64,000 bases of DNA. It comes from Raillietiella orientalis. Taxonomy: Eukaryota. The translations under genes were made by a program, and so were the position numbers. A model generated the notes under the pieces. That model was given only the letters and a program-made list of their open reading frames with translations. It was not told the DNA's origin and made no database searches. The stretch is from NCBI GenBank assembly GCA_036172245.1, contig JAYWIR010000087.1, positions 124,001 to 188,000 on the forward strand, read 5' to 3'. Of the stretch, positions 1-64,000 are shown piece after piece. Numbering within the stretch: the first letter of the stretch is position 1; each line of letters begins with the position of its first letter.

Positions 1-2694
1 TCTATCCGTGCTTAGCGAAGGTCAGCGCTTCGAGGCTGTCTGTAAGGAAATCACCTTAGCGGAAAGCTTGATTACTACTCCGCGGAACGTGGAAGGACGC
101 AAGATCCTGCAAGTCACGATGGACCGCTCCGTAGTGATCCATCTTTCTGGGATCACCAGCCGCACGACGCGGTTCTCGGTTGGTGATCAGCTCAGAAAAT
201 ACGGCGAAGTACACGCGCTATTGCCAAAGGCCACAATCTTCGATGGCTACGATAGCATTTTCGGAGAGCAGGCTGCCGCGCGTGTGACCATTTAGAAGGA
301 TAGTAGGATTCCCGACTAACTAGAGGTCAATGACCAGGACGTAGACCTCTGGTACGTATGGAAACACCGCTATTGTGGCTACTGCAATGCAGTAGGACAC
401 CTTCGTAAGAGGTGCCCGAACATAGTGTGCCACTTATGCGGGGAGAAGCTCCACGTGCGCCGCGTGTGCTCTAAACGCCCCACTCCGGTGCCGCCTGCCG
501 CAAAGAAAGCGCAGGCAAAACGCGGAAAATTGGTCGAAAGACCAAAACGAGATACTGGCCGGCAGCAGCCGCAAGCCCCCGTTCCTCCCAAACAGGCGTA
601 GGAAGAAAAACCTTCCGAAGACGCGGGAGTCCAGGACGGCTGGCAGTTGGTTAAGGAAACAAAGGTAAAAAAGGTACCCCCCGGAAAACCCATGAAAGCG
701 GTAAAAAAGACAGCCGACAAGGCGAAAACACCTGGGCTGCGCTCCAAGTCCATGCGGAAATGTAGAGTGGCACTGGAACGCATAGCTGTTCCCGAGACTG
801 CCATTCGGGTAGACGAGCCTCCCCTCGCCAATTCCGCCGCGCCAGAGGTTCTGGACGGCGCACCCTCTGTTTGCACAGAGGGTGAGACGCGCGAAATAGC
901 GACGGTCGAAGCCGAGGACGCCGCGTTCGCGCAGACGGCGGAGGAGCTCGCGACCACGCTGGCCGAGCGTGAGAACCCCTCGCGCAAGGCCGTGCGAAGG
1001 CCGGTTCCGCCTAAGAAGGCCCATGAAGGTCAGTTCGACCTGGGGGTCTGAAGTGCATCCTCCTTCTCGGAGGCACCCCCCAGGAAGTCGAAACGCAAGT
1101 CCCAGAAACCCAGGAGGAGCTTCCTCTACACCAGCGAGGAGGAGAAGCAGGAAGGTAGCGGTAGCGTGGGAATCCCGGAGGGGGAACTCCCACGCTCGGA
1201 AGCCGTCGAGCCGGCCACACCCATGAAGGAGGGTGAGCTGGGGGGCGAAGTCCTCTCTGCAGTCGCCGAGCCTGAACAGCCCGCCTCCATGGAGGAGGGC
1301 AAACAGGTATGCGCGACCCCAACTGAGGGTGACCCGCTCGACGCGCCGTTACCCATGTAGGAGGGGAACCAGGTGCACTCAGCTCCTGACCCTCCTTCTC
1401 CACCTAGCGACCCGCAGGTTGCGGACTCCGCATCGATATCTTTCCAGGAGTACCACCTGGGCACGCCAGTCGCCGTCGGATTCGCGCCGCCTGTTGGAGC
1501 GTCAACGGGCAGCGCGACGACGGTAACAGGCGAGATACGGCCGACACCCTGCGTGAGCTCGACCTGGCTCTGCTGCAGGAGATCCACGTGATCACCGCGG
1601 CAGACGCTCAGGAGATCTAGACGATCGCGGGGGGTCGGTTGTATTGGCGATGCGGCCTCCGCTACACCTGCGGGGTCGCGTTCTAGCGGTGGTATTATTA
1701 TCGTGCGGCATTATTATTCCTCCCTTTACGCCAGGGCGCCCCCGGAGCAAGATGCCTCTCGGCGCTTGCTTCCGGTCGGCGCTCCGGCAATAAGTGTGGA
1801 GAAGATGCAAAGCCTCGACGAGGCTTTCACCACCGGCGAAGTTCACGCCGGTATCAAAAGGCTCAAGAGGCGGATAGCACCAGGCGAGGACGGCCTGCCC
1901 GAGGAGTTATTTCAATGCTTCTCGGCAGAGTTGGCACCCCTGTTGTTTGAGTTGACAAGGCTGATCCGAGATGAAGTCGATGTACCCGCCTCGTTTTGTT
2001 CAGTCAGAGTGAGGCTCCCTCCGAATGCAGGAGAGCTCAGGAAACTCAGCAACTGGCGTCTGATCTCAAGTGCGAATACGGACGCCTAGCTAATCGCCAG
2101 ACTGTGGGCTTCGCGTCTGGGGCAGGTGGCATATTCCATAATTAGCCCGGAGCAGACTTACGCTGTTCCCGGGCGAAGTATGGAGGCCAACCTCTTCTTC
2201 GCGAGCACGTGGTTTCATGTGTAGACTAGTCAAAAAATGAAAGACGGAATGATTGGCAGCCCCGCTTTGGGGGCGTCAGCCGGGCAGGGACAGTACTCCC
2301 AGGTGGGGAAGGGGGCCCTAGCGATCGCAGTCGATCTGCATAAAGCATCCGACTGCGTGGACCAGGATCTCGTGCTGAAGCTCCTGGGACGCATGGGCTT
2401 CCCTCGCTCCCTACTGACCTACCTGCGCACTTGTTGGCGCAGCGCGCTGATCAATACCTCTTACAAAGGTCAAATGGCGTAGGGCGTGCCGGTACGGCGA
2501 AGCATACCGCAGGGCGACAGCCTCAGTCTTGTGCTCTTTAGCACTCACTTTGGACCCCCTTTCGCTGCCGAGGAGAGTCGCGCAGGTCTGCGTACCATCG
2601 ACCCGGCAGGTCCAGTTCAGTTGGCCGTAGTGAGGCCTCGTACCACGAATCATAGAGAATTTGTAATGAACTCCCCGGCGAGACCGCGTGGCAA
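1..2694 (+). mobile_element. L1/Tx1-like retrotransposon, family A, internally deleted and degenerate (5' end outside window)
   Basis: ORF1 remnants include knuckle CGYCNAVGHLRKRC (~375-415). The EN start WSVNG..LLQEIH is at ~1490-1680. The sequence then jumps to RT (APGEDGLP, AVDLHKASD, IPQGDSLS) and again to a 3' UTR ending AATGAA-CTCCCCGGCGAGACCGCGTGGCAA at 2665-2694. Confidence 0.85.
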
Positions 2695-3690
2695 CCAGCA
2701 ACTTGGCGTACGCATTCACTATTGTGATGGGACGCCAGTTGTTCAGGCTCCTCAGATCTCCTTCCTTAGAAAAGAGCCGCACCTTTGCTGAACGAAACGA
2801 GGCGGGAACGTCACCTGTCTCGCGTATCTGCAAGGTAAGTTGCTGTACCCGGGGGGAAGCTCAGCCGCGAAATTTTGGTAAAACTCCCCTAACAGGCCTT
2901 CCTCTCCTGGAGCCTTGCGCCTCTAGAGCTTTACGATGGCTGAGAGGATCTCGTCCATCGTAAAAGGCTCGTCGAGGGTCTTTCTCTCCTCCACCCCGAT
3001 CGCTGGAGCGCCTTTCGGAAGCAGGAGTCGTGAGACGTTCCTCTCTGGAGGAGCCCTGGCATACAGGGAGGAGTAATATCTTCGCAGCAGGTTGCGGATT
3101 TGGGCGGTTTCCGAGTGCTCCTGGCCCTGATCGTCTAGATAGCGGGCCGATCCGGAATGCAAGGCTTGCCTCTCGGCTCCCGCTTTGTATTTTGCCAGCT
3201 TGCGGATGTCAGGGGTCCTGGCGAAACGACGAGCCTGCAGATAGGCTCGTTCGTTACGGACCCAGGTCCCAAATCCGTAGGTAGCCGGTGCAGAGGGAAC
3301 TGGTCGCGGAACTCCTGGACCGACCGCTTTCAGCGGTCCCAAACCTGGAGTGTCTGCAGGCTGAATCTCCGTATGAACGTGCGGAGATGTTCCGCCGCTT
3401 TCGGAAGCTTAAGCCAGTTCCCTGGGAAACGAAACGCCGACGAGGATGGGCCCCTGACGCGCGGATGGATCTCGAGGACTATCGGGCAATGGGCGGACAG
3501 CTCGCATGGTATCTTGCCGCGCCTGCCCACGCGAGGGCACAGGTGCTCTTCAAGAAACACATGGTCGATGCCGTCTTGCATCCTTGGTGCACTGCCCAAC
3601 AAATTACAGGTGTGCACCGCCATGCACACCTCGTTGACCAAATCATGCTTGTGATTCGGCCCATCCAGTTTCAGGCGAACGTTGAAATTT
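2695..3690 (-). mobile_element. L1/Tx1-like ORF2 fragment (EN C-half, linker, start of RT)
   Basis: ORFs 3330-3695, 2923-3342 and 2411-2833 give FNVRL..IDHVF..SAH, GFG..RNERAYLQARR and NNWRPITIVNAYAKLL. Both ends abut the 3' termini of other elements. Confidence 0.85.
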
Positions 3691-4001
3691 TTCACCCGGT
3701 CACGCCAGGACGTCTATTGACATAAAGAAGCTAAAAACAATTGTTTCCAGCTCTCGACTCTTGAAACATGCAGCGGAGATTCATCATTGGAACGCAGGCC
3801 AGGAATACCGAAGAACAGGGAAGACTGAGGGGAGTCCAAAAAAAAAAAAAAATTATAAATAGGAGGAGTGGGCCAGGGAACTTTGGTGACGCTCCGCAGT
3901 CACCGGGAAACTCATAAGTTTTAGCACCAAAACCCTTGCGGAGCGTATAGGGAAAAAAATGCGAGAACAAAAAAATCATTTAAAAATAAAATGCGGGCGG
4001 A

Positions 4002-7000
4002 TCACCGGGTTCGTCGTTCTAAGCCGTTTCCCATCCGGCGATGGATACCGCTTAGATGCTCTGTTGTGTCTTTCCATAAGTGTCGCCACCCAGCTGCCGA
4101 CCTGATCAAGTCGGCTGCCTTCCTGGTGACACAACATTGATGTTCAGTGTTCTGCAGCACGTCTCGGACCGTGACGATGGCGCGGATGCAACCAACAGTG
4201 GAAATCGTCACAGTTATTGAAAGTCCTTGTGACTGGAAGAACCGTCGCAGCACTTCTCGAGCGGTGTCCCTCGGAAGCGGAAGAGCTGCTGCTAGCCTCC
4301 GTTAGAGTTCCAGGAGGGCACCGCAGTCCATAACAAGCTGCAATAACGATTCCGTCGCCACGCACCGGGCACAGTAGGAAGAAGCCACCCCACCCAAAAC
4401 TCGGTGGCGCAAGCCCCAGTGCAAGAAGAGCATGACGTCTTGCTTCCATGCAAGGGGAAACACCGAACCGTCCAAACACCATGGAGATGTTGTAAGTTCT
4501 TCGGTGGCAACACCTAGTGCTTCTCCTCACCAAAGTAATCCCTTTGGTGTTGCACGAGGAGTGGCGGCATCCGCAAGTTCGCTCGTGGCCCATTCGCCAA
4601 CTGGTTTTGTTCTTCCTGCAATGGTGCAAGCAAACTCCCACTTCACCGGCTGGCTACTGTCATCTTGATCCTCGAGTGCAAACAGTGCTTCGGCGAGGGG
4701 CATGGCGGCCAGGGAGAAAAACTTCACCTCGTCCTGCATGACATCTTGGAGGGACCAAGGTTGAAATCGACGCAGGGGGCAGAGATCTTTACGGCTCATT
4801 CCTAAGGATACAGCCCACGAATCTATGGATTCCAGCCGCCAAGCATTGTAGTTTATCGGGTAGCAAAAAATCCACGCATTGGCTTCCAATAGGGAGGCGT
4901 TTTTCCTCAGAGGATAGCCTAATCCCTGTTTCCTGTGACGCATGCCAGGCACCAAGGAAAGGAATTCTTTACTGCCTGCACACCTCCTTAGGAGGATGCG
5001 CGCGGGCGCACACAGGGGGGAAGTCCATTGCTCGGCACAAAGTTCGAGCATCCAGAACTGCACTTGCAGTCCGATTCTCTCCATCGTCAGGATGCTAAGC
5101 CCAGCATCCCGTCGTGGAGCAGTGAGATCTTTTAGGCGGATCCTGGATCACGCCGGACCTCAGAAAGCGTTGCTTAGCAGGCGTGTTTCTTGCTTTTAGG
5201 CAGCTTAGCGGGGGTCCAAGACAAAAAAAAGGGGTCGGAGGAGGGGGGCCACGAAGGTGTTCCAAAATGCCGCCCGTTCCGGGAAGGTGAACTTGACGTT
5301 AATGAACGGGCTGGCGGCCAACTCGGCCTTATGAAGGCAGTCCGACCACGCCTCGGCAGCGCAGAGGTCGCCCAAGGGAACGCCAAGGTACTTGAAGTAG
5401 CTCGCCGTGGGGATCCCCAGGCGCATCCAGTCGGACTGCCCCTCCCACGACGCCTCCACAGGAACAACCACGCTCTTCTCTCTATTCACGCTCATGCCCG
5501 CTTCCCGACGAATCAGGTCGAAGAAATCTTCGAAACTGGACGCCGGGGTGGACATAAGGAGCAGAAGAAGCGGCTCATCTGCATAAAGAGCCACGGCAGG
5601 CGTTCCCGGGCAAGAGCTAGGCAGGAATTCCAGCGTCAGCCTCTACGCTCTCGGCACCAACTCAAAGAAGATGCTGAATAGCAACGGGCATAAACTGTCT
5701 CCCTGTCTGATGCCCCTGCGCAGGGGAATACCGTACACGTGGCAGCCGCTAAAACAAATGCAGGTTAGCGCGTGGCGCCAGCATGCGCGCAAGTACTTGA
5801 GGAGTTGAGCAGCGAGACCCAGGCGTCCCAAGAGCTCCAATAGGAGTGCTTGGTTCACGCAATCGAACGCCTTGTGGAGGTCGACTGCGATTGACAAGGC
5901 ACCCGGCGTACTCTCTTGCCGCTTCTGTCGATACCGTGTGCCTTCAGCAGTGGCATTTGTCACGGATCGACTTTGCTGCTCTACGCGCTCCTTCAGCTGC
6001 ATTCAGGTGCGTGCAAACAGGAGGTTCGCGTACATGGATCTCCCGGGAACAGCGTAAGTCTGCTCCCGGCTCACCAAGGACGGCGCGATTCTCCCTAGAC
6101 GCGCAACCCATATCTTGTAGAACAACTTGACGTCCGATTCCACCAAAGTGACCGGACGCCAGTTGTTTAAATGGCGTGCGTCTAAACCTTTCGGAAGGAG
6201 ACGCACCCTCGCGGAGCGGAAGGAGTTGGGGACATCCCCCGAAACTCTCATCAGCGACGAGAGGCGATGCACCAGGGGGACGAGCTCCCCCGCGAAGCAC
6301 TGTTAAAACTCCGCAGGCAGCCTATCCTTACCTTGCGCTTTTCGTCTCTTGAGCTTCGCTATTGCGGAGGAAATTTCCTCCTCCCTGAAGGACTCCTCGA
6401 GACGTGAGCGTTCCTCTTCGCTAACTACGGCAGCAACCTGGGAAAGCAGTATCTCCGAAAAGATAATTTCCGTTGGTGCTTCCGCGTATAGCGAGGAGTA
6501 ATAACTTTTTATTGTGCAGCGAATATCGGCTGGTGCCGAGCATTTTAGGCCTTTTTCATTGAGCAGGGAAGATGCTCCTGACTGCCAGACCTGGCGCTTG
6601 GCTCTCGCTCTGTATTCCGCAAGCCGGCTGACATCCCCGCGTCTCGAAAAGGTGCGCGCCTGCAGGAAAGTCCTCCTGTTGGAGACCCCTCCTCCAAAGC
6701 CTCGCGGAAGCCGGTGCAAGGGAAACCGTTCACAGAACTCGCGGACTCAACACTTTGAGTAATCATAGTCCATGAGTTCGCGGATGACGGAAGTCCGGAG
6801 GTGCTGACGGAGATTATCCGCCGCCTCCGGTTGGCTAAGCCAATCCGCCGACATCCTCCAGTTCTTCAACGGAGGCCTCTTGCCTGGCGGAAGAAGCTCG
6901 AACTCCAACCTGTGATGGTCAGAGATAGTCGACGAGAATCTTCCTCTTCTTTTCACACGAGGATGCAGGTTTTCATCGAAGAAGATGTGATCCGGCGACC

Positions 7001-7580
7001 TTTCCATCTCAGGTACTCCGACCATCAATTTAAGAGAGCGTACTGACGCGCGCATCTCGATGGCCGACGCTCGTTCCCTCGGGCAGCTCCATTCGTCGGA
7101 TAGCTGGTGGACGTTGAAGTCCCCTGCGAAGAGGTTCGCCACTTGGAAGCCGGAGTTGTTAAGCGAGTGGCTCTGCACCTCACCAAATAAAGCTACTCTG
7201 TCTCCGAGGTAGCGAGAGCCACTCGGCGCGTAAACGTTCGTAACGACGAGATCGATGTACTCGGACCACTTGATGTCAAGCTGGCCTATTCGTCCATCGT
7301 CGTCAAAACGAACACTACGTACCGCTTCCGCCATTTTTCCTCTTACGAGGAACGCGACGCCGCACGTGTGTGCGCCGCCGCACCGCCAATGTAGCGTTAC
7401 GCCTGCGCGCTCCTCGATTTCGGCTGCCTGCTCGTCGGAGATTTCGTGAATCTCCTGCAGGAGCGCGAGGTCGAAGGGGCGCAGGGCGTTGGCTACTAAT
7501 CGCCTCTTCTCGTCGTTCTGCAGCCCGTTCACGTTCCAACACGTTACGGACAGACGACGAGAAGACGAAATTCCCCGCAT
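4002..7580 (-). pseudogene. ORF2 AP endonuclease / reverse transcriptase, disrupted
   Basis: EN motifs WNVNGL, LLQEIH, NVYAP, GDFN, PDH, SDH (6747-7580). RT motifs NNWRPVTL, AVDLHKAFD, GIRQGDSLCP, YADE, KYLGV are spread over several frames. Confidence 0.92.
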
Positions 7581-9524
7581 TACTGCTGGGAAGGTGGCAG
7601 CTTTTTGCTCGCTTTATCCAGCGAGCAGACGGCGAGCAGCACGACTGGCTGGAGGGGCGGTCGCCACCGTCCTCTGTCGTGCTGCATGCATGTAATGCCT
7701 CCACGCCAGGCATAGCCCCGTCGGGTTCCGTGCAGACTTCGCGTTTTTTCGCGGCGAGCGTTGCCTGGCTGCCTACTTTTGATCAAAGCGCACACGATTT
7801 TGAACGAGTTGTCCTCGTCTCGGTGATCGGAACGGCATCCATTTCGGAGTACGACCGGCGCAAGTTCGATCGCGTTTCGGCCTTCCGCGAAGTAGTCACA
7901 GGTTCTGCTGGATTGACAGCTGTCCTGTTGTCTCTTTCCGTCTACAGAGCATCGCTTTTGGTGACGGCTGCTTTCCCGGCAAGCGCGTTCTCAGCGTGCT
8001 CACGCGCAGTTGCACGAGGGACCTTTGCTGAAGTCTTCTTTACTTCATTACGGTTCCTCACTTCGCGGGGCGCCGTAAATGGAGATTGTGCTCCATTGTC
8101 ATCTTTGTAGCCACACGCGTCTTCAAACGGGAGCACTTCCAATGGCTCCGACACGCTCGTAATGGTCGCTGCCTTCGGAAGAACCTTATTACCCTTCTTT
8201 GGCATGGCATCCGCTCCAGTCAAGAGCTTGCTCTCCGACTGCGACGGCGTGAGATTTTTCTCCGCTTTCGCGGTCTTGGATCGCGACGCGGATTTTTTTT
8301 TGCCGACTTTCGAGGTTGACACGGCACAACCCTTCTTACCCTATTTGGGCTTCTCAGCCACTGCCGGAGGTGAAGGAATGGATCTGACGGTACTGGAAGT
8401 GTCCTTATTGCCGTTGCTTATTGGCGTCTTCGCCGGTTGCTTGAACTCCGAGAGAGCCGGGCGTGCTTGGAAAGCACAGCTATTGCGCCTAGGGGGACTT
8501 ACCATTGCCCCGGATTCCCCGCACCCTTTCTTTTGCGGCTCCCCTGCCGCGAGAGGGGGCGCGCAGGGCTTCGCGTGCGAGGTTTCCTGCTGCTTTGGGG
8601 CGACATTCCGCCTCGCGTTTTTTCGGAATTTCTGCTGGGGGTCTCCAGGTTTTTCGCAGATTTTTTCTTTTTATCCGCGCTTTGTTTTCTAAGATGGAGC
8701 TCCGCGGTTGCCTTTTTTCGCAGAAGATCCGGGCAATTTTTCAATTGGTGCCCGGATAGTTTGCAATAACGGCATTTTCCAGAGGGGCATTTATCCAAAT
8801 AATACGTCTCCTTTTCGCATTGCTCGCGCGTTCTTACTTTGCCCACGAACCACAGGTGAACGACCGTGTCTTTCACCTGTAGTTTGGCGGGCAGCAGACG
8901 GCGATCCGGCATTGTAAGCCGGACTACAGCGACTCCGCTGTGTATGGACGGGAAGTCCTTGAGGTTGCTACGCACCCTCCACAGCGCATGGACCGTATCT
9001 AATTTTGCCAACGCGTTCCGAATATCAATATCGGAGATTTCCGACTCGATCTCAAAAATCTCCACCACAAATGAGTCGTCCATGGCGGCCGGGAAGACCT
9101 TCTGGCCACGGATCGACAACGGGATGCGCAGCAAGCGTTGCACAAGTGCAGCGTTTTTACAACGCACCTTGAAATAGCATACGTCTTTTACGGGCATAAT
9201 GGCGAGAAGGTCCTCCTCCCGCACGCCAACACGGATCAGTTCATAGTTGAACTGATTCCCGTCGCGCGCAGAAAGAAAACCACTCACATTATATCGGAGA
9301 GCAGGTCTATAGCCTTCGGCTACGCATGCCCGCAACTCCGACTCGTCGAGTGGTTTCCCTTTGACGGCTGCTGTGGCAGCAACGTCAAAAAAAATTTTCT
9401 CCATTTGCGAGAAAGACGAAGTGGAGGCGGCCGTCGGTTCCGCGATTGCTGATCTGAAAGCTGTTCCTCCAACATCAGTAGCTTCAAGATTGGTCGACAT
9501 CGTCGTCAAAATGTACGACGCCAA
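7580..9524 (-). pseudogene. ORF1 gag-like protein with zinc knuckles, family B, disrupted
   Basis: ORF 8499-9524 has GYRPALRYNVSG and CRYCKLSGHQLKNC. The K/S/A-rich tail continues in 7942-8322 and 7580-7795. Confidence 0.85.
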
Positions 9525-9578
9525 GATGAAGCGGATGAATGCACGGAGACGAGAGAGAAGAAAAACACGTCCGCACTC

Positions 9579-12019
9579 GATTGAAATCTCCCTCTATCAG
9601 GTGAGCCTTCCGCACGTTGATGTCCGCCAGCCTGTCGCGCTTCAGAGATTACAGCAACCTGATGCGGTCGCTTTATCCCTGTTTACCGCTGGGGGCGTAC
9701 ACATTCGTGACGATCATTTCGATCGAATCGGACCAGCTGAGAATCAGGTGACCGACCCGACCGTCGTCATCGAATTGCACGCCCTTCACGACAGCGTCGA
9801 TAGCCGGCTTCACAAAAAACGCAACTTCGCAGGTGCTCCGGAGGCCGCATCGCCAATACAACCGACCCCCCGCGATCGTCTTCATCTCCTGGGCGTCTGC
9901 CGCGGTGATCACGTGGATCTCCTTCAGCAGCGCCAGGTCGAGCTCACGCAGGGTGTCGGCCGTATCTCGCCTGTTGCCGTCGTCGCGCAGCCCGTTGACG
10001 TTCCAACAGGTCGCGCGAATCCGAAGGCGACTGGCGTGCCAAGGTGTTAGTCCTGGGGAAACGGCGATGGGGCGTCCGCCACCTGCTGGGGAGGGACGCT
10101 AGGTGGAGGGGGAGTGGGGACAGGTATTGAAGGCACCTGTTCCTCCTCCTCCATCGGTGCCGGCGCGTCGGCCGGATCACCCGCAGGTGGAGTCGCGCCT
10201 ACCTCTTCGCCCTTCTCCATGGGTTCGGGCTGCTCAGGTTTCGCGACTGCGGAGGGGAACTCACCCCCCTGCACACCCTCCTCCATGGGGGTGGCCGAGT
10301 CGACGGCTTCCGGGCGTGGATATTCCCCCTCCGGGATTCCCACGCTGCCGCTTCCTTCCGGCTTCTCCTCATCGCTGGTGGAGGGGAGGCGCCTACTGGG
10401 TTTCTGGGACTTACGTCCCGACTTCCTGGGGGGTGCCTCCGAGGAGAAGGATCCGCCTCCGTCCTCCAGGTCGCACTCACCTGCGGGGCCTTCTTCGTCG
10501 GAGCCGACCTGCGTACGCCCTTGCGCGACGGGGTTTCGCGCTCGGCAGCGTTGCTGCGAGCTCATCCGCCTCTTTCTCGAAGGCCGCGTCTTCCCCAGCG
10601 GCGACCGTGGCCGCGATCTGCCCCGCGACCTTATCGAGCGCGGCGTCATCGCTGACGGCGAACGTTGTTGCGGGCTCCTCCGCGACTTTATCGAGCGCGG
10701 CGTCCTCCCTGTCGGCTCGCGAGTCTCGCGTCTTACCCTCTAAACGTAGAATGGGCTCGTCCACGCGAGTATTCATCGCGTCCGCATCAGCTGTTCCGCG
10801 AACATTGCTGCGGGCGGACTCGGCAGGAACGGCTACGCGTTCCAGTGCCACCGAGCATTTGCGGAGTTTTTTTTTTTTTTTTGAAAGCGGCGCGGCTTTT
10901 TTCTTGTTGCCGGCAGTTTTCTTCTCCGACTTTTCTTCTGCCATTAATTTCTTTTTTTCTTTTCTGGCCTGAACCAGCTGCCAACCCTCCTCCATTTCCG
11001 CGTTCACGGGAGCTCTTTCCTCCGACGTCTGTACGGGAGGAAGGGAGGCTGGCAGTTGGGAAAGGCCATTTTCGCGAACTGGTCTTTCTACCAGCTTTCC
11101 ACGTTTTCCCTGCGCCTTTTTGGCGGCAGGGGGCACCGGGGTGGGGCACTTGGGGCACAAGCGTTCAACGTGACTTTTTTCGCCGCATAGGTGGCAAACA
11201 ATGTTTGGGCATCTTCTTCGTAGATGCCCTACTGAATTGCAGTAGCCACAAAATTGGCATTATCCAACCTACCAGAGGTCCACCGCTTCTTGGCAAACCT
11301 CCAGCTTGTGAAGAAGCGCCCCACCCTCTTTTACGGTGATACGCGCCGCAGCTTGACCTCCGAAAAGGCTATTGTAGCATTGGAAAATCGTGGACTTCGG
11401 CCACAACGCGTGCACTTCTGCTTGTTTTTGTAACTGCTCACGAACCGCTGACCTAGTCATGCGACTGGAGATCCCAGTGAGATGGACCACCAGAGAGCGG
11501 TATATCGTCACCGGCAAGATCTTGCGACCATCAACGATCAGCGGGTCGGTGATCAGGCGTCGGGCCAAGGTGATATCCTTGCATACCACCTCGACCCGCT
11601 GCCCTCCGCTGAGGACGCAGAGGCCGTCAAGATCTTTTTCGAAGATATTGGCGTTCTGCAGCGCATTCGTAAAGGCGCGTGCAGTTCGCCCATCGAAAAG
11701 GTTGCCTACCTTGTAGACTAGCGAGGGTTTATACCCCGCTTCCTTGTAAGCTTCCATCTTGGCCATGGCTTCAACGCTAGGCGCTACCACCATATCGCTC
11801 CATGACCTCGGCGTCGCCGGGGACGATTCCGGGGCGTATGCCCCTGATCCAGTAGGCTGTAATGGCGAACAAGCATCTTCCACGCCTACTTCCATCGCGG
11901 TGTCCTCTGGCAACGCTGCGATCGGACACCGACGATGTGCACGCACAAATCACTCCAGAAAAAACCAGTCGCTTTCCCACGCAGGCGGAGCCCAGGAAAA
12001 GCACGTCCTTCCTCCACAG
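9579..12019 (-). mobile_element. 5' part of family A element (5' UTR, ORF1, EN up to GDFN)
   Basis: Starts CTGTGGAGGAAGGACGTGCTTTT. ORF1 pieces are 11269-11946 and 10477-11160, followed by TAACA at 10045-10049 and EN WNVNG..NVYAP. Closely similar to 37541-39980. Confidence 0.9.
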
Positions 12020-14946
12020 CGGGAATTCGGCGAAGGGGCTCGCTAGGAACGCGCATATTTGCACGCGCGTCGTCACGAGAGGCACCCCAATGTCCGTCGC
12101 CTGGCCGAATACTGCGCCGGAACCCAGCGACAATCCTGGCAATCCGGGTCATCCAGCATGCTGGTAAACTTCGGCCGGGAACGTTCGTCCCCGTCTGCGG
12201 TGCGGAATCTCCTGCAATGTTTTGATTCCTCCCTTTACGCCAAAACACCACTTGAACAAGACGCCTCGTAGCGATTGCTCATGAGTGGTTCCGTGGCGAT
12301 AAGGGAGGAGGGAGAATTTCACGACTGGTGAAATTCTCGTCGGTATCAAAAGGCTCAAGAGTCGTAAGGCTCCAGGTGAGGACGGCTTGCCCGCGGAGTT
12401 CTTTCAGAGTTTCGCGGAAGAGCTGGCCCCCCTGGTGGTCGAGTTGACAAGGCGAATCCGAGAAGAAGGCGATGTTCCCGCCTAGTTTTGAACAGCCAGG
12501 GTGAGGCTCCTCCCAAAGGGAGGAGACCTCAGCAAACTATGCAACTGGAGTCCGATGAGGATTGTGAACACGGACGCCAAGTTGATTGCCGGGCTGTGGG
12601 CGCGTCTCGTTTGGGGCAGGTGTCCAATTCCATAATTAGCCCGCAGCAGACTTACGCTGTTCCCGGACGAAGTATGGAGGACAACCTCTTCTTCGCGAGC
12701 ACATGGATGCACGCGCAGCAGTGTAAGAGAGAAGGGAAAGGGAGAATTTGCAACCCTACTTTGGAGCCGCCAGTGAGACAGAGTAGGGACCCTCATGCGG
12801 AAAAGAGGGCCTTAGCGACCGCAGTCGACCTTCATATGGCATTCGACTGTGTTGACCAGGAACTCCTCTTGGAGCTCCTGCATCGAATGCGCTTCCCACC
12901 CTCCTTGATTACCTACCTGCGCTCTTGCTGGCGGAACGCAATAATCTCGATTACCTTCAGTGGACAAAAGGTGTATGGCGTGCCGGTGCGGCGGGGCATA
13001 AGGCAGGGCGAATGCCTCAGCCCCCTGCTTTTTAGAACCTACGCTGAGTTCGTGCTGAGTGCGTACAGGGTGACTTCGGGCCCCTTGCCGAGGTCGTGCC
13101 CCGGCACTCCAGCCGTAGCGGCGTATGCCGACGATCTTCTGCTCCTCCTACCTATGTGCACCCCGGCGAAGGCGGTCAAAGATTTTTTCGACCTGCTTAG
13201 CCGTGGGTCCGTATTAAAGGTTACCAGTGCGAAGTCGTCGGTGTTGCCAGTAGGAACGACGTGGGCAGGGCAGAAGGACTGGGTCCGTCTGGGGATCCCC
13301 ACGGTGAGGTGCATCCAGTACCTCGGTGTGCCGTTGGGAAACTTCTCACTTGTGCGTGCGTGCTCCAGCTAACTCCAAAAAGTAGAGACGGCGATCGGGC
13401 CGTTCCTGGAAGGCAAGTTTCATTTGACGGAACGGGACGCGGTTTGGAACGCCTTCGCGGCCCCCATCCTCCGCCCCTTGGTTTTTGTTTGCTCCGCTTC
13501 CCTGGAATCTTAAAAGCGGACGAGGGACCTCCTCCTCATAACTCTTTGGAACAAGGGGAGGCCCCGAGTCCCTTTGAAGGACTTGTGCGCTCCGCGGCGG
13601 GACGGCGGTATCAGCATCCTGAAGCTGGAGCGCGTGGAAATCCAGCTACGATGACGGAATCTCGCCATCGCAGCGAAGATGTGGAGCACTGCTTCGTGCA
13701 TTCAGGCCCGCCTCTTGGCCAGCCGTGTGTCCCGCTGCAAAGGACTCGCATCGTTTCTTCTGTGCCCTGGCCGGAACATTCGAAGATGCGGTCTACTGCT
13801 CGGCCGCATGACAACCCTGGCAAAGGAGAACGACTGGATGGTTTGTGGCCCTGCCAACTCCTTCGCTTGGCTGGAAGAGACTGCTGGCACCTGGGCCAAG
13901 CAGAACCAGAGGTGCGAACACCGGATGAACTGCCTACGATTCGGCTTTTACGCCCGCCGAACACCGTGAAATTCTTGAATTTCCACCGAGTTCACATGGG
14001 CGGAAGGCACACCCCTTGTTACGGCGATGCCCTTCCTCCAAAGAGCGCTTCACGAAAGCCGGAAGCCAAGGTGGCAAGTCTGCTGCCGTATCGCAGGCAG
14101 AGAGCAGATGATGAGCAGCTGGACCATGGTTGAGATGACAGATGCAACGACCCCTAGTCTCCAGCCGCGTGGATTGAGAAGATGGGGCGAGGTGCTCGGC
14201 ATTCGATTGCATGATCTGGATTGGCCCCCGGTTCTACTTGGATCCAGGATTCTTCCCCTGAAGTGGAAAGAATCGGCGCTTCTGTGGCTGCATTGAAGTC
14301 TACCCTGCAACGCGCGCCGCTTCCACTGGACCCGGGGAAGAGTAAATCCTGCGTGTGCCAGGTGTGGGGATCGGGAGTCGCTCCCCCACCTCCTAGTCGA
14401 ATGCCCTGCCATTCGGATTCTTTGGAATCGTCTTAAAACGGCACTTGCGATACCAAATGGTGGCAATGTTGGATGTGTCTTCAGTCCTTTCTTCGTCCGG
14501 GACGCCCTGAGTCCAGCCGCAGCCCTGGCTGCACTTTGCTGGATTCGTGGTATCGTGGCGGCCTGGAGTGATGCCGAAGATAAAGACTGCATCGTGAGGG
14601 ATGTCATCGAGTATGCTTCTCGCTTTCTGCAGAGGGCTACCCGATGACCGCATCTAGGGAAAATGAGACAGGGACCAGAAGGCATCCTTGAAAGGATGGG
14701 CCCTCTTAGCAGTTTTCTGTGATCCCTTCCCGGCCCTCCAAACTTTTTTTCGTGGTTTGTTTTTCTCTTTTATTTTGTTTTTGTCTTCTCCTCCATCCCT
14801 CTTTACTGCCGAGGAGACCCACACCGAGCTGCGTCCCGGTGTCCCGGCATTTCCGGTATTGCGTTTCCGTCAGTGGGGCCTTGTACCACGTTCTGTATTG
14901 ACCGTTGAAATGTTTTTAATAAACCTCCAGGCGTATCCGCGTGGCA
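12020..14946 (+). mobile_element. 3' part of family A element (linker, RT, zinc finger, 3' UTR)
   Basis: Begins at REFGEG. ORF 12488-13372 has AVDLHMAFD, GIRQGECLSP, YADD, QYLGV. A CARC..ESLPHLLVEC finger lies near 14350-14405. It ends AATAAACCTCCAGGCGTATCCGCGTGGCA. Confidence 0.9.
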
Positions 14947-16586
14947 TCGCCGAAACCTAGAGGGAGATGGTTCAGGGAAAACCGGTCGAAGAACTCGCGG
15001 ACTGAGCTCTTCAAGTCGTCCCAGTCCGGGAGCGACTGCAGATGGAAGTCTTGCCGGAACAAGCAAATATGTTGCGCTGCTCCTGCGAGGCGCAACCAGT
15101 CCCTTGGCAAATGCCACGCTGTGGAGGGTGGACCTCTACCACGAGGGTGTATTTATATCACGAGCCGGGGATGGTCGGAAAGTTCGGATGGCACTGCCCC
15201 TCGATTTCCCACCCGTGAACAAAGGTGGTTGTCGAGGAACATGTGGTCGTTCCTCGTTTCCGTCCCGGCGTCACCGGCCAACAAGTTGCGCGCGTGCATG
15301 GCAGCGCACATCTCGTTGACCAGCTGTGCGCGAAAGTCGGGCGCACCTGCCAGCAGGCGGACGTTAAAGTCCCAGGCAATGAGGTGCGCCTTTCGCATGT
15401 CTGCTTCGGCCAGCCAATCTCGCCGCAGGCCTTCGAAGAACGCAGTGCGTTCCCTTCGCCTGTGGCTCGTGCCGGACGCGTACACGTTGGTCACGACGAG
15501 GTCGATCGCGTCGGACCACTTAGCAACAAGCTGCCCGATTTGACCTTCCCCGTCGAAGTGCACGTCGCGAAGCGCATTAACAACGGCTGGCTTCAGCATG
15601 AAAGCCACACCGCGGGTGCGGTCTCTCCTGTTCTCGTATAGTAGCCGCACGCCTGCGATCCGTTCGATTTCCTGGGCCTCCTCTGCGTGGAGCACGTGCG
15701 TCTCCTGCAGAAGCGCCAGGTCGAAGTCCCGCAGGCTAACGGCCACATCTCTGCTCTTGCCCTCGTCGCGTAAACCGTTGACGTTCCAACAGATTACGCG
15801 CAGTCGCCGGCAGGAGGAGAGTCCACGCGTTGGTGTGTTTATGGTGTTTGCTTATTGTCCTCCTGCTGCTGTGCAGCAAGCGTGAGTTGTGTGTCCATTG
15901 CGATATGCTGTTCCTCGGAAGAAGGCGGTCCGTCGGTGGTTGTGGTGGTGGTTGCAGGATACTTCTCCGCCGAGACCGCCTGCGGCGAGGAGTCGCGAGA
16001 CCTAGCGGACATCGCCTCTTCGTCGTCGTGGTCCGACCTCATTTCTTCCTCCGCCGCTGGAGGTGCGGAGCGCCGCGGGTTGCCTACCTTGCGGTCCGCT
16101 TTGCGCTTCGGCAGAGCGACAGCCGGAGCGTTCCCGGCATCGGCTTCGGACTCGGAAGTCTCCGGTCCTTTCGCCTCAGTTGGACGCCTAAAGACCTTCT
16201 TCTCGGCCTTAAGAGCTTGCTGGAGCATGGCTGCCAACTCTTCCGCCGCCTTTTTGTAATCCCGGTCGTCGCTGCTCACGCTGGACTCGCGACTTTGTCG
16301 CGGAGTCGTCGTTCGCGCGGCGGCATGTGGTTTACACCCGGATGTGCCGGGGCATTTATTTCTTAGAAATAAAATTACAGAAAAATGTTGCGTGGCGAAC
16401 CCGAAGGTTCACCACTCCAAAACAGCTTGCTGGTTACCGGCTCCGTGCCGGAGAGGTCCATCCGATGCGCGGGGGTTGGGAAAGAAAAAAAACAAAAAAC
16501 AAACAAAAAGTTGAAGTATGGGAAGAAACAAATGTTTTGGGAATGGGAGGGCAGGGAGGGGATCACCGTGCGCGCGGATAGGTCCT

Positions 16587-19500
16587 CTAGATCCTATTCA
16601 GGATCCGTACAAGCTGAGTAATATCTGCGCCCAAGTGGCGCCACTTGCAGACGTCTCGGACGAATAGGCGAGTGAACCGTAAGGCATTGCCGGTTGGCTG
16701 ACGTCTTCTTCTGGTGGCGTTCCAGGCCGCAACGATCCCTCGAATGCAGCAGAGGACTGCCTCAGAAGAGGGGGGGGACAAGGCGTCACTACGGAAGAGG
16801 AGCCTAAAAACGTCCTTAGGGTCGCATCCGCGCAAGTCCAGGATCGCCGTAAGGCGATCCCATAAAGGGCGGATGGCACTGCACTCGATGAGAAGGTAGG
16901 GGAAGGTCTCTTTTTCCCCGCACCGGTCACAATAAGGATCCACAGCCCCCCGGGTTGTGTGATGAAGGCGTGCTTTGAATGGAAGTCCCCAGAGGACCAC
17001 AAGGAAAGCCACATCCTGCCATTTCAGGGGGAGGGATGCACTGTTCCAGGACGCTGAAGGCCACTTCATCTCCTCCGGAGATAGTCCGAGTAGCTCGCCC
17101 CAGCGTCGAATTCCGTTGGGCGGGACACTCGGCGTCGCAGCGTCAGCTAGCTGCCGAGATGTCCACGCCTTTATCGATTTTGTCCTGCCGCCTATAGTGC
17201 AGGACACGGTCCATTTCCCCTGCTCGCTACTGTCCCTGGCATTCACAAGGAAGGGCAGCACTGGGGCGAGGGGGGTTATCAAGGCCCACAGAAGCTTGTC
17301 GTGGGACTGCACGATCTCCTGCAGCGTCCAGCGGGCGTGCCTATTCATACAAGTGTTCCTTGTGCCCGCCGGAACTTGGATCTTTTCCCAGGTGGAGACT
17401 GACTCGTGCAAACAGGCGGAGTAGTTCCCTGGGAGCCAGGAGATCCAAGGGTTCTCCCGAACCGCAACAAAGATGCGTCGCAGCATAGAGCCACAGTATG
17501 GTCTTCTGCAGACGCGCGCAGACAGAAACGACAAAAGTCCGTCGAATCCGCAGGCTCATTGGGCCAGGAAGCGTGCTGAAACGCACCAAGGCGTGTCCCA
17601 CAATTCCGCCGCAAGGGCGAGAGTCCTCAATCTGAGTTGTAGTTCAATGCGCTCCAGCGTAACAACGCCTAGTCCTCCGTCCTTACGTGGAGCGCACAAG
17701 TCTTTGAGCCTCACACGGGACCTCCCTTTGCCCCAAAGGACTGTCCTCAGGAGACCCGCTGCTCGTTTTCGGATAAAATAAAAGGCGGGGCAAACAAAAA
17801 GTAGGGGGCGAAGGAGGGGAGCCGGAAACGCGTACCACACCGCGGCCCGTTCCTGCAAGTAGAACCTGCATTCTTGGAACGGACCGATCGCCAACGCTGC
17901 CTTTTGGAGACGGTCGGACCAGGCTTCTGCTGCGCAGAAGTCCCCCAACGGTACGCCGAGGTACTTGAAGCACCTGCCCGTGGGGATCCCCAATCGGATC
18001 CAGTCCGACCGTCCAGCCCACGCCGAACCGACGAAGACCATGGACGACTTCGCCCTGTTCACCTCCAGGCCCGTCCCGCGGCGCAGCAACTCGAAGAAGT
18101 CCTCGAGTGCACTCGCCGGGGTGGACCCGGGAAGCAGCAGCAGAAGATCGTCTGCATAGGCCGACACGGCAGGCGTGCCGGCACACGAGCTCGGCAGTTT
18201 TGCCAGAGTTACCCTGTATGCCCTCAGCACCAACTCGAAGTAGATGCTGAAGAGCAAGGGGCTCAGGCTGTCACCCTGCCGGATGCCGCGGCGTACGGGC
18301 ACGCCGTACACGTGCCGGCCGCTGAAACCGATATTGATTGACGCGTTGCGTCAGCAGGAGCGCAGGAAAGATTGAAGCACGGCGGGGAAACCCCTTGCGT
18401 TCCAGGAGCTCCAGAAGGAGATCCTGGTCGACGCAGTCGAATGCTTTGTGCAAATCGACCGCGACGGCAAAGGCTCCCGCCGTAACCATCCCACCCTCTG
18501 CCCGATCTTCTCGGTCAGAGGGGGGCGCGAGGCATCCTTGACCGTCCTGTGCAACGCGTTGTCGCAACTGCCACCATGAACTGGCGAGGAGCAGGTTGGC
18601 CTCCATGGTTCGTCCGGGAACAGCATAGGTCTGCTCGGGACTCACCACGGAAGCGGCCACCCGCCCCAAACGCTCAGCTTACAACTTGGCATACAACTTT
18701 GAGTCCGCATTCACTACTGTGATGGGACTCCAGTTGCCAATGTTGCGTAAGTCTCCTGACTTCGGCAGGAGACGTACTTTAGCTGACCGGAACGAGGAGG
18801 GAACTTCGCCGTGTTCGCGGATCAGCGCACTTAACCTGAGCACCAGGGGGGCCAGCTCTGGCGCGAAGCGATGGTAAAACTCCGCGGGCAGGCCGACCTA
18901 CCCTGGTGCCTTCCTTCTCTTGAGCCTGTTGATGGCGGAGATGATCTCCGCCATCGTGAACGGTTCCGCCAATCTGGAACGGTCCTCCTCCTTGAGCGCG
19001 GGAGCGGCATCCGGCAGCAGGCGCTGCGCTAAATGGCGCTCAGGTGTTAGTGGCGCGTACAAGGAGGAATAAAACTCCCGCACGATGCGGCTCACCTGGG
19101 CTGGGCTGGAGCGTTCTTGGCCCTGATGATCCAGCAGGCAGGCCGAGCCTGACTGCCAGGCCTGCCTCTCCGCCTCAGCCTTGAATTCAGCCAGGCGACG
19201 GACGTCGGGACGCCGGGAATAACGGCGCGCCTGGAGGTACGCCCGCTCGTTCCTGACACCCTCACCGAAGCCCGGCGGGAGACGTTCCAGCGGAAACTGG
19301 TCGCAAAACTCACGGACTGAGCACTTCATTTCGTCCCAGTCCGCGAGCGTCTGAAGCTGGAATCCTCGCAGGAAACACCGTAGATGTTCCGCCGCTCCTG
19401 CGAGGCGCAACCAATCCCCTGGCAGGCGCCATGTTTTCAGGGGAGGGCCCTTATTGTGCGGATGTAACTCGAGCACGAGCCGTGGATCGTCGGACAGCTC

Positions 19501-20145
19501 TGCCGGGAGCTTTCCTCGAGTTCCCACCCGCGTGCACAGGTGGTTGTCGAGGAACATGTGGTCGATGTTCCGATCTCTCCCGGCATCGCCGGCGAACAAG
19601 TTGCGCGCATGCATGGCTGCGCACAACTCGTTGACCAGCTGTGCTCGTCCGCTGAACGCACCTGCCAGCAGGCGGAGATTGAAATCACCCGCAATGAGGT
19701 GCGCCCTTCGCACGCCTGCTTCGGTCAACCAGTCTCGCCGCAAGGTTTCGAAGAACGCAGTGCGTTCCTCGGCCCTGCGGCTGCTCACCGGAGCGTACAG
19801 GTTCGTGACTACGAGGTCGATCGAGTCGGACCACTTGAACACAAGCTGCCCAACTCGACCATCCCCGTCGAACCGTGCACTGCGCAGTGAGTTGTCGACG
19901 GTTGGCTTTAGCAGAAAGGCCACTCCGCAGGAGTTGTCCGTTCCGTTCCTCCACAGTAGCCGCCCTCCCGCGATTCTTTCCATTTCCTGGACATCTCCCG
20001 GTCGGAGAACGTGCGTCTCTTGCAGGAGCACCAGGTCGAAATCTCGCAGTATGGCGGCTACATCTCGCCTCTTTCCGTCGTCGCGCAACCCGTTGACATT
20101 CCAACAGGTGATGCGCAAGCGGCGGCAGAAGGCGAGCCCACGCAC
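16587..20145 (-). pseudogene. ORF2 AP endonuclease / RT / C-terminal CCHC finger, disrupted
   Basis: ORFs 18898-20145 (EN and linker), 18271-18669 (AVDLHKAFD), 17556-18311 (GIRQGDSLSP, YADD, KYLGV) and 16587-17534 (CDRC..ETFPYLLIEC). Confidence 0.93.
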
Positions 20146-20153
20146 TGATGCGT

Positions 20154-21821
20154 TTATTGTGGGGTGGAGGCGGCCTTCTCCCTTGCGGGAGGCGGCTTGT
20201 TGGCGGCCGTGACGACGGTCGGCTGCTCACACGGGAGCACGTCGTCCACAGGGACTTCCATGGGGCTGGCTTCCGAGACACGGATCGGAGAGGGGTCGCG
20301 TGGCGCGACGCACATTGCCTCCTCCTCCGTGCCCGAGGACATGGCCTCCTCCACCTGCGGAGGGGCGACCCATCTCGGGCAACCGGTCTTCTTGCCAGCC
20401 TTCCTCTTCGGCACGGCTGCGGAAGTAGAACAACCGGCTTCGGTTTCGGACTCGGAATTTTATGGGCCCTTCGCCGTTGCCGGTCGTCTTAAGGCCTTCT
20501 TCTCGGCCTTGGCAGGCTGCCGTAACATGGCTGCCAGCTCTTCCGCGGCTTGCGCGAAGGTTGCGTCCGTTATGCGCGCCGCCTCCTCGCTTTCCGCACC
20601 GACGCTTTGCGCAGGCGCGACAGGGGCGGCTTCATCGATCGGCGCGCAGATGTCCTTCGCTGGCAATGCCGGAACGGCATTGTCGTCAGCTGATGGTGAC
20701 GTCACTGCGGGCACGACCGGCTCAGGATCGACGGTATCGATCACCTTTACCGTTACTTTCTTTACGGCTCTGGCGATCGAGACGCGTTCGATCTTCATCG
20801 TACAAGCGCGGACGACCGGTTTCGGCTTTTTCGGCGCCGCCTTGTTCATCTTTTTTGCCTCCTTCTTCTGGGGCTTCTTCTTTCCTACCTTTTGCCAACC
20901 TTCCTCGTTCTCGGCGCTTTCTCCAGCTGGTTGTTCGCTGGAGGATGGCTGAGCAGCGGGTTGGTCGGCAGGGCAGGGTTCTGCCAGTTGTTGGCTTCGG
21001 TCCTTTTCCTTTGGCGTCTCTTCCTTCCTCGCGCCTGACGGAACGGACCTTTTTCGGTTGGGGCACATCCGCCTGATGTGCCCCTTCTCCCCACAGCCCA
21101 AGCACACGATGTTGGGGCATTTCTTTTTCAAATGCCCCGACATCTGGCAAAAGCCGCAGTATACGAGTTTCCCCACATACCACAGGTCGATCTCCTCCTC
21201 CCCGACCTGCAGTCTGTGGGGTAGCCCACCCTCGGCACGTACCGTCACACGCGCAGCGGCGTAACCACTAAATGCCCTGGTGTAACCCAGGACATTGGGT
21301 TTTGCCCACAACGCGTGAACGGTCCCGAACTTCTCTAACGATTCTCGCCCGGCGCTCTTTGCCATGCGCATCGTTATGCCGGTCAAATGCACCACGATGG
21401 AGTTGTCCGCCGTGAACGGGAAGATCCTTCTCCCGTTCACGGTCACCGGCAGGCGGAGCAGCTGCTGAGCCATCCCTGCAGACTTGCAGTTCAGCTCAAC
21501 CAGCTGCCCGCCACTCCTAACCGAAAGTCCGAGGACTTCGTCCTCCGGGACTTTCAATTTCTTGAACTCGGCCGCGAACGACCGCAAAACCGCGGGGGAG
21601 TACAGGCCACCTACCTTGTATAACAAGGCCGGGTTATACCCGTCGGCCATGTAGGCCCGCTGTTCCTGTGCGGGGGGCGGCGCAGGCGCCGCCACCACCG
21701 CGCTCCAAGCCCTCGCCGGGGCGGGGGACGATTCCGTGGGGGAGATGGCCCCCACATCCATGGGCTGGGGGGACGAGGCTCGCTCGCCCCCCTCCGCCGT
21801 CTTTGCGGCGTCCTCGGGCAT
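20154..21821 (-). pseudogene. ORF1 gag-like protein, two CCHC knuckles, one premature stop
   Basis: ORF 20460-21944 has CGFCQMSGHLKKKC and CLGCGEKGHIRRMC and continues in frame as 20154-20414. The likely start is the ATG at 21821. Confidence 0.85.
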
Positions 21822-24800
21822 CTCTGCCCAGGAACAACCGCTCACAGCTGAAAACCCCGAAAACACTCGCGAGAAAAACGCGGAGCACCACAAAAGCACG
21901 TCCACCCTCTCAGGCGGCGGGTTGAACAGCTGGCGTGACGTCACAACGCATCGATCCGTCAGCGGAGCGAGTATCGATCGCCGGCACGCGTTTGATGGCC
22001 ACGCTGCACGCTTTGATTGTTGGGCGTGGCGCGTCCTTTCCCTTGCCCTTCACCACTTTTCCGGTGCGGGCGCGGTTTTTTTGACGATTTTAACTTTGCG
22101 GGTGACCAGCTGCCAGCCTTCCTCGTCGGCAGTCTTTTCCGGAAGCTCCTGTACCGAGTCCCTTTCCTGCTGCGCGACTTTTGCCGGAGCCGACGGCTGA
22201 TCCCCTTTTGTGGGGTTTATCACTATTTTTGCCTTCCTTTCCTTCTTTTGCGGAAGTTGCGGCGTTGGAGCGACGTTTATCGGGCACACCACTTTGGTGT
22301 GGCCCTTCGCGCCGCACTTTGGGCAAACCGCGTCCGGGCACCGCTTTTTCAAATGCCCGAACGACTTACAGTTTCCACAAAATTTAGGTTTCCCCACAAA
22401 CCAAATGTCGACGAACTCGTCGCGAATTTGAAGCTTGTGGGGAAGCTGTACGCTTTCTTGAAGCGTTACGCGCGCGCCTACTCGCCCACTAAATGCACCG
22501 TTTACTCCGAAGGTGTTGGGCTTTCTCCACATCGCGAAAACGCTTGCGTATTTTTCCAGTTCAGCGCGGATGGCGTTCTCATCCATCCGCACTGTTGTCC
22601 CTGTTAGGTGGACCACAATGGAGTGGTCCACCGTGTGTGGGAGTAAATTCCTGCCCTCAAATTGTACGGGCGTGCAGAGCATCTTGTGGGTAAGAGCTGC
22701 ATCCTTGCAGATGAGCTCCGCCAACTGCCCTCCGCTCCGTATAGTGAGGCAAAGAATTTCATGGTCGGCAATGCCCATCTTTTTCATGGCATTGCCGAAC
22801 TTTCGCGCCCTTAACGGGGAATATAAATTGCCTACCTTGTACAGGAGGGCCGGATTGTAGCTCTCCGAATTGTAGGATTGCATTTCGGCGACGACATCGG
22901 GCGTTTCCGCCGCTGCCACCGCGCTCCAGGCCCTCGCCGTAGTGGCGGGTTCAGAAGAAGTGGTGGGGCGTGATCCCACCTCCTTTGGCTTGGGAGACGC
23001 GGTCTTCCCGCCTTTCTCACCTAAAACTGCGGCGTTCACAGGCATTTCTGCCTGTCAACGGCCTCCAAACACACACGAAACACCAGAAAAGAAAAACTCC
23101 CTATCCACGGAGCGCACAACAATTGCGTCCGCCGTGCACCGCGCAGTCAAGCGCTACTGGCGCACGCAGTCGGCTGAAGGTCTTGCCGCTGTTCGGCTAT
23201 CCGCCGCAACGCGCTCTTGAGCATGGAGAAGTGACGTTTTAGAGCTCGCCGCACTTCGGCAGGAGCCGTGCATTCCCGGGCCTGGTCGTCGAGCAGAATA
23301 GCTGCTCCAGACTGCCAGACCTGGCGCTCTGTCCTCGCCATGTACTCTGCGAGTTGCTTAACTTCCGCACGTCTCGAGAAGGTGCGCGCCTGCAGAAATG
23401 CTCTGCTATTGGCGACGTCTTCCCCGAAGCCGCGTGGTAGCAGGTGCAGTGGGAACCGGTCGCAAAACTCGCGAACCGATCTTTTAAGATCGTCCAAGTC
23501 TGCGAGTTTCCCGATGGCAAAGCCGCGAAGGAAGTATCGAAGATGCTGCGCCGCTTCCAAGTGACTCAGCCAATCCGCCGGCATCCTGCAAACATTGTTT
23601 GGAGGTCCCTTGCCCGGCCAAAGTAGCTCGAACTCCAGCGTATCATGGTACCATTACGTGGACGGCACCCTGTCTCTCCTTCCTACTCGCGAGAGTAGGT
23701 GTTCATAGAGGTAGAGGTGATCCAATAACCTTTCCAGTCGAGGCTCGCCAGCTTCCAAGTTTCGCGCGTGCACCGACGCGCATGCCTCTTCCACCCGCGA
23801 CCGTTCCGCCAGGGACCGCGTCTCGTTGGAAAGCAGGTGGACGTTGAAGTCCCCTGCTACGAGATGCGTTACTCTGGCTCCTGAGTTTCTGAGCCATTCG
23901 CTCTCCAGCACGTCAAAGAACTCGATTCGGTCGACACGCCGATAAAAGCCGCTCGGCGCGTAGACCTTCGTTACGACGAGGTCGATTGAATCTGACCACT
24001 TGAGTACAAGTTGGCCCATTCGCCCTTCCTGGTAGAATCGAACGCTGCGCTCCGCTACCGCCATCCTACTATTGACGAGAAAACCGACTCCGCACGATTG
24101 TGCAGAACCTTCTCGCCAGTACAGGGTGCCACCCGCGTGCTGTTCGATTTAGGCAACCTCCGCATCGGAGATGTCATGCATCTCCTGAAGGATCGCCAAA
24201 TCGCAATGTCGCAGGTTGTCTGACACGTCGCGCGTCTTTCCGTCCCTGCGCAGCCCATTGACGTTCCAACAGGCTACGCTGAATCGACGAAAAGAGACGA
24301 CTTCCTGCATTAAGGCTGGGAAGGTGAGTACAGATTTCTCGCCTCGTGCGGCGAGTGGTGACGAGACAGAGCGATCGATCTCGGAGACTGGACATCTCCA
24401 TTCAAAGCCGCACTGCTTGTTGCAGGTAGCTCAGTGGTGAGGTCCTTTTCCTCCTCTTTGCTCCCCAGCAACAGTTCCTCCTCGGCAATTACGCGCTTGC
24501 GGGTCTTCGGGAGGCGATTCCGCGGTTTCGAGCGGCTGTCGCCCTGTGTGCTCTTTCTGACCGACTCTGGATCAGAATTCGACAGTCGAGGGCTTGCAAG
24601 CCGATGCTGCTGTTTCCCGGAATTAGGGTAATTGTTCGCTGCCTGTTCCTTAGAGCTTTCTGCATCTGCGGCTGGGACTTTCGTCCTTTTAGCCACCGCA
24701 GCAGCTTCCCGCTCCAACCGCGAGAGGACGACTGCGCAGGAGGAAAGAATCGCAATCTTTTTCTGGGAAGATTTCGAGGGTTTCTTTCGCCCACTCACCT

Positions 24801-25148
24801 TCACACATAGCTTCGAAGACCTTGATGGTTTCTTTCTAATGATCTTTCTCACCTGCACCCAGCCGTCTTCCTTCGCGTCGCAGTTATCTTTGCCATCCTG
24901 AGATGGCGCTGCTTCCACGGATGTAAGAGGCGTTGCCTTGGCTGCCTCTTGGAGTGCTGCCTCCAGGCAGGCGTAAGCAACTCCCCTAGCGATCGCGAGA
25001 GCCTTGCGCACGGGCGGTATCGCCGCCGCTGAACGAAAGGGAGGCGTGATTATTGCTAGTTTAAAACTGCACCCAATACCCCGCCAAGGCACTGTTCAAA
25101 ACCACTGCCAAGGCAATTTTTGAGTGCCCTGAGAGAGCAAGTGTTTGA

Positions 25149-28100
25149 GTGAACGCCAGTGTGGAAAGAGTGCAACCGGGGACCATCATCAGCAGCAGCA
25201 GCAGCGCCGAGAAGCCCACGGTGGAAGTTCTGCAGTCGTCCCTAGCAGCCGGAAGAGCTGCCAGGATGCAGGCATCTGGAGTTGGAGGAGTGGTGAGGCC
25301 TTCGTCCCCCATGGAAGCCATGGAGCTAACGTGCGGCAACGGCAAGGTGGCGGCAGGCATGCCGAGGATCGCGCCCGCGGCGGGCTTTGCTGCGCCGGCG
25401 GCGGCGATGCCAAGGGTCGTGCCCGCGGCGACGACGGCAGAGGTCGTGTCCGCGGCGGCGACGCCGAGGATCGTGCCCGCGGCGGGGAAGGTCGCGCCTG
25501 CGGCGGCGATGCCGAGGGTGCCGCCCGCGGCGGTAACGGCGGCAACGTCGAGGTTTGCGCCCGCGGCGGTGGCGTCCCAGTCGGGACCCGCGGGCGTCCA
25601 CGCGGTGCAGGGAGCGACGCCATCTTGTTCGGCTGCGGCGTCGCAGCCCTTTTCTTATGCGTCGGTGGCGGCTGGACAGGCGAGTGTCCAGCCTCCTAGG
25701 AAATTTGGTAAGCCGCTTAGCGGAAAAGTTCTAAAAGTGGACCGACCAATAGTCGAAATAGGCCCCAACGTGAAGCCCATTATCTTCAAGACGGGGATAA
25801 TAAAATTTAATAATATCAGGGAGGTCTATTTGTCCCTCGACAAGACGGACATAGACTTTGATCGCATTCAGGCGATCATTCCATCGAACAACGGGTTCAC
25901 AGTCTTTACAGACTGTGAAAACATTAGAGAGCGATTGATCCAGAAGGGGATCAATATACAAGGACGGATGGTTTGTGATATTGGCGAGATGCCATACACA
26001 AATGTCTGTTTAAACTGCATCTCCATCCTCACACCGCAACTAGCGGTGTGGAATTACTTGGAGCTGTTTGGGGAAGTTCTGGATTTTGATTTCCAGAACT
26101 TCTCTGTAAACATATTTTCTGGCGACATGATCGCCAAAATGAAGTTGAGGGAGGGAGCGGTGATGCCTGAATTGGCCGTTATTGACGAACAATCCCAGGG
26201 AGTGAATGTGCGTTACCGGCAACAACCGGTATTCTGCACCGGGTGCAAGCAGTTCGGCCACAGGGCCGGCGCTTGCCCAACGTGTCGTTGTTTCCGCTGC
26301 CGCAAAGTAGGACATTAAGTTCGATACTGCCCGCAGCCGGAGGTGTGCTCCTTCTGCAAGAAACACGGACATGCGAAATGGAGCTGTCCGGAGGCGATTC
26401 TGAGGGCAACAACAATCCGAAGAGTCGCCGACTGGGACAGCCTGAAAAACAGGATACACCTGTTTGCGGACATGTAGTTCGGGGATAGGAGCTTGAGGCA
26501 AGAGGCGTACCGGGAGCTGAGCATCCAAGATCGCTCCCTCTCAAAGTACTTCGATCAGTACGAGAGTCGGTACGTCCTTAATAAAATAAAAGGGGAAGTC
26601 GGCGTGCAGGAGAAGAGAAATCTGGCAACAGATATCTTCTGCATCCAGTACGACGGCCAAAAGCGACAGTCGTCTGAGGACATCGTGGATGCCTTTCACA
26701 GGCATTACACGAAACACTTCAGCCGACAACAGCTGTGTCGCTCTAGTCAACAGGCCTTCTTGAGCTATCTCGAGAATAGGACCGACGACTTCCAGCGGAA
26801 CAGACTGGAGGAGGAGTTCTCCGAAGAAGAGGTGAAGAGTGTGTTTGGGCAACTTCGCCAGGACGTGGCAGCGGGCCTTGACAGTGTACCCATCACGCAC
26901 TATCAGCGGTACCTGCACGTCTACCTGCGCTTGTTCCACCAGTTGACCCTCTGCATCCGGGAAGAAGGCAGACTACCTCAATCCTTCTACGAGAGTCGGA
27001 TGAGATTGCTGCCGAAAGGAGGCGACTCTACCCAGATCGCCCAATGGAGGCCAATCTCGATCCTAAACTCCGATGCCAAGTGGTTGGCGAAGATCTGGTG
27101 CAACCGTTTAGGCAGGGTCATGTCGAGGCTGATCTCTCCGGTCCAGACATGTGCAGTCCCAGGACGACACATGTCGGACAATGTCAAGTGTGCCCAGGCC
27201 ACTGTTGGACTCAGTCGATACGTGGGCGAGAACCTGGTGCTGGTGTTCACTGACATGGAGAAGGCCTTCGACTCCATCGACCACGGGATGCTACTGAAGG
27301 TTCTGGAGAATCTAGGGCTTCCGGAACACTTCAGCAACTTCGTGAGGGCGGTACTCCAGAACCAGTACTGCCGGATCAAGATCAACGGCCAGGAGACGGC
27401 AGCAATCAGGATGGAACGAGGAGTCCGACAGGGCGACTCGCTAAGTCCGATGCTGTTCGTCATCTTTATGGAGGCGTTGTCGTCCTTTATCGAGAAGAGC
27501 GGACGACTAAGCGGGATTACCATCGACAGCCAGCGTCTTACCCATCTGGCATACGCCGATGATCTACTCTTCTTCATCAAGGAAGAGAAAAATCAGCGTG
27601 CGTTTCTGGATGTGGTGGACCTGATGGAACAGGGCTTGGGCTTAAAAATCAATTCACAGAAGAGCCAACTTTGGCCCGTCGGACTAGTGGATCTCTCGAC
27701 TCTAACGGGTAGTGGATTCCGTACGGTGGACACGGCCAAGTACCTGGGAGTCTACATCGGCGACGGCTCTGCGTCGAAGCTGCTGTGGAAGGAAATCCTG
27801 GGGAAAACAGCCAAGGAAGCAGCCAAGTACACACGAACGGACCTTGGGATGAAGCGAAAGGCCAACATATGGAACGGAGTACTACTTCCGAAAGTGCTCT
27901 TCGGGGCGGCCTTCGCGAGGATGAACAAGGACACTACTAGGGAGTTCGACAAGCTGCAAAGAAAAACACTGTGGGGCCACTATCGCCCAAGAGTAAGACT
28001 GAAACCCCTGTGTCTTCCCAGGGAAGAAGGCGGTTCCGGGATGAAGTCGCTTGCACATTCCATGGAAATCATGGATACGCGACACATCCTGGACATTGCC

Positions 28101-29150
28101 ACTCACTGGGATGACTGGCCGTATGCGGCGCACAGGGCCTACGCGTTGTTGCTTAACAACTCGAAAGGCCTCATGACTGCGCTGCTAGGCAGAGTAGGGG
28201 AATGGATAACAATCGACCCGACCTGGAGGAGGAAGCAACGGCTGGTGCGTCAGCACCAAATAAAGATCGTCCCGCGAAGCAGGAAACTCTGGCAGGACGA
28301 GTTCATCCTGGTGATGTCTTGGATGCTTCCTGTCCCGCCGGACACGAGAAGCTTAATCTACCAGCGGTCCAGAGTTACCCTACTGCAAATCAAGGAGTGG
28401 AGGCGAGGAGGCTACCTACATCAAACTCGTATACTTCGGTATACAGAGATGATGTGAGGAAGGTTTACCCACAGGACCCGCGAAGTGTGGTTCAACCACA
28501 ACGACTTCGCATGGTCGAGGGTAACCAGAGCAAACCTCCGAAGGGTTATCCAAGAAAACGATCGTGACACCACTGCCCTCCAGGAAGCCACCGAACGCTA
28601 CGGGAGTGAACGGTCCAACCTGTTAGCGATCGGCACGACGCTCTGGAGGAGTGACCTTCCGCCGGGCACCCAGGATGACCTCCTGATGTTTTATCACGGA
28701 GGAATCCAGAGTGGGTCCCGATTGCAGCACTTTACAGGAAGACGGGAAGACCGAGACTGCGCAGCATGTGAAGACGACGACACGAGACTTCACGTCTTGA
28801 CGTGTCCCACACTCCTGCATGACTGGCTGATCCTGAAAAGGATCATAGAACTGACCAACAAGTCCGTTATGGAGATCCTCGCCGGGATGTTTCATGGGGA
28901 TGGTAATGTTCCCTGTTACAATCCCATGGTGAGGACGATCATAGCCCTCTTCATCACCGCCATACTTGTGCGGTGGTGGAAAATGAGGAAAGCCAGGAGA
29001 GCCGCACCACCGATGGAGATCCTACAAGGGCTCTTGAAGAGGGAAATCGGCATCAGGAACTGCGGGAAGATCCACGCCTGGACGTACCGATTCATCCTGA
29101 AGAGGATCCAGGTCGACGCCCGGGACCATCCAGCTGGAATTCCCCCCTGA
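25149..29150 (+). pseudogene. Single-frame ORF1(gag)-RT fusion with three in-frame stops
   Basis: ORFs 25149-26318, 26493-28457 and 28485-29150 share one frame. It has three knuckles (CTGCKQFGHRAGAC, CFRCRKVGH*VRYC, CSFCKKHGHAKWSC), RT motifs QWRPISIL, DMEKAFD, GVRQGDSLSP, YADD, KYLGV, and a C-terminal CAAC..H..C. The start codon is uncertain. Confidence 0.88.
25360..25570 (+). repeat. Degenerate coding tandem repeat (Ala-rich, MPR(I/V)(V/A)PAA units)
   Basis: Recurring GCCGAGG(A/G)T..GCCCGCGGCG units encode MPRIAPAA, MPRVVPAA, TPRIVPAA, MPRVPPAA and TSRFAPAA. Confidence 0.8.
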
Positions 29151-30770
29151 AAAGCAGAACTCTAGTGCAACCCAAGGACCCCCAAGTGCAAACTGTTTGT
29201 ATTGAGTGAATGAGAGTGGGAATGTAAATATTGTATTTTTATAGGAAAATAAACTTACCCCACCCCTTGTGGGAGTTGGGGAAACCTAGCGATCGCGAGA
29301 GGCGCTGCCTATTCCAGATCGGAGGGTTCGCGCGTTGCCTTTGCGACCGTTGGGGGCACTGCTGTAGCGGTTGTGCTCGCCCTAGCAGTTTCTTCCTTGG
29401 CCTCAGCAGACGCTGCGTCCGCGCGCGAGGACTGCGGGTTTGCCGGCTGTTTCTTCGCGGCACTCGGTGCCTGGGGAACCCTGACCGCGGCAGCTTCAGA
29501 CGGCGCGGTGTTCTTTGCCCGCAGGCAAGTTTTTCCCGTATCGGGCGTAAGACAGCATTCCGCGCCGCTCTTCGAGGCCTTGATACGAGGCTTCGCGGTC
29601 GTGATGCCGACAGTACGAGGCTCTTTGACCTTCGGCACAATGTCTCCTGCATTTAACAATTGGCTGCGAGGTCTCGTGGAAAGGTCGCATTCTTCGCGAA
29701 CTTCTTTCGGGGCGATAGCCGGAGGCTTTGCCGCGACGAGTTTTTTTGTGTTTTTCTCCCCTTCTTTGTGGGGGAGAGAAACAGTTTTCTGCACGTGCGT
29801 GGTCGCGGTTCTCGCAACGCTCTTCAGAGCTTTGATGTTTCTTTCTCTCGATTCGCGGCGATTATTCCGCAATGCGGAACGCGATTCGTTCCTTCGCTTT
29901 TCGTTTTTTAAAAGGAGCTCTGGTCACGTTTCTTTAGTGTACCCGTGCTAGTGGCAGTAACGGCAAGCGGCCGAGGGACACTTCGTAATGCCGTGACCTT
30001 CTTGCCCGCATTCCGCGAGTACACTCGTTTGCCCGCCTAATCACAGGCGGACGGTCATTCCATCCACCTACAGTCGCGTGGGCATTGCCCAGCGATCCGC
30101 CATCGTCACTCGCACTTGACAGCCCCCCGTGGTGGTCTTCGAAACCCTCAGCAGGGTTTGGCAACCTCCAAAGCGCTTGAACGGAGGCGAATTTTCCAAG
30201 GGCCTCCACGACCTAGCGGTCTGAAAGGCCCTTGCTCACTCCACTTAGCCGGACAACGAACGACTGGTTCGTTGTGACAGGGAGTATTTCCTGCCCACAA
30301 ATGAGCAGCGGCGTGTGCAGCAAACGCTGCGTAAGGAGCGCGTCCTTACTAAACACCTACCAGTAGCCGCACCCACTCGTGGGCATGATGGACTCCAGTT
30401 GGCCTTTTTGAACTCCAATCCGTTGGAGTTCCTGGCCAAACTCGCGCACAACCCGCTCAGGCATAAGCACACTTACCTTATACCTGAGTGAAGGCGTGTA
30501 GCCATTTGCTGCATACGCCTGAAGCTCAGGGCTGTCGGACGAAGGTCCCATCGTAGCCGCGAGGGCAGCGACCTGGGCGAATGTCTTCGCCGTCGGCAAG
30601 GACAGAGGCTCCTTCCTAGCAGCCGAAGAAGCCATCTCAGGAGCAGGTGGCGTTCTCTTCTTGCGGCTGATGTTCTTCTTTACCCCAATTGCAGCACAGA
30701 AGCACAGCAGAACAAAAACACACAAGAACCAATCTACCGCGAAGCAACGCAAAAGCACTTCCGTACGCGA

Positions 30771-33217
30771 CCGTCGCTGATTCGTGAGACGGGAGATGTT
30801 CTTGCTTCTTTCCGCTCAGCAAAGGTGAGGCTCCTGCCGAAAGGCGGTGATTTGCGCCACCTCAGCAACTGGCGTCCAAACACCTTAGTGGATTCAGAGG
30901 TCAAGTTGTTCTCCAAGCTATAGGTCGCGCGCCTGGGGAAAATCGAAGAGTCCTTGGTAAGTCCTGAGCAGACGTATGCTGTTCCGGGGTGGTCCATGGA
31001 CGCGAATCTCTTCTTCGCGCGAACATGGTTCGAGTTGCAGCAGCGGGTGGCGCAGCAGAGCCAGGCAGCCGAAATCGCCGCTGCCAAAGGTAAGCGGCGG
31101 TGTTCAAAGCACGATGAAACGCCGAGAGCCTTAGCGGTCGCCGTCGATCTCGGCAAAGCGTTCGACAGCGTAAACCAGGACCTCCTTCTAAAGCTTCTGG
31201 GACGCTTAGGCCTCCGGACGCACTACATCGCCTACTTCCGCTCCTGCTGGCGCCAGGCGTTATGCGGTATCTCCTTCAGCAGGCGTCACGTGTACGGCCC
31301 TCCCATACGGCGGGGTATCAGGCAGGGAGACAGCTTAATCCCCCAGCTCTTCAGTATCTTTGAGTTGATGCTGAGGAAGCACAGGCTGACGCTGGCCAAC
31401 CTGCCGAGCTCCTGCCCGGGAACACCGGCCGTAGCCGCCTATGCTTACGAACTTCTCCTGCTGCTGCCCATGTCCACCGCGGCGTCCAGGCTCGATGACT
31501 TCTTCGAGCTCGTTCGTCGCGGAGCGAGCCTGAGCGTCAACAGGACGAAATCAACCGTTGTACCGGTTGGCTCTACGTGGGAGGGGCAGTTCAGTTGGAT
31601 CCGCCTATGGATCCCCTTGGCAGGTGATTGAAGTACCTTGGCGTTCTCTTGGGCGCCTTCTGTCCAGCAGAAGCGTTGTCGGACTGCCTTCACAAGGCCG
31701 AGACTGCTCTAGGCCCGTTAAAAGGCGGCAGGTTTTATCCTGTCGGAACGGGCCTTCGTGTGGAACAGTTTCGCTGCCTTTTTCCTGCGTATCCTCTGTT
31801 TTGTTTGTCCTCCTCCCTGCGCGGCTAAGGACCAAGCGCAACGGCTGTTGCGTAACGCCCTGTGGTGCCCGGCGAGGTTCAGGATACGCCTGAAGGACTT
31901 AGCGGCTCCTCGGCGGGATGCAGGATTGGTCATCCTGACGCTGGAGCGGATCGGACTGGTAGTGCTGTTCCGCATGCTGGCACTCTGTGCGGATCTCAGG
32001 ACTACTTCCTGGCGTGCTCCAGCGCGGCTGCTGCTGCGGCGCTGCACGGGTTGCGACGGACTACGTTCGTTGCATCTGCGCACGGAGCGCGCCTAGAGAG
32101 CATTCGGCTTTCCTTTGAAGGAGCTCGCCACGCTTCTGGGAAAGCATCAGTGGATCTCCTGCAAGCCGACGTACTTCAACGCCTAGAGGCAGGAAGACTT
32201 ATCGTCCTGGGCAGCGCAACAGGATGTGTCCCGGTTGGAACTCCGTTGCGTGACACTTTCCCCATACTGTCCAGAGGGGGAGGTGCTGGAAGACCAGTAC
32301 CAGTGGACACGCCTAGCCGCTACGCCACTCGCCGAAGCACTGTGTGCACTTATGGGGCGAGATGACAGTGAACTGCCGGTGAGGTGGGAGATCACTTGCG
32401 AAATCGCAGCCGAATCCCGACTGCTGGGCGGCTGGTGGACTTGCGAAGTGGCAGAAGCTGCCACACCTCGCCTCCGTGCCTAGGGGCTTCTCCGGTGGAC
32501 TCAGCTTTTCGGGGTGCCCACCGATGAGCTTGTGGTCCCTTCTGCGTGTTTGGACGCGAATCTCTTCCCCCTTCGGTGGAAGCAGGACGCTTTTCTGCTG
32601 GTGTATTTAGGTTTGTACTGCAACCAGCGGACGCACCTGACTTCCGGGGGAGTTGCGTCTCCGAACTGTGCCAAATGCGGAGCGGTGGAATCAGTTTTGC
32701 ATTTGCTGTTTGAGTGCGGTGCCCTCCAGGAGCTGTGGCAGCGGCTGTCTCCAGCTTTCTTGCACCCAGGACACACCGCACTGGATTGGATGCGCCGCTT
32801 CTACACTGGTGGCGGACTTTCTCTTGGAGTGGTCGTCGCAATCATCTGCTGCGTCCGCGCCGTTGTCAGGTCCCGCCACGTATTGAAGATGCGAGCAGTC
32901 ATAACATCGGTCCCCGACACAGCAGCCTGCAACCTGCAATTGGCTGCCGGATGGCCACATCTCGGAGTAGAAGTGAGGAAGGAGATCGACGGCATTCACC
33001 GCCGGTTCTGAGAACAGGAATGGTTAGACTGTATTCCCCTATTCCCGCTCTCCCACTTAATTTATTTATGTATTGTCCCACCCTTTCCCGTTCCAAAATC
33101 TCAGTGTGAACGGCCTGTGTTTCGGGAAATCTACTCCCCATTTTCTGCTCCCCTTGCTTGGGAACACAGTTCCCAGTTGATATTAAGAATAAACGTCCCG
33201 GAGCAACCGGGTAATAA
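30771..33217 (+). mobile_element. 3' part of family B element (RT, zinc finger, 3' UTR), degenerate
   Basis: ORF 30954-31631 has AVDLGKAFD, GIRQGDSLIP and YAYE. ORF 32514-33011 has CAKC..ESVLHLLFEC. It ends AATAAACGTCCCGGAGCAACCGGGTAATAA. Confidence 0.9.
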
Positions 33218-33730
33218 GCGACAACGCTGCATTCTTTAATCTGCTCGCTTGCCTGCTGTTCTTTCCCTAGGCTGGTTCTTTCGACTTGTACGGCGCTGTT
33301 CGCCGGGGTCTCGGGTGTCACGTGGGCCTTGGGCGCGAGTGGCCCAGCCTACGCTCCAGCTTTCGCCGCCAGCCTTTTCTGCAGAAGCCATGCGCGTTTT
33401 TTAAGGTTTCTCTTGGAAACCTTCCGCACTGCTGCTTCTCGGCACACCTCTTTCGTGTGCCCCATTGTGCCGCATACTTGGCACTGCACGCTGAGACTGC
33501 TCTTTTTGAAGTGACCCGACGTATTGCAGTATTTCGGCTTCCCGATATTCCAGAGTTCCACGGTTTCTCCTTCGGCCACTAGTTTTAAAAGGGGGGGGGG
33601 GGGGTGCAGCACTCCCGAACGATCACGCGCGCAGCCGTGAGACCGTGCTGCAGCTTTGTGCAGTTCTCGAGAAGACTAACTTTTGTCCACTGCGCGTGGA
33701 CTTTTCCGAGCTGTTGCCGAGCGGCGCGAA
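33218..33730 (-). mobile_element. ORF1 fragment closely related to 63640-64000
   Basis: GETVELWNIGKPKYC..CQVCGTMGHTKEVC..KRAWLLQKRLAAK matches the ORF1 at the window end. Confidence 0.8.
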
Positions 33731-36700
33731 AGGAATTGAGGCGTCCGGCTGAGGCGAAAGGACCGGAAACTCCTGAGTCCGAAGCCGAATCCGGCAACGC
33801 TGCGGCTGTCGCTCTCCCGTAGCGCAAAGCAGGCCGAAAGGTAAGCAACCCGCGGAGCCCCGCACCTGCAGCGGCGGAGGAGGAAATGAGGTCGGACCAC
33901 GACGACGGAGAGGCGATGTCCGCTAGGTCTCGCGACTCCTCGCCGGAGGCGGTCCAGGCCAAGCAGGATCCTTAAACAACCATCACAACCACCGATGGAC
34001 CACCTACTTGCGATCAAATCGGTCAGCTTGTTGCCAAGTGGTCCGACGCAATCGACCTCGTCGTGACCAACGTGTACGCGCGCGGCACGAGCCACAGGCG
34101 CGAGGAACGCACTGCGTTCTTCGAAGGCCTGCAGCGAGATTGGCTGGCCGAAGCAGACATGCGAAAGGCGCAGCTCATTGCCGGGGACTTTAACGTCCGC
34201 CTGCTGGCAGGTGCGCCCGACATTCGCGCACAGCTGGTCAACGAGATGAGCGCTGCCATGCACGCGCGCAACTTGTTGGCCGGTGACGCCGGGACGGAGA
34301 CGAGGATCGACCACATGTTCCTCGACAACCACCTGTGTTCGCGGGTGGGAAATCGAGGGGCAGTGCCATCCGAACTTACCGACCATCCTCGACTCGTGCT
34401 AGAAATACACCCGCGCGGTAAAGGTCCACCCTCCACAGCAAGTTGTTTGCCAGGGGACTGGTTGCGCCTCGCAGGAGCAGCGCAACATCTTCACTCGTTT
34501 CTGCAAGGCTTCCATCTGCAGTCGCTCGCGGACTGGGACGACTTGAAGAGCTCAGTTTGCGAGTTCTGCGACCAGTTTCCCTTGAACCGTCTCTTTCGAG
34601 GTTTCGGCGTTGTCACCGGGGTACGCCCAGGGCGTTTATTTGTAAACTTAACATGCGTGGTACGAGGCCCCACCACGGACGTAAACACAGGACCTGTCGG
34701 GACACCGCGACGCAGCCCGGCGTTGCACTCTTCAGCAACGAAGAAGGATGGGGATAAGACAAAAAGAAAAATAAAAAGAAACAAAGAAAAAGAAGTTGGA
34801 GGGCAGGGAAGGGATCACTGGACGCTGTGGGGAGAGCCCATCCGTCGAACGAAGCCTTCGAAGTCTGTCTGCATATTTTCCAGTTGCGGCCATCCGGCAG
34901 CTCTTTGCAAGAAGCGTTGGGCATACAGGATGACATCGCTCGCCTGTGAACCCACTCCTTCGTTGTTGGCTTCGCTCCATGCCGCCACGATGCCACAGAC
35001 GCAGCACAAGGCTGCGATGGCTGAGGCTGGCAGCAGTGGGTCCTTCACGAAGAGGGGCCGAAGAATGCAACTGGGTGTGCTGCCTGTAGGTAGCCCGAGG
35101 GTCGTCCCGAACCGTTCCCAAAGGGGTCGGAGGGCACCACAATCCACAATAAGGTGGGGAAACGACTTCCGCTCCGCGAACCTGGCACACCCAGTATTCA
35201 CAGCTCCCCTCGTCTAGTGGAAGTGATGCGCGTTGCAGGGTAGACCCCAGTGCAACAGGAGCAACGTCGACTCTTGCCACTTGAGGGGTAGGATCCTGGA
35301 TTCTTTCATCACCGGGGGCCACTTCAGGTCATCCCTAGGGATGGCGAGCAGCTCGCCCCATCTTACTAATCCTCGCGCATGGACCCTCGGGGTCGTGGCG
35401 TCGGACAGTTCTCCTGTTGTTCAGCCGCTAATCAACTTCTCGCGTCCCTTGATGCAGCAGGAGACTTGCCACCTTCGCGTTCGTCTGCTGTGAAGTGCCC
35501 TCCTAAGGAACAACACCCCAGTCCCTAGGCATTTCGTCTCTGCCCACGTGCATCTTGCTGGACTCTCCAGGAGATTCCGCAGCGTGCAGCGGGCGTAGGG
35601 GCTGCATCGGAGACGATTCCACGTTTCGTGACTCTTCTGATTAACCGCTGCCCACGTTCCAATATTCTCCTCCAGCAAGGCGGGGAAGTTGGCAGGGCCA
35701 CAAATCATCCAGTCGTTCTCCTTTGTCAGGGTTACCATGCGGCCGAGCAGTAGACCGCATCTTCGAATCTTCCGACGAGGGCACAGAAGAAACGATGCGT
35801 GTCTTTCGCAGCGGGACAAACGCCTGGCCAGGAGGCGGGCGGGAATGCACCAAGCGGTGCTCCAGATCTTAGCTGCGATGGCGAGGGTCCGCCATCGCAG
35901 CTGGATTTCCACGCGCTTTAGCGTCAGGAGGCCAAGACCGCCGTCCCGACGCGGAGTGCACAAGTCCTTTAGAAGGACTCGGGGCCTCCCTTTTCCCCAA
36001 AGAGCTAAGCGGAGGAGGTCCTTGGTCCGCTTTTTAGATTTGACGGGGCGGGGCAAACAAAAAGCAAGGGGCGGAGGATGTAGGCCGCGAAGGCGTTCCA
36101 AACCGCGGCCCGTTCCGTCAAGTAAAACTTGCCTTCCAGGAACGGGCCGATCGCCGTCTCGACTTTTTGGAGGCAGCTGGACCACGCTTCCGCAGGGGAG
36201 TAGTCCCCCAACGGCACATCGAGGTACTTGTTGCACCTCGCCGTAGGGATCCCCAGACGGACCCAGTCCTTCTGCTATACCCACGTCGCTCCAACTGGCT
36301 ACAAAGACGACTACGCCCTGTTAACCTGTAATCCGGCCCAACGGCTAATTAGGTAGAAGAAATCTCCGACCGCCTTCGCCGGGGTGGATATAGGTAAGAG
36401 GAGCAGAAGATTGTCGGCATACGCCGCTACGGCTGGCGGGCCGGGGCACGAGCTCGGCAAGGGGATCAAAGTCACCCTGTACGCTCTCAGCACCAACTCA
36501 GCGTAGGTGCTAAAATGCAGGGGGCTTAGGCTGTCGCCCTGCCTTATGCCCCGCCGCACCGGCACGCCATACACCTTTTGTCCACTGAAAGTAATTCAGA
36601 TTATAGCGTTCCGTTAGCAAGAGCGCAGGTAGGTAATCAAGGATGGTGGGAAGCCCATGCGACCCAGGAGCTCCAAGAGGAGTTCCTAATCAACACAGTC

Positions 36701-37540
36701 GAATGAATTATGGAGGTCGACTGCGATCGCTAAGGCCTCCTCGTCCGCATGAGGGTCCCTACCCTGTCCCACTGGCGGCCCCAAAGTAGGGTTGCAAATT
36801 TTCCCTTTCCCGTCTTTCTTACTCCGCTGCGCGTGCATCCATGTGCTCGCGAAGAAGAGGTTCTCCTCCATACTTCGCCTGCGAACAGCGTATGTCTGCT
36901 CCGGGTTAATTATGGAATTGGACACCTGCTTCAATCGCCACGCCCACATCCCGGCAATCAACATGGCGTCCGTGTTCACAATCGTGATCGGGCGCCAGTT
37001 GCAAAGCTTGCTGCAGTCTCCTCCTTCCGGGAGGAGCCTTGCCCTGGCTGAACGAAAAGAGGCGGGAACCTCACCTTCGTCTCGGATTCGCCTTGTCATC
37101 TCGAGCACCAGGGGGGCCAGCACTTCCGCGAAACACTGAAAGAACTCCGCGGGCAAGCCGTCCTCCCCTGGCGCCTTACGCCTCTTTAGAATTTTGATAC
37201 CGGCGAGAATTGCACCGGTCGTGAAAGGCTCATCGAGGCTTTCTCTCTCCTCCTCCCCTATCGCCACGGAACCACTCATGAGCAATCGCCGCGAGGCGTC
37301 TTGTTCGGGTGGAGTTTTGGCGTAAAGCGAGGAAAAAAAACACCGCACGAGATTCCGTACCGCCTGCGGGGACGAAGGTTCTTGGCCCAGGTCATCCAGC
37401 ATGCTGGCTGACCCGCATTACCAGGCTTGTCGCTCGGCTCCGGCGCGGTATTCGGCCAGACGACGGACATTGGGGTTCCTCTCGTGACCACGCGCGTGCA
37501 AATACGCGCGTTCCTAGCGGGCCCCTTCACCGAATTCCCG

Positions 37541-37565
37541 CTGTGGAGGAAGGACGTGCTTTTCC
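37541..37565 (+). promoter_or_regulatory. Conserved 5'-terminal GGACGTG(C/T)TTT motif, candidate internal promoter element (representative copy)
   Basis: Found within ~12 nt of most 5' junctions across divergent families. The function is inferred. Confidence 0.5.
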
Positions 37566-37768
37566 TGCGCTCCGCCTGCGTGGCAAAGCGAGTGTTATTT
37601 CTTCTTGAGTGATTTGTGCGTGCACATCGTCGGTGTACGATGGCAGCGTTGCCAGAGGACACCGCGATTGAAGTAGGCGTGGGGGATGCTTGTTAGTCCC
37701 CACAGCCTACTGGATCTGGGGCATCCGTCCCGGAATCGTCCCCGGCGACCCCGAGGTCATGGAGCGCC

Positions 37769-39514
37769 ATGGTGGCAGCGCCTAGCGTTGAAGCCATGGC
37801 CGAGATGGAAGCCTACAACAAAGCGGGTAATAAACTCTCGCTAGTCTACAAGGTAGGCAACCTTTTCGATGGGCGAACTGCACGCGCCTTTACGAATGCG
37901 CTGCAGAACGCCAATATCTTCGAAAAAGATCTTGACGGCCTCTGCGTCCTCAGCGGCGGGCAGCGGGTCGAGGTGGCATGCAAGGATATCACCTTGGCCC
38001 GACGCCTGATCACCGACCCGCTGATCGTTGATGGTCGCAAAATCTTAACGGTGACGATGGACCGCTCTGTGGTGGTCCATCTCACTGGGATCTCCAGTCG
38101 AATGACTAGGTCAGCGGTTCGAGAACAGTTACAAAAGCAAGGAGAAGTGCACGCGTTGTGGCCGAAGTCCACGATTTTCCAAGGCTACAATAGCCTTTTC
38201 GGAGGTCAAGCTGCGGCGCGTATCACAGTAAAAGAGGGTGCAGCGCTTATCCGCAAGCTGGAGGTCTGCCAAGAAACGGTGGACCTCTTGTACGTGGGGA
38301 AACGCCAATTTTGTGGCTACTGCAATGCAGCAGGGCATGTACGAAAAAGGTGCCCGAACATTGTGTGCCACCTATGCGGCGAAAAGGGTCACGTTCGGCG
38401 CGTGTGCCCCAAGCACCCCACCCCGGTGCCCCTTGCTGCCAAAAAGGCGCAGGGAAAACGTGGAAAGCTGGTAGAAAGACCACCTTGCGAAAATGGCCTT
38501 TCCCAACTGCCAGCCTCCCTTCCTCCCGTACAGACGTCGGAGGAAAGAGCTCTTGTGAACGCGGAAATGGAGGAGGGTTGGCAGCTGGTTCAGGCCAGAA
38601 AAGAGAAAAAAAAGAAAGTGATGCCAGAAGAAAAGTCGGAGAAGAAAACTGCCGGCAACAAGAAAAAAGCCGCGCCGCTTTCAAAAAAACAACTCCGCGA
38701 ATGCTCGGTGGCACTGGAACGCTTAGCCGTTCCTGCCGAGTCCGCCCGCGGCAATGTTCGCGGAACAGCTGATGCGGACGCGATGAATACTCGCGTGGAC
38801 GAGACCATTCTACGTTTAAAGGGTGAGACGCGAGACTCGCGCGCCGACAGCAAGGACGCCGCGCTCGATAAAGTCGCGGAGGAGCCCGCGGCAACGTTCG
38901 CCGTCAGCGATGACGCCGCGCTCGATAAGGTCGCGGAGCAGCCCGCGGCAACGGTCGCCGCTGGCGAAGACGCGGCCTTCGAGAAAGCGGCGGAGGAGCT
39001 CGCAGCAACGCTCGCCGAGCGCGAAACCCCGTCGCGCAAGGGCGTACGCTGGTCGCTTCCGACGAAAAAGGCCCCCGCAGGTGAGTGCGACCTGGGGGCT
39101 GGAAGAGGATCCTTCTCCTTGGAGGCACCCCTCAGGAAGTCGGGACGCAAGTTCCAGAAACCCAGGAGGCGCCTCCCCTCCACCAGCGAAAAGGAGAAGC
39201 CGGAAGGAAGCGGCAGCGTGGCAATACCGGAGGGGGAATACCCACGCCCGGAAGCCGTCGAGTCAGCCACCGCCATGGAGAAAGGTGAGCAGGGGGGTGA
39301 AGTCCTCCCTGCACTCGCGAAACCCGAGCAGCCCGAACCCATGGGGGAGGGCGAACAGGCAGGCGCGACTCCAGCTGCGGGTGATCCGGCCGACCCTCCG
39401 GCACCAATGGAGGAGGAGGAACAGGTGCCTTCAGTACCTGTTCCCCCTCCTCCTCCACCTTGCGTCCCGCCCCAGCAGGTGGCGGACGCCGCATCGCCGT
39501 TTACCCAGGACTAA
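37769..39514 (+). CDS. ORF1 gag-like protein, family A (two CCHC knuckles, basic and acidic/Pro-rich tail), N-terminus cut by an upstream stop
   Basis: 581-aa ORF with CGYCNAAGHVRKRC and CHLCGEKGHVRRVC. Confidence 0.85.
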   Translation: MVAAPSVEAMAEMEAYNKAGNKLSLVYKVGNLFDGRTARAFTNALQNANIFEKDLDGLCVLSGGQRVEVACKDITLARRLITDPLIVDGRKILTVTMDRSVVVHLTGISSRMTRSAVREQLQKQGEVHALWPKSTIFQGYNSLFGGQAAARITVKEGAALIRKLEVCQETVDLLYVGKRQFCGYCNAAGHVRKRCPNIVCHLCGEKGHVRRVCPKHPTPVPLAAKKAQGKRGKLVERPPCENGLSQLPASLPPVQTSEERALVNAEMEEGWQLVQARKEKKKKVMPEEKSEKKTAGNKKKAAPLSKKQLRECSVALERLAVPAESARGNVRGTADADAMNTRVDETILRLKGETRDSRADSKDAALDKVAEEPAATFAVSDDAALDKVAEQPAATVAAGEDAAFEKAAEELAATLAERETPSRKGVRWSLPTKKAPAGECDLGAGRGSFSLEAPLRKSGRKFQKPRRRLPSTSEKEKPEGSGSVAIPEGEYPRPEAVESATAMEKGEQGGEVLPALAKPEQPEPMGEGEQAGATPAAGDPADPPAPMEEEEQVPSVPVPPPPPPCVPPQQVADAASPFTQD

Positions 39515-40529
39515 CACCTGGGCTCGCCAGTCGCCGTCGGATTCGCGCGGCCTGATGGAACGTCAACGGGCTGCGCGACGACGGCAACAGGCGAGATACG
39601 GCGGACACCCTGCGTGAGCTCGACCTGGCGCTGCTGCAGGAGGTCCACGTGTTCACCGCGGCAGACGCCCAGAAGATCGAGTCGATCGCGGGGGGTCGGC
39701 TGTATTGGCGATGCGGCCTCCGCAACACCTGCGGGGTCGCGTTCTTCGTGAAGCCGGCCATCGAGGCTGCCGTAAAGGGCGTGCGGTTCGATGACGACGG
39801 TCGGATCGGTCAGCTGATTCTCAGCTGGTCCGACTCGATCGACCTAATCGTCACAAACGTGTATGGCCCCAGCGGCGAAAAGGGGTACCGCGACCGCACT
39901 AGGCTGTTGGAAATCCGGAAGCACGACTGGCTGGCGGATACCAATGTGCGAAGGGCTCACCTGATAGCGGGAGATTTCAATCTCCGCCTGCTAACAGGTG
40001 AGCCGGAAACACAAGTGAACGCGATGAACGAGTTGTGCGCCGCCATGCGTGCGCGCAACTTGTTCGCGTGTGAGAGCGGAATGGTCCACAGCATCGACCA
40101 CGTCTTCCTCGACGCTGACCTGTGTTCACGCGTCGGCAAACAAGGCAGGGTTGTGTCTACGTTGTCGGACCATTCCCGGCTAATTTTCGAGATGCGGCCT
40201 CGCGACAAAGGACCGCCATCCAGGGATTGGGGTCTGCCGGGAGACTGGACGCGACTCTCAGGTGCGAAGGAACGCTTTCGCGAATACATGAGAAGCGTCA
40301 CGCTACGGAATCTCCATTGAAACCCGGGTGCGCCGGGACGTTTATTCTAACGAATAAACTTATACAATCTGTGACTGGACCAGTAGTCCAGCCACGCCCT
40401 GGAAAGATATAGCCTGCCGGGCTACCGGTGCGCAGACCGGCGCGGTCGACCTCGGCAGCAGAGGGAAGGGGGAACGAAACAAAAAGAAAACAAAAAATAA
40501 ACAAAAATCAGGGAGGGAGCGGGAAGGGA

Positions 40530-43500
40530 TCACAGTCTGCTGGGAGGGGCCGTCATCCTCTGGAGGATGCCGGCAAGCTGTTTCTGCTTGTGTGGTTCCA
40601 GATGGGGCCATCGCGTCGCCATCCTGAGGAAACGGGCAGCATACACGTTGGCATCCCTGTCGCTGGATCCTCCCGTCGCTTTGCTCCATGCCACGACGAT
40701 CCCGCGTAGGCAGCACAGGGCTGCAAGCGAGGCCGCTGGAGGCAGGGCGTCACGGACGAAGAGGGGGCGCAAAGCGTCTCTGGGGTTGCCTCCGGGGATC
40801 CCCAGGGCTGCGGCAAAGCGTTCCCACAAGGGACGGAGGGCAACACAATCCACTAACAGGTGGGGGAGGTATTCCCTCTCCCCGCACCTGACACAATAAG
40901 GGTTGACACCCCCCCGCGTCCAGTGGTGTCGGCGGGCGTTGCAAGGAAGCCCCCAATGCAACACCATCAGTGCCGACTGTTGCCACTTCATGGGGAGGGT
41001 GCGCGAGTCCATGAGCACACGAGGCCACTCGAGATGTTCCTCTGGAACATCCAGTAGCTCTCCCCAGCGCAAAAGTCCATTTGGGGTGGTCCTCGGGGTC
41101 GCAGCGTTGGTGAGCTGACCCTTTCTCCAATCCCCGATCTTCTTTGCCCTGCTGGCGATCTTGACAGTAACCTCCCATTGTGCCGCGACGTCGCTGCCCA
41201 GATGTTCCCGTAGGGTAGGAAGTACCGCAGCAAGGGAGGTTCTTTGTGCCCACGCTCTCCTTCGGGGATTCTCGATGGTTTCTCGGAGCGTGCGGCGGGC
41301 ATGCGGCCCGAACAGAGCTATTCGCTCGTGTTGCGGGCTCTGCTCCTGAATCATCGCCCACGTGCGGACGGTTTCCTGCAACCAGGCAGGACCGTTCGCG
41401 GGGCGTAGGAGGATCCGCGCCGAGTTGTTCTTCACGAGCTCGGCCGCCCTCCGAAGTTGAAGTCCGCAGTGGCAGATGGGGCTTCGGAGTGCAAAGTAGG
41501 ACGAGAGTCCCGCATTGCCGGTGGCCCGCTCGACGAGGAGACGTGCAGGGAGGAACCAAGGGGTGCACCAATTTCCTGCCATAAAGGCAACAATTCGGGA
41601 CTGGAGCTGTAGCTCCAGCCGCTCCAACGTCAGGAGGCCCAGACCACCATCCCGACGAGGAGCGCACAAGTCCGAAAGACGGACTCGGGGCCTCCCTCTG
41701 CCCCAAAAGGCGATCCTCAGGAGGTCCTTCGTCCTCTTCTTTGACTCCGCTGAGGGGGGGCAAACAAAAAGCAAGGGGCGAAGCAGGGGGGACGCAAACG
41801 CGTTCCACGCCGCGGCCCGTTCCTGCAGGTAGAACCTGCCGTCCTGGAACGGGCCGATCGCCGCCTGAGCCTTCTGAAGGCAGCCGGACCACGCTTCCGC
41901 AGGTGAGTACTCCCCCACCGGCACACCAAGGTACTTGAAGTACCTCACCGTGGGGATCCCCAAACGGACCCAGTCCTGCTGCCCTGCCCACGCCGCTCCG
42001 ACGGGCATTACGGACGACTTCGCCCTGTTCACCGTCAGTCCTGTTCCACGACTCAGCAGGTCGAAGAAGTCCTCGACCGCCGAGGCCGGGGTGGACATAG
42101 GCAGCAGCAGCAGAAGATCGTCCGCGTACGCCGAAACCGCAGGCGTACCGGGGCAATCGCACGGCAGGTGCGCAAGAGTCTCCCTATACGCTCTCAGCAC
42201 CAATTCGAAAAAGGCGCTAAAGAGCAGGGGGCTCAGGCTGTCTCCCTGCCGTATGCCGCGTCGCACCGGTACTCCGTGCACGGTTTGCCCGCTGAAAAGA
42301 ACATTAATGAGCGCGTCGCGCCAGCTGGAGCGCAGGTAGGCCAACAAAGAGGCCGGGAAGCCCAAGCGTTCCAGAAGCTCCAGCAGGAGATTCTGGTAGA
42401 CGCTGTCGAATGCTTTACGCAAGTCGACAGCGACCGCAAGGGCTCACTTCCCCACCCAACCGTTCCGTCTCCCGCCAACGGACGCACCGGAATTCCGGCT
42501 GCTCAATAAGCCCCTTCCTTGTTGGAGCTCTAACCATGTGGAAGTGTGGAACAGGTTCGCCTCCATGCTCCGCCCGGGAACAGCGTAAGTCTGTTCCGGG
42601 CTGATGAAGATGTTGGCGACCCGTCGCAGGCGCTCTGCCCACATCTTGGCTATCAACTTGGCGTCCGCATTCACTATTGTGATGGGACGCCAGTTGTTCA
42701 TGCTCCTTAGGTCTCCTCCCTTCGGGAGGAGCCGCACCTTTGCTGAACGAAACGAGGTGGGAACGTCACCTGTTTCACGGATCAGCAAGGTGAGTTGATG
42801 TACCAGGGGAGTAAGCTCAGACGCGAAAGTTTGGTAAAACTCCGCAGGCAGGCCGTCCTCCCCTGGAGTATTCCGCCTCTTGAGCTTTCCGATGGCCGAG
42901 AGGATCTCGTCCATCGTGAAAGGCTCATCGAGGCTTCTTTTCTCCTCCTCCTTGAACGCTGGAGCACCTTCCGGAAGCAGAAGTCGTGAGACGTCTCGCT
43001 CCGGAGGCGCCCTGGCGTACAGGGAGGAGTAAAATTTTCTTACTATCCCGCGTCTCTGAGCAAGAACCGAGTGCTCCCAGCCCTGGTCGTCCAGCAAGCT
43101 GGCTGATCCGGATTGCCAGGCTTGCCTCTCGGCTCCCGCTCGATACTCTGCTAACCTGCGCATGTCGAAGGATCTCGCGTAACGTCGGGCCTGAAGATAG
43201 CACCTTTCGTTACGCGGCCCCTCCCCAAAACCCGCAGGTAGGCGATGCAGGGGGAACTGATCGCAGAACTCCTGGACCGACCGCTTGAAGCGGTCCCAGT
43301 CCTGAAGTGTCTGCATCCTGAAGCTCCGAATAAACGCGCGGAGGTGCTCCGCCGCGTCGGGAAACATCAGCCAGTCCCCTGGCAGACGCCACGCTGACGA
43401 GGGGGGGCCCTTGTCGCGCGGACGGATTTCGAACATGATCCGACCATGGTCCGACAGCTCGGATGGTACCTTGCCGCGCCTGCCCACCCGAGAGCATAGG

Positions 43501-43960
43501 TGCTTATCAAGGTACACGTGATCGATGCTGCTTTCCATGGCCGTGTCCCCGGCCAACAAGTTGCGCGTGTTCATTTCTGCGCACAACTCGTTGACGCGGT
43601 CGTTCAGTGTATCCGGCGCACCTGAAAGCAGGCGCAGGTTGAAATCACCTGCGATCAGGTGCGCTTTGCGATCTCCTGCATCGGTCAGCCAGTCGCGTCT
43701 CAGGGCAAGGTAGAATTCCCTTCTTGCCTTCGCCTTCAACGCGTTATTTCCGCTAGGAGCGTATAGGTTGGTGACGACCAGGTCGATAGAGTCGGACCAG
43801 CTGAGAGTCACCGGACCGACGCGACCTGCGTCATCGAACCGAACGTCCTTTATTGCGGTCTCGATGGCTGGCCGAAGCAGGAAGGCGACACCGCTTGATT
43901 TCGCGGTGCCGCAACGCCACAACAGCCGCCCACCCGAGATCCGTTCGATCTCCTGCGCTC
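40530..43960 (-). pseudogene. ORF2 EN-RT-zinc finger of layer 3, interrupted near its N-terminus, one frameshift near 42440
   Basis: ORF 42444-44156 (from AQEIER: NLYAP, GDFN, IDH, SDH, NNWRPIT) and ORF 40530-42422 (KAFD, GIRQGDSLSP, YADD, KYLGV, CVRC..HLLVDC). Confidence 0.92.
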
Positions 43961-44076
43961 GTACAGTGCAGACGTGTTTCCGCGTCTTTCCGCGCCAACG
44001 ATCGGGCAACTTTGTGCCTGCGTTTTTGCTCGCACTTGTGTGTTCCTGTGCAATCTGCCAAGTAGCATAGTGCAAC

Positions 44077-45981
44077 ATGGCCAGTACACAGGATAGTGTG
44101 GAGGAGCAAGCCACTGGATGCACGTCAGCTGCACTTGAAGTGGCCGCATCCTCCATAATGGTTTCCTCGCCCCCGGTGAGGAGTTACGCCGTCGTTACCT
44201 CCCAAAGACCAGGACCCTGAGATGCGGAGTTCCAGGCATATGTGTCATCAGGATACATGCCTGCACTCCGTTATAAGGTCAGTGGGCCACTTAACGGGAG
44301 AATCGGTCGTGAGCTCAATGATGAGCTCGTCCGGATAGGCGTTCGCGAGGAGGAACTCCTTGCCATAATGCCTGCTGGCAGGAGGGAATATACGAAGATT
44401 CGGTGCAAGAACGCAGCACTTGTGCAGCGCCTTCTCCGTACGCCGTTGACCATCAATGGCAAGGAAGTCCTACCTACCGCGATGGACGACTCTTTTGTCG
44501 TTCAATTGTGCGACATCGAACCGGAAATCTCCGACCGCGATGTCGTAAGTGTGCTGGCGAAGTTCGCCACCGTGCATGCTCTGTGGAGGACGCCAAATTT
44601 TCTAAAGGATTTCCCCTCTGTCCACATTGGACAAGCCTCCGCGCGGATCACCGTCGCGAACAGGCGTGTTGTGCCTGAGCAGCTGCAGGTGAACGGCACG
44701 GTCGTTCACCTGTGGTTCATAGGCCAGACTCGCGCGTGCGAGCAGTGCGGCAAGGATGGGCACCGAATTAAAGAGTGCCCCTCTCCAAGATGCCGCTATT
44801 GCAAAGATTCCGGGCACGAAATCAAGAAGTGCCCGGTACTTGCAAGAAAAAGAGCCGCAGCGGAAATTCGTCGGGTTCATGAGACCACGGCACGAAAAGC
44901 CGCAGCGGCAAATAAAAAACGTCGTCCGCAAAAACTCGAAAAAAACCACGAGCGATCCGCGGATAAAAAGAAAGCATCCCCGCCCGCAACGACCCGAAAG
45001 GGGAAAGTCACGGCGGGGAAGCCAATTAAAAAGGGGCGCGAGGGTTTGACGCGTGCCGTGCCTTCCCTCTCTGCCGAACTCGCAGGCACCCTTCCGAACC
45101 TGGAACCAGGAAATCTCCGTAACACCCTGGAGGGAAAGGTAGGAAAACAGGAAGATCGCAACAGTGCGAAGACTTCTTGCCCCGTTCCGTTGTCCCTTCC
45201 GAGTTCCGGACAGCCCCACTGCAGCGCAGGCCCCACTGCAAAGGCTACGAAAGCCGTAAAAAGCAGCGTCGCAACGAGCAAAAGCACGCTGCATGCAGTC
45301 GCCCCATCGCCGACTCGGCAGGAGAGGAGCAATCTCCCGACTGTCAAGAAGGTGACTCCGTTGCCGCCTTTTAAAGGCGTAGCGAAAGCAACGCCCCCAG
45401 AGAACGCAGCGGAAATCCCGGAGGTTTCCGCAACTACTGTCGCGGAAGCTTCCGAAAATCGCGAAGGCGAATGGAAGGTTGTGGAGAGGAGGAAAGAAAA
45501 ATCTCCAAAGAAAGCTCCGCAACCTCCATCCCTGAGCTCTTCCAAAGGAAAAAGCAGTCGCGCGAATACGAAAACACGCGCGGCTTGTGACTCTTCCAAG
45601 GAAAAAGCCAACGCCTTCAACGCGTGCAAGTCCGCTTCTTTGACCGCCGAGAAGACCATTCCGGTGCAATCGGACGGATGCACGCGCACGTCGATCGTGC
45701 GAGCATCAGACTTCGCAAAGGAGTCCGATAACGCAGCTGAACGACGCGTAACTCGCGCGGGAGCGAGCGCCCGCAGGGCTGAAGCCCTGAGGCGTGACAC
45801 ACTCGCCGCGGAACGGCGAGTGCTCACCCCGGAACCCACAGGTTCTGCACCCGGGGAGGAGCACCCGATTACGTGCAGCACAGTTGAGGCCGGTGGCGAC
45901 CGCGCCCTCCAGCCCGTCGTGCTGCTTACTGCCCGCTCGCCGGGTGAGGCGAGCACCACGGCCTCGCTTTCCCAGCCGTGA
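44077..45981 (+). pseudogene. ORF1 gag-like protein, family B, in-frame TGA at 44218-44220
   Basis: The ATG at 44077 is in frame with ORF 44242-45981, which has CEQCGKDGHRIKEC and CRYCKDSGHEIKKC. Confidence 0.85.
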
Positions 45982-48900
45982 TGAGGGCAATCGCGTCTTC
46001 TCGTCGTGTTGCCGTAACGTCTTGGAACGTCAACGGGCTCCAACACAAGGAGAAGAGGCGACTAGTGGCTGACGCTCTGCGCGCCTTCGACTTGACGCTC
46101 CTGCAGGAGATTCACAGCATCTCCGGAGAGCAGGCTGCCGAAATCGAACGGCGCGCGGGCGGAACGCTACTTTATAGGTGCGGCGTTGCACGTACGTGCG
46201 GTGTCGCTTTCCTCGTACGAGGAACTTTGGCGGGAGCGGTGCGCAGCGTTCGTTTCGACACGGAAGGCCGAGTGGGACAGCTTGTACTCAAGTGGTCCGA
46301 CTCGATCGACCTTGTCGTAACCAACGTGTACGCGCCGAGCGGTGCTGGACGATGGGCCGAAAGGATTGAGTTCTTCGGTACCCTTCAAGGCCAGTGGCTC
46401 ACTCGATCTCACCCTACTGTGGCCCATCTCATTGCGGGGGACTTTAACGTCCACCTGCTTTCTGAGAATAGATCCCACAAAAGGGAAAAGTTGCTAGCGG
46501 AAGAGATGTGCGCGTCCGTGCACGCGTGCAACTTGTTCGCTAGCGACCCTGTTATGGCAGCAACGCCGGACCACGTATACCTTGATGAACACTTGCTCTG
46601 TCGAGTGGGTCGGAGAGGTCCCGTGCCGTCCGTGCTTTCAGACCACAACAGGCTCGAGTTCGAGTTGCTCCCGCCAGTCAAGGGGCCTCCAAACTGTTTT
46701 TGGAGGATGCCGGCAGACTGGCTAAGCCACCCGGAGGCGGCTGAGCATCTTCGCCAGTACCTCCTCGGCTTTGCCATAAGTGAGCTCGAGGACTGGGACG
46801 ATCTGAAAAGATCGTTCCGCGAGTTCTGCTGCCGGTTTCCCTTGCACCAGCTTCCGCGCGGCTTCGGAGAGGGCGTAGCCAACAGCAGAGATTTTCTGCA
46901 GGCCCGCTCCTTTCCAGGCGCGCGGACGTTGGTCGATTATCCGAGTACAAGGCCAAGGCCGAGCGCCAGGTCTGGCAGTCAGGGGCGACAGTTCTGCTCG
47001 ACGACCAGGACCGGGAATGCTCGGCTCCAGCCGACGTGTGACGGATAGTCAGGCGCTATTACTCTTCTCTGTATGCAGAGGCACCGACGGAACGCAGCCT
47101 CTCCCGGCTGCTTCTGCCGATTGATGCACCTGTTGTAGACGAGGAGGAACGCGCGCGTCTTGATGAGCCCTTCACGGCAGAGGAAATTTCCTCGGCCATC
47201 TCGGGGCTCAAGAGACGAAAAGCGCCAGGCGAAGATGGGCTCCCCGCGGAAGTCTTTCAGTGTTTTGCGGCGGAGCTCATCCCTCTGGTGCTCCAGCTCT
47301 CGTCGCTGATGCGAGACTCGCGCGATGTCCCCGCCTCGTTTCGCTCAGCGAAGGTGCGTCTACTGCCGAAAGGCGGAGATTTGTGCCAACTGAACAACTG
47401 GCGTCCGATCACATTAGTGAATTCGGACGTCAAGTTGTTCTCGAAACTTTGGGTGGCGCGGATGGGTAGGATCGCGGAATCCTGGGTAAGTCCGGAGCAG
47501 ACGTACGCTGTTCCTGGGCGGTCCATGGACGCGAATCTCTTGTTCATCCGCACATGGCTGCAATTGCAGCATCGTGTGGCGGTGGATCGTCGTGCGGAAG
47601 CGACGCCTTCGATCTCTCACCGACGGAGGCGCCGGACGCAAAGGGAGACACCGGGAGCCTTGGCGGTTGCAGTCGATCTGCACAAAGCTTTCGATTGCGT
47701 GAACCAAAAGCTTCTTCTTGAGCTTTTGGAACGTCTGGGTCTTCCGGCATCCCTGTTGGCGTACTTGCGCTCCTGCTGGCGCCACGCAATTACATCCATT
47801 GTTTTCAGTGGCTGTCGCGTGTACGGCGTGCCGGTACGACGAGGAATTAGGCAGGGTGACAGCTTAAGCCCGCTGCTCTTCAGCATCTATTTTGAATTGG
47901 TGCTGGAGGCTTACAGGCTGACGCTAGCCAACCTGCCGTGCTCCTGTCCAGGTACGCCCGCCGTGGCAGCCTATGCCGACGACCTGCTTCTCCTGTTGCC
48001 CATGTCCACCCCGACAGCGTCGCTTGAAGATTTCTTTGAGTTGATCCGTCGTGGTGCGGGCGTGAGCGTTAACAGGAGTAAGTGTATGGTTGTTCCGGTT
48101 GGTGCGACGGGGGAGGGGCAGTCCGACTGGATCGACCTGGGGATCCCCACGGGCAGGTACCTCAGGTACCTTGGCGTGCCGTTGGGCGACTTCTGCGTCT
48201 CAGAAGCGTGGTCGGACTGCCTTCGGAAGGCAGAGCGTGCACTTAGCCCGTTTTCAGGAGGCGAGTTCGTCTTGCCGGAACGGGCCTGCATCTGGAACAC
48301 CTTCGTTGCCCCCCTCCTCCGCCACCTGTTTTTTGTTTGTCCACCCCCCCAGGAAGTCAAAGTCTGGGCGCAGCGCCTTCTACGCAAAGCGTTGTGGGGC
48401 GCTGCAAGATCCCGTGTTAGACTTAAAGACTTGGTGGCGCCGCGTCAGGATGCAGGCTTGGGCATCCTCGACTTAAACAGCATCGAACTGCAGGTGCAGT
48501 TTCGCATGCTACGGCTCTGTGCCAAGCTGTGGTGTACGCCGTGGTGCTTACCCGCACGCCTTATACTGAGGCGCTGCACGGGAAGCGAGGGACTGCTTTC
48601 GTTGCTACCCCACTTTCGGCACACCAGAATAGGGTTTGGCTTCCCGCTGAGGCAGCTGTCCTCACTGCTGGAAGCCCAAAGCTGGATCTCCTGCCGCCCC
48701 ATGAACATTAATCTATGGCGGCAGGAATCTTTTTCATCGTGGGCAGCTTCCGAAGGAACGCGCCCGGAAGATCTTCGACGCCTGCGACTTCTCCTCAGTC
48801 ATCAAATGGACGAAGTCATGCAGGACAAGAAGTTGTCGGATCGTCTGGCCGCCACACCACTCGCCGTAGCGCTGTCTGCCCTCAGGGCAAGCAACGACGG

Positions 48901-49552
48901 TTGCCTACCGGCGGAATGGGAGTTCTCCTGCAAAATATCGGGAGTCAGTAAGCTCCTCGGCAGCTGGACGACAAAGGAGCTGGTGCAAGCCGCCACACCT
49001 CGGAATCGGGCGAAGGGACTGCTTCGGTGGAGCGAACATTTAAGTGTGCCCCCCGGAGAGATAGTGTTTCCCCCCGTTTGTTTGGACAGCTCCGTGTTCC
49101 CCCTTAAGTGGAAACAAGATGTGCTGCTCTTTTTACATTGTGCATTTCACTGTAATAGGCAGCGAAGCATCGTTTCCGGGGGAGCTGCTTTGCCAAACTG
49201 TTTAAGGTGCGGAGAGATCGAGTCTTTTCCGCACCTTTTTTTGGACTGCGGTGACCTCCGGGAACTGTGGCGAAGGCTCACTTCGGCCATCATGCCACAA
49301 GGAGGCACTGCCATTGATGTGCTGCGGCGCTTCTTCAGCAGAAATGGACTTTCGGTTGGCGCGATTGTCGCAACCATGTGTTGCGTTCGCGCCATCGTGA
49401 AGGCCCACTATGCCCTGGAGTTGTCATCGCAGCGAAGGGAGGCTCACCTGCTTGCAGCTCAATTCATGGAGAAGGCTTCAAGGTGGTCTCATCTTCGTGA
49501 CAAGGTGAATGAGGACATCACCGGCATACATCGCCGGTTTACACACCTTTGA
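45981..49552 (+). pseudogene. ORF2 AP endonuclease / RT / CCHC finger, frameshift near 46915 and stop near 47040
   Basis: EN is in ORF 45978-47048. ORF 47288-49552 (754 aa) has AVDLHKAFD, GIRQGDSLSP, YADD, RYLGV and CLRC..ESFPHLFLDC. Confidence 0.93.
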
Positions 49553-49879
49553 GAACGGCGTAATCCGGTGACCCCGGCGACCTCTCGCCCACCCATACCC
49601 CGTCCCCGTTCGCTCGGTAAAATTTCCGGTGCCCATGCTTTTATCCCCGTGTCTTCCAGAGCGATCCCAAAGACCCTTATCCCGTCCTCCTGATTCATTG
49701 TTTTTATTTTATTTTGGTTTCTTTGTGTTTCCCGCCCCCCCACACCGTTCACAAAACTGTTACTCTGGCCTGCCTGCCAGCAATATTCTCTTCATTCTTG
49801 TTCAGTCGTCGGTTGGGAGTTTGGTTCCCAACTGGTTTATTTTGTATAATTGCTTTTTTTTTTTGGTTATGTTATATGG

Positions 49880-49909
49880 AATAAACGCCCCGGCGTGACC
49901 GGGTGAGAA
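49880..49909 (+). other. Conserved 3'-terminal AATAAA plus CCCGG-N5-CCGGG stem-loop (representative copy)
   Basis: Recognisable at 11 element ends in the window. See findings. Confidence 0.8.
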
Positions 49910-50072
49910 ATCTCCCGGGCTTGATCTGCGGAGATTACGTGGATCTCCTTCAGCATCACCAGGTCGAAGGATGCCAGGGTGGCGGCCACGTCACGCCTCT
50001 TGCCGTCGTCGCTTAGCCCGTTCACGTTCCAACAGGCGATCAGAAGATGACGGCGAGAGGCGATTCCCGGCA

Positions 50073-51731
50073 TTATGGCTGGGAAAGTGGCGCCGCGGCA
50101 CCTGCCGCGGGGCAGGTGTACGGAAGGTCCATCGGTACGAGGACCATCGGAACGAGGACGGAAGCCTCTTCAGGCGCCTGGGGTACCTGTTCGGCCTCCA
50201 TCCTCACCATCCCCTCTGTGTCCGAGCGTGGAATTCTCTCGGGCGACGGATCCCGGGAGTTTCCCACGCTCATGGCACCCTCGCTACCGGAAGCCATCTC
50301 TTCCCCTTCGTCGTGGTAGACGATCTTCCGGGGCATTGTGGACTTTCGTCCTGCCTTTTTGCGGGGTGCCGCGGAGATGGATGCTGTGTTTCCGGCCTTC
50401 ACCTCGGGGTCGGAAGTGGCCGACTCCTGAGGGGAAGCCGGACGCCTGACGGCCCTCTTGCCAGCCTTGGGGGCAACCGGCTGCAGCGAGGCAGCCAGCT
50501 CCTCCGCGGCGCGCTCGAAGGCGACGTCATCGAACGTGTGCTCGATGACGGTCGCCGCCGCCTCGCTCCCCTCCTTGGTGACTTTGTCAAAGGAGGGTTG
50601 AGCAGGGGCAGCAGCGAGTTCTTTAGCGCCGCATCCGTCGATGGCGGGAATCCGCTCTACAACGACGCAGCAGCTTTTAATTTTTTCGCGGCGCAGAGCG
50701 GTTTCGCTCCGTTTCGCCACGTTCTTTCCCTTCTTATCGGAGTTTTTCTTGAGGTCGACCTTCTGCCACCCTGGCTCTTGACCCGCGCCCTCGACCTTTT
50801 TGGCGTTTTTCGTCGAAGTGTCGGGGCTGGCCTTCGCCTTGGTGGCGGAGGTGACCTCCTTAGCAGCAGCACGAGTTGCCAGCTTCTTTCTCTTTTTTGC
50901 CGCGCGCTTTCTCGCGTTTTTCGCGGACACGACGCGGACTGTGTTTTGGGGGCACACCAGACGGGTGTGCCCCGCTTGTTTGCATTGCTGGCACTGTACG
51001 CTCGGACACCTCACTTTAAGGTGACCAAAGCTGCTGCCGCAGCCGCAAAACTTGGGTTTCTCCACGTACCACACGTCAACGGATTCACCGTTGACGGTGA
51101 GTTTGTGGGGAATCTTACATCCCTCGCAAACCGTCACTCGCGCTGCACTCAGGCCGCCAAGCATCCCGTCGTAATCGACAAAAGGAGTAGGCTTGCCCCA
51201 CAGCGCGTGGACAGTTGCGAATTTTTCCAGTTTGTTCCGGACGGCCTCCTCCGTCATCCGGAACGTGATACCGGTCAGGTGAATGATCACCGACCGGTCT
51301 TCTGTTATTGGGAGAAGCCTCCGGCTGCCCATACTTACGGAGGTTCGCAGAAGTCTCTGCGCAAGAGTTGCCTCCTTGCAGATAACTTCCACAAATTGAC
51401 CTTCGCTTCTGACGGACATAGCCAGAAGCTCCTCTTTTTGTACACCGAGAGCGCGCATCGCCTGCGAAAAGGCGCGCGCGTTCTAGGGAGAATATAAACC
51501 GCCTACCTTATATAGAAGGGGTGGGTTATACCCCTCCTCCAGGTAAGCGCGCATTTCCGCCATAGCCGCTGGCGTAGGTGCCGAAGCCACGGCGTTCCAA
51601 GCCCTGGGTAGGGCCGGGGGCGCATCCGTGCTGGCGGGAGCCTCCACTGATGCGGGAGCCCCCACCTCCATCTCCTCCGGGGGCAATGAGGTCATCACTC
51701 CCGGATCCTCACCGGTGGTGGTATCAGGCAT
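50073..51731 (-). pseudogene. ORF1 gag-like protein of layer 3, one premature stop
   Basis: ORFs 51483-51731 and 50073-51458 are in the same frame. They include GYNPPLLYKVG and CQQCKQAGHTRLVC. Confidence 0.85.
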
Positions 51732-54700
51732 TGCTGCCTAATCCTCCACCCACACCACGCACAAGCACCAACGGAAATATAACTCAGCAGCAACGAAAAG
51801 ACACGTCCGCTCGACGCTCCGGAATCTCCAGGACTGGGACCTTCTTAAGGAATCGGTCAGGGAGTACTGTGAGTAGTTCCGTCTGGATCGCCTGCCCCCG
51901 GATTCGGCGTAGGTGCTCGCAACCATCGGGCTTATTTACAGGCTCGTAGGTACGAGAGAACCCCTAATGTCCGTCGCCTGGCAGAGCACCGCGCCGGGAC
52001 CGAAAGCCAAGCCTGGCAATCCGGGTCGGCCAGCTTGCTGGACGACCAGGGCCGCGAATGTTCGTCCCCGGCGTCGGTATGGCATCTTGTGCGGAGTTTT
52101 CAATTCTATCTTTACGCCAGGGAGCTCTCGGATACAAACGCCTCTCGGCGCATGCTTTCGGATGGCGTCCCGGCAATAGAGGTGAAGGAGATGGAAAGCC
52201 TCGAAGATCCTTTTACCACCGGCGAGATTCTCGCCGGTATCAAAACGCTCAAGAGACGTAAAGCTCCAGGGGAAGACGGCTTGCCCGCGGAGTTCTTTCA
52301 GAGCTTCGCGGAAGAGCTGGCACCCCTGCTTCTTAAGTTGATCAGGCTGATCCGAGACGAAGGAGATGTTCCCGCCTCGTTTTGTTCAGCCAGAGTGAGG
52401 CTCCTTCCGAAAGGGGTAGACCTCAGGGATTTAAAGAACTGGCGTCCGATCACGATCGTGAATACGGACGCCAAGTTGATAGCAGGGCTATGGGCTTCGC
52501 GTCTGGGGCAGGTAGCACAATCCGTAATCAGCCCGGAGCAGACTTATGCTGTTCCCGGGCAAAGTATGGATGCCAACCTCTTCTTCGCAAGCATATGGGT
52601 GCACCAGCAGAGAAGAGAAAAGAAAGGGATAGGGAAAGTCGGCAACCCAACATTGGGGCCGCCAGCCGGGCTGGGAAGGGAACCCGGGCGGGAAAGGGGG
52701 CTCTTGCGCTCGCAGTCGACCTCCACAAAGCGTTCGACTGTGTAGACCAGGAACTCCTCTTGGAGCTCCTGGGTCGCTTGGGCTTCCCACCCTCCCTTAT
52801 TTCCTACCTGCGCTCTTGCTGGCGGAATGCGATGAGTACCGTCTCTTTCAGCAGCCAAAAGGTGTATGGCGTGCCGGTGCAGCGGGGCATAAGGCAGGGC
52901 GATAGCCTCAGCCCCCTGCTCTTCAGCACCTACTCTGTGTTGGTGCTGAGAGTGTACAGAGTGACTTTAGCCCCATTGCCGAGCTCGTGCCCCGGCACGC
53001 CCGCCGTATCAGCGTACGCCGACGATCTTCTGCTTTTGTTCCCAATATCCACTTCGGCAAAGGCGGACGGAGACTTTTCGATCTGCTCAGCCGCGGGACC
53101 GGACTGCAGGTTAACAGGGCGAAGTCGTCGGTTGTGCCAATAGGTGCGGCGTGGGCAGGGCAGCAGGAGTGGGTCCGTCTGGGAATCCCCACGGCGAGGT
53201 GCTGCAAGTACCTTGGTGTGCCGTTGCGGGAATACTCCCCTGCGAAAGCGTGGTCCAGCTGCCTCGAAAAAGTCGAGACGGCGATCGGCCCGTTTCTGGA
53301 AGGCAAGTTTCACTTGCCGGAACGGGCCGCGGTTTGGAACGCCTTCGCTGCCTCCATCCTCTGCCCCTTGCTTTTTGTTTGCTCCCCCACAGTGGAATCC
53401 AAGAAGAGGACAAAGGACCTCCTCCGTATCGCCATTTGGGGAAAGGGGAGGCCCCGAGTCCCACTAAAGGACTTGTGCGCTCCGCGTCGAGACGGCGGTC
53501 TTGGCCTCCTGACGCTGGTGCGCGTAGAGAAGCAGCTGTGGTGGCGAACCCTCGCCATCGCAGCGATGATGTGGAGCACCCCTTGGTGCACTCCGGCCCG
53601 CCTCCTGGCCAGCCGTGTGTCCCGGTGTGATGGACTCGCGTCTTTTCTTCTGAGCCGTAGCCGGAAGATGCTAAGATGCGGCCAACTGCTCGGGCGCATG
53701 GCAACATTGGCCAAGGAGAACAGCTGGATGGTTTGCTGCAACGCCAACTCCCCCGCCTTGCTGGAGGAGAATATTGGAACGTGGGCAGTAGTTAACCAGA
53801 GAAGTAACGAGACGTGGAATCGTCTCCGATGCAGGCCCTACGCCCGCTGCACGCTGCTGAATCTCCTAGAGAGTCCAGCAAGAAGCACGTCCGCAGAGAC
53901 GACCTGCCTAGCTACGGCGCTGCCCTTCCTAAGGAGGGCACTTCACAGCACCCGGACGCCAATGTGGCAAGTCTCCTGCTGCATCGTGGGACGCGAGAAG
54001 TTGATCAGCGGCTGGACAACAGGAGAAATGGCCCAAGCCACGACCCCGAGCGTCCAGCCGCGAGGATTATTAAGATGGGGCGAGCTGCTCGCCATCCCCA
54101 GGGATGAGCTGAAGTGGCCCCCTATGATAAAAGAATCCAGGATCCTGCCCCTTAAGTGGCAAGAGTCGGCGTTGCTTTTGTTGCACTGGGGTCTACCCTG
54201 CAACGCGCGCCGCTTCCACTGGACGAGGGGAGCTGTGGATCCTGCGTGTGCCAGGTGCGGTTAGCGTGAGTCGCTTCCCCACCTTATTGTGGATTGTGCT
54301 GCCCTCCGACCCCTTTGGGAACGGTTCGGGAGGACCCTAGAGCTCCCTACAGGCAGCAACCCCAGAGACGTTCTTCGGCCCCTCTTCGTGAAGGACGCAC
54401 TGCAGCCAGCCGCAGCCATCGCAGCCTTGTGCTGCGTCCGTGGCATCGTGGCGGCATGGAGCGACGCCAACCACGAAGGAGTGGGTCCACAGGCGAGGGA
54501 TGTCATCCCGTATGCCCAACGCTTCTTGCGAAGAGCTGCCGGATGGCCCCAACTGGGGAATATGCAGACTGACCTCGAGGGCATCGTTCGACGGATCGGC
54601 CCTCCCACAGCGACCAATGATCCCTTCCCTGCCCTCCAACTTCTTTTTGTTTGTTTCTTTGTATTTTACTTTTTGTCTTATCTCCATCCCCCTTTGCTGT

Positions 54701-57700
54701 GGGGAAGTGCCACGCCGGGCTGTGTCCCGGTGTCCCGACAGGTCGCGTGTTTACGGCCGTGGTGGGGCTCGTACCACGCATGTAGAGTTTACAAAGAAAC
54801 GCCCCGGGCGTACCCGGGTGACAACGCCGAATTCCCGGGGCAGACGTTGCACTGGGAAGTGTTCGCAGAACTTCCGGACTCAGTCCTTAAATAGGTCCCA
54901 ATGTGCGAGACTCTGGAGGGTGACGCCTAGCAGGAATTCGCAAAGATGTTCTTTCGCTCCTGACAGGCGCGTCCAGTCTCCTGGCATACGCCAATCCCTG
55001 GATGGCGGTCCCTTGTCGCGCGGGTGCATCTCGAATAATAACCGCGAATCGTCCGACAGCGTCGATCCAAGTGTCCCTCGTTTTCCGACCCGTGTGCACA
55101 GGTCTTCGTCGAGGAAGACGTGGTCCACGCTGTTGACCATCCCGCTTATTTCTGTCAACAAGTTGCGCGCGCGCATGGCGGCGCACAACTTGTTGATCGC
55201 GTTCCCCTGTGCTCCGGGCTGATCTGAGAGCAGACGGACGTTGAAATCCCCTGCTATCAGATGCGCCTTTCGCACGTCCGCGTCCACCAGCCATTCGCGC
55301 TTTAAGGTTTTCAGTAACGCGTTGCGCTACTGGTATTCCTGTTTACCGCTAGGAGCGTACACATTGGTGACGATGAGGTCGATCGAATCGGACCATCTGA
55401 GAATCAGTTGGCCGATCCGTCTGTCGTCCCCAAAGCGCACGTCCTTCACGGCCGCGTTAATGGCTGGCTTTAGGAAGAACGCGACCCCACAAGTGTTGCG
55501 GGCGCCGCATCGCCAGTACAACCGCCCTTCTGCGATCGTTTCGATCTCCTGGGCATCTTTTGCGGTGATCACGTGGATCTCCTGCAAAAGCACAGGGTCG
55601 AAATCTCGCAAGGTGGCGGCTGTATCTCGTCTGTTTCCGTCGTCGCGCAGCCCGTTAACATTCCAATTGGCCGCGCGGATCCGACGGTGACAGGAGAGTC
55701 CGGCTTCCGGCGAAGGGCTGAGGAACGATTGGGCATACCACCAAGCCCTCGTTACTCTAGGACTTCCGACGTTTGAGGCCTGGCTGAGTATAAAGCTGGG
55801 GTTGAGCCACAGACCTTACAATCAAGGTCGGCCAGCTTGCCGGACGCCCAAGGCCAGGAATGCTCAGCTCCGGCGAAAATTAACCGCATCCTGCGGGACT
55901 ATTACTCCTCCTTGTACGCGAGTAGAGCAACAGAGCGCGTTGTGGCGCAGCGCTTGCTGCCGCAAGGCGCCCCCGCGCTACAGGAGGAGCAGGCACATTA
56001 CTCGAGGAGCCTTTCTTGAAGGCAAAGATCGTCTTCGCCATCGGAAAGCTCAGAAAGAGGAAAGCACCTGGGGAAGACGGTCTGCATGCGGAGTTCTACG
56101 AAGGCTTCGTGGCATAGCTGGCCCCCCTGGTGCATCGGCTTTGCATGCTGATCCGAGAACAAGGGGACGTCCCCAAATCGTTCCGGTCAGCTAGAGTACG
56201 TCTCCTGCCGAAACGAGGAGACAATCGCAACGTAGGCAACTGCGTCTCATCACAGTAGTGAATGCGGATGCAAAGTTGCTTGCCAAGCTTTGGGCTGAGC
56301 GACTGGGAAGGTTGGCGGAATTCTTAGTGAGTCCGGAGCACACATACGCTGATCCCGGACGAAGCATTCAGGCCAACCTGTTCCTCCCCTGTACATGGTG
56401 GCAGTTGCCACAAAGCGAAGACCAGGGAGGTCAAGAGAATCCAGGATTCTCCTCTGACCAGAAAAGGGACGCCCTTCATGGAAGAGCCGCGCTCGGTTCC
56501 CTTGCGGTCGCAGTCGATCTGCGTAAAGCGTTCGATTGCGTCGACCAGGAACTGCTTCTGGAGCTCCTGGAACGCTTGGGATTCATGGCTGTCTTTTGGG
56601 CTCAGCTGCGCTCCTGCTGCGCTTCGCTTTAATAAACATCTGTTTTAGCGGCCGGCACGTGTACGGCGTGCCGGTTTGGCGTGGCATAAGGCAGGGGGAC
56701 AGTCTGATCCCCGTGCTCTTCAGCATCTACTTCGAGCTGGTTCTGAGGGCATCCAGGAAGACTCTGGCAACCCTGCCGAGCTCGTGTCCCGGCACGTCTG
56801 CCGTGTCGGCTTACGCCGACGACCTTCTTCTCCTCCTCCCCGGGTCCATTGCGGCGTCGGCGCTCGAAGATTTCTTTGAGTTGCTGCGCCGCGGGACGGA
56901 CCTCGAGGTAAACAGAGAGAAATCTTCCATCGTTCCAACATCACCACTACTTTTAAACAATACGGCGTGGGCCGGACGGCCGGACTGGATTTGCTTGAAG
57001 ATCCCCACGGGCAGGTGCTTCAAGTATCTTGGCGTTCCCTTGGGGGACTTCTGCGTTGCAGAAGGCTGGTCCGACCGTCTCCAAAAGGTGGAGTTGGCGA
57101 TCGACCCGTTCCGGAACGGCAAATTTTACTTGCAGGAGCAGGCCGCGGTGTGGAACGCGTTCGCGGGCCCCCTCCTTCGCCCCTTAATTTTTGTTTGCCC
57201 CGCCCCTCCCATCATACAGACACGGAACGAAGCCTTCTCGAGGACTGCCCTTTGGGGCACAGCGAGGTCGCGAGTCCGATTGAAGGACTTGTGCGCTCCA
57301 CGCAGGGATGGTGCCTTGGGCCTGCTTACGTTGGAGCGCATTAAACTACAAACAACACTTCGAAAGTTAGCCCCTGCGGATAGCTTATGGATGATGCCAT
57401 GGTGCGATCCGGCACGGCTCCTTGCCAGATGGGCGACCTGGTGCGAAGGATTGCCCTCGATCCTCGTGGCCTACCAGCGCAGCCTCTCGAACTGTGGCCC
57501 TGATTTGCGCCATATGGTCGCCCTGATGAGGGAGAATACCTGGATCTCCTGCATCCCCGCGAACTCCACTGCCTGGCTTCAGGAGTCAGCTTCCGCATGG
57601 GCTAAGATCAACGGCACGAGCGAGGGGGAATACAACTGCCTACGACGAAGACCGTACGCTCGACAGCCGCTGCAGGAGATTATCAACACGTTCCGGAAGT

Positions 57701-58684
57701 TTCTATGGGCTTCTTTTCGCCCCCTTGCCCCCGTTCTGTCGTCCTTAAAAAACACTAGGAGCAGCAACGAGCGGGCATCGTGGGAAGTGACCTGCCTCAT
57801 ACAAGGCATGAAAAAACCTTTAAAGGCGTGGACGACTCGGGAGCTCACGGACGCTGCCACTTCGAACGTCTCGCCTCACGGACTTGCGCGCTGAGGAGAG
57901 CTGCTCGCAATACGTCTGGAGGCGGAAAAGTAGCCCCAAGCGTGTCGGGATTGTGGCACACTTCCCTAGAAGTGGCAGGAGAAGACGTTGCTATTTCTGC
58001 ACTGGGGACTGCTATGCAGAGCACGCCTGTCTTAGTGGACACTGAGAATGTGGATGCCCGCTGTGTCGAATGCGTTAAAAGAGGAACCTTCTTGCATCTC
58101 ACCCTCGAGTATGTCGCCCTGGATTGATTCTGGAGTCGAATTGCCCCAATCCTCCATCTTGAAGTAGGCGACCCTAAGGAAATTTTCCGTCGCCTCTTTC
58201 TGCGTGACGGCCTGCGCCCCGCTGCGTCTCTAGCAGTCCTCTGCTGCGTGCGCGGCATTGTGCAAAGGTGGCACGCAAGAAGAAGAGGCCCAGGATGCAA
58301 GGACGCCATGCACTAAACAAGGATCTCTTTGGAGACGGCGACAAGGTGGCGTCTACTCTTCACAGTGAAAGCAGAACTTGTCTGAATCCTAAATAGGATG
58401 CGAAGGACTGAACCAGGCGTTTAGTGATCCCTTTCCTACACCTTACCTCCTAATAGAACTGTTTTCCACCCGGTTATCTCTCTTTTTGTTTGTTTTCGTT
58501 CTAGTTTTTCCTTCCCATGCGCCTCGGGAATGGATCTAACCGTTCTTTGCACCGGCAATCGACACGTCAAGCAAGGTGGGAGAACTCAGTGCTTCCTTAG
58601 AGAATACATTTTTTTTAAGAGTTCATTATGTAAGTTTTGTTAAAAATTATTATAATAAATGTCCCGGCATATCCGGCTGACAAA

Positions 58685-58890
58685 CGGCGAACGCAATTAT
58701 TGTGCGCTCCGTGGATAAACAGTTTTTTCTCTGGTGTTTCTTGTGTGTTTCGCGTCCGTTGACAGGCAGAAATGCCTGTGAACGCCGCAGTTTCAGGTGA
58801 GAAAGGCGAGAAGACCGCGTCTCCCAAGCCAAAGGAGGTGGGATCACGCCACACCACTACTTTTGAACCTTCCTTAGCCACTACGGTGTC
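58685..58890 (+). mobile_element. Short 5' UTR and ORF1-start fragment, near copy of 22935-23135 in reverse
   Basis: GGCGAACGCAATTATTGTGCGCTCCGTGGATA..ATGCCTGTGAACGCCGCAG matches the 5' end of the family C element at 23135. Confidence 0.8.
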
Positions 58891-60909
58891 TCGAGCTCCT
58901 GGGCGTCTGCCGCGGTGATCACCTGGATCTCCTGCAGCGGAGCCAGGTCGAGCTAACGCAGGTAGTCGGCACTATCTCGCCTGTTACCGTCGTCGCACAA
59001 CCGGTTGACGTTCCAACAGGCGGCGCGAATCCGACGGCAACTGGCGAGCCTTGGTGTTACTCCTGGAAAGATGGCGATGCGGCGTCCGACATTTTTTGGG
59101 ACGGAACGCTAGGTCGAGGAGGAGGGTCAGGCGCTGAGTGCACCTGGTCCCCCTCCTCCATGGGTAACGGCTCGACAAGCGGGTCACCCTCAGGTGGGGT
59201 CGCGCCTACCTGTTGGCATCCCTCCATGGGGGCGGGTTGTTCAGGCTCGGCGACTGCAGGGAGGACTTCGCATCATGCTCACTCTACTCCATGGGGGTGG
59301 CCGACTCGACGGCTCCCGAGCGTGGGAGTTCTCGCTCCGCGAATCCCACGCTTGCGCTACCTTCTTGCTTCTCCTCATCGCCGGCTGAGGGGAGGCACCT
59401 CGTGAGTTTCTAGGAGTTGCGTCACGACTTTCAGGGGGCTGCCTTCGAGGTGGAGGATGCACTTCCGGTTCCCAGGTCGAACTCACCTTCGGGGGCCTTC
59501 TTAGGCGGAGCCGGCCTTCGCACGGTCTTGCGCGAGGAGGTCTCACGCTCGGTCAGCGGGGCCGCGAGCTCCTACGCCGCCTGCGCGAAAGCGGCGTCCA
59601 CGGCTTCGACCGTCGCTAATTCGCGCGGCTCACCCTCTGTGTAAACAGAGGGTTCGCCGTCGCAAACATCGGGCGCGGCGGAACCGGCGCGGGTAGGCTC
59701 GTCACCCGGGTGGCAGTCTCGAGAAAGGCTATGCGTTCCAGTGCCACTGTACATTCCCGCATGGTCTTGGAGCGCGGCTCAGGTTTTTCCGCCTTGCCAG
59801 CTGTCTTTTTTACCGGTTTCGCGGTTTCCGCGGGGCGCACCTTTTTTTCCGTTCTGGCGTTTACCAGCTCTTAGCCGTCCTGGACTCCCGCTTCTTCTTA
59901 AGGTTTTTCTTCCGAAGCCTGTGTGGGAGGAAAGGATGCTCGTGGCTGCTGCCGGCCAGTACCTCGTTTTGGTTTTCGAACAATTTACCGCGTTTTGCCT
60001 GCGCTTTCTTTGCGGCAGACGAAACGAAAGGGGGCGTTTAGGAAACACGCGGCGCACGTGGCCCTTCTCCCCGCATAAGTAACACACAATGTTCGGACAC
60101 CTCCTACAAAGGTGTCTACTGCATTGCAGTAGCCACAAAAGCAAGGTTTCTGCACGAAGGAGAGGTCTACGACTTCTTCATTGACCTCGAGGTTGCGGGG
60201 AAGCCCACTATCCTTCTTTACGGTCACACGCGCGGCAGCCTGCTTTCCGAAAAGGCTATCGTAGCCATCGAAGATTGTGGCTTTCGGTCATAGCGCGCGT
60301 ACTTCGCCGTATTTTCTGAGCTGATCACCAACCGCAGACCGCGTCATGCGGCTTGTGATCCCAGTAAGATGGATCACTACGGAGCGGTCCATCGTGACAT
60401 GCAGGATCTTGCGTCCGTCCACGTTCAGCGAAGAAGTAATCAAGCTTTTCGCCAATGTGATGTCCTTGCAGACATCCTCGATGCGCTGACCCCGCTGACA
60501 ACGGATAGACCGTCAAGATTCTTCTCTAACACGTTGGCGTTCTGCAGCGCCTTCGAAAAATCGCCTGCAGTTTGTCCGCCAAAGAGATTGCCTACCTGGT
60601 ACACCAGGCTGGGCTTGTATCCAGCTGTCCAATAGGCTGCCATCTCGGCCATGGTTTCCGCGCTCGACGCGGCCACCATGGCGCTCCAGCTCCTCGCCTT
60701 GAGAGGCGAGGGCGATTCCGGGCCGGACGCCCCTGATTCTGTAGGCTGTGGGGGTGGGCAATCCTCTTCCACACCTACATCCATCGTGGTGTCCTAAGGA
60801 ATCGCTGCCATCGAACAACAACCAAGTTCCCCACCAAAAACAGCACAAAAAAAACCGCTTCCTGTCGACACACTGGGGAGCGGAGGAAGAGCACGTCCGC
60901 TCGCCACAG
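58891..60909 (-). mobile_element. 5' part of family A element (5' UTR, ORF1, EN start), degenerate, similar to 1-1620
   Basis: 5' CTGTGGCGAGCGGACGTGCT, GYKPSLVYQVG, TAACA at 59055-59059, and WNVN..LQEIQV. Confidence 0.85.
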
Positions 60910-60918
60910 GTTTCAACG

Positions 60919-63025
60919 TTATCACACTGGTATGCCCGATGCGTTCATTTGTAAACTCTACATGCGTGGTACGAGGACTCACCACGGCCTTAAACACAGG
61001 ACCTGTCGGAACACCAAGACGGAGCCCGGCGTGGCACACCACGACAGCGAAAGGGGATGGAAATCAACCAAACAGAAAAATAAAAAAGAAACAAACAAAA
61101 AGAAGTTGGAATGCAGAAAAGGGATCACTTGTCGCTGTGAGGAGGGCCCATCCGTTGAAGGAAGCCCTCGGAGTCCATCCGCGTATTACCCAGTTGGGGC
61201 CGTCCGGCAGCACTTCGCAAGAAGCGTTGGGCATACGGGATGACATCCCTCGCCTGTGGGCCCACTTCTTCGTTCTTGGCGTCGTCCCATGCCGCCACGA
61301 TGCCACGGACGCAGCACAAGGCTGCGATGGCTGCGGCTGGCTGCAGTGCGTCCTTCACGAAGAGGGGCCGAAGAACGTCTCCGGGGGTGCTGCCTGTAGG
61401 GAGCCCAAGGGTCGTCCCGAACCGTTCCCAAAGGGGTCGGGGGGCAGCACAATCCACAATAAGGTGGGGAAGCGACTTCCGCTCCCCGCACCTGGCACAC
61501 GCAGGATCCACAGCTCCCCTCGTCCAGTGGAAGCGGCGCGCGTTGCAGGGTAGACCACAGTGCAACAAAAGCAACGCCGACTCTTGCCACTTAAGGGGCA
61601 GGATCCTGGATTCTTTCATCATAGGGGGCCACTTCAGCTCATCCCTGGGGATGGCGAGCAGCTCACCCCATCTTAATAGTCCTCGCGGCTGGACGCTCGG
61701 GGTCGTGGCGTCGCCCAGTTATCCTGTTGTCCAGCCGCTGATCAACTTCTCGCGTCCTTCGATGCAGCAGGAGACTTGCCACTTTGGCGTTCGGGTGCTG
61801 TGAAGTGCCCTCCTTAGGAAGGGCAGCGCCGTAGCTAGGCAGGTCGTCTTTGCCCACGTGCATCTTGCTGGACTCTCCAGAAGATTCCGCAGCGTGCAGC
61901 GGGCGTAGGGCTGCATCGGAGACGATTCCATGTCTCGTGGCTGTGCTGGTTTACCACTGCCCACGTTTCAATATTCTCCTGCAGCCAGGGGGGGAATTGA
62001 CGGGGCAGCAAACCATCCAGCTTTTCTCCTTGGCCAATATTGCCATGCGCCTGAGCAGTAGGCAGCATCTTCGAATCTTCCGGCCACGGCTCAGAAAAAA
62101 AGACGCTAGTCCATCGCACCGGGACACACGGCTGGCAAGGAGGCGGGCCGGAGTGTACCAAGGGGTGTTCCACATCTTTGCTGCGATGGCAAGGGTTTGA
62201 AACCGCAGCTGCTTCTCCACGCACTCCAGCTTCAGGAGTCCAATACCGCCGTCCCGACGCGGAGCGCACAAGTCCTTCAAAGAGACTTCGGGCGTCCCCT
62301 TGCCCAAAGGGCGATGCGGAGGAGGTCCTTTGTCCTCTTCATGGATTCCACGGTGAAGGGGCAAACCAAAAGCAAAAGGCGGAGGATGGGGGCCGCAATG
62401 ACGTTCCAAACCGCGGCCCGTTCCGGCAAGTGACACTTGCCTTCGAAGAACGCGCCGATCGCCGTCTCGACTTTCTGGAGGCAGCTGGACCACGCTTTCG
62501 CAGGGGAGTAGTTCCTTAACGGGACACCAAGGTACTTGGAGCACTTCGTCGTGGGAATCCTTAGACGGACGCATTCCTGCTTCCCTGCCCACGACGCACC
62601 TATTGGCACAACCGACGACTTCGTTCTGTTAACCTGGAGTCCGGTCCCGCTGCTCAGCAGATCGAAAAAATCTCCGACCGTCTTTGCCGGGGTGAACACT
62701 GGCAAGGAGAGCAAAAGATCTTCCGCGTACGCTGCTACGGGGGGCGTGCCAGGGCACCAGCTCATCAAGGGGGTTAAAGTCACTCTGCACGCTATCAGCA
62801 CTAAATCAAAGTAGGTACTGTAGAGCAGGGGGCTGAGGTTATCTCCTTGCTTTATGTCCCGCCGCACCGGCACCCCATACATCTTCTGACCGCTGAAGGA
62901 GACGCTTATCATCGCATTCCGCCAGCAAGAGCGCGGGTAGGAAATCAGAGACGGTGGGAAGCTCATGCGACCAAGGAGCTTCAAGAGGAGTTCTTGATCA
63001 ACATAGTTGACCGCGTTATGCGCTC
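60919..63025 (-). mobile_element. 3' part of family A element (RT C-half, zinc finger, 3' UTR)
   Basis: ORF 62277-62984 has IKQGDNLSP, YAED and KYLGV. ORF 61125-61622 has CARC..SLPHLIVDC. A decayed 3' motif lies at 60919-60949. Confidence 0.88.
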
Positions 63026-64000
63026 GAGGGGGGACGTGTTCTGTAGGTGCTCCTTGTGCCAGGAAGTCTCCCCCAGTGCAAGCGTCGTGTGCTTCGGTGG
63101 TCGATCAGGCAGCGATGCCTGACGCGACCAGCAGGGATAGCAAGGGGGCAGCGGCAACCCCGCCCCCAGAGGCGATGGAGAACCAGGGGGCGGCGGCAAC
63201 GTCGTCCCCAGAGGCGATAAAGGTGGAAGCATCGGCCCTCACAGAATCGGTCCCCGCTGCAGCGCGGGCGTGAAGCGCCGTTGTGTCGACGCCATCGCCT
63301 GCATTGCGGCGGATTTGTAGGCCTATGTAGAGGAGAGGTACAACAGCTCACTGTTCTACAAGGTAGGCAATCTTAATTCTTTAGACAGCGCGCGCGCTTT
63401 TTTGAAGGGCATGCGCGCTCTCGATGTGAAACAGGAGGAGATCAGCGCTATGACCATCCGCAGCGGGCGTCAGTACGTTGAGGTCATCTGCAAACATGCA
63501 GAGCTGACCCAACGATTGCTTAAAACCCTTGTTGTGATGGGGACGCGTAGACTCCTCCTCACTTTGGCGGATTGCAGCATGGTGGTCCACTTGTAAGGTG
63601 TAACCGCGAAAATGCGCAAAGAACAGGTTCGCGATGCCCTGCAACAGTTCGGAACGGTCCACGCGCAGTTGACGAAAGTTACTCCACTCGAGGAGACCAC
63701 GGGGCTGCAGCACGACCTCACGGCTGCGCGCGTGATCGTTCGGAAGTGCTGCACCCTTCCCCACAAACTAGTGGTCCAAGGCGAAACCGTGCACCTCTGG
63801 AATTTGGGAAAGCCGAAATACTGCGGCTTCTGCAATACTTCGGGTCACCTCAAAAAGAGGTGTTGAAACGTGCAGTGCCAAGTATGCGGCAAAATGGGGC
63901 ACACGAAAAAGGTGTGCCGAAAAGCAGCAGTGCGGAAGGTTTCCAAAAGAAACCTTAAAAAACGCGCATGGCTTCTGCAGAAAAGGCTGGCGGCGAAAGC
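63026..64000 (+). mobile_element. 5' part of an L1/Tx1-like element (5' UTR, ORF1), runs off the window
   Basis: GAGGGGGGACGTGTT start, LFYKVGNL, and CGFCNTSGHLKKRC. It abuts the decayed DLHKAFD codons of a minus-strand RT. Confidence 0.85.

Follow-up and report, generated by a model that had tools for sequence, protein, structure and literature searches.

A LINE family with a probable site-specific target in the coding sequence of related LINEs

LINEs of family A, together with their relative Q, probably use target-primed reverse transcription to enter other LINEs of their own lineage at a single defined site. This reading is based on junctions, insert orientation, target-site duplications (TSDs), nesting and a restriction to certain families, all directly observed in a single 64-kb stretch of DNA (the window), to which all junction counts given here refer. 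The window consists of nested LINEs of L1/Tx1-like type, each with an ORF1 carrying a CCHC knuckle, an APE-type endonuclease (EN) and a reverse transcriptase (RT).

The 3' ends of family A (...GACAA or ...GGCAT) adjoin the reverse complement of GG(T/A)(T/A)TTCGGCG, which corresponds to the codons (G/E)FG between EN and RT. The assignment to these codons follows from intact copies, whose translations read ...FPLxRLPxGFGEGxRNERAYLQAR, and places the site about 60 residues upstream of the segment aligning to the RT of human L1 ORF2p. Family A 3' ends at 14947 (+) and 34610 (−) are both followed by CGCCGAAACC in element sense, those at 54824 (+) and 60919 (−) by CGCCGAATTCC and CGTTGAAACC, respectively, and all four join the site at the identical nucleotide. 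At the opposite side, full-length 5' ends (CTGTGGAGGAAGGACGTGC) at 12019 (−) and 37541 (+) adjoin antisense host sequence, CGGGAATTCGG(C/T)GAAGGGG, beyond which both hosts run on as ...AR*ERAYLHAR, and a 5'-truncated end (EN residue ~9) at 55701 (−) adjoins GGCTTCCGGCGAAGGG at 55702 (+). All seven junctions listed in an earlier note on this DNA are thereby recovered, to within 1 nt of the positions it gave. As that note had claimed, the insert is antisense to its host at the site without exception, and one nucleotide position is re-used in hosts from two families; the exception it reported, a family A 3' end at 2694, indeed lies off-site, antisense in the RT codons ...NAYAKLL. Its claim of a conserved coding motif holds in part, as GFGEG is conserved across the families of the window but not in distant L1/Tx1-like proteins, which read, for example, ...RKRKSANKER... 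there. Family A carries the target site in its own sequence (GAATTCGGCGAAGGG).

The right nest (33730–58684) displays a perfect bracket order, H1'(A2a(A2b(B(R)B)A2b)A2a)H1', which is five elements deep with a TSD of about 9–16 nt at every layer. The outer host H1', a member of the G/F family, comprises the ORF1-EN spacer and the EN up to the GFG codons in its upstream part (33730–34609, +), which terminates in the site copy GGTTTCGGCG at 34600–34609. Its downstream half (55702–58684, +) begins with GGCTTCCGGCGAAGGG (TSD copy 55702–55712) and contains the RT and a 3' end, ...CCGGCTGACAAA, at 58684. Enclosed by H1' is A2a of family A, with the TSD GGTTTCGGCG / GGCTTCCGGCG. The downstream half of A2a (34610–37540, −) begins with CGGGAATTCGGTGAAGGGG at 37540 (EFGEG codons; TSD copy 37528–37540) and extends from the RT to the 3' end, ...GGTGACAA, at 34610, and the upstream half (54825–55701, −), which is 5'-truncated as described above, ends at 54825 with ...CCCCGGGAATTCGGCG (TSD copy 54825–54837). 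A2b, also of family A, lies within A2a, flanked by the 13-nt TSD CGGGAATTCGG(C/T)G. Its upstream part (37541–40316, +) possesses the full-length 5' end, an ORF1 with CCHC knuckle and an open APE EN frame (39556–40320), and stops at the LRNL codons with the TSD copy CGCTACGGAATCTCCA (40301–40316). The downstream part (51817–54824, +), with the TSD copy (CG)CTCCGGAATCTCCA at 51815–51830, contains the RT, a 3' end, ...GGGTGACAA, at 54824 and A2b's own site, which is uninterrupted (GGATTCGGCGTAGGT, 51900–51914). At the LRNL codons of A2b, an element of another family, B, is inserted antisense; its upstream part (49911–51816, −) comprises the 5' end (...TCGAGCGGACGTGTC) at ~51814–51816, ORF1 and the EN to residue ~67, and its downstream part (40317–43960, −) reaches from EN residue ~62 to the 3' end, ...CCCGGGTTTCAA, at 40317. 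The innermost and most intact element, R (43961–49910, +), is inserted antisense at EN residues ~62–67 of B with the TSD ~GC(C/G)C(G/A)GGAGA. TSDs measure 14–16 nt around B and ~10–12 nt around R. Decay grows toward the outer layers: R still has ORFs of 586, 366 and 836 aa, and in an alignment of the downstream halves the stops preceding the stop common to all six rows number 1 in A2b, 10 in A2a and 12 in A1', the middle layer of the left nest.

The left nest (9580–16330) is three deep. The upstream part of its outer host, H1 (14948–16330, −), ends at 14948 with ...TAGGTTTCGGCG and is 92% identical to H1' over 592 nt. The middle layer is the downstream half of A1' (12020–14947, +), which begins with CGGGAATTCGGCGAAGGGG and has its 3' end, ...CCGCGTGGCAT, at 14947; its 3' 1.2 kb belongs to a different subtype from A2a (66–73% identity). 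The inner layer is the upstream part of the family A element H_A (9580–12019, −) with a full-length 5' end at 12019. H_A is interrupted at its GDFN codons by the window element R2 (3688–9579, sense orientation) and resumes at 3687–2695, where a family A element of subtype A1 (2552–2694, +), represented by its 3' UTR and the 3' end ...CCGCGTGGCAA, forms the off-site insertion at another target within H_A. Outside both nests, a lone site copy of 10 nt, GGTTTCAACG (60909–60918, +), lies between the 5' end of Q at 60908 (58888–60908, −) and the 3' end of A2c at 60919 (60919–63020, −), and this position between two element ends points to two insertions into one duplicated site. Five 5' ends are full length (12019, 37541, 60908 and those of B and R), versus one truncated A copy at the site.

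In a comparison of public contigs of a related source (13% of sampled words) with positions 37000–56999, related LINE contigs were present in 30 of 30 bins. One contig of low depth (2.14) carries a family A-like 3' end (up to 54815) joined to a family A-like 5' start (37551 onward). The 32 nt separating the two include a ~11-nt spacer that resembles the site only loosely, which gives a weak hint of another tandem pair. A second public contig starts precisely at the 5' end of R (43961), without bridging the junction. A metagenome scan with a 16-mer of the family A 3' UTR returned 82 loci, none of them further similar to the window; these are chance matches.

The seven junctions represent the two ends of a few insertions, not seven events. 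For 6.6 kb (9579–16198 versus 39982–33730) the left nest runs colinearly with the right one, through two junctions, with about 85–92% identity in a mosaic pattern typical of gene conversion, and the middle layers A1' and A2a have one TAG stop in common, which needs two nucleotide changes. The left nest may consequently duplicate the right one at the DNA level, which puts the number of independent events at no fewer than three and no more than six. The minimum comprises the insertions of A2a in H1', of A2b in A2a, and of Q, A2c or both at 60909–60918, all antisense, with a common nick position and TSDs of 9–13 nt. A history in which segmental (inverted) duplication and gene conversion within a repeat-rich region multiplied just one or two ancestral insertions, the recurrence merely reflecting copy number, is nevertheless very improbable. 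Duplication cannot yield A2b in A2a in H1' with separate TSDs, and the refuting scenario of the earlier note, one ancestral insertion amplified in this way, fails on this arrangement. The hosts of A2a and A2b are only 68–69% identical over 580 nt beside the junction, the inserts being 84% identical, and the site variants differ (GGTTTC versus GGAATTC); A2a and A2b are therefore not copies of one event. Nor does duplication account for the lone 10-nt site between element ends at 60909–60918. Moreover, frameshifts and all stops but the common TAG (9 stops in A2a and 11 in A1' in the downstream-half alignment) are private to each copy, and divergence is unequal between the layers (about 7–8%, 12% and 30%). 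In the inner layer, left/right omega is below 1 in frame (0.36 for EN, 0.61 for ORF1; 0.94–1.57 out of frame), which hints at divergence of this layer partly under selection and at separate inner insertions in the two nests; the outer layer gives little information over its 197 codons (0.68 in frame versus 0.80–0.93 out of frame). As the whole explanation, duplication is ruled out by the nesting.

Within the window, four of five family A 3' ends are on-site versus none of six 3' ends of other families (Fisher's exact test calculated by hand, p = 0.015). The latter are located in LRNL codons, at EN residue ~65, in GDFN codons (sense), in the ORF1-EN spacer, in another element's ORF1 and immediately before another element's 5' end. 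The three occupied sites that can be reconstructed read TTC(C)GG(C/T)GAAGGG, with the junction TTC(C)GGCG|AAGGG. All seven uninterrupted sites of the window are unlike these (TTTGGAGGAGGG, TTCGGTGAGGGT, TTCGGGGAAGAC, TTTGGGGAGGGG, TTCGGAGAGGGC, TTCGGCGTAGGT and TTTGGGACCTGG), yet three of the seven still encode the GFGEG peptide: R, D and B do so with 2–3 third-position differences, and all are unoccupied. Occupancy correlates with the nucleotide string rather than with the peptide. The contrast between occupied and intact strings (Fisher's test by hand, p = 0.008, or 0.028 with A1' and A2a taken as one) is confounded with family, because most of the intact sites are found in other families, whose sequences diverge at many positions anyway. 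A near-perfect string in another context, TTCGGCGAGGGG at 4689, is unoccupied, which points either to an influence of the surrounding sequence or to too small a sample. Since the window contains no excess of the target 12-mer TTCGGCGAAGGG (11 matches with up to 2 mismatches, 10.9 expected), the signal lies in the coincidence of junctions. By our own arithmetic, which considers an element of ~5.8 kb and two orientations, the chance that a second and a third independent insertion fall within a few nucleotides of the first in the same orientation is of the order of 1e-6 to 1e-7.

According to the proposed mechanism, the host sense strand would be nicked at 5'-GG(T/A)(T/A)TTCGGCG|AAGGG-3', within the (G/E)FGEG codons of the EN-RT linker, and the freed 3' OH would prime copying of family A RNA from its exact 3' end. 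Priming from a nick in the sense strand would render the insert antisense to its host, and a cut of the other strand 9–13 nt upstream would lead to duplication of the site. Because family A carries the site, both its older copies and members of the G/F family would be open to new insertions, which would build Russian-doll nests, and re-use of a duplicated site would give head-to-tail pairs 10 nt apart. The encoded EN presumably reads the target, and the nicks may occur in the order given.

An endonuclease of only loose specificity, with precision set by annealing of read-through RNA, appears unlikely. With every source copy located in the site, read-through 3' ends, CGCCGAA(A/T)(A/T)CC, would pair with the nicked ...GG(T/A)(T/A)TTCGGCG-3' and thereby fix place and register of priming; a similar RNA-annealing effect has been described for R1-type elements. 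Consistent with such pairing, each on-site family A copy is directly followed by the primer-strand complement, the 3' junctions are nucleotide-exact, and the off-site copy at 2694 indicates that the machinery is able to use other DNA. However, annealing alone cannot choose the position of the first nick, the position of AATAAA ~25 nt ahead of the 3' end points to transcript cleavage where the element ends, and closely related inserts use two site variants (GGTTTC... and GGAATTC...). It is scarcely credible that a fragile or palindromic linker sequence (GAATTC) gave rise to the junctions by rearrangement, whether by inversion, twin priming or template switching. The break in both partners of a junction falls in the same codons, superficially resembling an in-place inversion, and the A-type site does contain the GAATTC palindrome, but the H1-type site lacks it. 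The junctions show complete element 5' and 3' termini, host-sequence duplications of 9–16 nt surround each insert, and the halves pair in strictly nested order; in-place inversion and twin priming were rejected on these grounds.

Several copies contain Exo_endo_phos followed by RVT_1, the order of an APE-type LINE. In A2b, the open 254-aa EN frame matches Exo_endo_phos over positions 3–225 of the 225 profile positions (E = 4.7e-13). The best solved relative of both EN (1.3e-10) and RT (3.5e-36) is human LINE-1 ORF2p; R2 proteins match far more weakly, and no R1/TRAS endonuclease was found at E ≤ 0.01. An ORF1 upstream of ORF2 and a C-terminal Cys-His motif after the RT agree with the L1 superfamily. 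The zf-CCHC match of ORF1 is weak (E 3e-4 to 2e-3; 21.2, 18.9 and 18.5 bits), the curated cut-off of 20.8 bits being reached by one of three ORF1 frames, and C-x2-C-x7-H-x4-C is visible in the translations (CLRCGEIESFPHLFLDC). All 11 3' ends terminate in ...AA(A) after AATAAA and a short CCCGG/CCGGG hairpin, and at none of the 11 is there a poly(A) tail or A-run, although mammalian and plant L1 typically have such a tail. The cluster nearest to the RT in the Atlas bears the automatic name 'Transposon TX1 uncharacterized 149 kDa protein' (score 0.97) and provides a lead towards possible membership in the Tx1 group. The lineage is poorly sampled: a search of 1.84 billion representative proteins with the EN-linker query gave 28 matches at E ≤ 1e-10 and none at E ≤ 1e-30, and no homologue of the EN-linker ORF was found among proteins of near length at E ≤ 1e-5.

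Known targets of site-specific LINEs are rDNA, small RNA genes, telomeres, microsatellites and, in the case of Tx1L, a DNA transposon. A search of a limited literature library found no description of a LINE targeting LINE coding sequence, and a defined target inside LINE genes would add a new class to these targets. If true, targeting of same-lineage coding sequence would offer a self-reinforcing route to retrotransposon-only islands, would mean direct interference between transposon families, predicting escape by synonymous codons, and would provide a natural 10–13-nt specificity in an L1-like endonuclease for comparison with human L1, whose endonuclease has a loose TTTT/A preference. Rather speculatively, the family A EN might have evolved to cut a short string in its own and rival ORF2, a form of LINE-against-LINE homing that families survive by synonymous recoding of GFGEG. 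In that case each new copy would knock out a competitor or an older sibling, the landing DNA would cost the host cell nothing, and the process alone could create and maintain LINE-only islands like those serving as centromeres in some algae. It would also account in concrete terms for how the 'nested insertion' of Zepp-like elements comes about; the literature passages covered give no mechanism for nested Zepp-type clusters.

Among known systems, Tx1L and Tx2L of Xenopus laevis are described, in the covered passages of the review by Cosby et al. 2019 (PMC6719617; for Tx1L targeting citing Christensen et al. 2000), as site-specific L1-clade LINEs in the DNA transposons Tx1D and Tx2D. As far as these passages go, family A resembles Tx1L in being an APE-type LINE of the L1/Tx1 kind with a defined target inside another transposable element. 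In contrast to Tx1L, its target is not a DNA transposon but the ORF2 linker of same-lineage LINEs, own copies included, and its insert is antisense, whereby the ORF2 of the host element is disrupted. Zepp of Chlorella and Coccomyxa and ZeppL of Chlamydomonas are, according to the excerpts covered, centromeric L1 LINEs (PMC8226300; Blanc et al. 2012, PMC3446292), for which these excerpts name no defined target sequence. The window resembles them in its nested clusters, which result from insertion into existing copies. Zepp and ZeppL form a single cluster on each chromosome, at the centromere. However, Zepp and L1-1_CR end in poly(A) according to a table excerpted from PMC3747384, and Zepp arrays consist mostly of 5'-truncated 3' ends in the covered part of PMC8226300, whereas the window elements are without poly(A) and most copies are full length. 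With R1/R2 and TRAS/SART, which the covered parts of PMC3747384 and PMC4640811 present as target-specific LINEs of multicopy genes and repeats, family A has in common a fixed site and orientation, a precise 3' junction and a multicopy 'safe' target. Unlike in these elements, the target in the window lies in a further selfish element, not in a gene or repeat of the host, and EN and RT are nearest in sequence to human L1 ORF2p.

Pieces of LINE elements cover the window almost throughout and on both strands, with a GC content of 0.53–0.62 over the 64 kb, and a tblastn search from the most intact copy mapped more than 50 LINE fragments. The translated frames contain zf-CCHC (ORF1), Exo_endo_phos (APE endonuclease) and RVT_1 domains. 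The best solved relative is human LINE-1 ORF2p (endonuclease (EN), E = 1.3e-10; reverse transcriptase (RT), E = 3.5e-36), and the nearest Atlas cluster carries an automatic name after Tx1. Close relatives of this lineage are scarce: the EN-linker frame found no match at E <= 1e-30 and 28 matches at E <= 1e-10 among 1.84 billion representative proteins. In intact copies, the linker leading from EN to RT reads ...FPLxRLPxGFGEGxRNERAYLQAR. The GFGEG peptide is specific to the lineage of the window, more distant L1/Tx1-like proteins displaying unrelated residues at this position.

All 11 element 3' ends (2694, 3688, 14947, 16331, 33217, 34610, 40317, 49910, 54824, 58684 and 60919) share AATAAA about 25 nt from the end, then a short CCCGG-N4-6-CCGGG hairpin and finally ...AA(A), and a poly(A) tail is absent from each of them. 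This form suggests canonical poly(A)-signal cleavage, yet with reverse transcription starting exactly at the end of the UTR. Common to the element 5' ends is ...GGACGTG(C/T)TTT..., located a few nucleotides inside. A divergent plus-strand element at 24300–30700 (RVT_1 at 26478–28457, E = 2e-34; 31% identity to the other RTs) gave no Exo_endo_phos match in the neighbouring frames tested and may be a member of another retroelement clade.

An earlier note had proposed that family A inserts recurrently and in antisense into the (G/E)FGEG codons of the EN-RT linker of family A and family C hosts. The seven family A junctions it listed were all found, with coordinates within 1 nt. Directly after the family A 3' ends (...GACAA or ...GGCAT) at 14947 (+), 34610 (-), 54824 (+) and 60919 (-), the reverse complement of GG(T/A)(T/A)TTCGGCG comes next in four of four cases. 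The 5' ends at 12019 (-) and 37541 (+) adjoin a sense copy of the same site, which is followed by AAGGG and RT, and the same holds for the truncated 5' end at 55701 (-). The exception named in the note, the family A 3' end at 2694, is indeed situated at a different target. Scanning of the linker copies yielded seven uninterrupted sites, three upstream halves ending and three downstream halves starting at the site. At 60909–60918, a single site copy is flanked by the 3' end of the family A copy A2c and the 5' end of Q, which is related to family A (about 70% identity in the 5' region). Two insertions made one after the other at a duplicated site would produce such a layout.

In the right nest (33730–58684), pairing of the halves closes all brackets perfectly. 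The outermost element H1' (+, 33730–34609 and 55702–58684) is split at GGTTTCGGCG / GGCTTCCGGCG by the family A copy A2a (-, 55701–54825 and 37540–34610), which in turn is split by A2b, with the 13-nt CGGGAATTCGG(C/T)G on both halves. A2b (+, 37541–40316 and 51817–54824), a full-length family A copy of about 5.77 kb with an open EN frame (39556–40320), is split by B (-, 51816–49911 and 43960–40317), a member of another family, and B is split at EN residues ~62–67 by the innermost element R (+, 43961–49910; ORFs of 586, 366 and 836 aa). Decay rises from the inner to the outer layers: in an alignment of the downstream halves (six rows), A2b has 1 stop before the common stop and A2a 10, with 12 in A1', the middle layer of the left nest. 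B lies antisense at the LRNL codons of A2b, which precede the GFG site by 25 codons; its target-site duplication (TSD), (CG)CT(A/C)CGGAATCTCCA, measures 14–16 nt (40301–40316 and 51815–51830). These codons represent a second defined LINE-in-LINE site, with one event in the window. R is likewise antisense in B (...GGGAGA|; junction regions 43946–43976 and 49898–49923; TSD about 10–12 nt). Q is broken at 58888 (...CTCGAGA|), 6 nt from the place equivalent to the target of R in B; the adjoining 203 nt (58685–58887) are a 5' fragment derived from a G-type element and not a 3' end.

The left nest is a repeat of the three outer layers of the right nest and consists of H1 (-, 16330–14948), A1' (+, 12020–14947) and the inner family A layer H_A (-, 12019–9580), whose missing halves would lie past the left edge of the window. 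H_A was cut by the full-length element R2 (3688–9579, minus strand) and later by the off-site end of the family A subtype A1 (2694). R2 lies sense-oriented within H_A, at the catalytic GDFN codons, and its short TSD reads TTTCAA(T/C) (junction regions 3674–3687 and 9580–9592); element D (16331–21912), in the ORF1-EN spacer of H1, is also sense-oriented. Antisense insertion is thus not universal among families.

The target 12-mer is not enriched in the window (11 matches versus 10.9 expected); the signal lies in the positions of the junctions and not in its abundance. By our own arithmetic, the probability that two more independent insertions strike a ~5.8-kb element within a few nucleotides and in the same orientation is of the order of 1e-6 to 1e-7. 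Four of five family A 3' ends are located at the site, versus none of six from other families (Fisher test by hand, p = 0.015), which lie at six different places and in either orientation. The reconstructable occupied sites (n = 3) read TTC(C)GG(C/T)GAAGGG, a string found at none of the seven uninterrupted sites, and the unoccupied sites of R, D and B retain the GFGEG peptide with third-position differences. Occupancy tracks the nucleotide string and not the peptide, in a contrast that is confounded with family and comprises few sites. If occupancy is string-driven, it would be expected to track TTCGGCGAAGGG even between copies within one family.

A single ancestral insertion multiplied by duplication, named in the note as what would refute its proposal, is supported in part. 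Left and right nests are colinear with 85% identity over 6010 nt, and the colinearity reaches on to 16198/33730, interrupted by a 371-nt indel (15544–15914 of H1, missing from H1' at 34013/34014). Moreover, A1' and A2a have a TAG stop in common that is two changes away from the AAC of the other copies, whereas their remaining stops (11 and 9, respectively) and all frameshifts are private. As an account of all junctions, duplication is contradicted by the position of A2b inside A2a inside H1', by a separate TSD for each insertion event, and by two hosts that share 68–69% identity near the junction, compared with 84% for their inserts, and differ in their site variants (GGTTTC versus GGAATTC).

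Even between the two nests, divergence is unequal from layer to layer, and the 3' termini of the middle layers are of different subtypes. A1' and A2a match at 83–90% (mean ~87%) over the first 1.75 kb but at 66–73% over the last 1.2 kb; in this stretch A2a is instead 80–91% identical to A2b and A2c. Differences in the inner layer lean to synonymous sites, with in-frame omega values of 0.36 (EN) and 0.61 (ORF1) versus 0.94–1.57 out of frame. A scenario consistent with these data, if unproven, begins with duplication of the two outer layers at the DNA level and conversion of part of one copy, after which each duplicate gained its own inner family A insertion. On this basis we count at least three (A2a into H1', A2b into A2a, Q and/or A2c at 60909–60918) and at most six independent insertions at the site. 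The observation in the note is thus confirmed, and its interpretation holds in part: insertion is site-specific, family-restricted and antisense, with fewer independent events than junctions and a role of the endonuclease that is inferred.

The junction geometry agrees with target-primed reverse transcription. The host sense strand would be nicked at ...TTCGGCG|AAGGG, and priming there would start reverse transcription precisely at the 3' terminus of the element RNA, giving an antisense insert; a nick in the other strand 9–13 nt upstream would then produce the TSD. Since the 3' end is precise and lacks a homopolymer, the template is probably recognized in the 'stringent' manner, through the hairpin. 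The simplest explanation, which draws on the analogy of Tx1L and R1-type elements, is that the APE endonuclease itself would read the sequence. Read-through RNA carrying the target complement could make the register more exact or even set it.

Further junctions were observed in the window. A G-type 5' end (CGGCG(A/G)ACGCAATT...) directly follows the 3' end of H1' without spacer (58684/58685), and another adjoins the RT-region start of the minus-strand element T in sense orientation (23134/23135); these could be head-to-tail joins or a third kind of target. At 1684–1700 (+), a Q-like EN residue ~88 is joined to A1-type RT residue ~1 with about 12 unassigned nucleotides in between, reflecting either an internal deletion of ~840 nt that removed the GFG site or a two-element junction. 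In A1, a further 1.8 kb or so is missing between RT residue 284 and the 3' UTR (2551/2552). Antisense 5' ends of elements W and V adjoin A2c at the ...KAFD codons (RT residue ~214; 63020/63021) and element E at RT residue ~88 (30768/30769), respectively.

In the literature searched, no description of a LINE targeting LINE coding sequence was found, which does not prove absence. Within this one window, family A represents a known kind of element, a site-specific L1/Tx1-like LINE, whose class of target is new. According to passages of PMC8226300, PMC3446292 and PMC9940879, the L1-type LINEs Zepp/ZeppL insert into copies already present and build nested clusters that are putatively centromeric; these passages give no target sequence. 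Zepp/ZeppL end in poly(A) (PMC3747384), in contrast to the 11 element 3' ends of the window. The nearest analogue is Tx1L, an L1-clade LINE whose target is another transposon (PMC6719617).

Follow-up and report, generated by a model that had tools for sequence, protein, structure and literature searches.

A cluster composed entirely of LINEs in Raillietiella orientalis, with a nest of five alternating layers and a fixed insertion site of one lineage within ORF2

The window analyzed here, a stretch of 64,000 nucleotides from Raillietiella orientalis (GenBank assembly GCA_036172245.1, contig JAYWIR010000087.1, positions 124,001 to 188,000 of the forward strand), is a LINE-only cluster, in which L1-like elements with an APE endonuclease (EN) and a reverse transcriptase (RT) are stacked into each other. 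Based on tblastn and the resulting map, the whole 64 kb consists of LINE pieces from approximately 19 copies, and no non-LINE sequence was found within it, which bears out the gene-free site proposed by the initial annotation. The copies belong to at least 4 lineages that are 55–70% identical, including those termed alpha, beta, gamma, and delta, and to a fifth one without endonuclease. Pfam matches were obtained for 12 of the 22 long ORFs between 33.9 and 57.9 kb (RVT_1 in 7 ORFs, Exo_endo_phos in 4, zf-CCHC in 2, with 1 ORF harboring both RVT_1 and Exo_endo_phos), and the other 10 had no match. ORF2 of three elements of the nest described below (L4, L3, and L2) contains both the APE-type endonuclease (PF03372, E 3e-12 to 5e-13) and the reverse transcriptase domain (PF00078, E 4e-20), as does the uninterrupted element E. 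Furthermore, TSDs vary in length (5–17 bp), LTRs are lacking, and several copies (L1, L0, r7, and G) are 5'-truncated. The closest solved structure for ORF2 is human L1 ORF2p (E 3.5e-36, compared to 7e-14 for R2). The best protein database relative shares 60% identity (one JGI protein) and the rest at most 31%, with no Zepp-named or algal-named protein among the matches. A protein profile search of JGI metagenomes gave 35 pattern matches, 0 of which were confirmed, and 8 loci with the 3' hairpin pattern of the window elements were rejected as chance matches, as neither tblastn nor blastn revealed LINE sequence related to the window in any of them. Since CpG observed/expected lies between 0.92 and 1.09 in every copy, there is no methylation-type decay gradient.

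Five of these copies form a nest, here numbered from the outermost (L0) to the innermost layer (L4). L0 (33731–58683, +; pieces 33731–34610 and 55701–58683) is a 5'-truncated, E-like beta element with a 3' hairpin at 58657–58676, and its 3' end adjoins the 5' end of another copy, J. It is interrupted at its G-F-G-E site by L1 (34611–55700, −), a delta element 5'-truncated at the start of EN, the pieces of which comprise RT to the 3' end (34611–37540) and EN (54825–55700). The G-F-G-E site of L1 in turn harbors L2 (37541–54824, +; pieces 37541–40316 and 51814–54824), a full-length delta element of 5770 bp when rejoined. Within the linker between EN and RT of L2, approximately 50 aa past the SDH motif, lies L3 (40317–51813, −; pieces 40317–43961 and 49910–51813), a full-length gamma element with a rejoined length of 5535 bp. 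Finally, L4 (43962–49909, +), a full-length alpha element of 5948 bp with ORF1 at 44221–45981, EN at 45948–47048, and RT at 47042–49552, is inserted in L3 at EN aa ~64.

When the three L4 ORFs were used as tblastn queries, the order and strands of the five layers (+ − + − +) given in the initial annotation were reproduced exactly. The hits correspond to EN aa 108–318 (+) followed by RT (+) from 55885 for L0; RT (−) at 34839–37354 and EN aa 9–307 (−) at 54826–55716 for L1; ORF1 and EN aa 7–280 (+), then EN aa 276–359 and RT (+) from 51814 for L2; and RT and EN aa 62–344 (−), then EN aa 1–67 and ORF1 (−) from 49906 for L3, while L4 showed no interruption. The TSDs claimed for the four inserts were recovered with the same values at the junctions, namely 11/14 for L4 (14-bp copies at 43948–43961 and 49910–49923), 16/17 for L3 (ACGCT[A/C]CGGAATCTCCA), 12/13 for L2, and approximately 9/11 with one indel for the degenerate ~11-bp TSD of L1. 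Matches this good are rare among 40,000 random site pairs with ±3 nt slack, occurring 93, 5, 14, and 257 times, respectively. In silico removal of each insert together with one TSD copy left an open frame across all four joins, as had been proposed, and the protein sequence read through the joins agrees with the corresponding region in other families. Once restored, L2 and L3 align collinearly over both joins with E, which has no interruption. Moreover, the expectation that rejoined halves belong to the same family holds for L0, both halves of which are E-like, as well as for L1 and L2, the halves of which group together in EN and RT trees with support of 1.0. The five layers are the outcome of four successive retrotranspositions, each into the preceding arrival. 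Within the nest, it is also correct that 4/4 inserts are antisense to their host, with L4 lying in the EN domain of L3 and the remaining inserts in the EN-RT linker of their hosts.

The ages of the layers were assessed from in-frame stops and frame changes in ORF2. This damage amounts to 0+1 in L4 (besides a border stop at 47039), 1+0 in L3, 4+3 in L2, 11+1 in L1, and 6+5 in L0. The inner layers are younger, and the damage grows outwards, but L0, the outermost layer, which looked the most decayed in the initial annotation, is affected to about the same degree as L1. An empty site for the youngest insertion was found in the public run X1, one contig of which joins 43947 to 49910 (depth 5, 36 nt on the shorter side) and is an L3-type copy without L4, plus one 14-bp TSD. 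X1 sequence furthermore shows one more T following 46910 and has C in place of T at 47039, and the L4 copy of the window has therefore undergone a 1-nt deletion and acquired a TGA stop. X1 is the one DNA run found to contain window sequence (share 0.35); no RNA run was present among the matches listed, and runs X2 and X3 were discarded because they gave only spurious pieces of 18–23 nt.

Insertions into resident copies are found in the remainder of the window as well. C (3689–9579, −), a full-length alpha element of 5891 bp, is located at the G-D-F-N codons of EN with the short repeat TTGAAAT and has the same orientation as the two flanking pieces, D and B. Of these, the former is delta-like and the latter gamma-like, so that the host of C is a chimera. 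B also contains, antisense and at RT aa ~133, the delta-type copy A1 (1–2697, +; 3' end at ~2697), which has two internal deletions. The beta element I (21912–23135 and 14947–16330) is split by a second, full-length beta element, E (16331–21911, −), inserted in sense orientation in the C-terminal region of ORF1 with a TSD of ~8/11. The fifth LINE, M (25002–29285, +), is antisense in NH, which like C and r7 is an alpha element. M is very divergent (RT ~31% aa identity to L4), comprises an ORF1-like ORF and an RT ORF without APE endonuclease, and is flanked by a perfect 16-bp TSD (24986–25001 and 29286–29301). No motif common to the insertion sites of L3, L4, C, E, I, r7, and M was found; a candidate cross-lineage target motif (CGG[G]AAT..., GA[A/G]AT^C), noticed post hoc, does not fit r7, E, or I consistently and is therefore not proposed here.

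A second nest occupies 9580–16330, where the 5' part of L2' (D, 9580–12019, −) lies in L1' (12020–14946, +), which lies in L0' (the part of I at 14947–16330, −). Compared to the first nest, L2' is 91.4%, L1' 79.5%, and L0' 91.6% identical, and L1 resembles L2 and G more closely than it resembles L1'. Because the divergence is uneven (92/80/91% from L0' to L2'), the two nests appear to have been built independently, and duplication of the L0-L1-L2 block as a single segment was rejected, while gene conversion could in principle be a source of such unevenness. At the other end of the window, G (60919–63020, −), a 5'-truncated delta 3' part, and F (58888–60909, −), a 5' part that extends as far as EN aa ~67, are arranged head to tail, with F beginning 9 bp after G and the 9 bp between them (60910–60918) being a delta-site remnant. 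J (58684–58887, +), the first 204 nt of a beta element, which share 91% identity with the start of I at its 5' end, begins immediately after the 3' end of L0. It was considered whether the break of F records another alpha insertion at the position used by L4; since it is ~7 nt off and flanked by ORF1 of J instead of a 3' end, it was not counted.

The delta lineage, comprising L1, L2, L1', L2', G, and F together with the delta-type copy A1, stands out by its insertion sites. In 6 of 7 cases, a count from one 64-kb window with small numbers and sites picked after seeing the data, delta elements are inserted at one and the same nucleotide, TTCGGCG^A on the host sense strand, within the G-F-G-E codons of the linker that connects the EN domain to the RT domain. 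In L1, the site (one TSD copy at 54825–54837, −; host sense strand ...CGGGAATTCGGCG^A) codes for (E/G)-F-G-E and is located ~83 aa past the endonuclease SDH motif. The same position was used at 34610/34611, 14946/14947, 12019/12020, and 60910–60918, the nick position being common to L1 in L0, L2 in L1, L1' in L0', and L2' in L1'. The host of G is lost, and its event therefore rests on the 9-bp remnant. At the 3' junctions of L1, L2, and L1', and of G with its remnant, ...ACA(A) is followed by CGCCGAA[A/T][C/T]C, and the 5' junctions of L2 and L2' are identical (...CCGAATTCCCG followed by CTGTGG). The target motif, which is present in delta and beta elements, is kept in 10/11 aligned hosts, and the hosts used are 66–92% identical to one another. 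Similar unoccupied sites are found in L2 itself, with a 1-nt deletion in the site, and in E (CACCGAAGCC). A1 is the sole delta insertion off the G-F-G-E codons. Independent insertions thus share nucleotide and orientation, as in site-specific LINEs, and delta insertion is targeted to one fixed site. To judge from the junctions, the first nick would fall on the host sense strand, and the delta endonuclease itself probably reads the site.

All 8 aligned 3' ends of window elements consist of a GC hairpin and ANAA, followed at once by target sequence, without A-run or poly(A). The terminal hairpin is conserved in all lineages, with compensatory changes in 0/5 pairs, and together with the ANAA it would fit recognition of a specific 3' end.

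We consider it likely that the window is best explained as a LINE-only nested cluster driven by sequence-specific self-homing of the delta lineage. The delta machinery would nick a resident copy on its sense strand, after TTCGGCG, in the protein-constrained G-F-G-E codons of the EN-RT linker, prime reverse transcription at this nick, and cut the second strand 11–13 bp away. Because the target is on the host sense strand, which by standard target-primed reverse transcription (TPRT) would be the primed strand, the new copy would be forced into antisense orientation. A full-length insert would bring its own intact target in flipped orientation, so that the next hit flips again, resulting in the alternating layers L0/L1/L2, and the TSD would restore the site beside the insert, allowing tandem reuse (G, then F). 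The insertions of L3 into L2 and of L4 into L3 each represent one event, by an element of a different lineage and elsewhere in ORF2; their antisense orientation may be due to chance.

Across the window, the patterns of the nest do not extend to a general rule. The window map contains 13 host-resolved insertions, of which 9 run antisense to their host and 4 share its orientation (C in D/B, E in I, I in NH, and NH in K), and 4 of 12 placeable events lie outside EN and linker (1 in RT, A1 in B; 3 in ORF1 or between ORFs), so that neither alternating antisense insertion nor the EN/linker position holds universally. Both results could be read as elements being steered only to a type of chromatin, e.g., a centromere, and landing randomly inside it, with alternation and EN positions arising by chance and nests forming automatically because the region contains nothing but LINEs. 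It is in line with this that the whole window is LINE sequence, that without the four delta-site events 5 antisense insertions face 4 sense ones at sites in ORF1, EN, linker, and RT, and that 4/4 antisense in the nest alone corresponds to p = 0.06. However, six delta events at one nucleotide in hosts of 66–92% identity are impossible by random landing in a 5.8-kb element. We therefore regard regional targeting as an unlikely explanation by itself, while it may act in addition to delta homing.

The initial annotation had suggested that the families target each other's endonuclease gene, which can be extended to a mutual arms race, in which the lineages have each evolved to attack the EN gene of the others, knocking out competitors and gaining a safe site. 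Three cross-lineage inserts in the nest (an alpha element in a gamma host, gamma in delta, and delta in beta) agree with this, as do 8/12 placeable events in EN and linker, approximately 21% of the element, or 5/9 when distinct sites are considered (hand binomial ~0.02, post hoc). What remains of the suggestion is the fixed site of delta; 2/6 delta events strike delta, which makes this self-homing as much as cross-targeting, and no targeting is demonstrated for L3 or L4, since each is a single event. Furthermore, alpha (C, r7, and NH) and beta (E and I) insertions occupy quite unlike positions, with sense orientation and ORF1 locations among them. As any conserved codon block is a durable target, selection for harming rivals is unneeded, and an arms race seems quite improbable to us. 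Concerning the reality of the nest, an origin by inverted or segmental duplication, repeat recombination, or misassembly could be suspected from the presence of a 6-kb inverted paralogous block, the lineage chimera at the D/C/B join, the internal deletions of A1, and the lack of a contig across the nest junctions among the 8 X1 pieces listed. It is contradicted by TSDs at 4/4 inserts far above chance, open frames over the joins, rejoined elements collinear with an uninterrupted one, lineage agreement between the halves of L0, L1, and L2, ORF2 damage growing outwards, and the empty-site contig in X1. Moreover, assembly collapse is unlikely because the lineages differ by at least 30%. A false nest is thus very improbable.

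Site-specific LINEs are established in rDNA (R1/R2), in a DNA transposon (Tx1), and in telomere repeats (TRAS/SART). Like these, the delta elements insert repeatedly at a single nucleotide of a conserved target that exists in many copies, keep a fixed orientation, and have a 3' end that is non-poly(A) or specific. In contrast to these systems, the delta target is the ORF2 coding sequence of its own and a sister lineage, so that with each insertion one copy is lost and a new target gained. A literature search for self-targeting or antisense site-specific LINEs found no report on point. Zepp of Chlorella/Coccomyxa and ZeppL-1_cRei of Chlamydomonas are described, in the sections of the accounts drawn on here, as L1-type LINEs found almost solely in nested clusters, in which new copies target existing copies, with one cluster per chromosome that is thought to be centromeric (Blanc 2012, PMC3446292; Craig 2021, PMC8226300; Craig 2022, PMC9940879). 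The parallel to Zepp drawn in the initial annotation is justified for the nesting of copies in one another, but the window elements end in the hairpin and ANAA, whereas Zepp and L1-1_CR are listed with poly(A) (Table 1 of Ohshima 2012, PMC3472496), so that the likeness is behavioral only. Furthermore, 3/4 nest inserts are full length and orientation alternates, in contrast to the tandem, mostly 5'-truncated 3' ends in the description of Zepp arrays consulted (PMC8226300), and the lineages sharing this one cluster differ from the single ZeppL family that the cited section reports for Chlamydomonas (PMC9940879). The HeT-A/TART/TAHRE elements, according to the part of the account used here, form head-to-tail telomeric arrays by additions at chromosome ends (PMC5537684). 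Accumulation only beside earlier copies is common to both, with tandem abutments here between G and F and between L0 and J; unlike these elements as portrayed there, the window insertions are internal, nested, and provided with TSDs.

By analogy with the algal clusters, the cluster described here may be centromere-like. A wider reading, which we put forward as speculative and rather doubtful, is that a guild of at least 4 deeply diverged LINE lineages persists only by mutual ORF2 homing: with delta cutting to the nucleotide at protein-constrained G-F-G-E codons, which hosts could not lose by mutation, the array would renew itself and inactivate older copies, antisense inverted repeats could give rise to dsRNA silencing the guild, and the endonuclease-less M would ride on the nicks of others.

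Self-nesting LINE clusters are putative centromere marks in several green algae, and the cited accounts, in the sections considered, state that new copies "target existing copies" (PMC3446292, PMC8226300, PMC9940879). Set against these accounts, delta nesting is a more precise form of such self-nesting, the rule of which is legible from the sequence as a fixed sense-strand nick site in a conserved ORF2 codon block and offers a testable target, TTCGGCG^A. This site rule alone would have the consequence that elements avoid genes, arrivals kill the host copy, orientation alternates, and tandem runs arise, and several old lineages can occupy one such niche together. If the cluster is a centromere and the guild reading is true, this would amount to a sequence-encoded rule for the growth of a transposon-built centromere without spread into genes.

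LINE sequence fills the whole window: tblastn with the three ORFs of L4, the innermost element of a five-layer nest, gave matches on both strands spanning bases 2-63998, and about 19 LINE copies account for every base in a map of the window, with a GC content of 53-62% across the window in 2-kb steps. Pfam matches were obtained for 12 of the 22 long ORFs of the nest (RVT_1, 7; Exo_endo_phos, 4; zf-CCHC, 2), including one ORF with RVT_1 and Exo_endo_phos together, and the other 10 had no Pfam match. Human L1 ORF2p is the solved structure nearest to the reverse transcriptase (RT; E 3.5e-36, compared to 7e-14 for R2 proteins). The top database protein is 60% identical, with all others at 31% or less.

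The order and strands of the nest, as described in the initial annotation, were recovered exactly by tblastn with the L4 ORFs. From left to right, the nine pieces are residues 108-318 of the APE-type endonuclease (EN) of L0 (+, 33731-58683); RT of L1 (-, 34611-55700); ORF1 and EN residues 7-280 of L2 (+, 37541-54824); RT and EN residues 62-344 of L3 (-, 40317-51813); the complete L4 (+, 43962-49909); and then, on the same respective strands, EN residues 1-67 and ORF1 of L3, EN residues 276-359 and RT of L2, EN residues 9-307 of L1, and RT of L0. The proposed junctions and flanking repeats (TSDs) were likewise borne out, with 11/14 (L4), 16/17 (L3), and 12/13 (L2) matches, and the L1 pair, of approximately 11 bp, has 9 matches and one indel. 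Equally good matches arose by chance 93 (L4), 5 (L3), 14 (L2), and 257 (L1) times per 40000 random site pairs, which were drawn from the same repetitive window with a freedom of ±3 nt. After in silico excision of each insert together with one TSD copy, an open frame crosses all four joins, as had been claimed, and the protein text at the joins aligns with the homologous stretch of other families (e.g., VTL(R/Q)xLxxWDL in L2, L1, and L0). Copy E, which is uninterrupted, shows collinearity across both joins with L2 and L3 once these are rejoined (5770 and 5535 bp, respectively). Three layers, L4 (5948 bp), L3, and L2, extend to full length and carry the motif G[G/A]ACGTG[C/T]TTT common to full-length 5′ ends; L1 and L0 are 5′-truncated.

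Identity among the five full-length elements is 65-74% over EN and RT, and much of ORF1 is unalignable. The same four lineages are recovered in trees of the RT block (1439 columns) and of the EN block (585 columns): alpha (L4 and the copies C, r7, and H), beta (E, L0, and its counterpart L0′), gamma (L3 and copy B), and delta (L2, L1, its counterpart L1′, and copy G). Rejoined halves from different families, set out beforehand as a refutation of the nest, were not seen for L0, L1, and L2 in these trees: both halves of L0 cluster with E (support 0.97 for EN and 1.0 for RT), and L1 and L2 cluster with each other in the EN tree and in the RT tree (1.0 each). The halves of L3 were judged solely by the open frame, the TSD, and a contig from the public DNA sequencing run X1 that matches both sides. 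ORF2 damage, scored as in-frame stops plus frame changes, amounts to 0+1 in L4 (plus a border stop at 47039), 1+0 in L3, 4+3 in L2, 11+1 in L1, and 6+5 in L0, a pattern that agrees with the inside-out arrival order. Damage is greater in the outer layers, but L1 and L0 are roughly equal.

Related sequence is present in the public DNA run X1 (95 contigs, 38 at least 99% alike and 57 at 95-99%). One contig (depth 5, shorter side 36 nt) links 43947 straight to 49910; since the 5962 omitted bases correspond to L4 (5948) plus one 14-bp TSD, this contig is the empty L4 site. No contig bridging junctions of the five-layer nest was present among the 8 X1 pieces listed. Furthermore, X1 has an extra T after 46910, where L4 of the window shows a 1-nt gap in a T run relative to other families, and a C at 47039, where the T of the window creates a TGA codon. 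These differences indicate that intact relatives have a single ORF2 spanning EN and RT and that L4 of the window is nearly, not fully, intact. As even this youngest element carries a deletion and a stop, an intact ORF2 is found in no window copy.

Self-comparison matched 34018-37535 to the reverse complement of 51902-55416 (81%), 9579-15543 to that of 34014-39982 (85% over 6 kb, two junctions included), and 60908-63010 to 34599-36702. CGCCGAA[A/T][C/T]C directly follows the 3′ ends of L1, L2, and L1′; the 5′ junctions of L2 and its counterpart L2′ are identical, with CCGAATTCCCG running into CTGTGG; and after G come CGTTGAAAC and, immediately, the full-length 5′ end of copy F. In host sense orientation, this site reads TTCGGCG^A, codes for (E/G)-F-G-E, and lies in the EN-RT linker, approximately 83 residues beyond the SDH motif of the endonuclease; the G-F-G-E motif is kept in 10 of 11 aligned hosts. 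Six of seven delta insertions occupy it, the exception being the delta-type copy A1 (1-2697), which ends at approximately 2697 inside B, at RT residue ~133. Judged by these junction sequences, the delta lineage is site-specific. Targeting, proposed for several families, is demonstrated for delta only; L3 and L4 are represented by a single event each. A1 itself has two internal deletions, one from EN residue ~88 to RT residue ~2, which takes out the stretch containing the homing sites, and one from RT residue ~284 to the last ~145 nt.

A plain duplication of the first nest was considered as the source of L0′, L1′, and L2′ (9580-16330) and was ruled out by uneven identities (L0/L0′, 91.6%; L2/L2′, 91.4%; L1/L1′, 79.5%). 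Because divergence is uneven and the identity of L1 is higher with L2 (83.4%) and G (82.9%) than with L1′, the same nest architecture arose at least twice.

Target-primed reverse transcription uses the nicked strand as the primer for cDNA synthesis. In the sense strand of the host, the complement of the insert 3′ end comes directly after TTCGGCG, which places the first nick on the host sense strand and makes the insert necessarily antisense. A full-length insert would then supply a new, inverted target, yielding the alternation of L0, L1, and L2, and the 11-13-bp TSD would restore the site adjoining the insert, so that tandem reuse (G, then F) would be possible. We infer that the delta endonuclease itself reads the site. 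The 3′ terminus is conserved in all lineages (AA[A/T]AA[A/C/T]G-CCCGG-N5-CCGGG-..ANAA), which suggests specific 3′-end recognition, and an A-run is absent from the 3′ ends of all lineages. The 5 stem pairs of a 3′ hairpin are invariant and, because they never vary, this structure is only putative. A near-identical terminus, AATAAACG-CCCGG-N5-CCGGG-TG-ANAA, occurs in all four lineages, at the 3′ ends at 3689, 16331, 33217, 34611, 40317, 49909, 54824, and 58683, although the other 3′ UTR sequence is unalignable between lineages.

A second deep nest of about six layers occupies 1-33730 (K > NH > I > L1′ > L2′ (D/B) > C, where I is L0′), with E in I, M in NH, A1 in B, and r7 at the K/NH junction. 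This nest is a mirror of the reported one, and each lies in or beside copies of K, so that the reported five layers have more outer layers (K and J). Strict alternation holds within the five-layer nest but not across the cluster, where 9 of 13 host-resolved insertions are antisense (L4, L3, L2, L1, L1′, L2′, A1, M, and r7) and 4 are sense (C in D/B at G-D-F-N codons, E in I, I in NH, and NH in K); leaving aside four delta-site events, there are 5 antisense versus 4 sense. The host of L0, for which only the 5′ flank (K) fits, was excluded from the counts. Similarly, confinement to EN or the EN-RT linker is true of the nest but not of the cluster, in which the 12 placeable events comprise 2 in EN, 6 in the linker, 1 in RT, and 3 in ORF1 or between ORFs. 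Among distinct sites, 5 of 9 fall in EN plus linker, a region of ~21% of the element (hand binomial ~0.02, post hoc). All counts come from one 64-kb window, are small, and concern sites picked after inspection.

A fifth LINE, M (+, 25002-29285), is very divergent (RT ~31% amino acid identity to L4) and has a perfect 16-bp TSD on either side (24986-25001 and 29286-29301). It has its own 3′ hairpin, an ORF1-like ORF of 389 residues, and an RT ORF of 659 plus 230 residues, but no APE endonuclease domain; M may depend on nicks by other lineages. X1 contains a junction between an M-like 3′ end, reverse-complemented, and position 45322 (in ORF1) of an L4-type copy. C (3689-9579) lies in sense orientation between D (9580-12019) and B (2698-3688), with a 7-bp repeat (TTGAAAT) and a frame open through G-D-F-N. 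Its flanks differ, D being delta-like (91% to L2) and B gamma-like (74-79% to L3), and reflect either a recombinant host or recombination between two C copies, one in each of two hosts, at the same site. Several elements meet end to end: the truncated 5′ end of r7 and the 5′ end of NH at 30771/30772 (TSD GCGAC), the 3′ end of L0 and the 5′ end of J at 58683/58684, the 3′ end of G and, after 9 bp, the 5′ end of F at 60909-60919, and the truncated 5′ end of G and the 5′ end of K2 at 63020/63021. Such precise placement of newer inserts against the ends of older ones suggests occupied-site reuse or template jumping.

Zepp and Zepp-like LINEs are described as nesting their copies in clusters, of which each chromosome has one and which are considered centromeric (PMC3446292, PMC8226300, PMC9940879). 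Poly(A) ends are listed for Zepp and L1-1_CR (Ohshima 2012, PMC3472496, Table 1), whereas the window elements have none, and a single ZeppL family is reported for Chlamydomonas (PMC9940879), compared to at least four old lineages in this one cluster. In a full-text literature search, no description of such a fixed site or orientation was found, although the original Zepp papers might contain one. The cluster can be likened to Zepp in behavior, but its elements lack poly(A), a defining Zepp feature.
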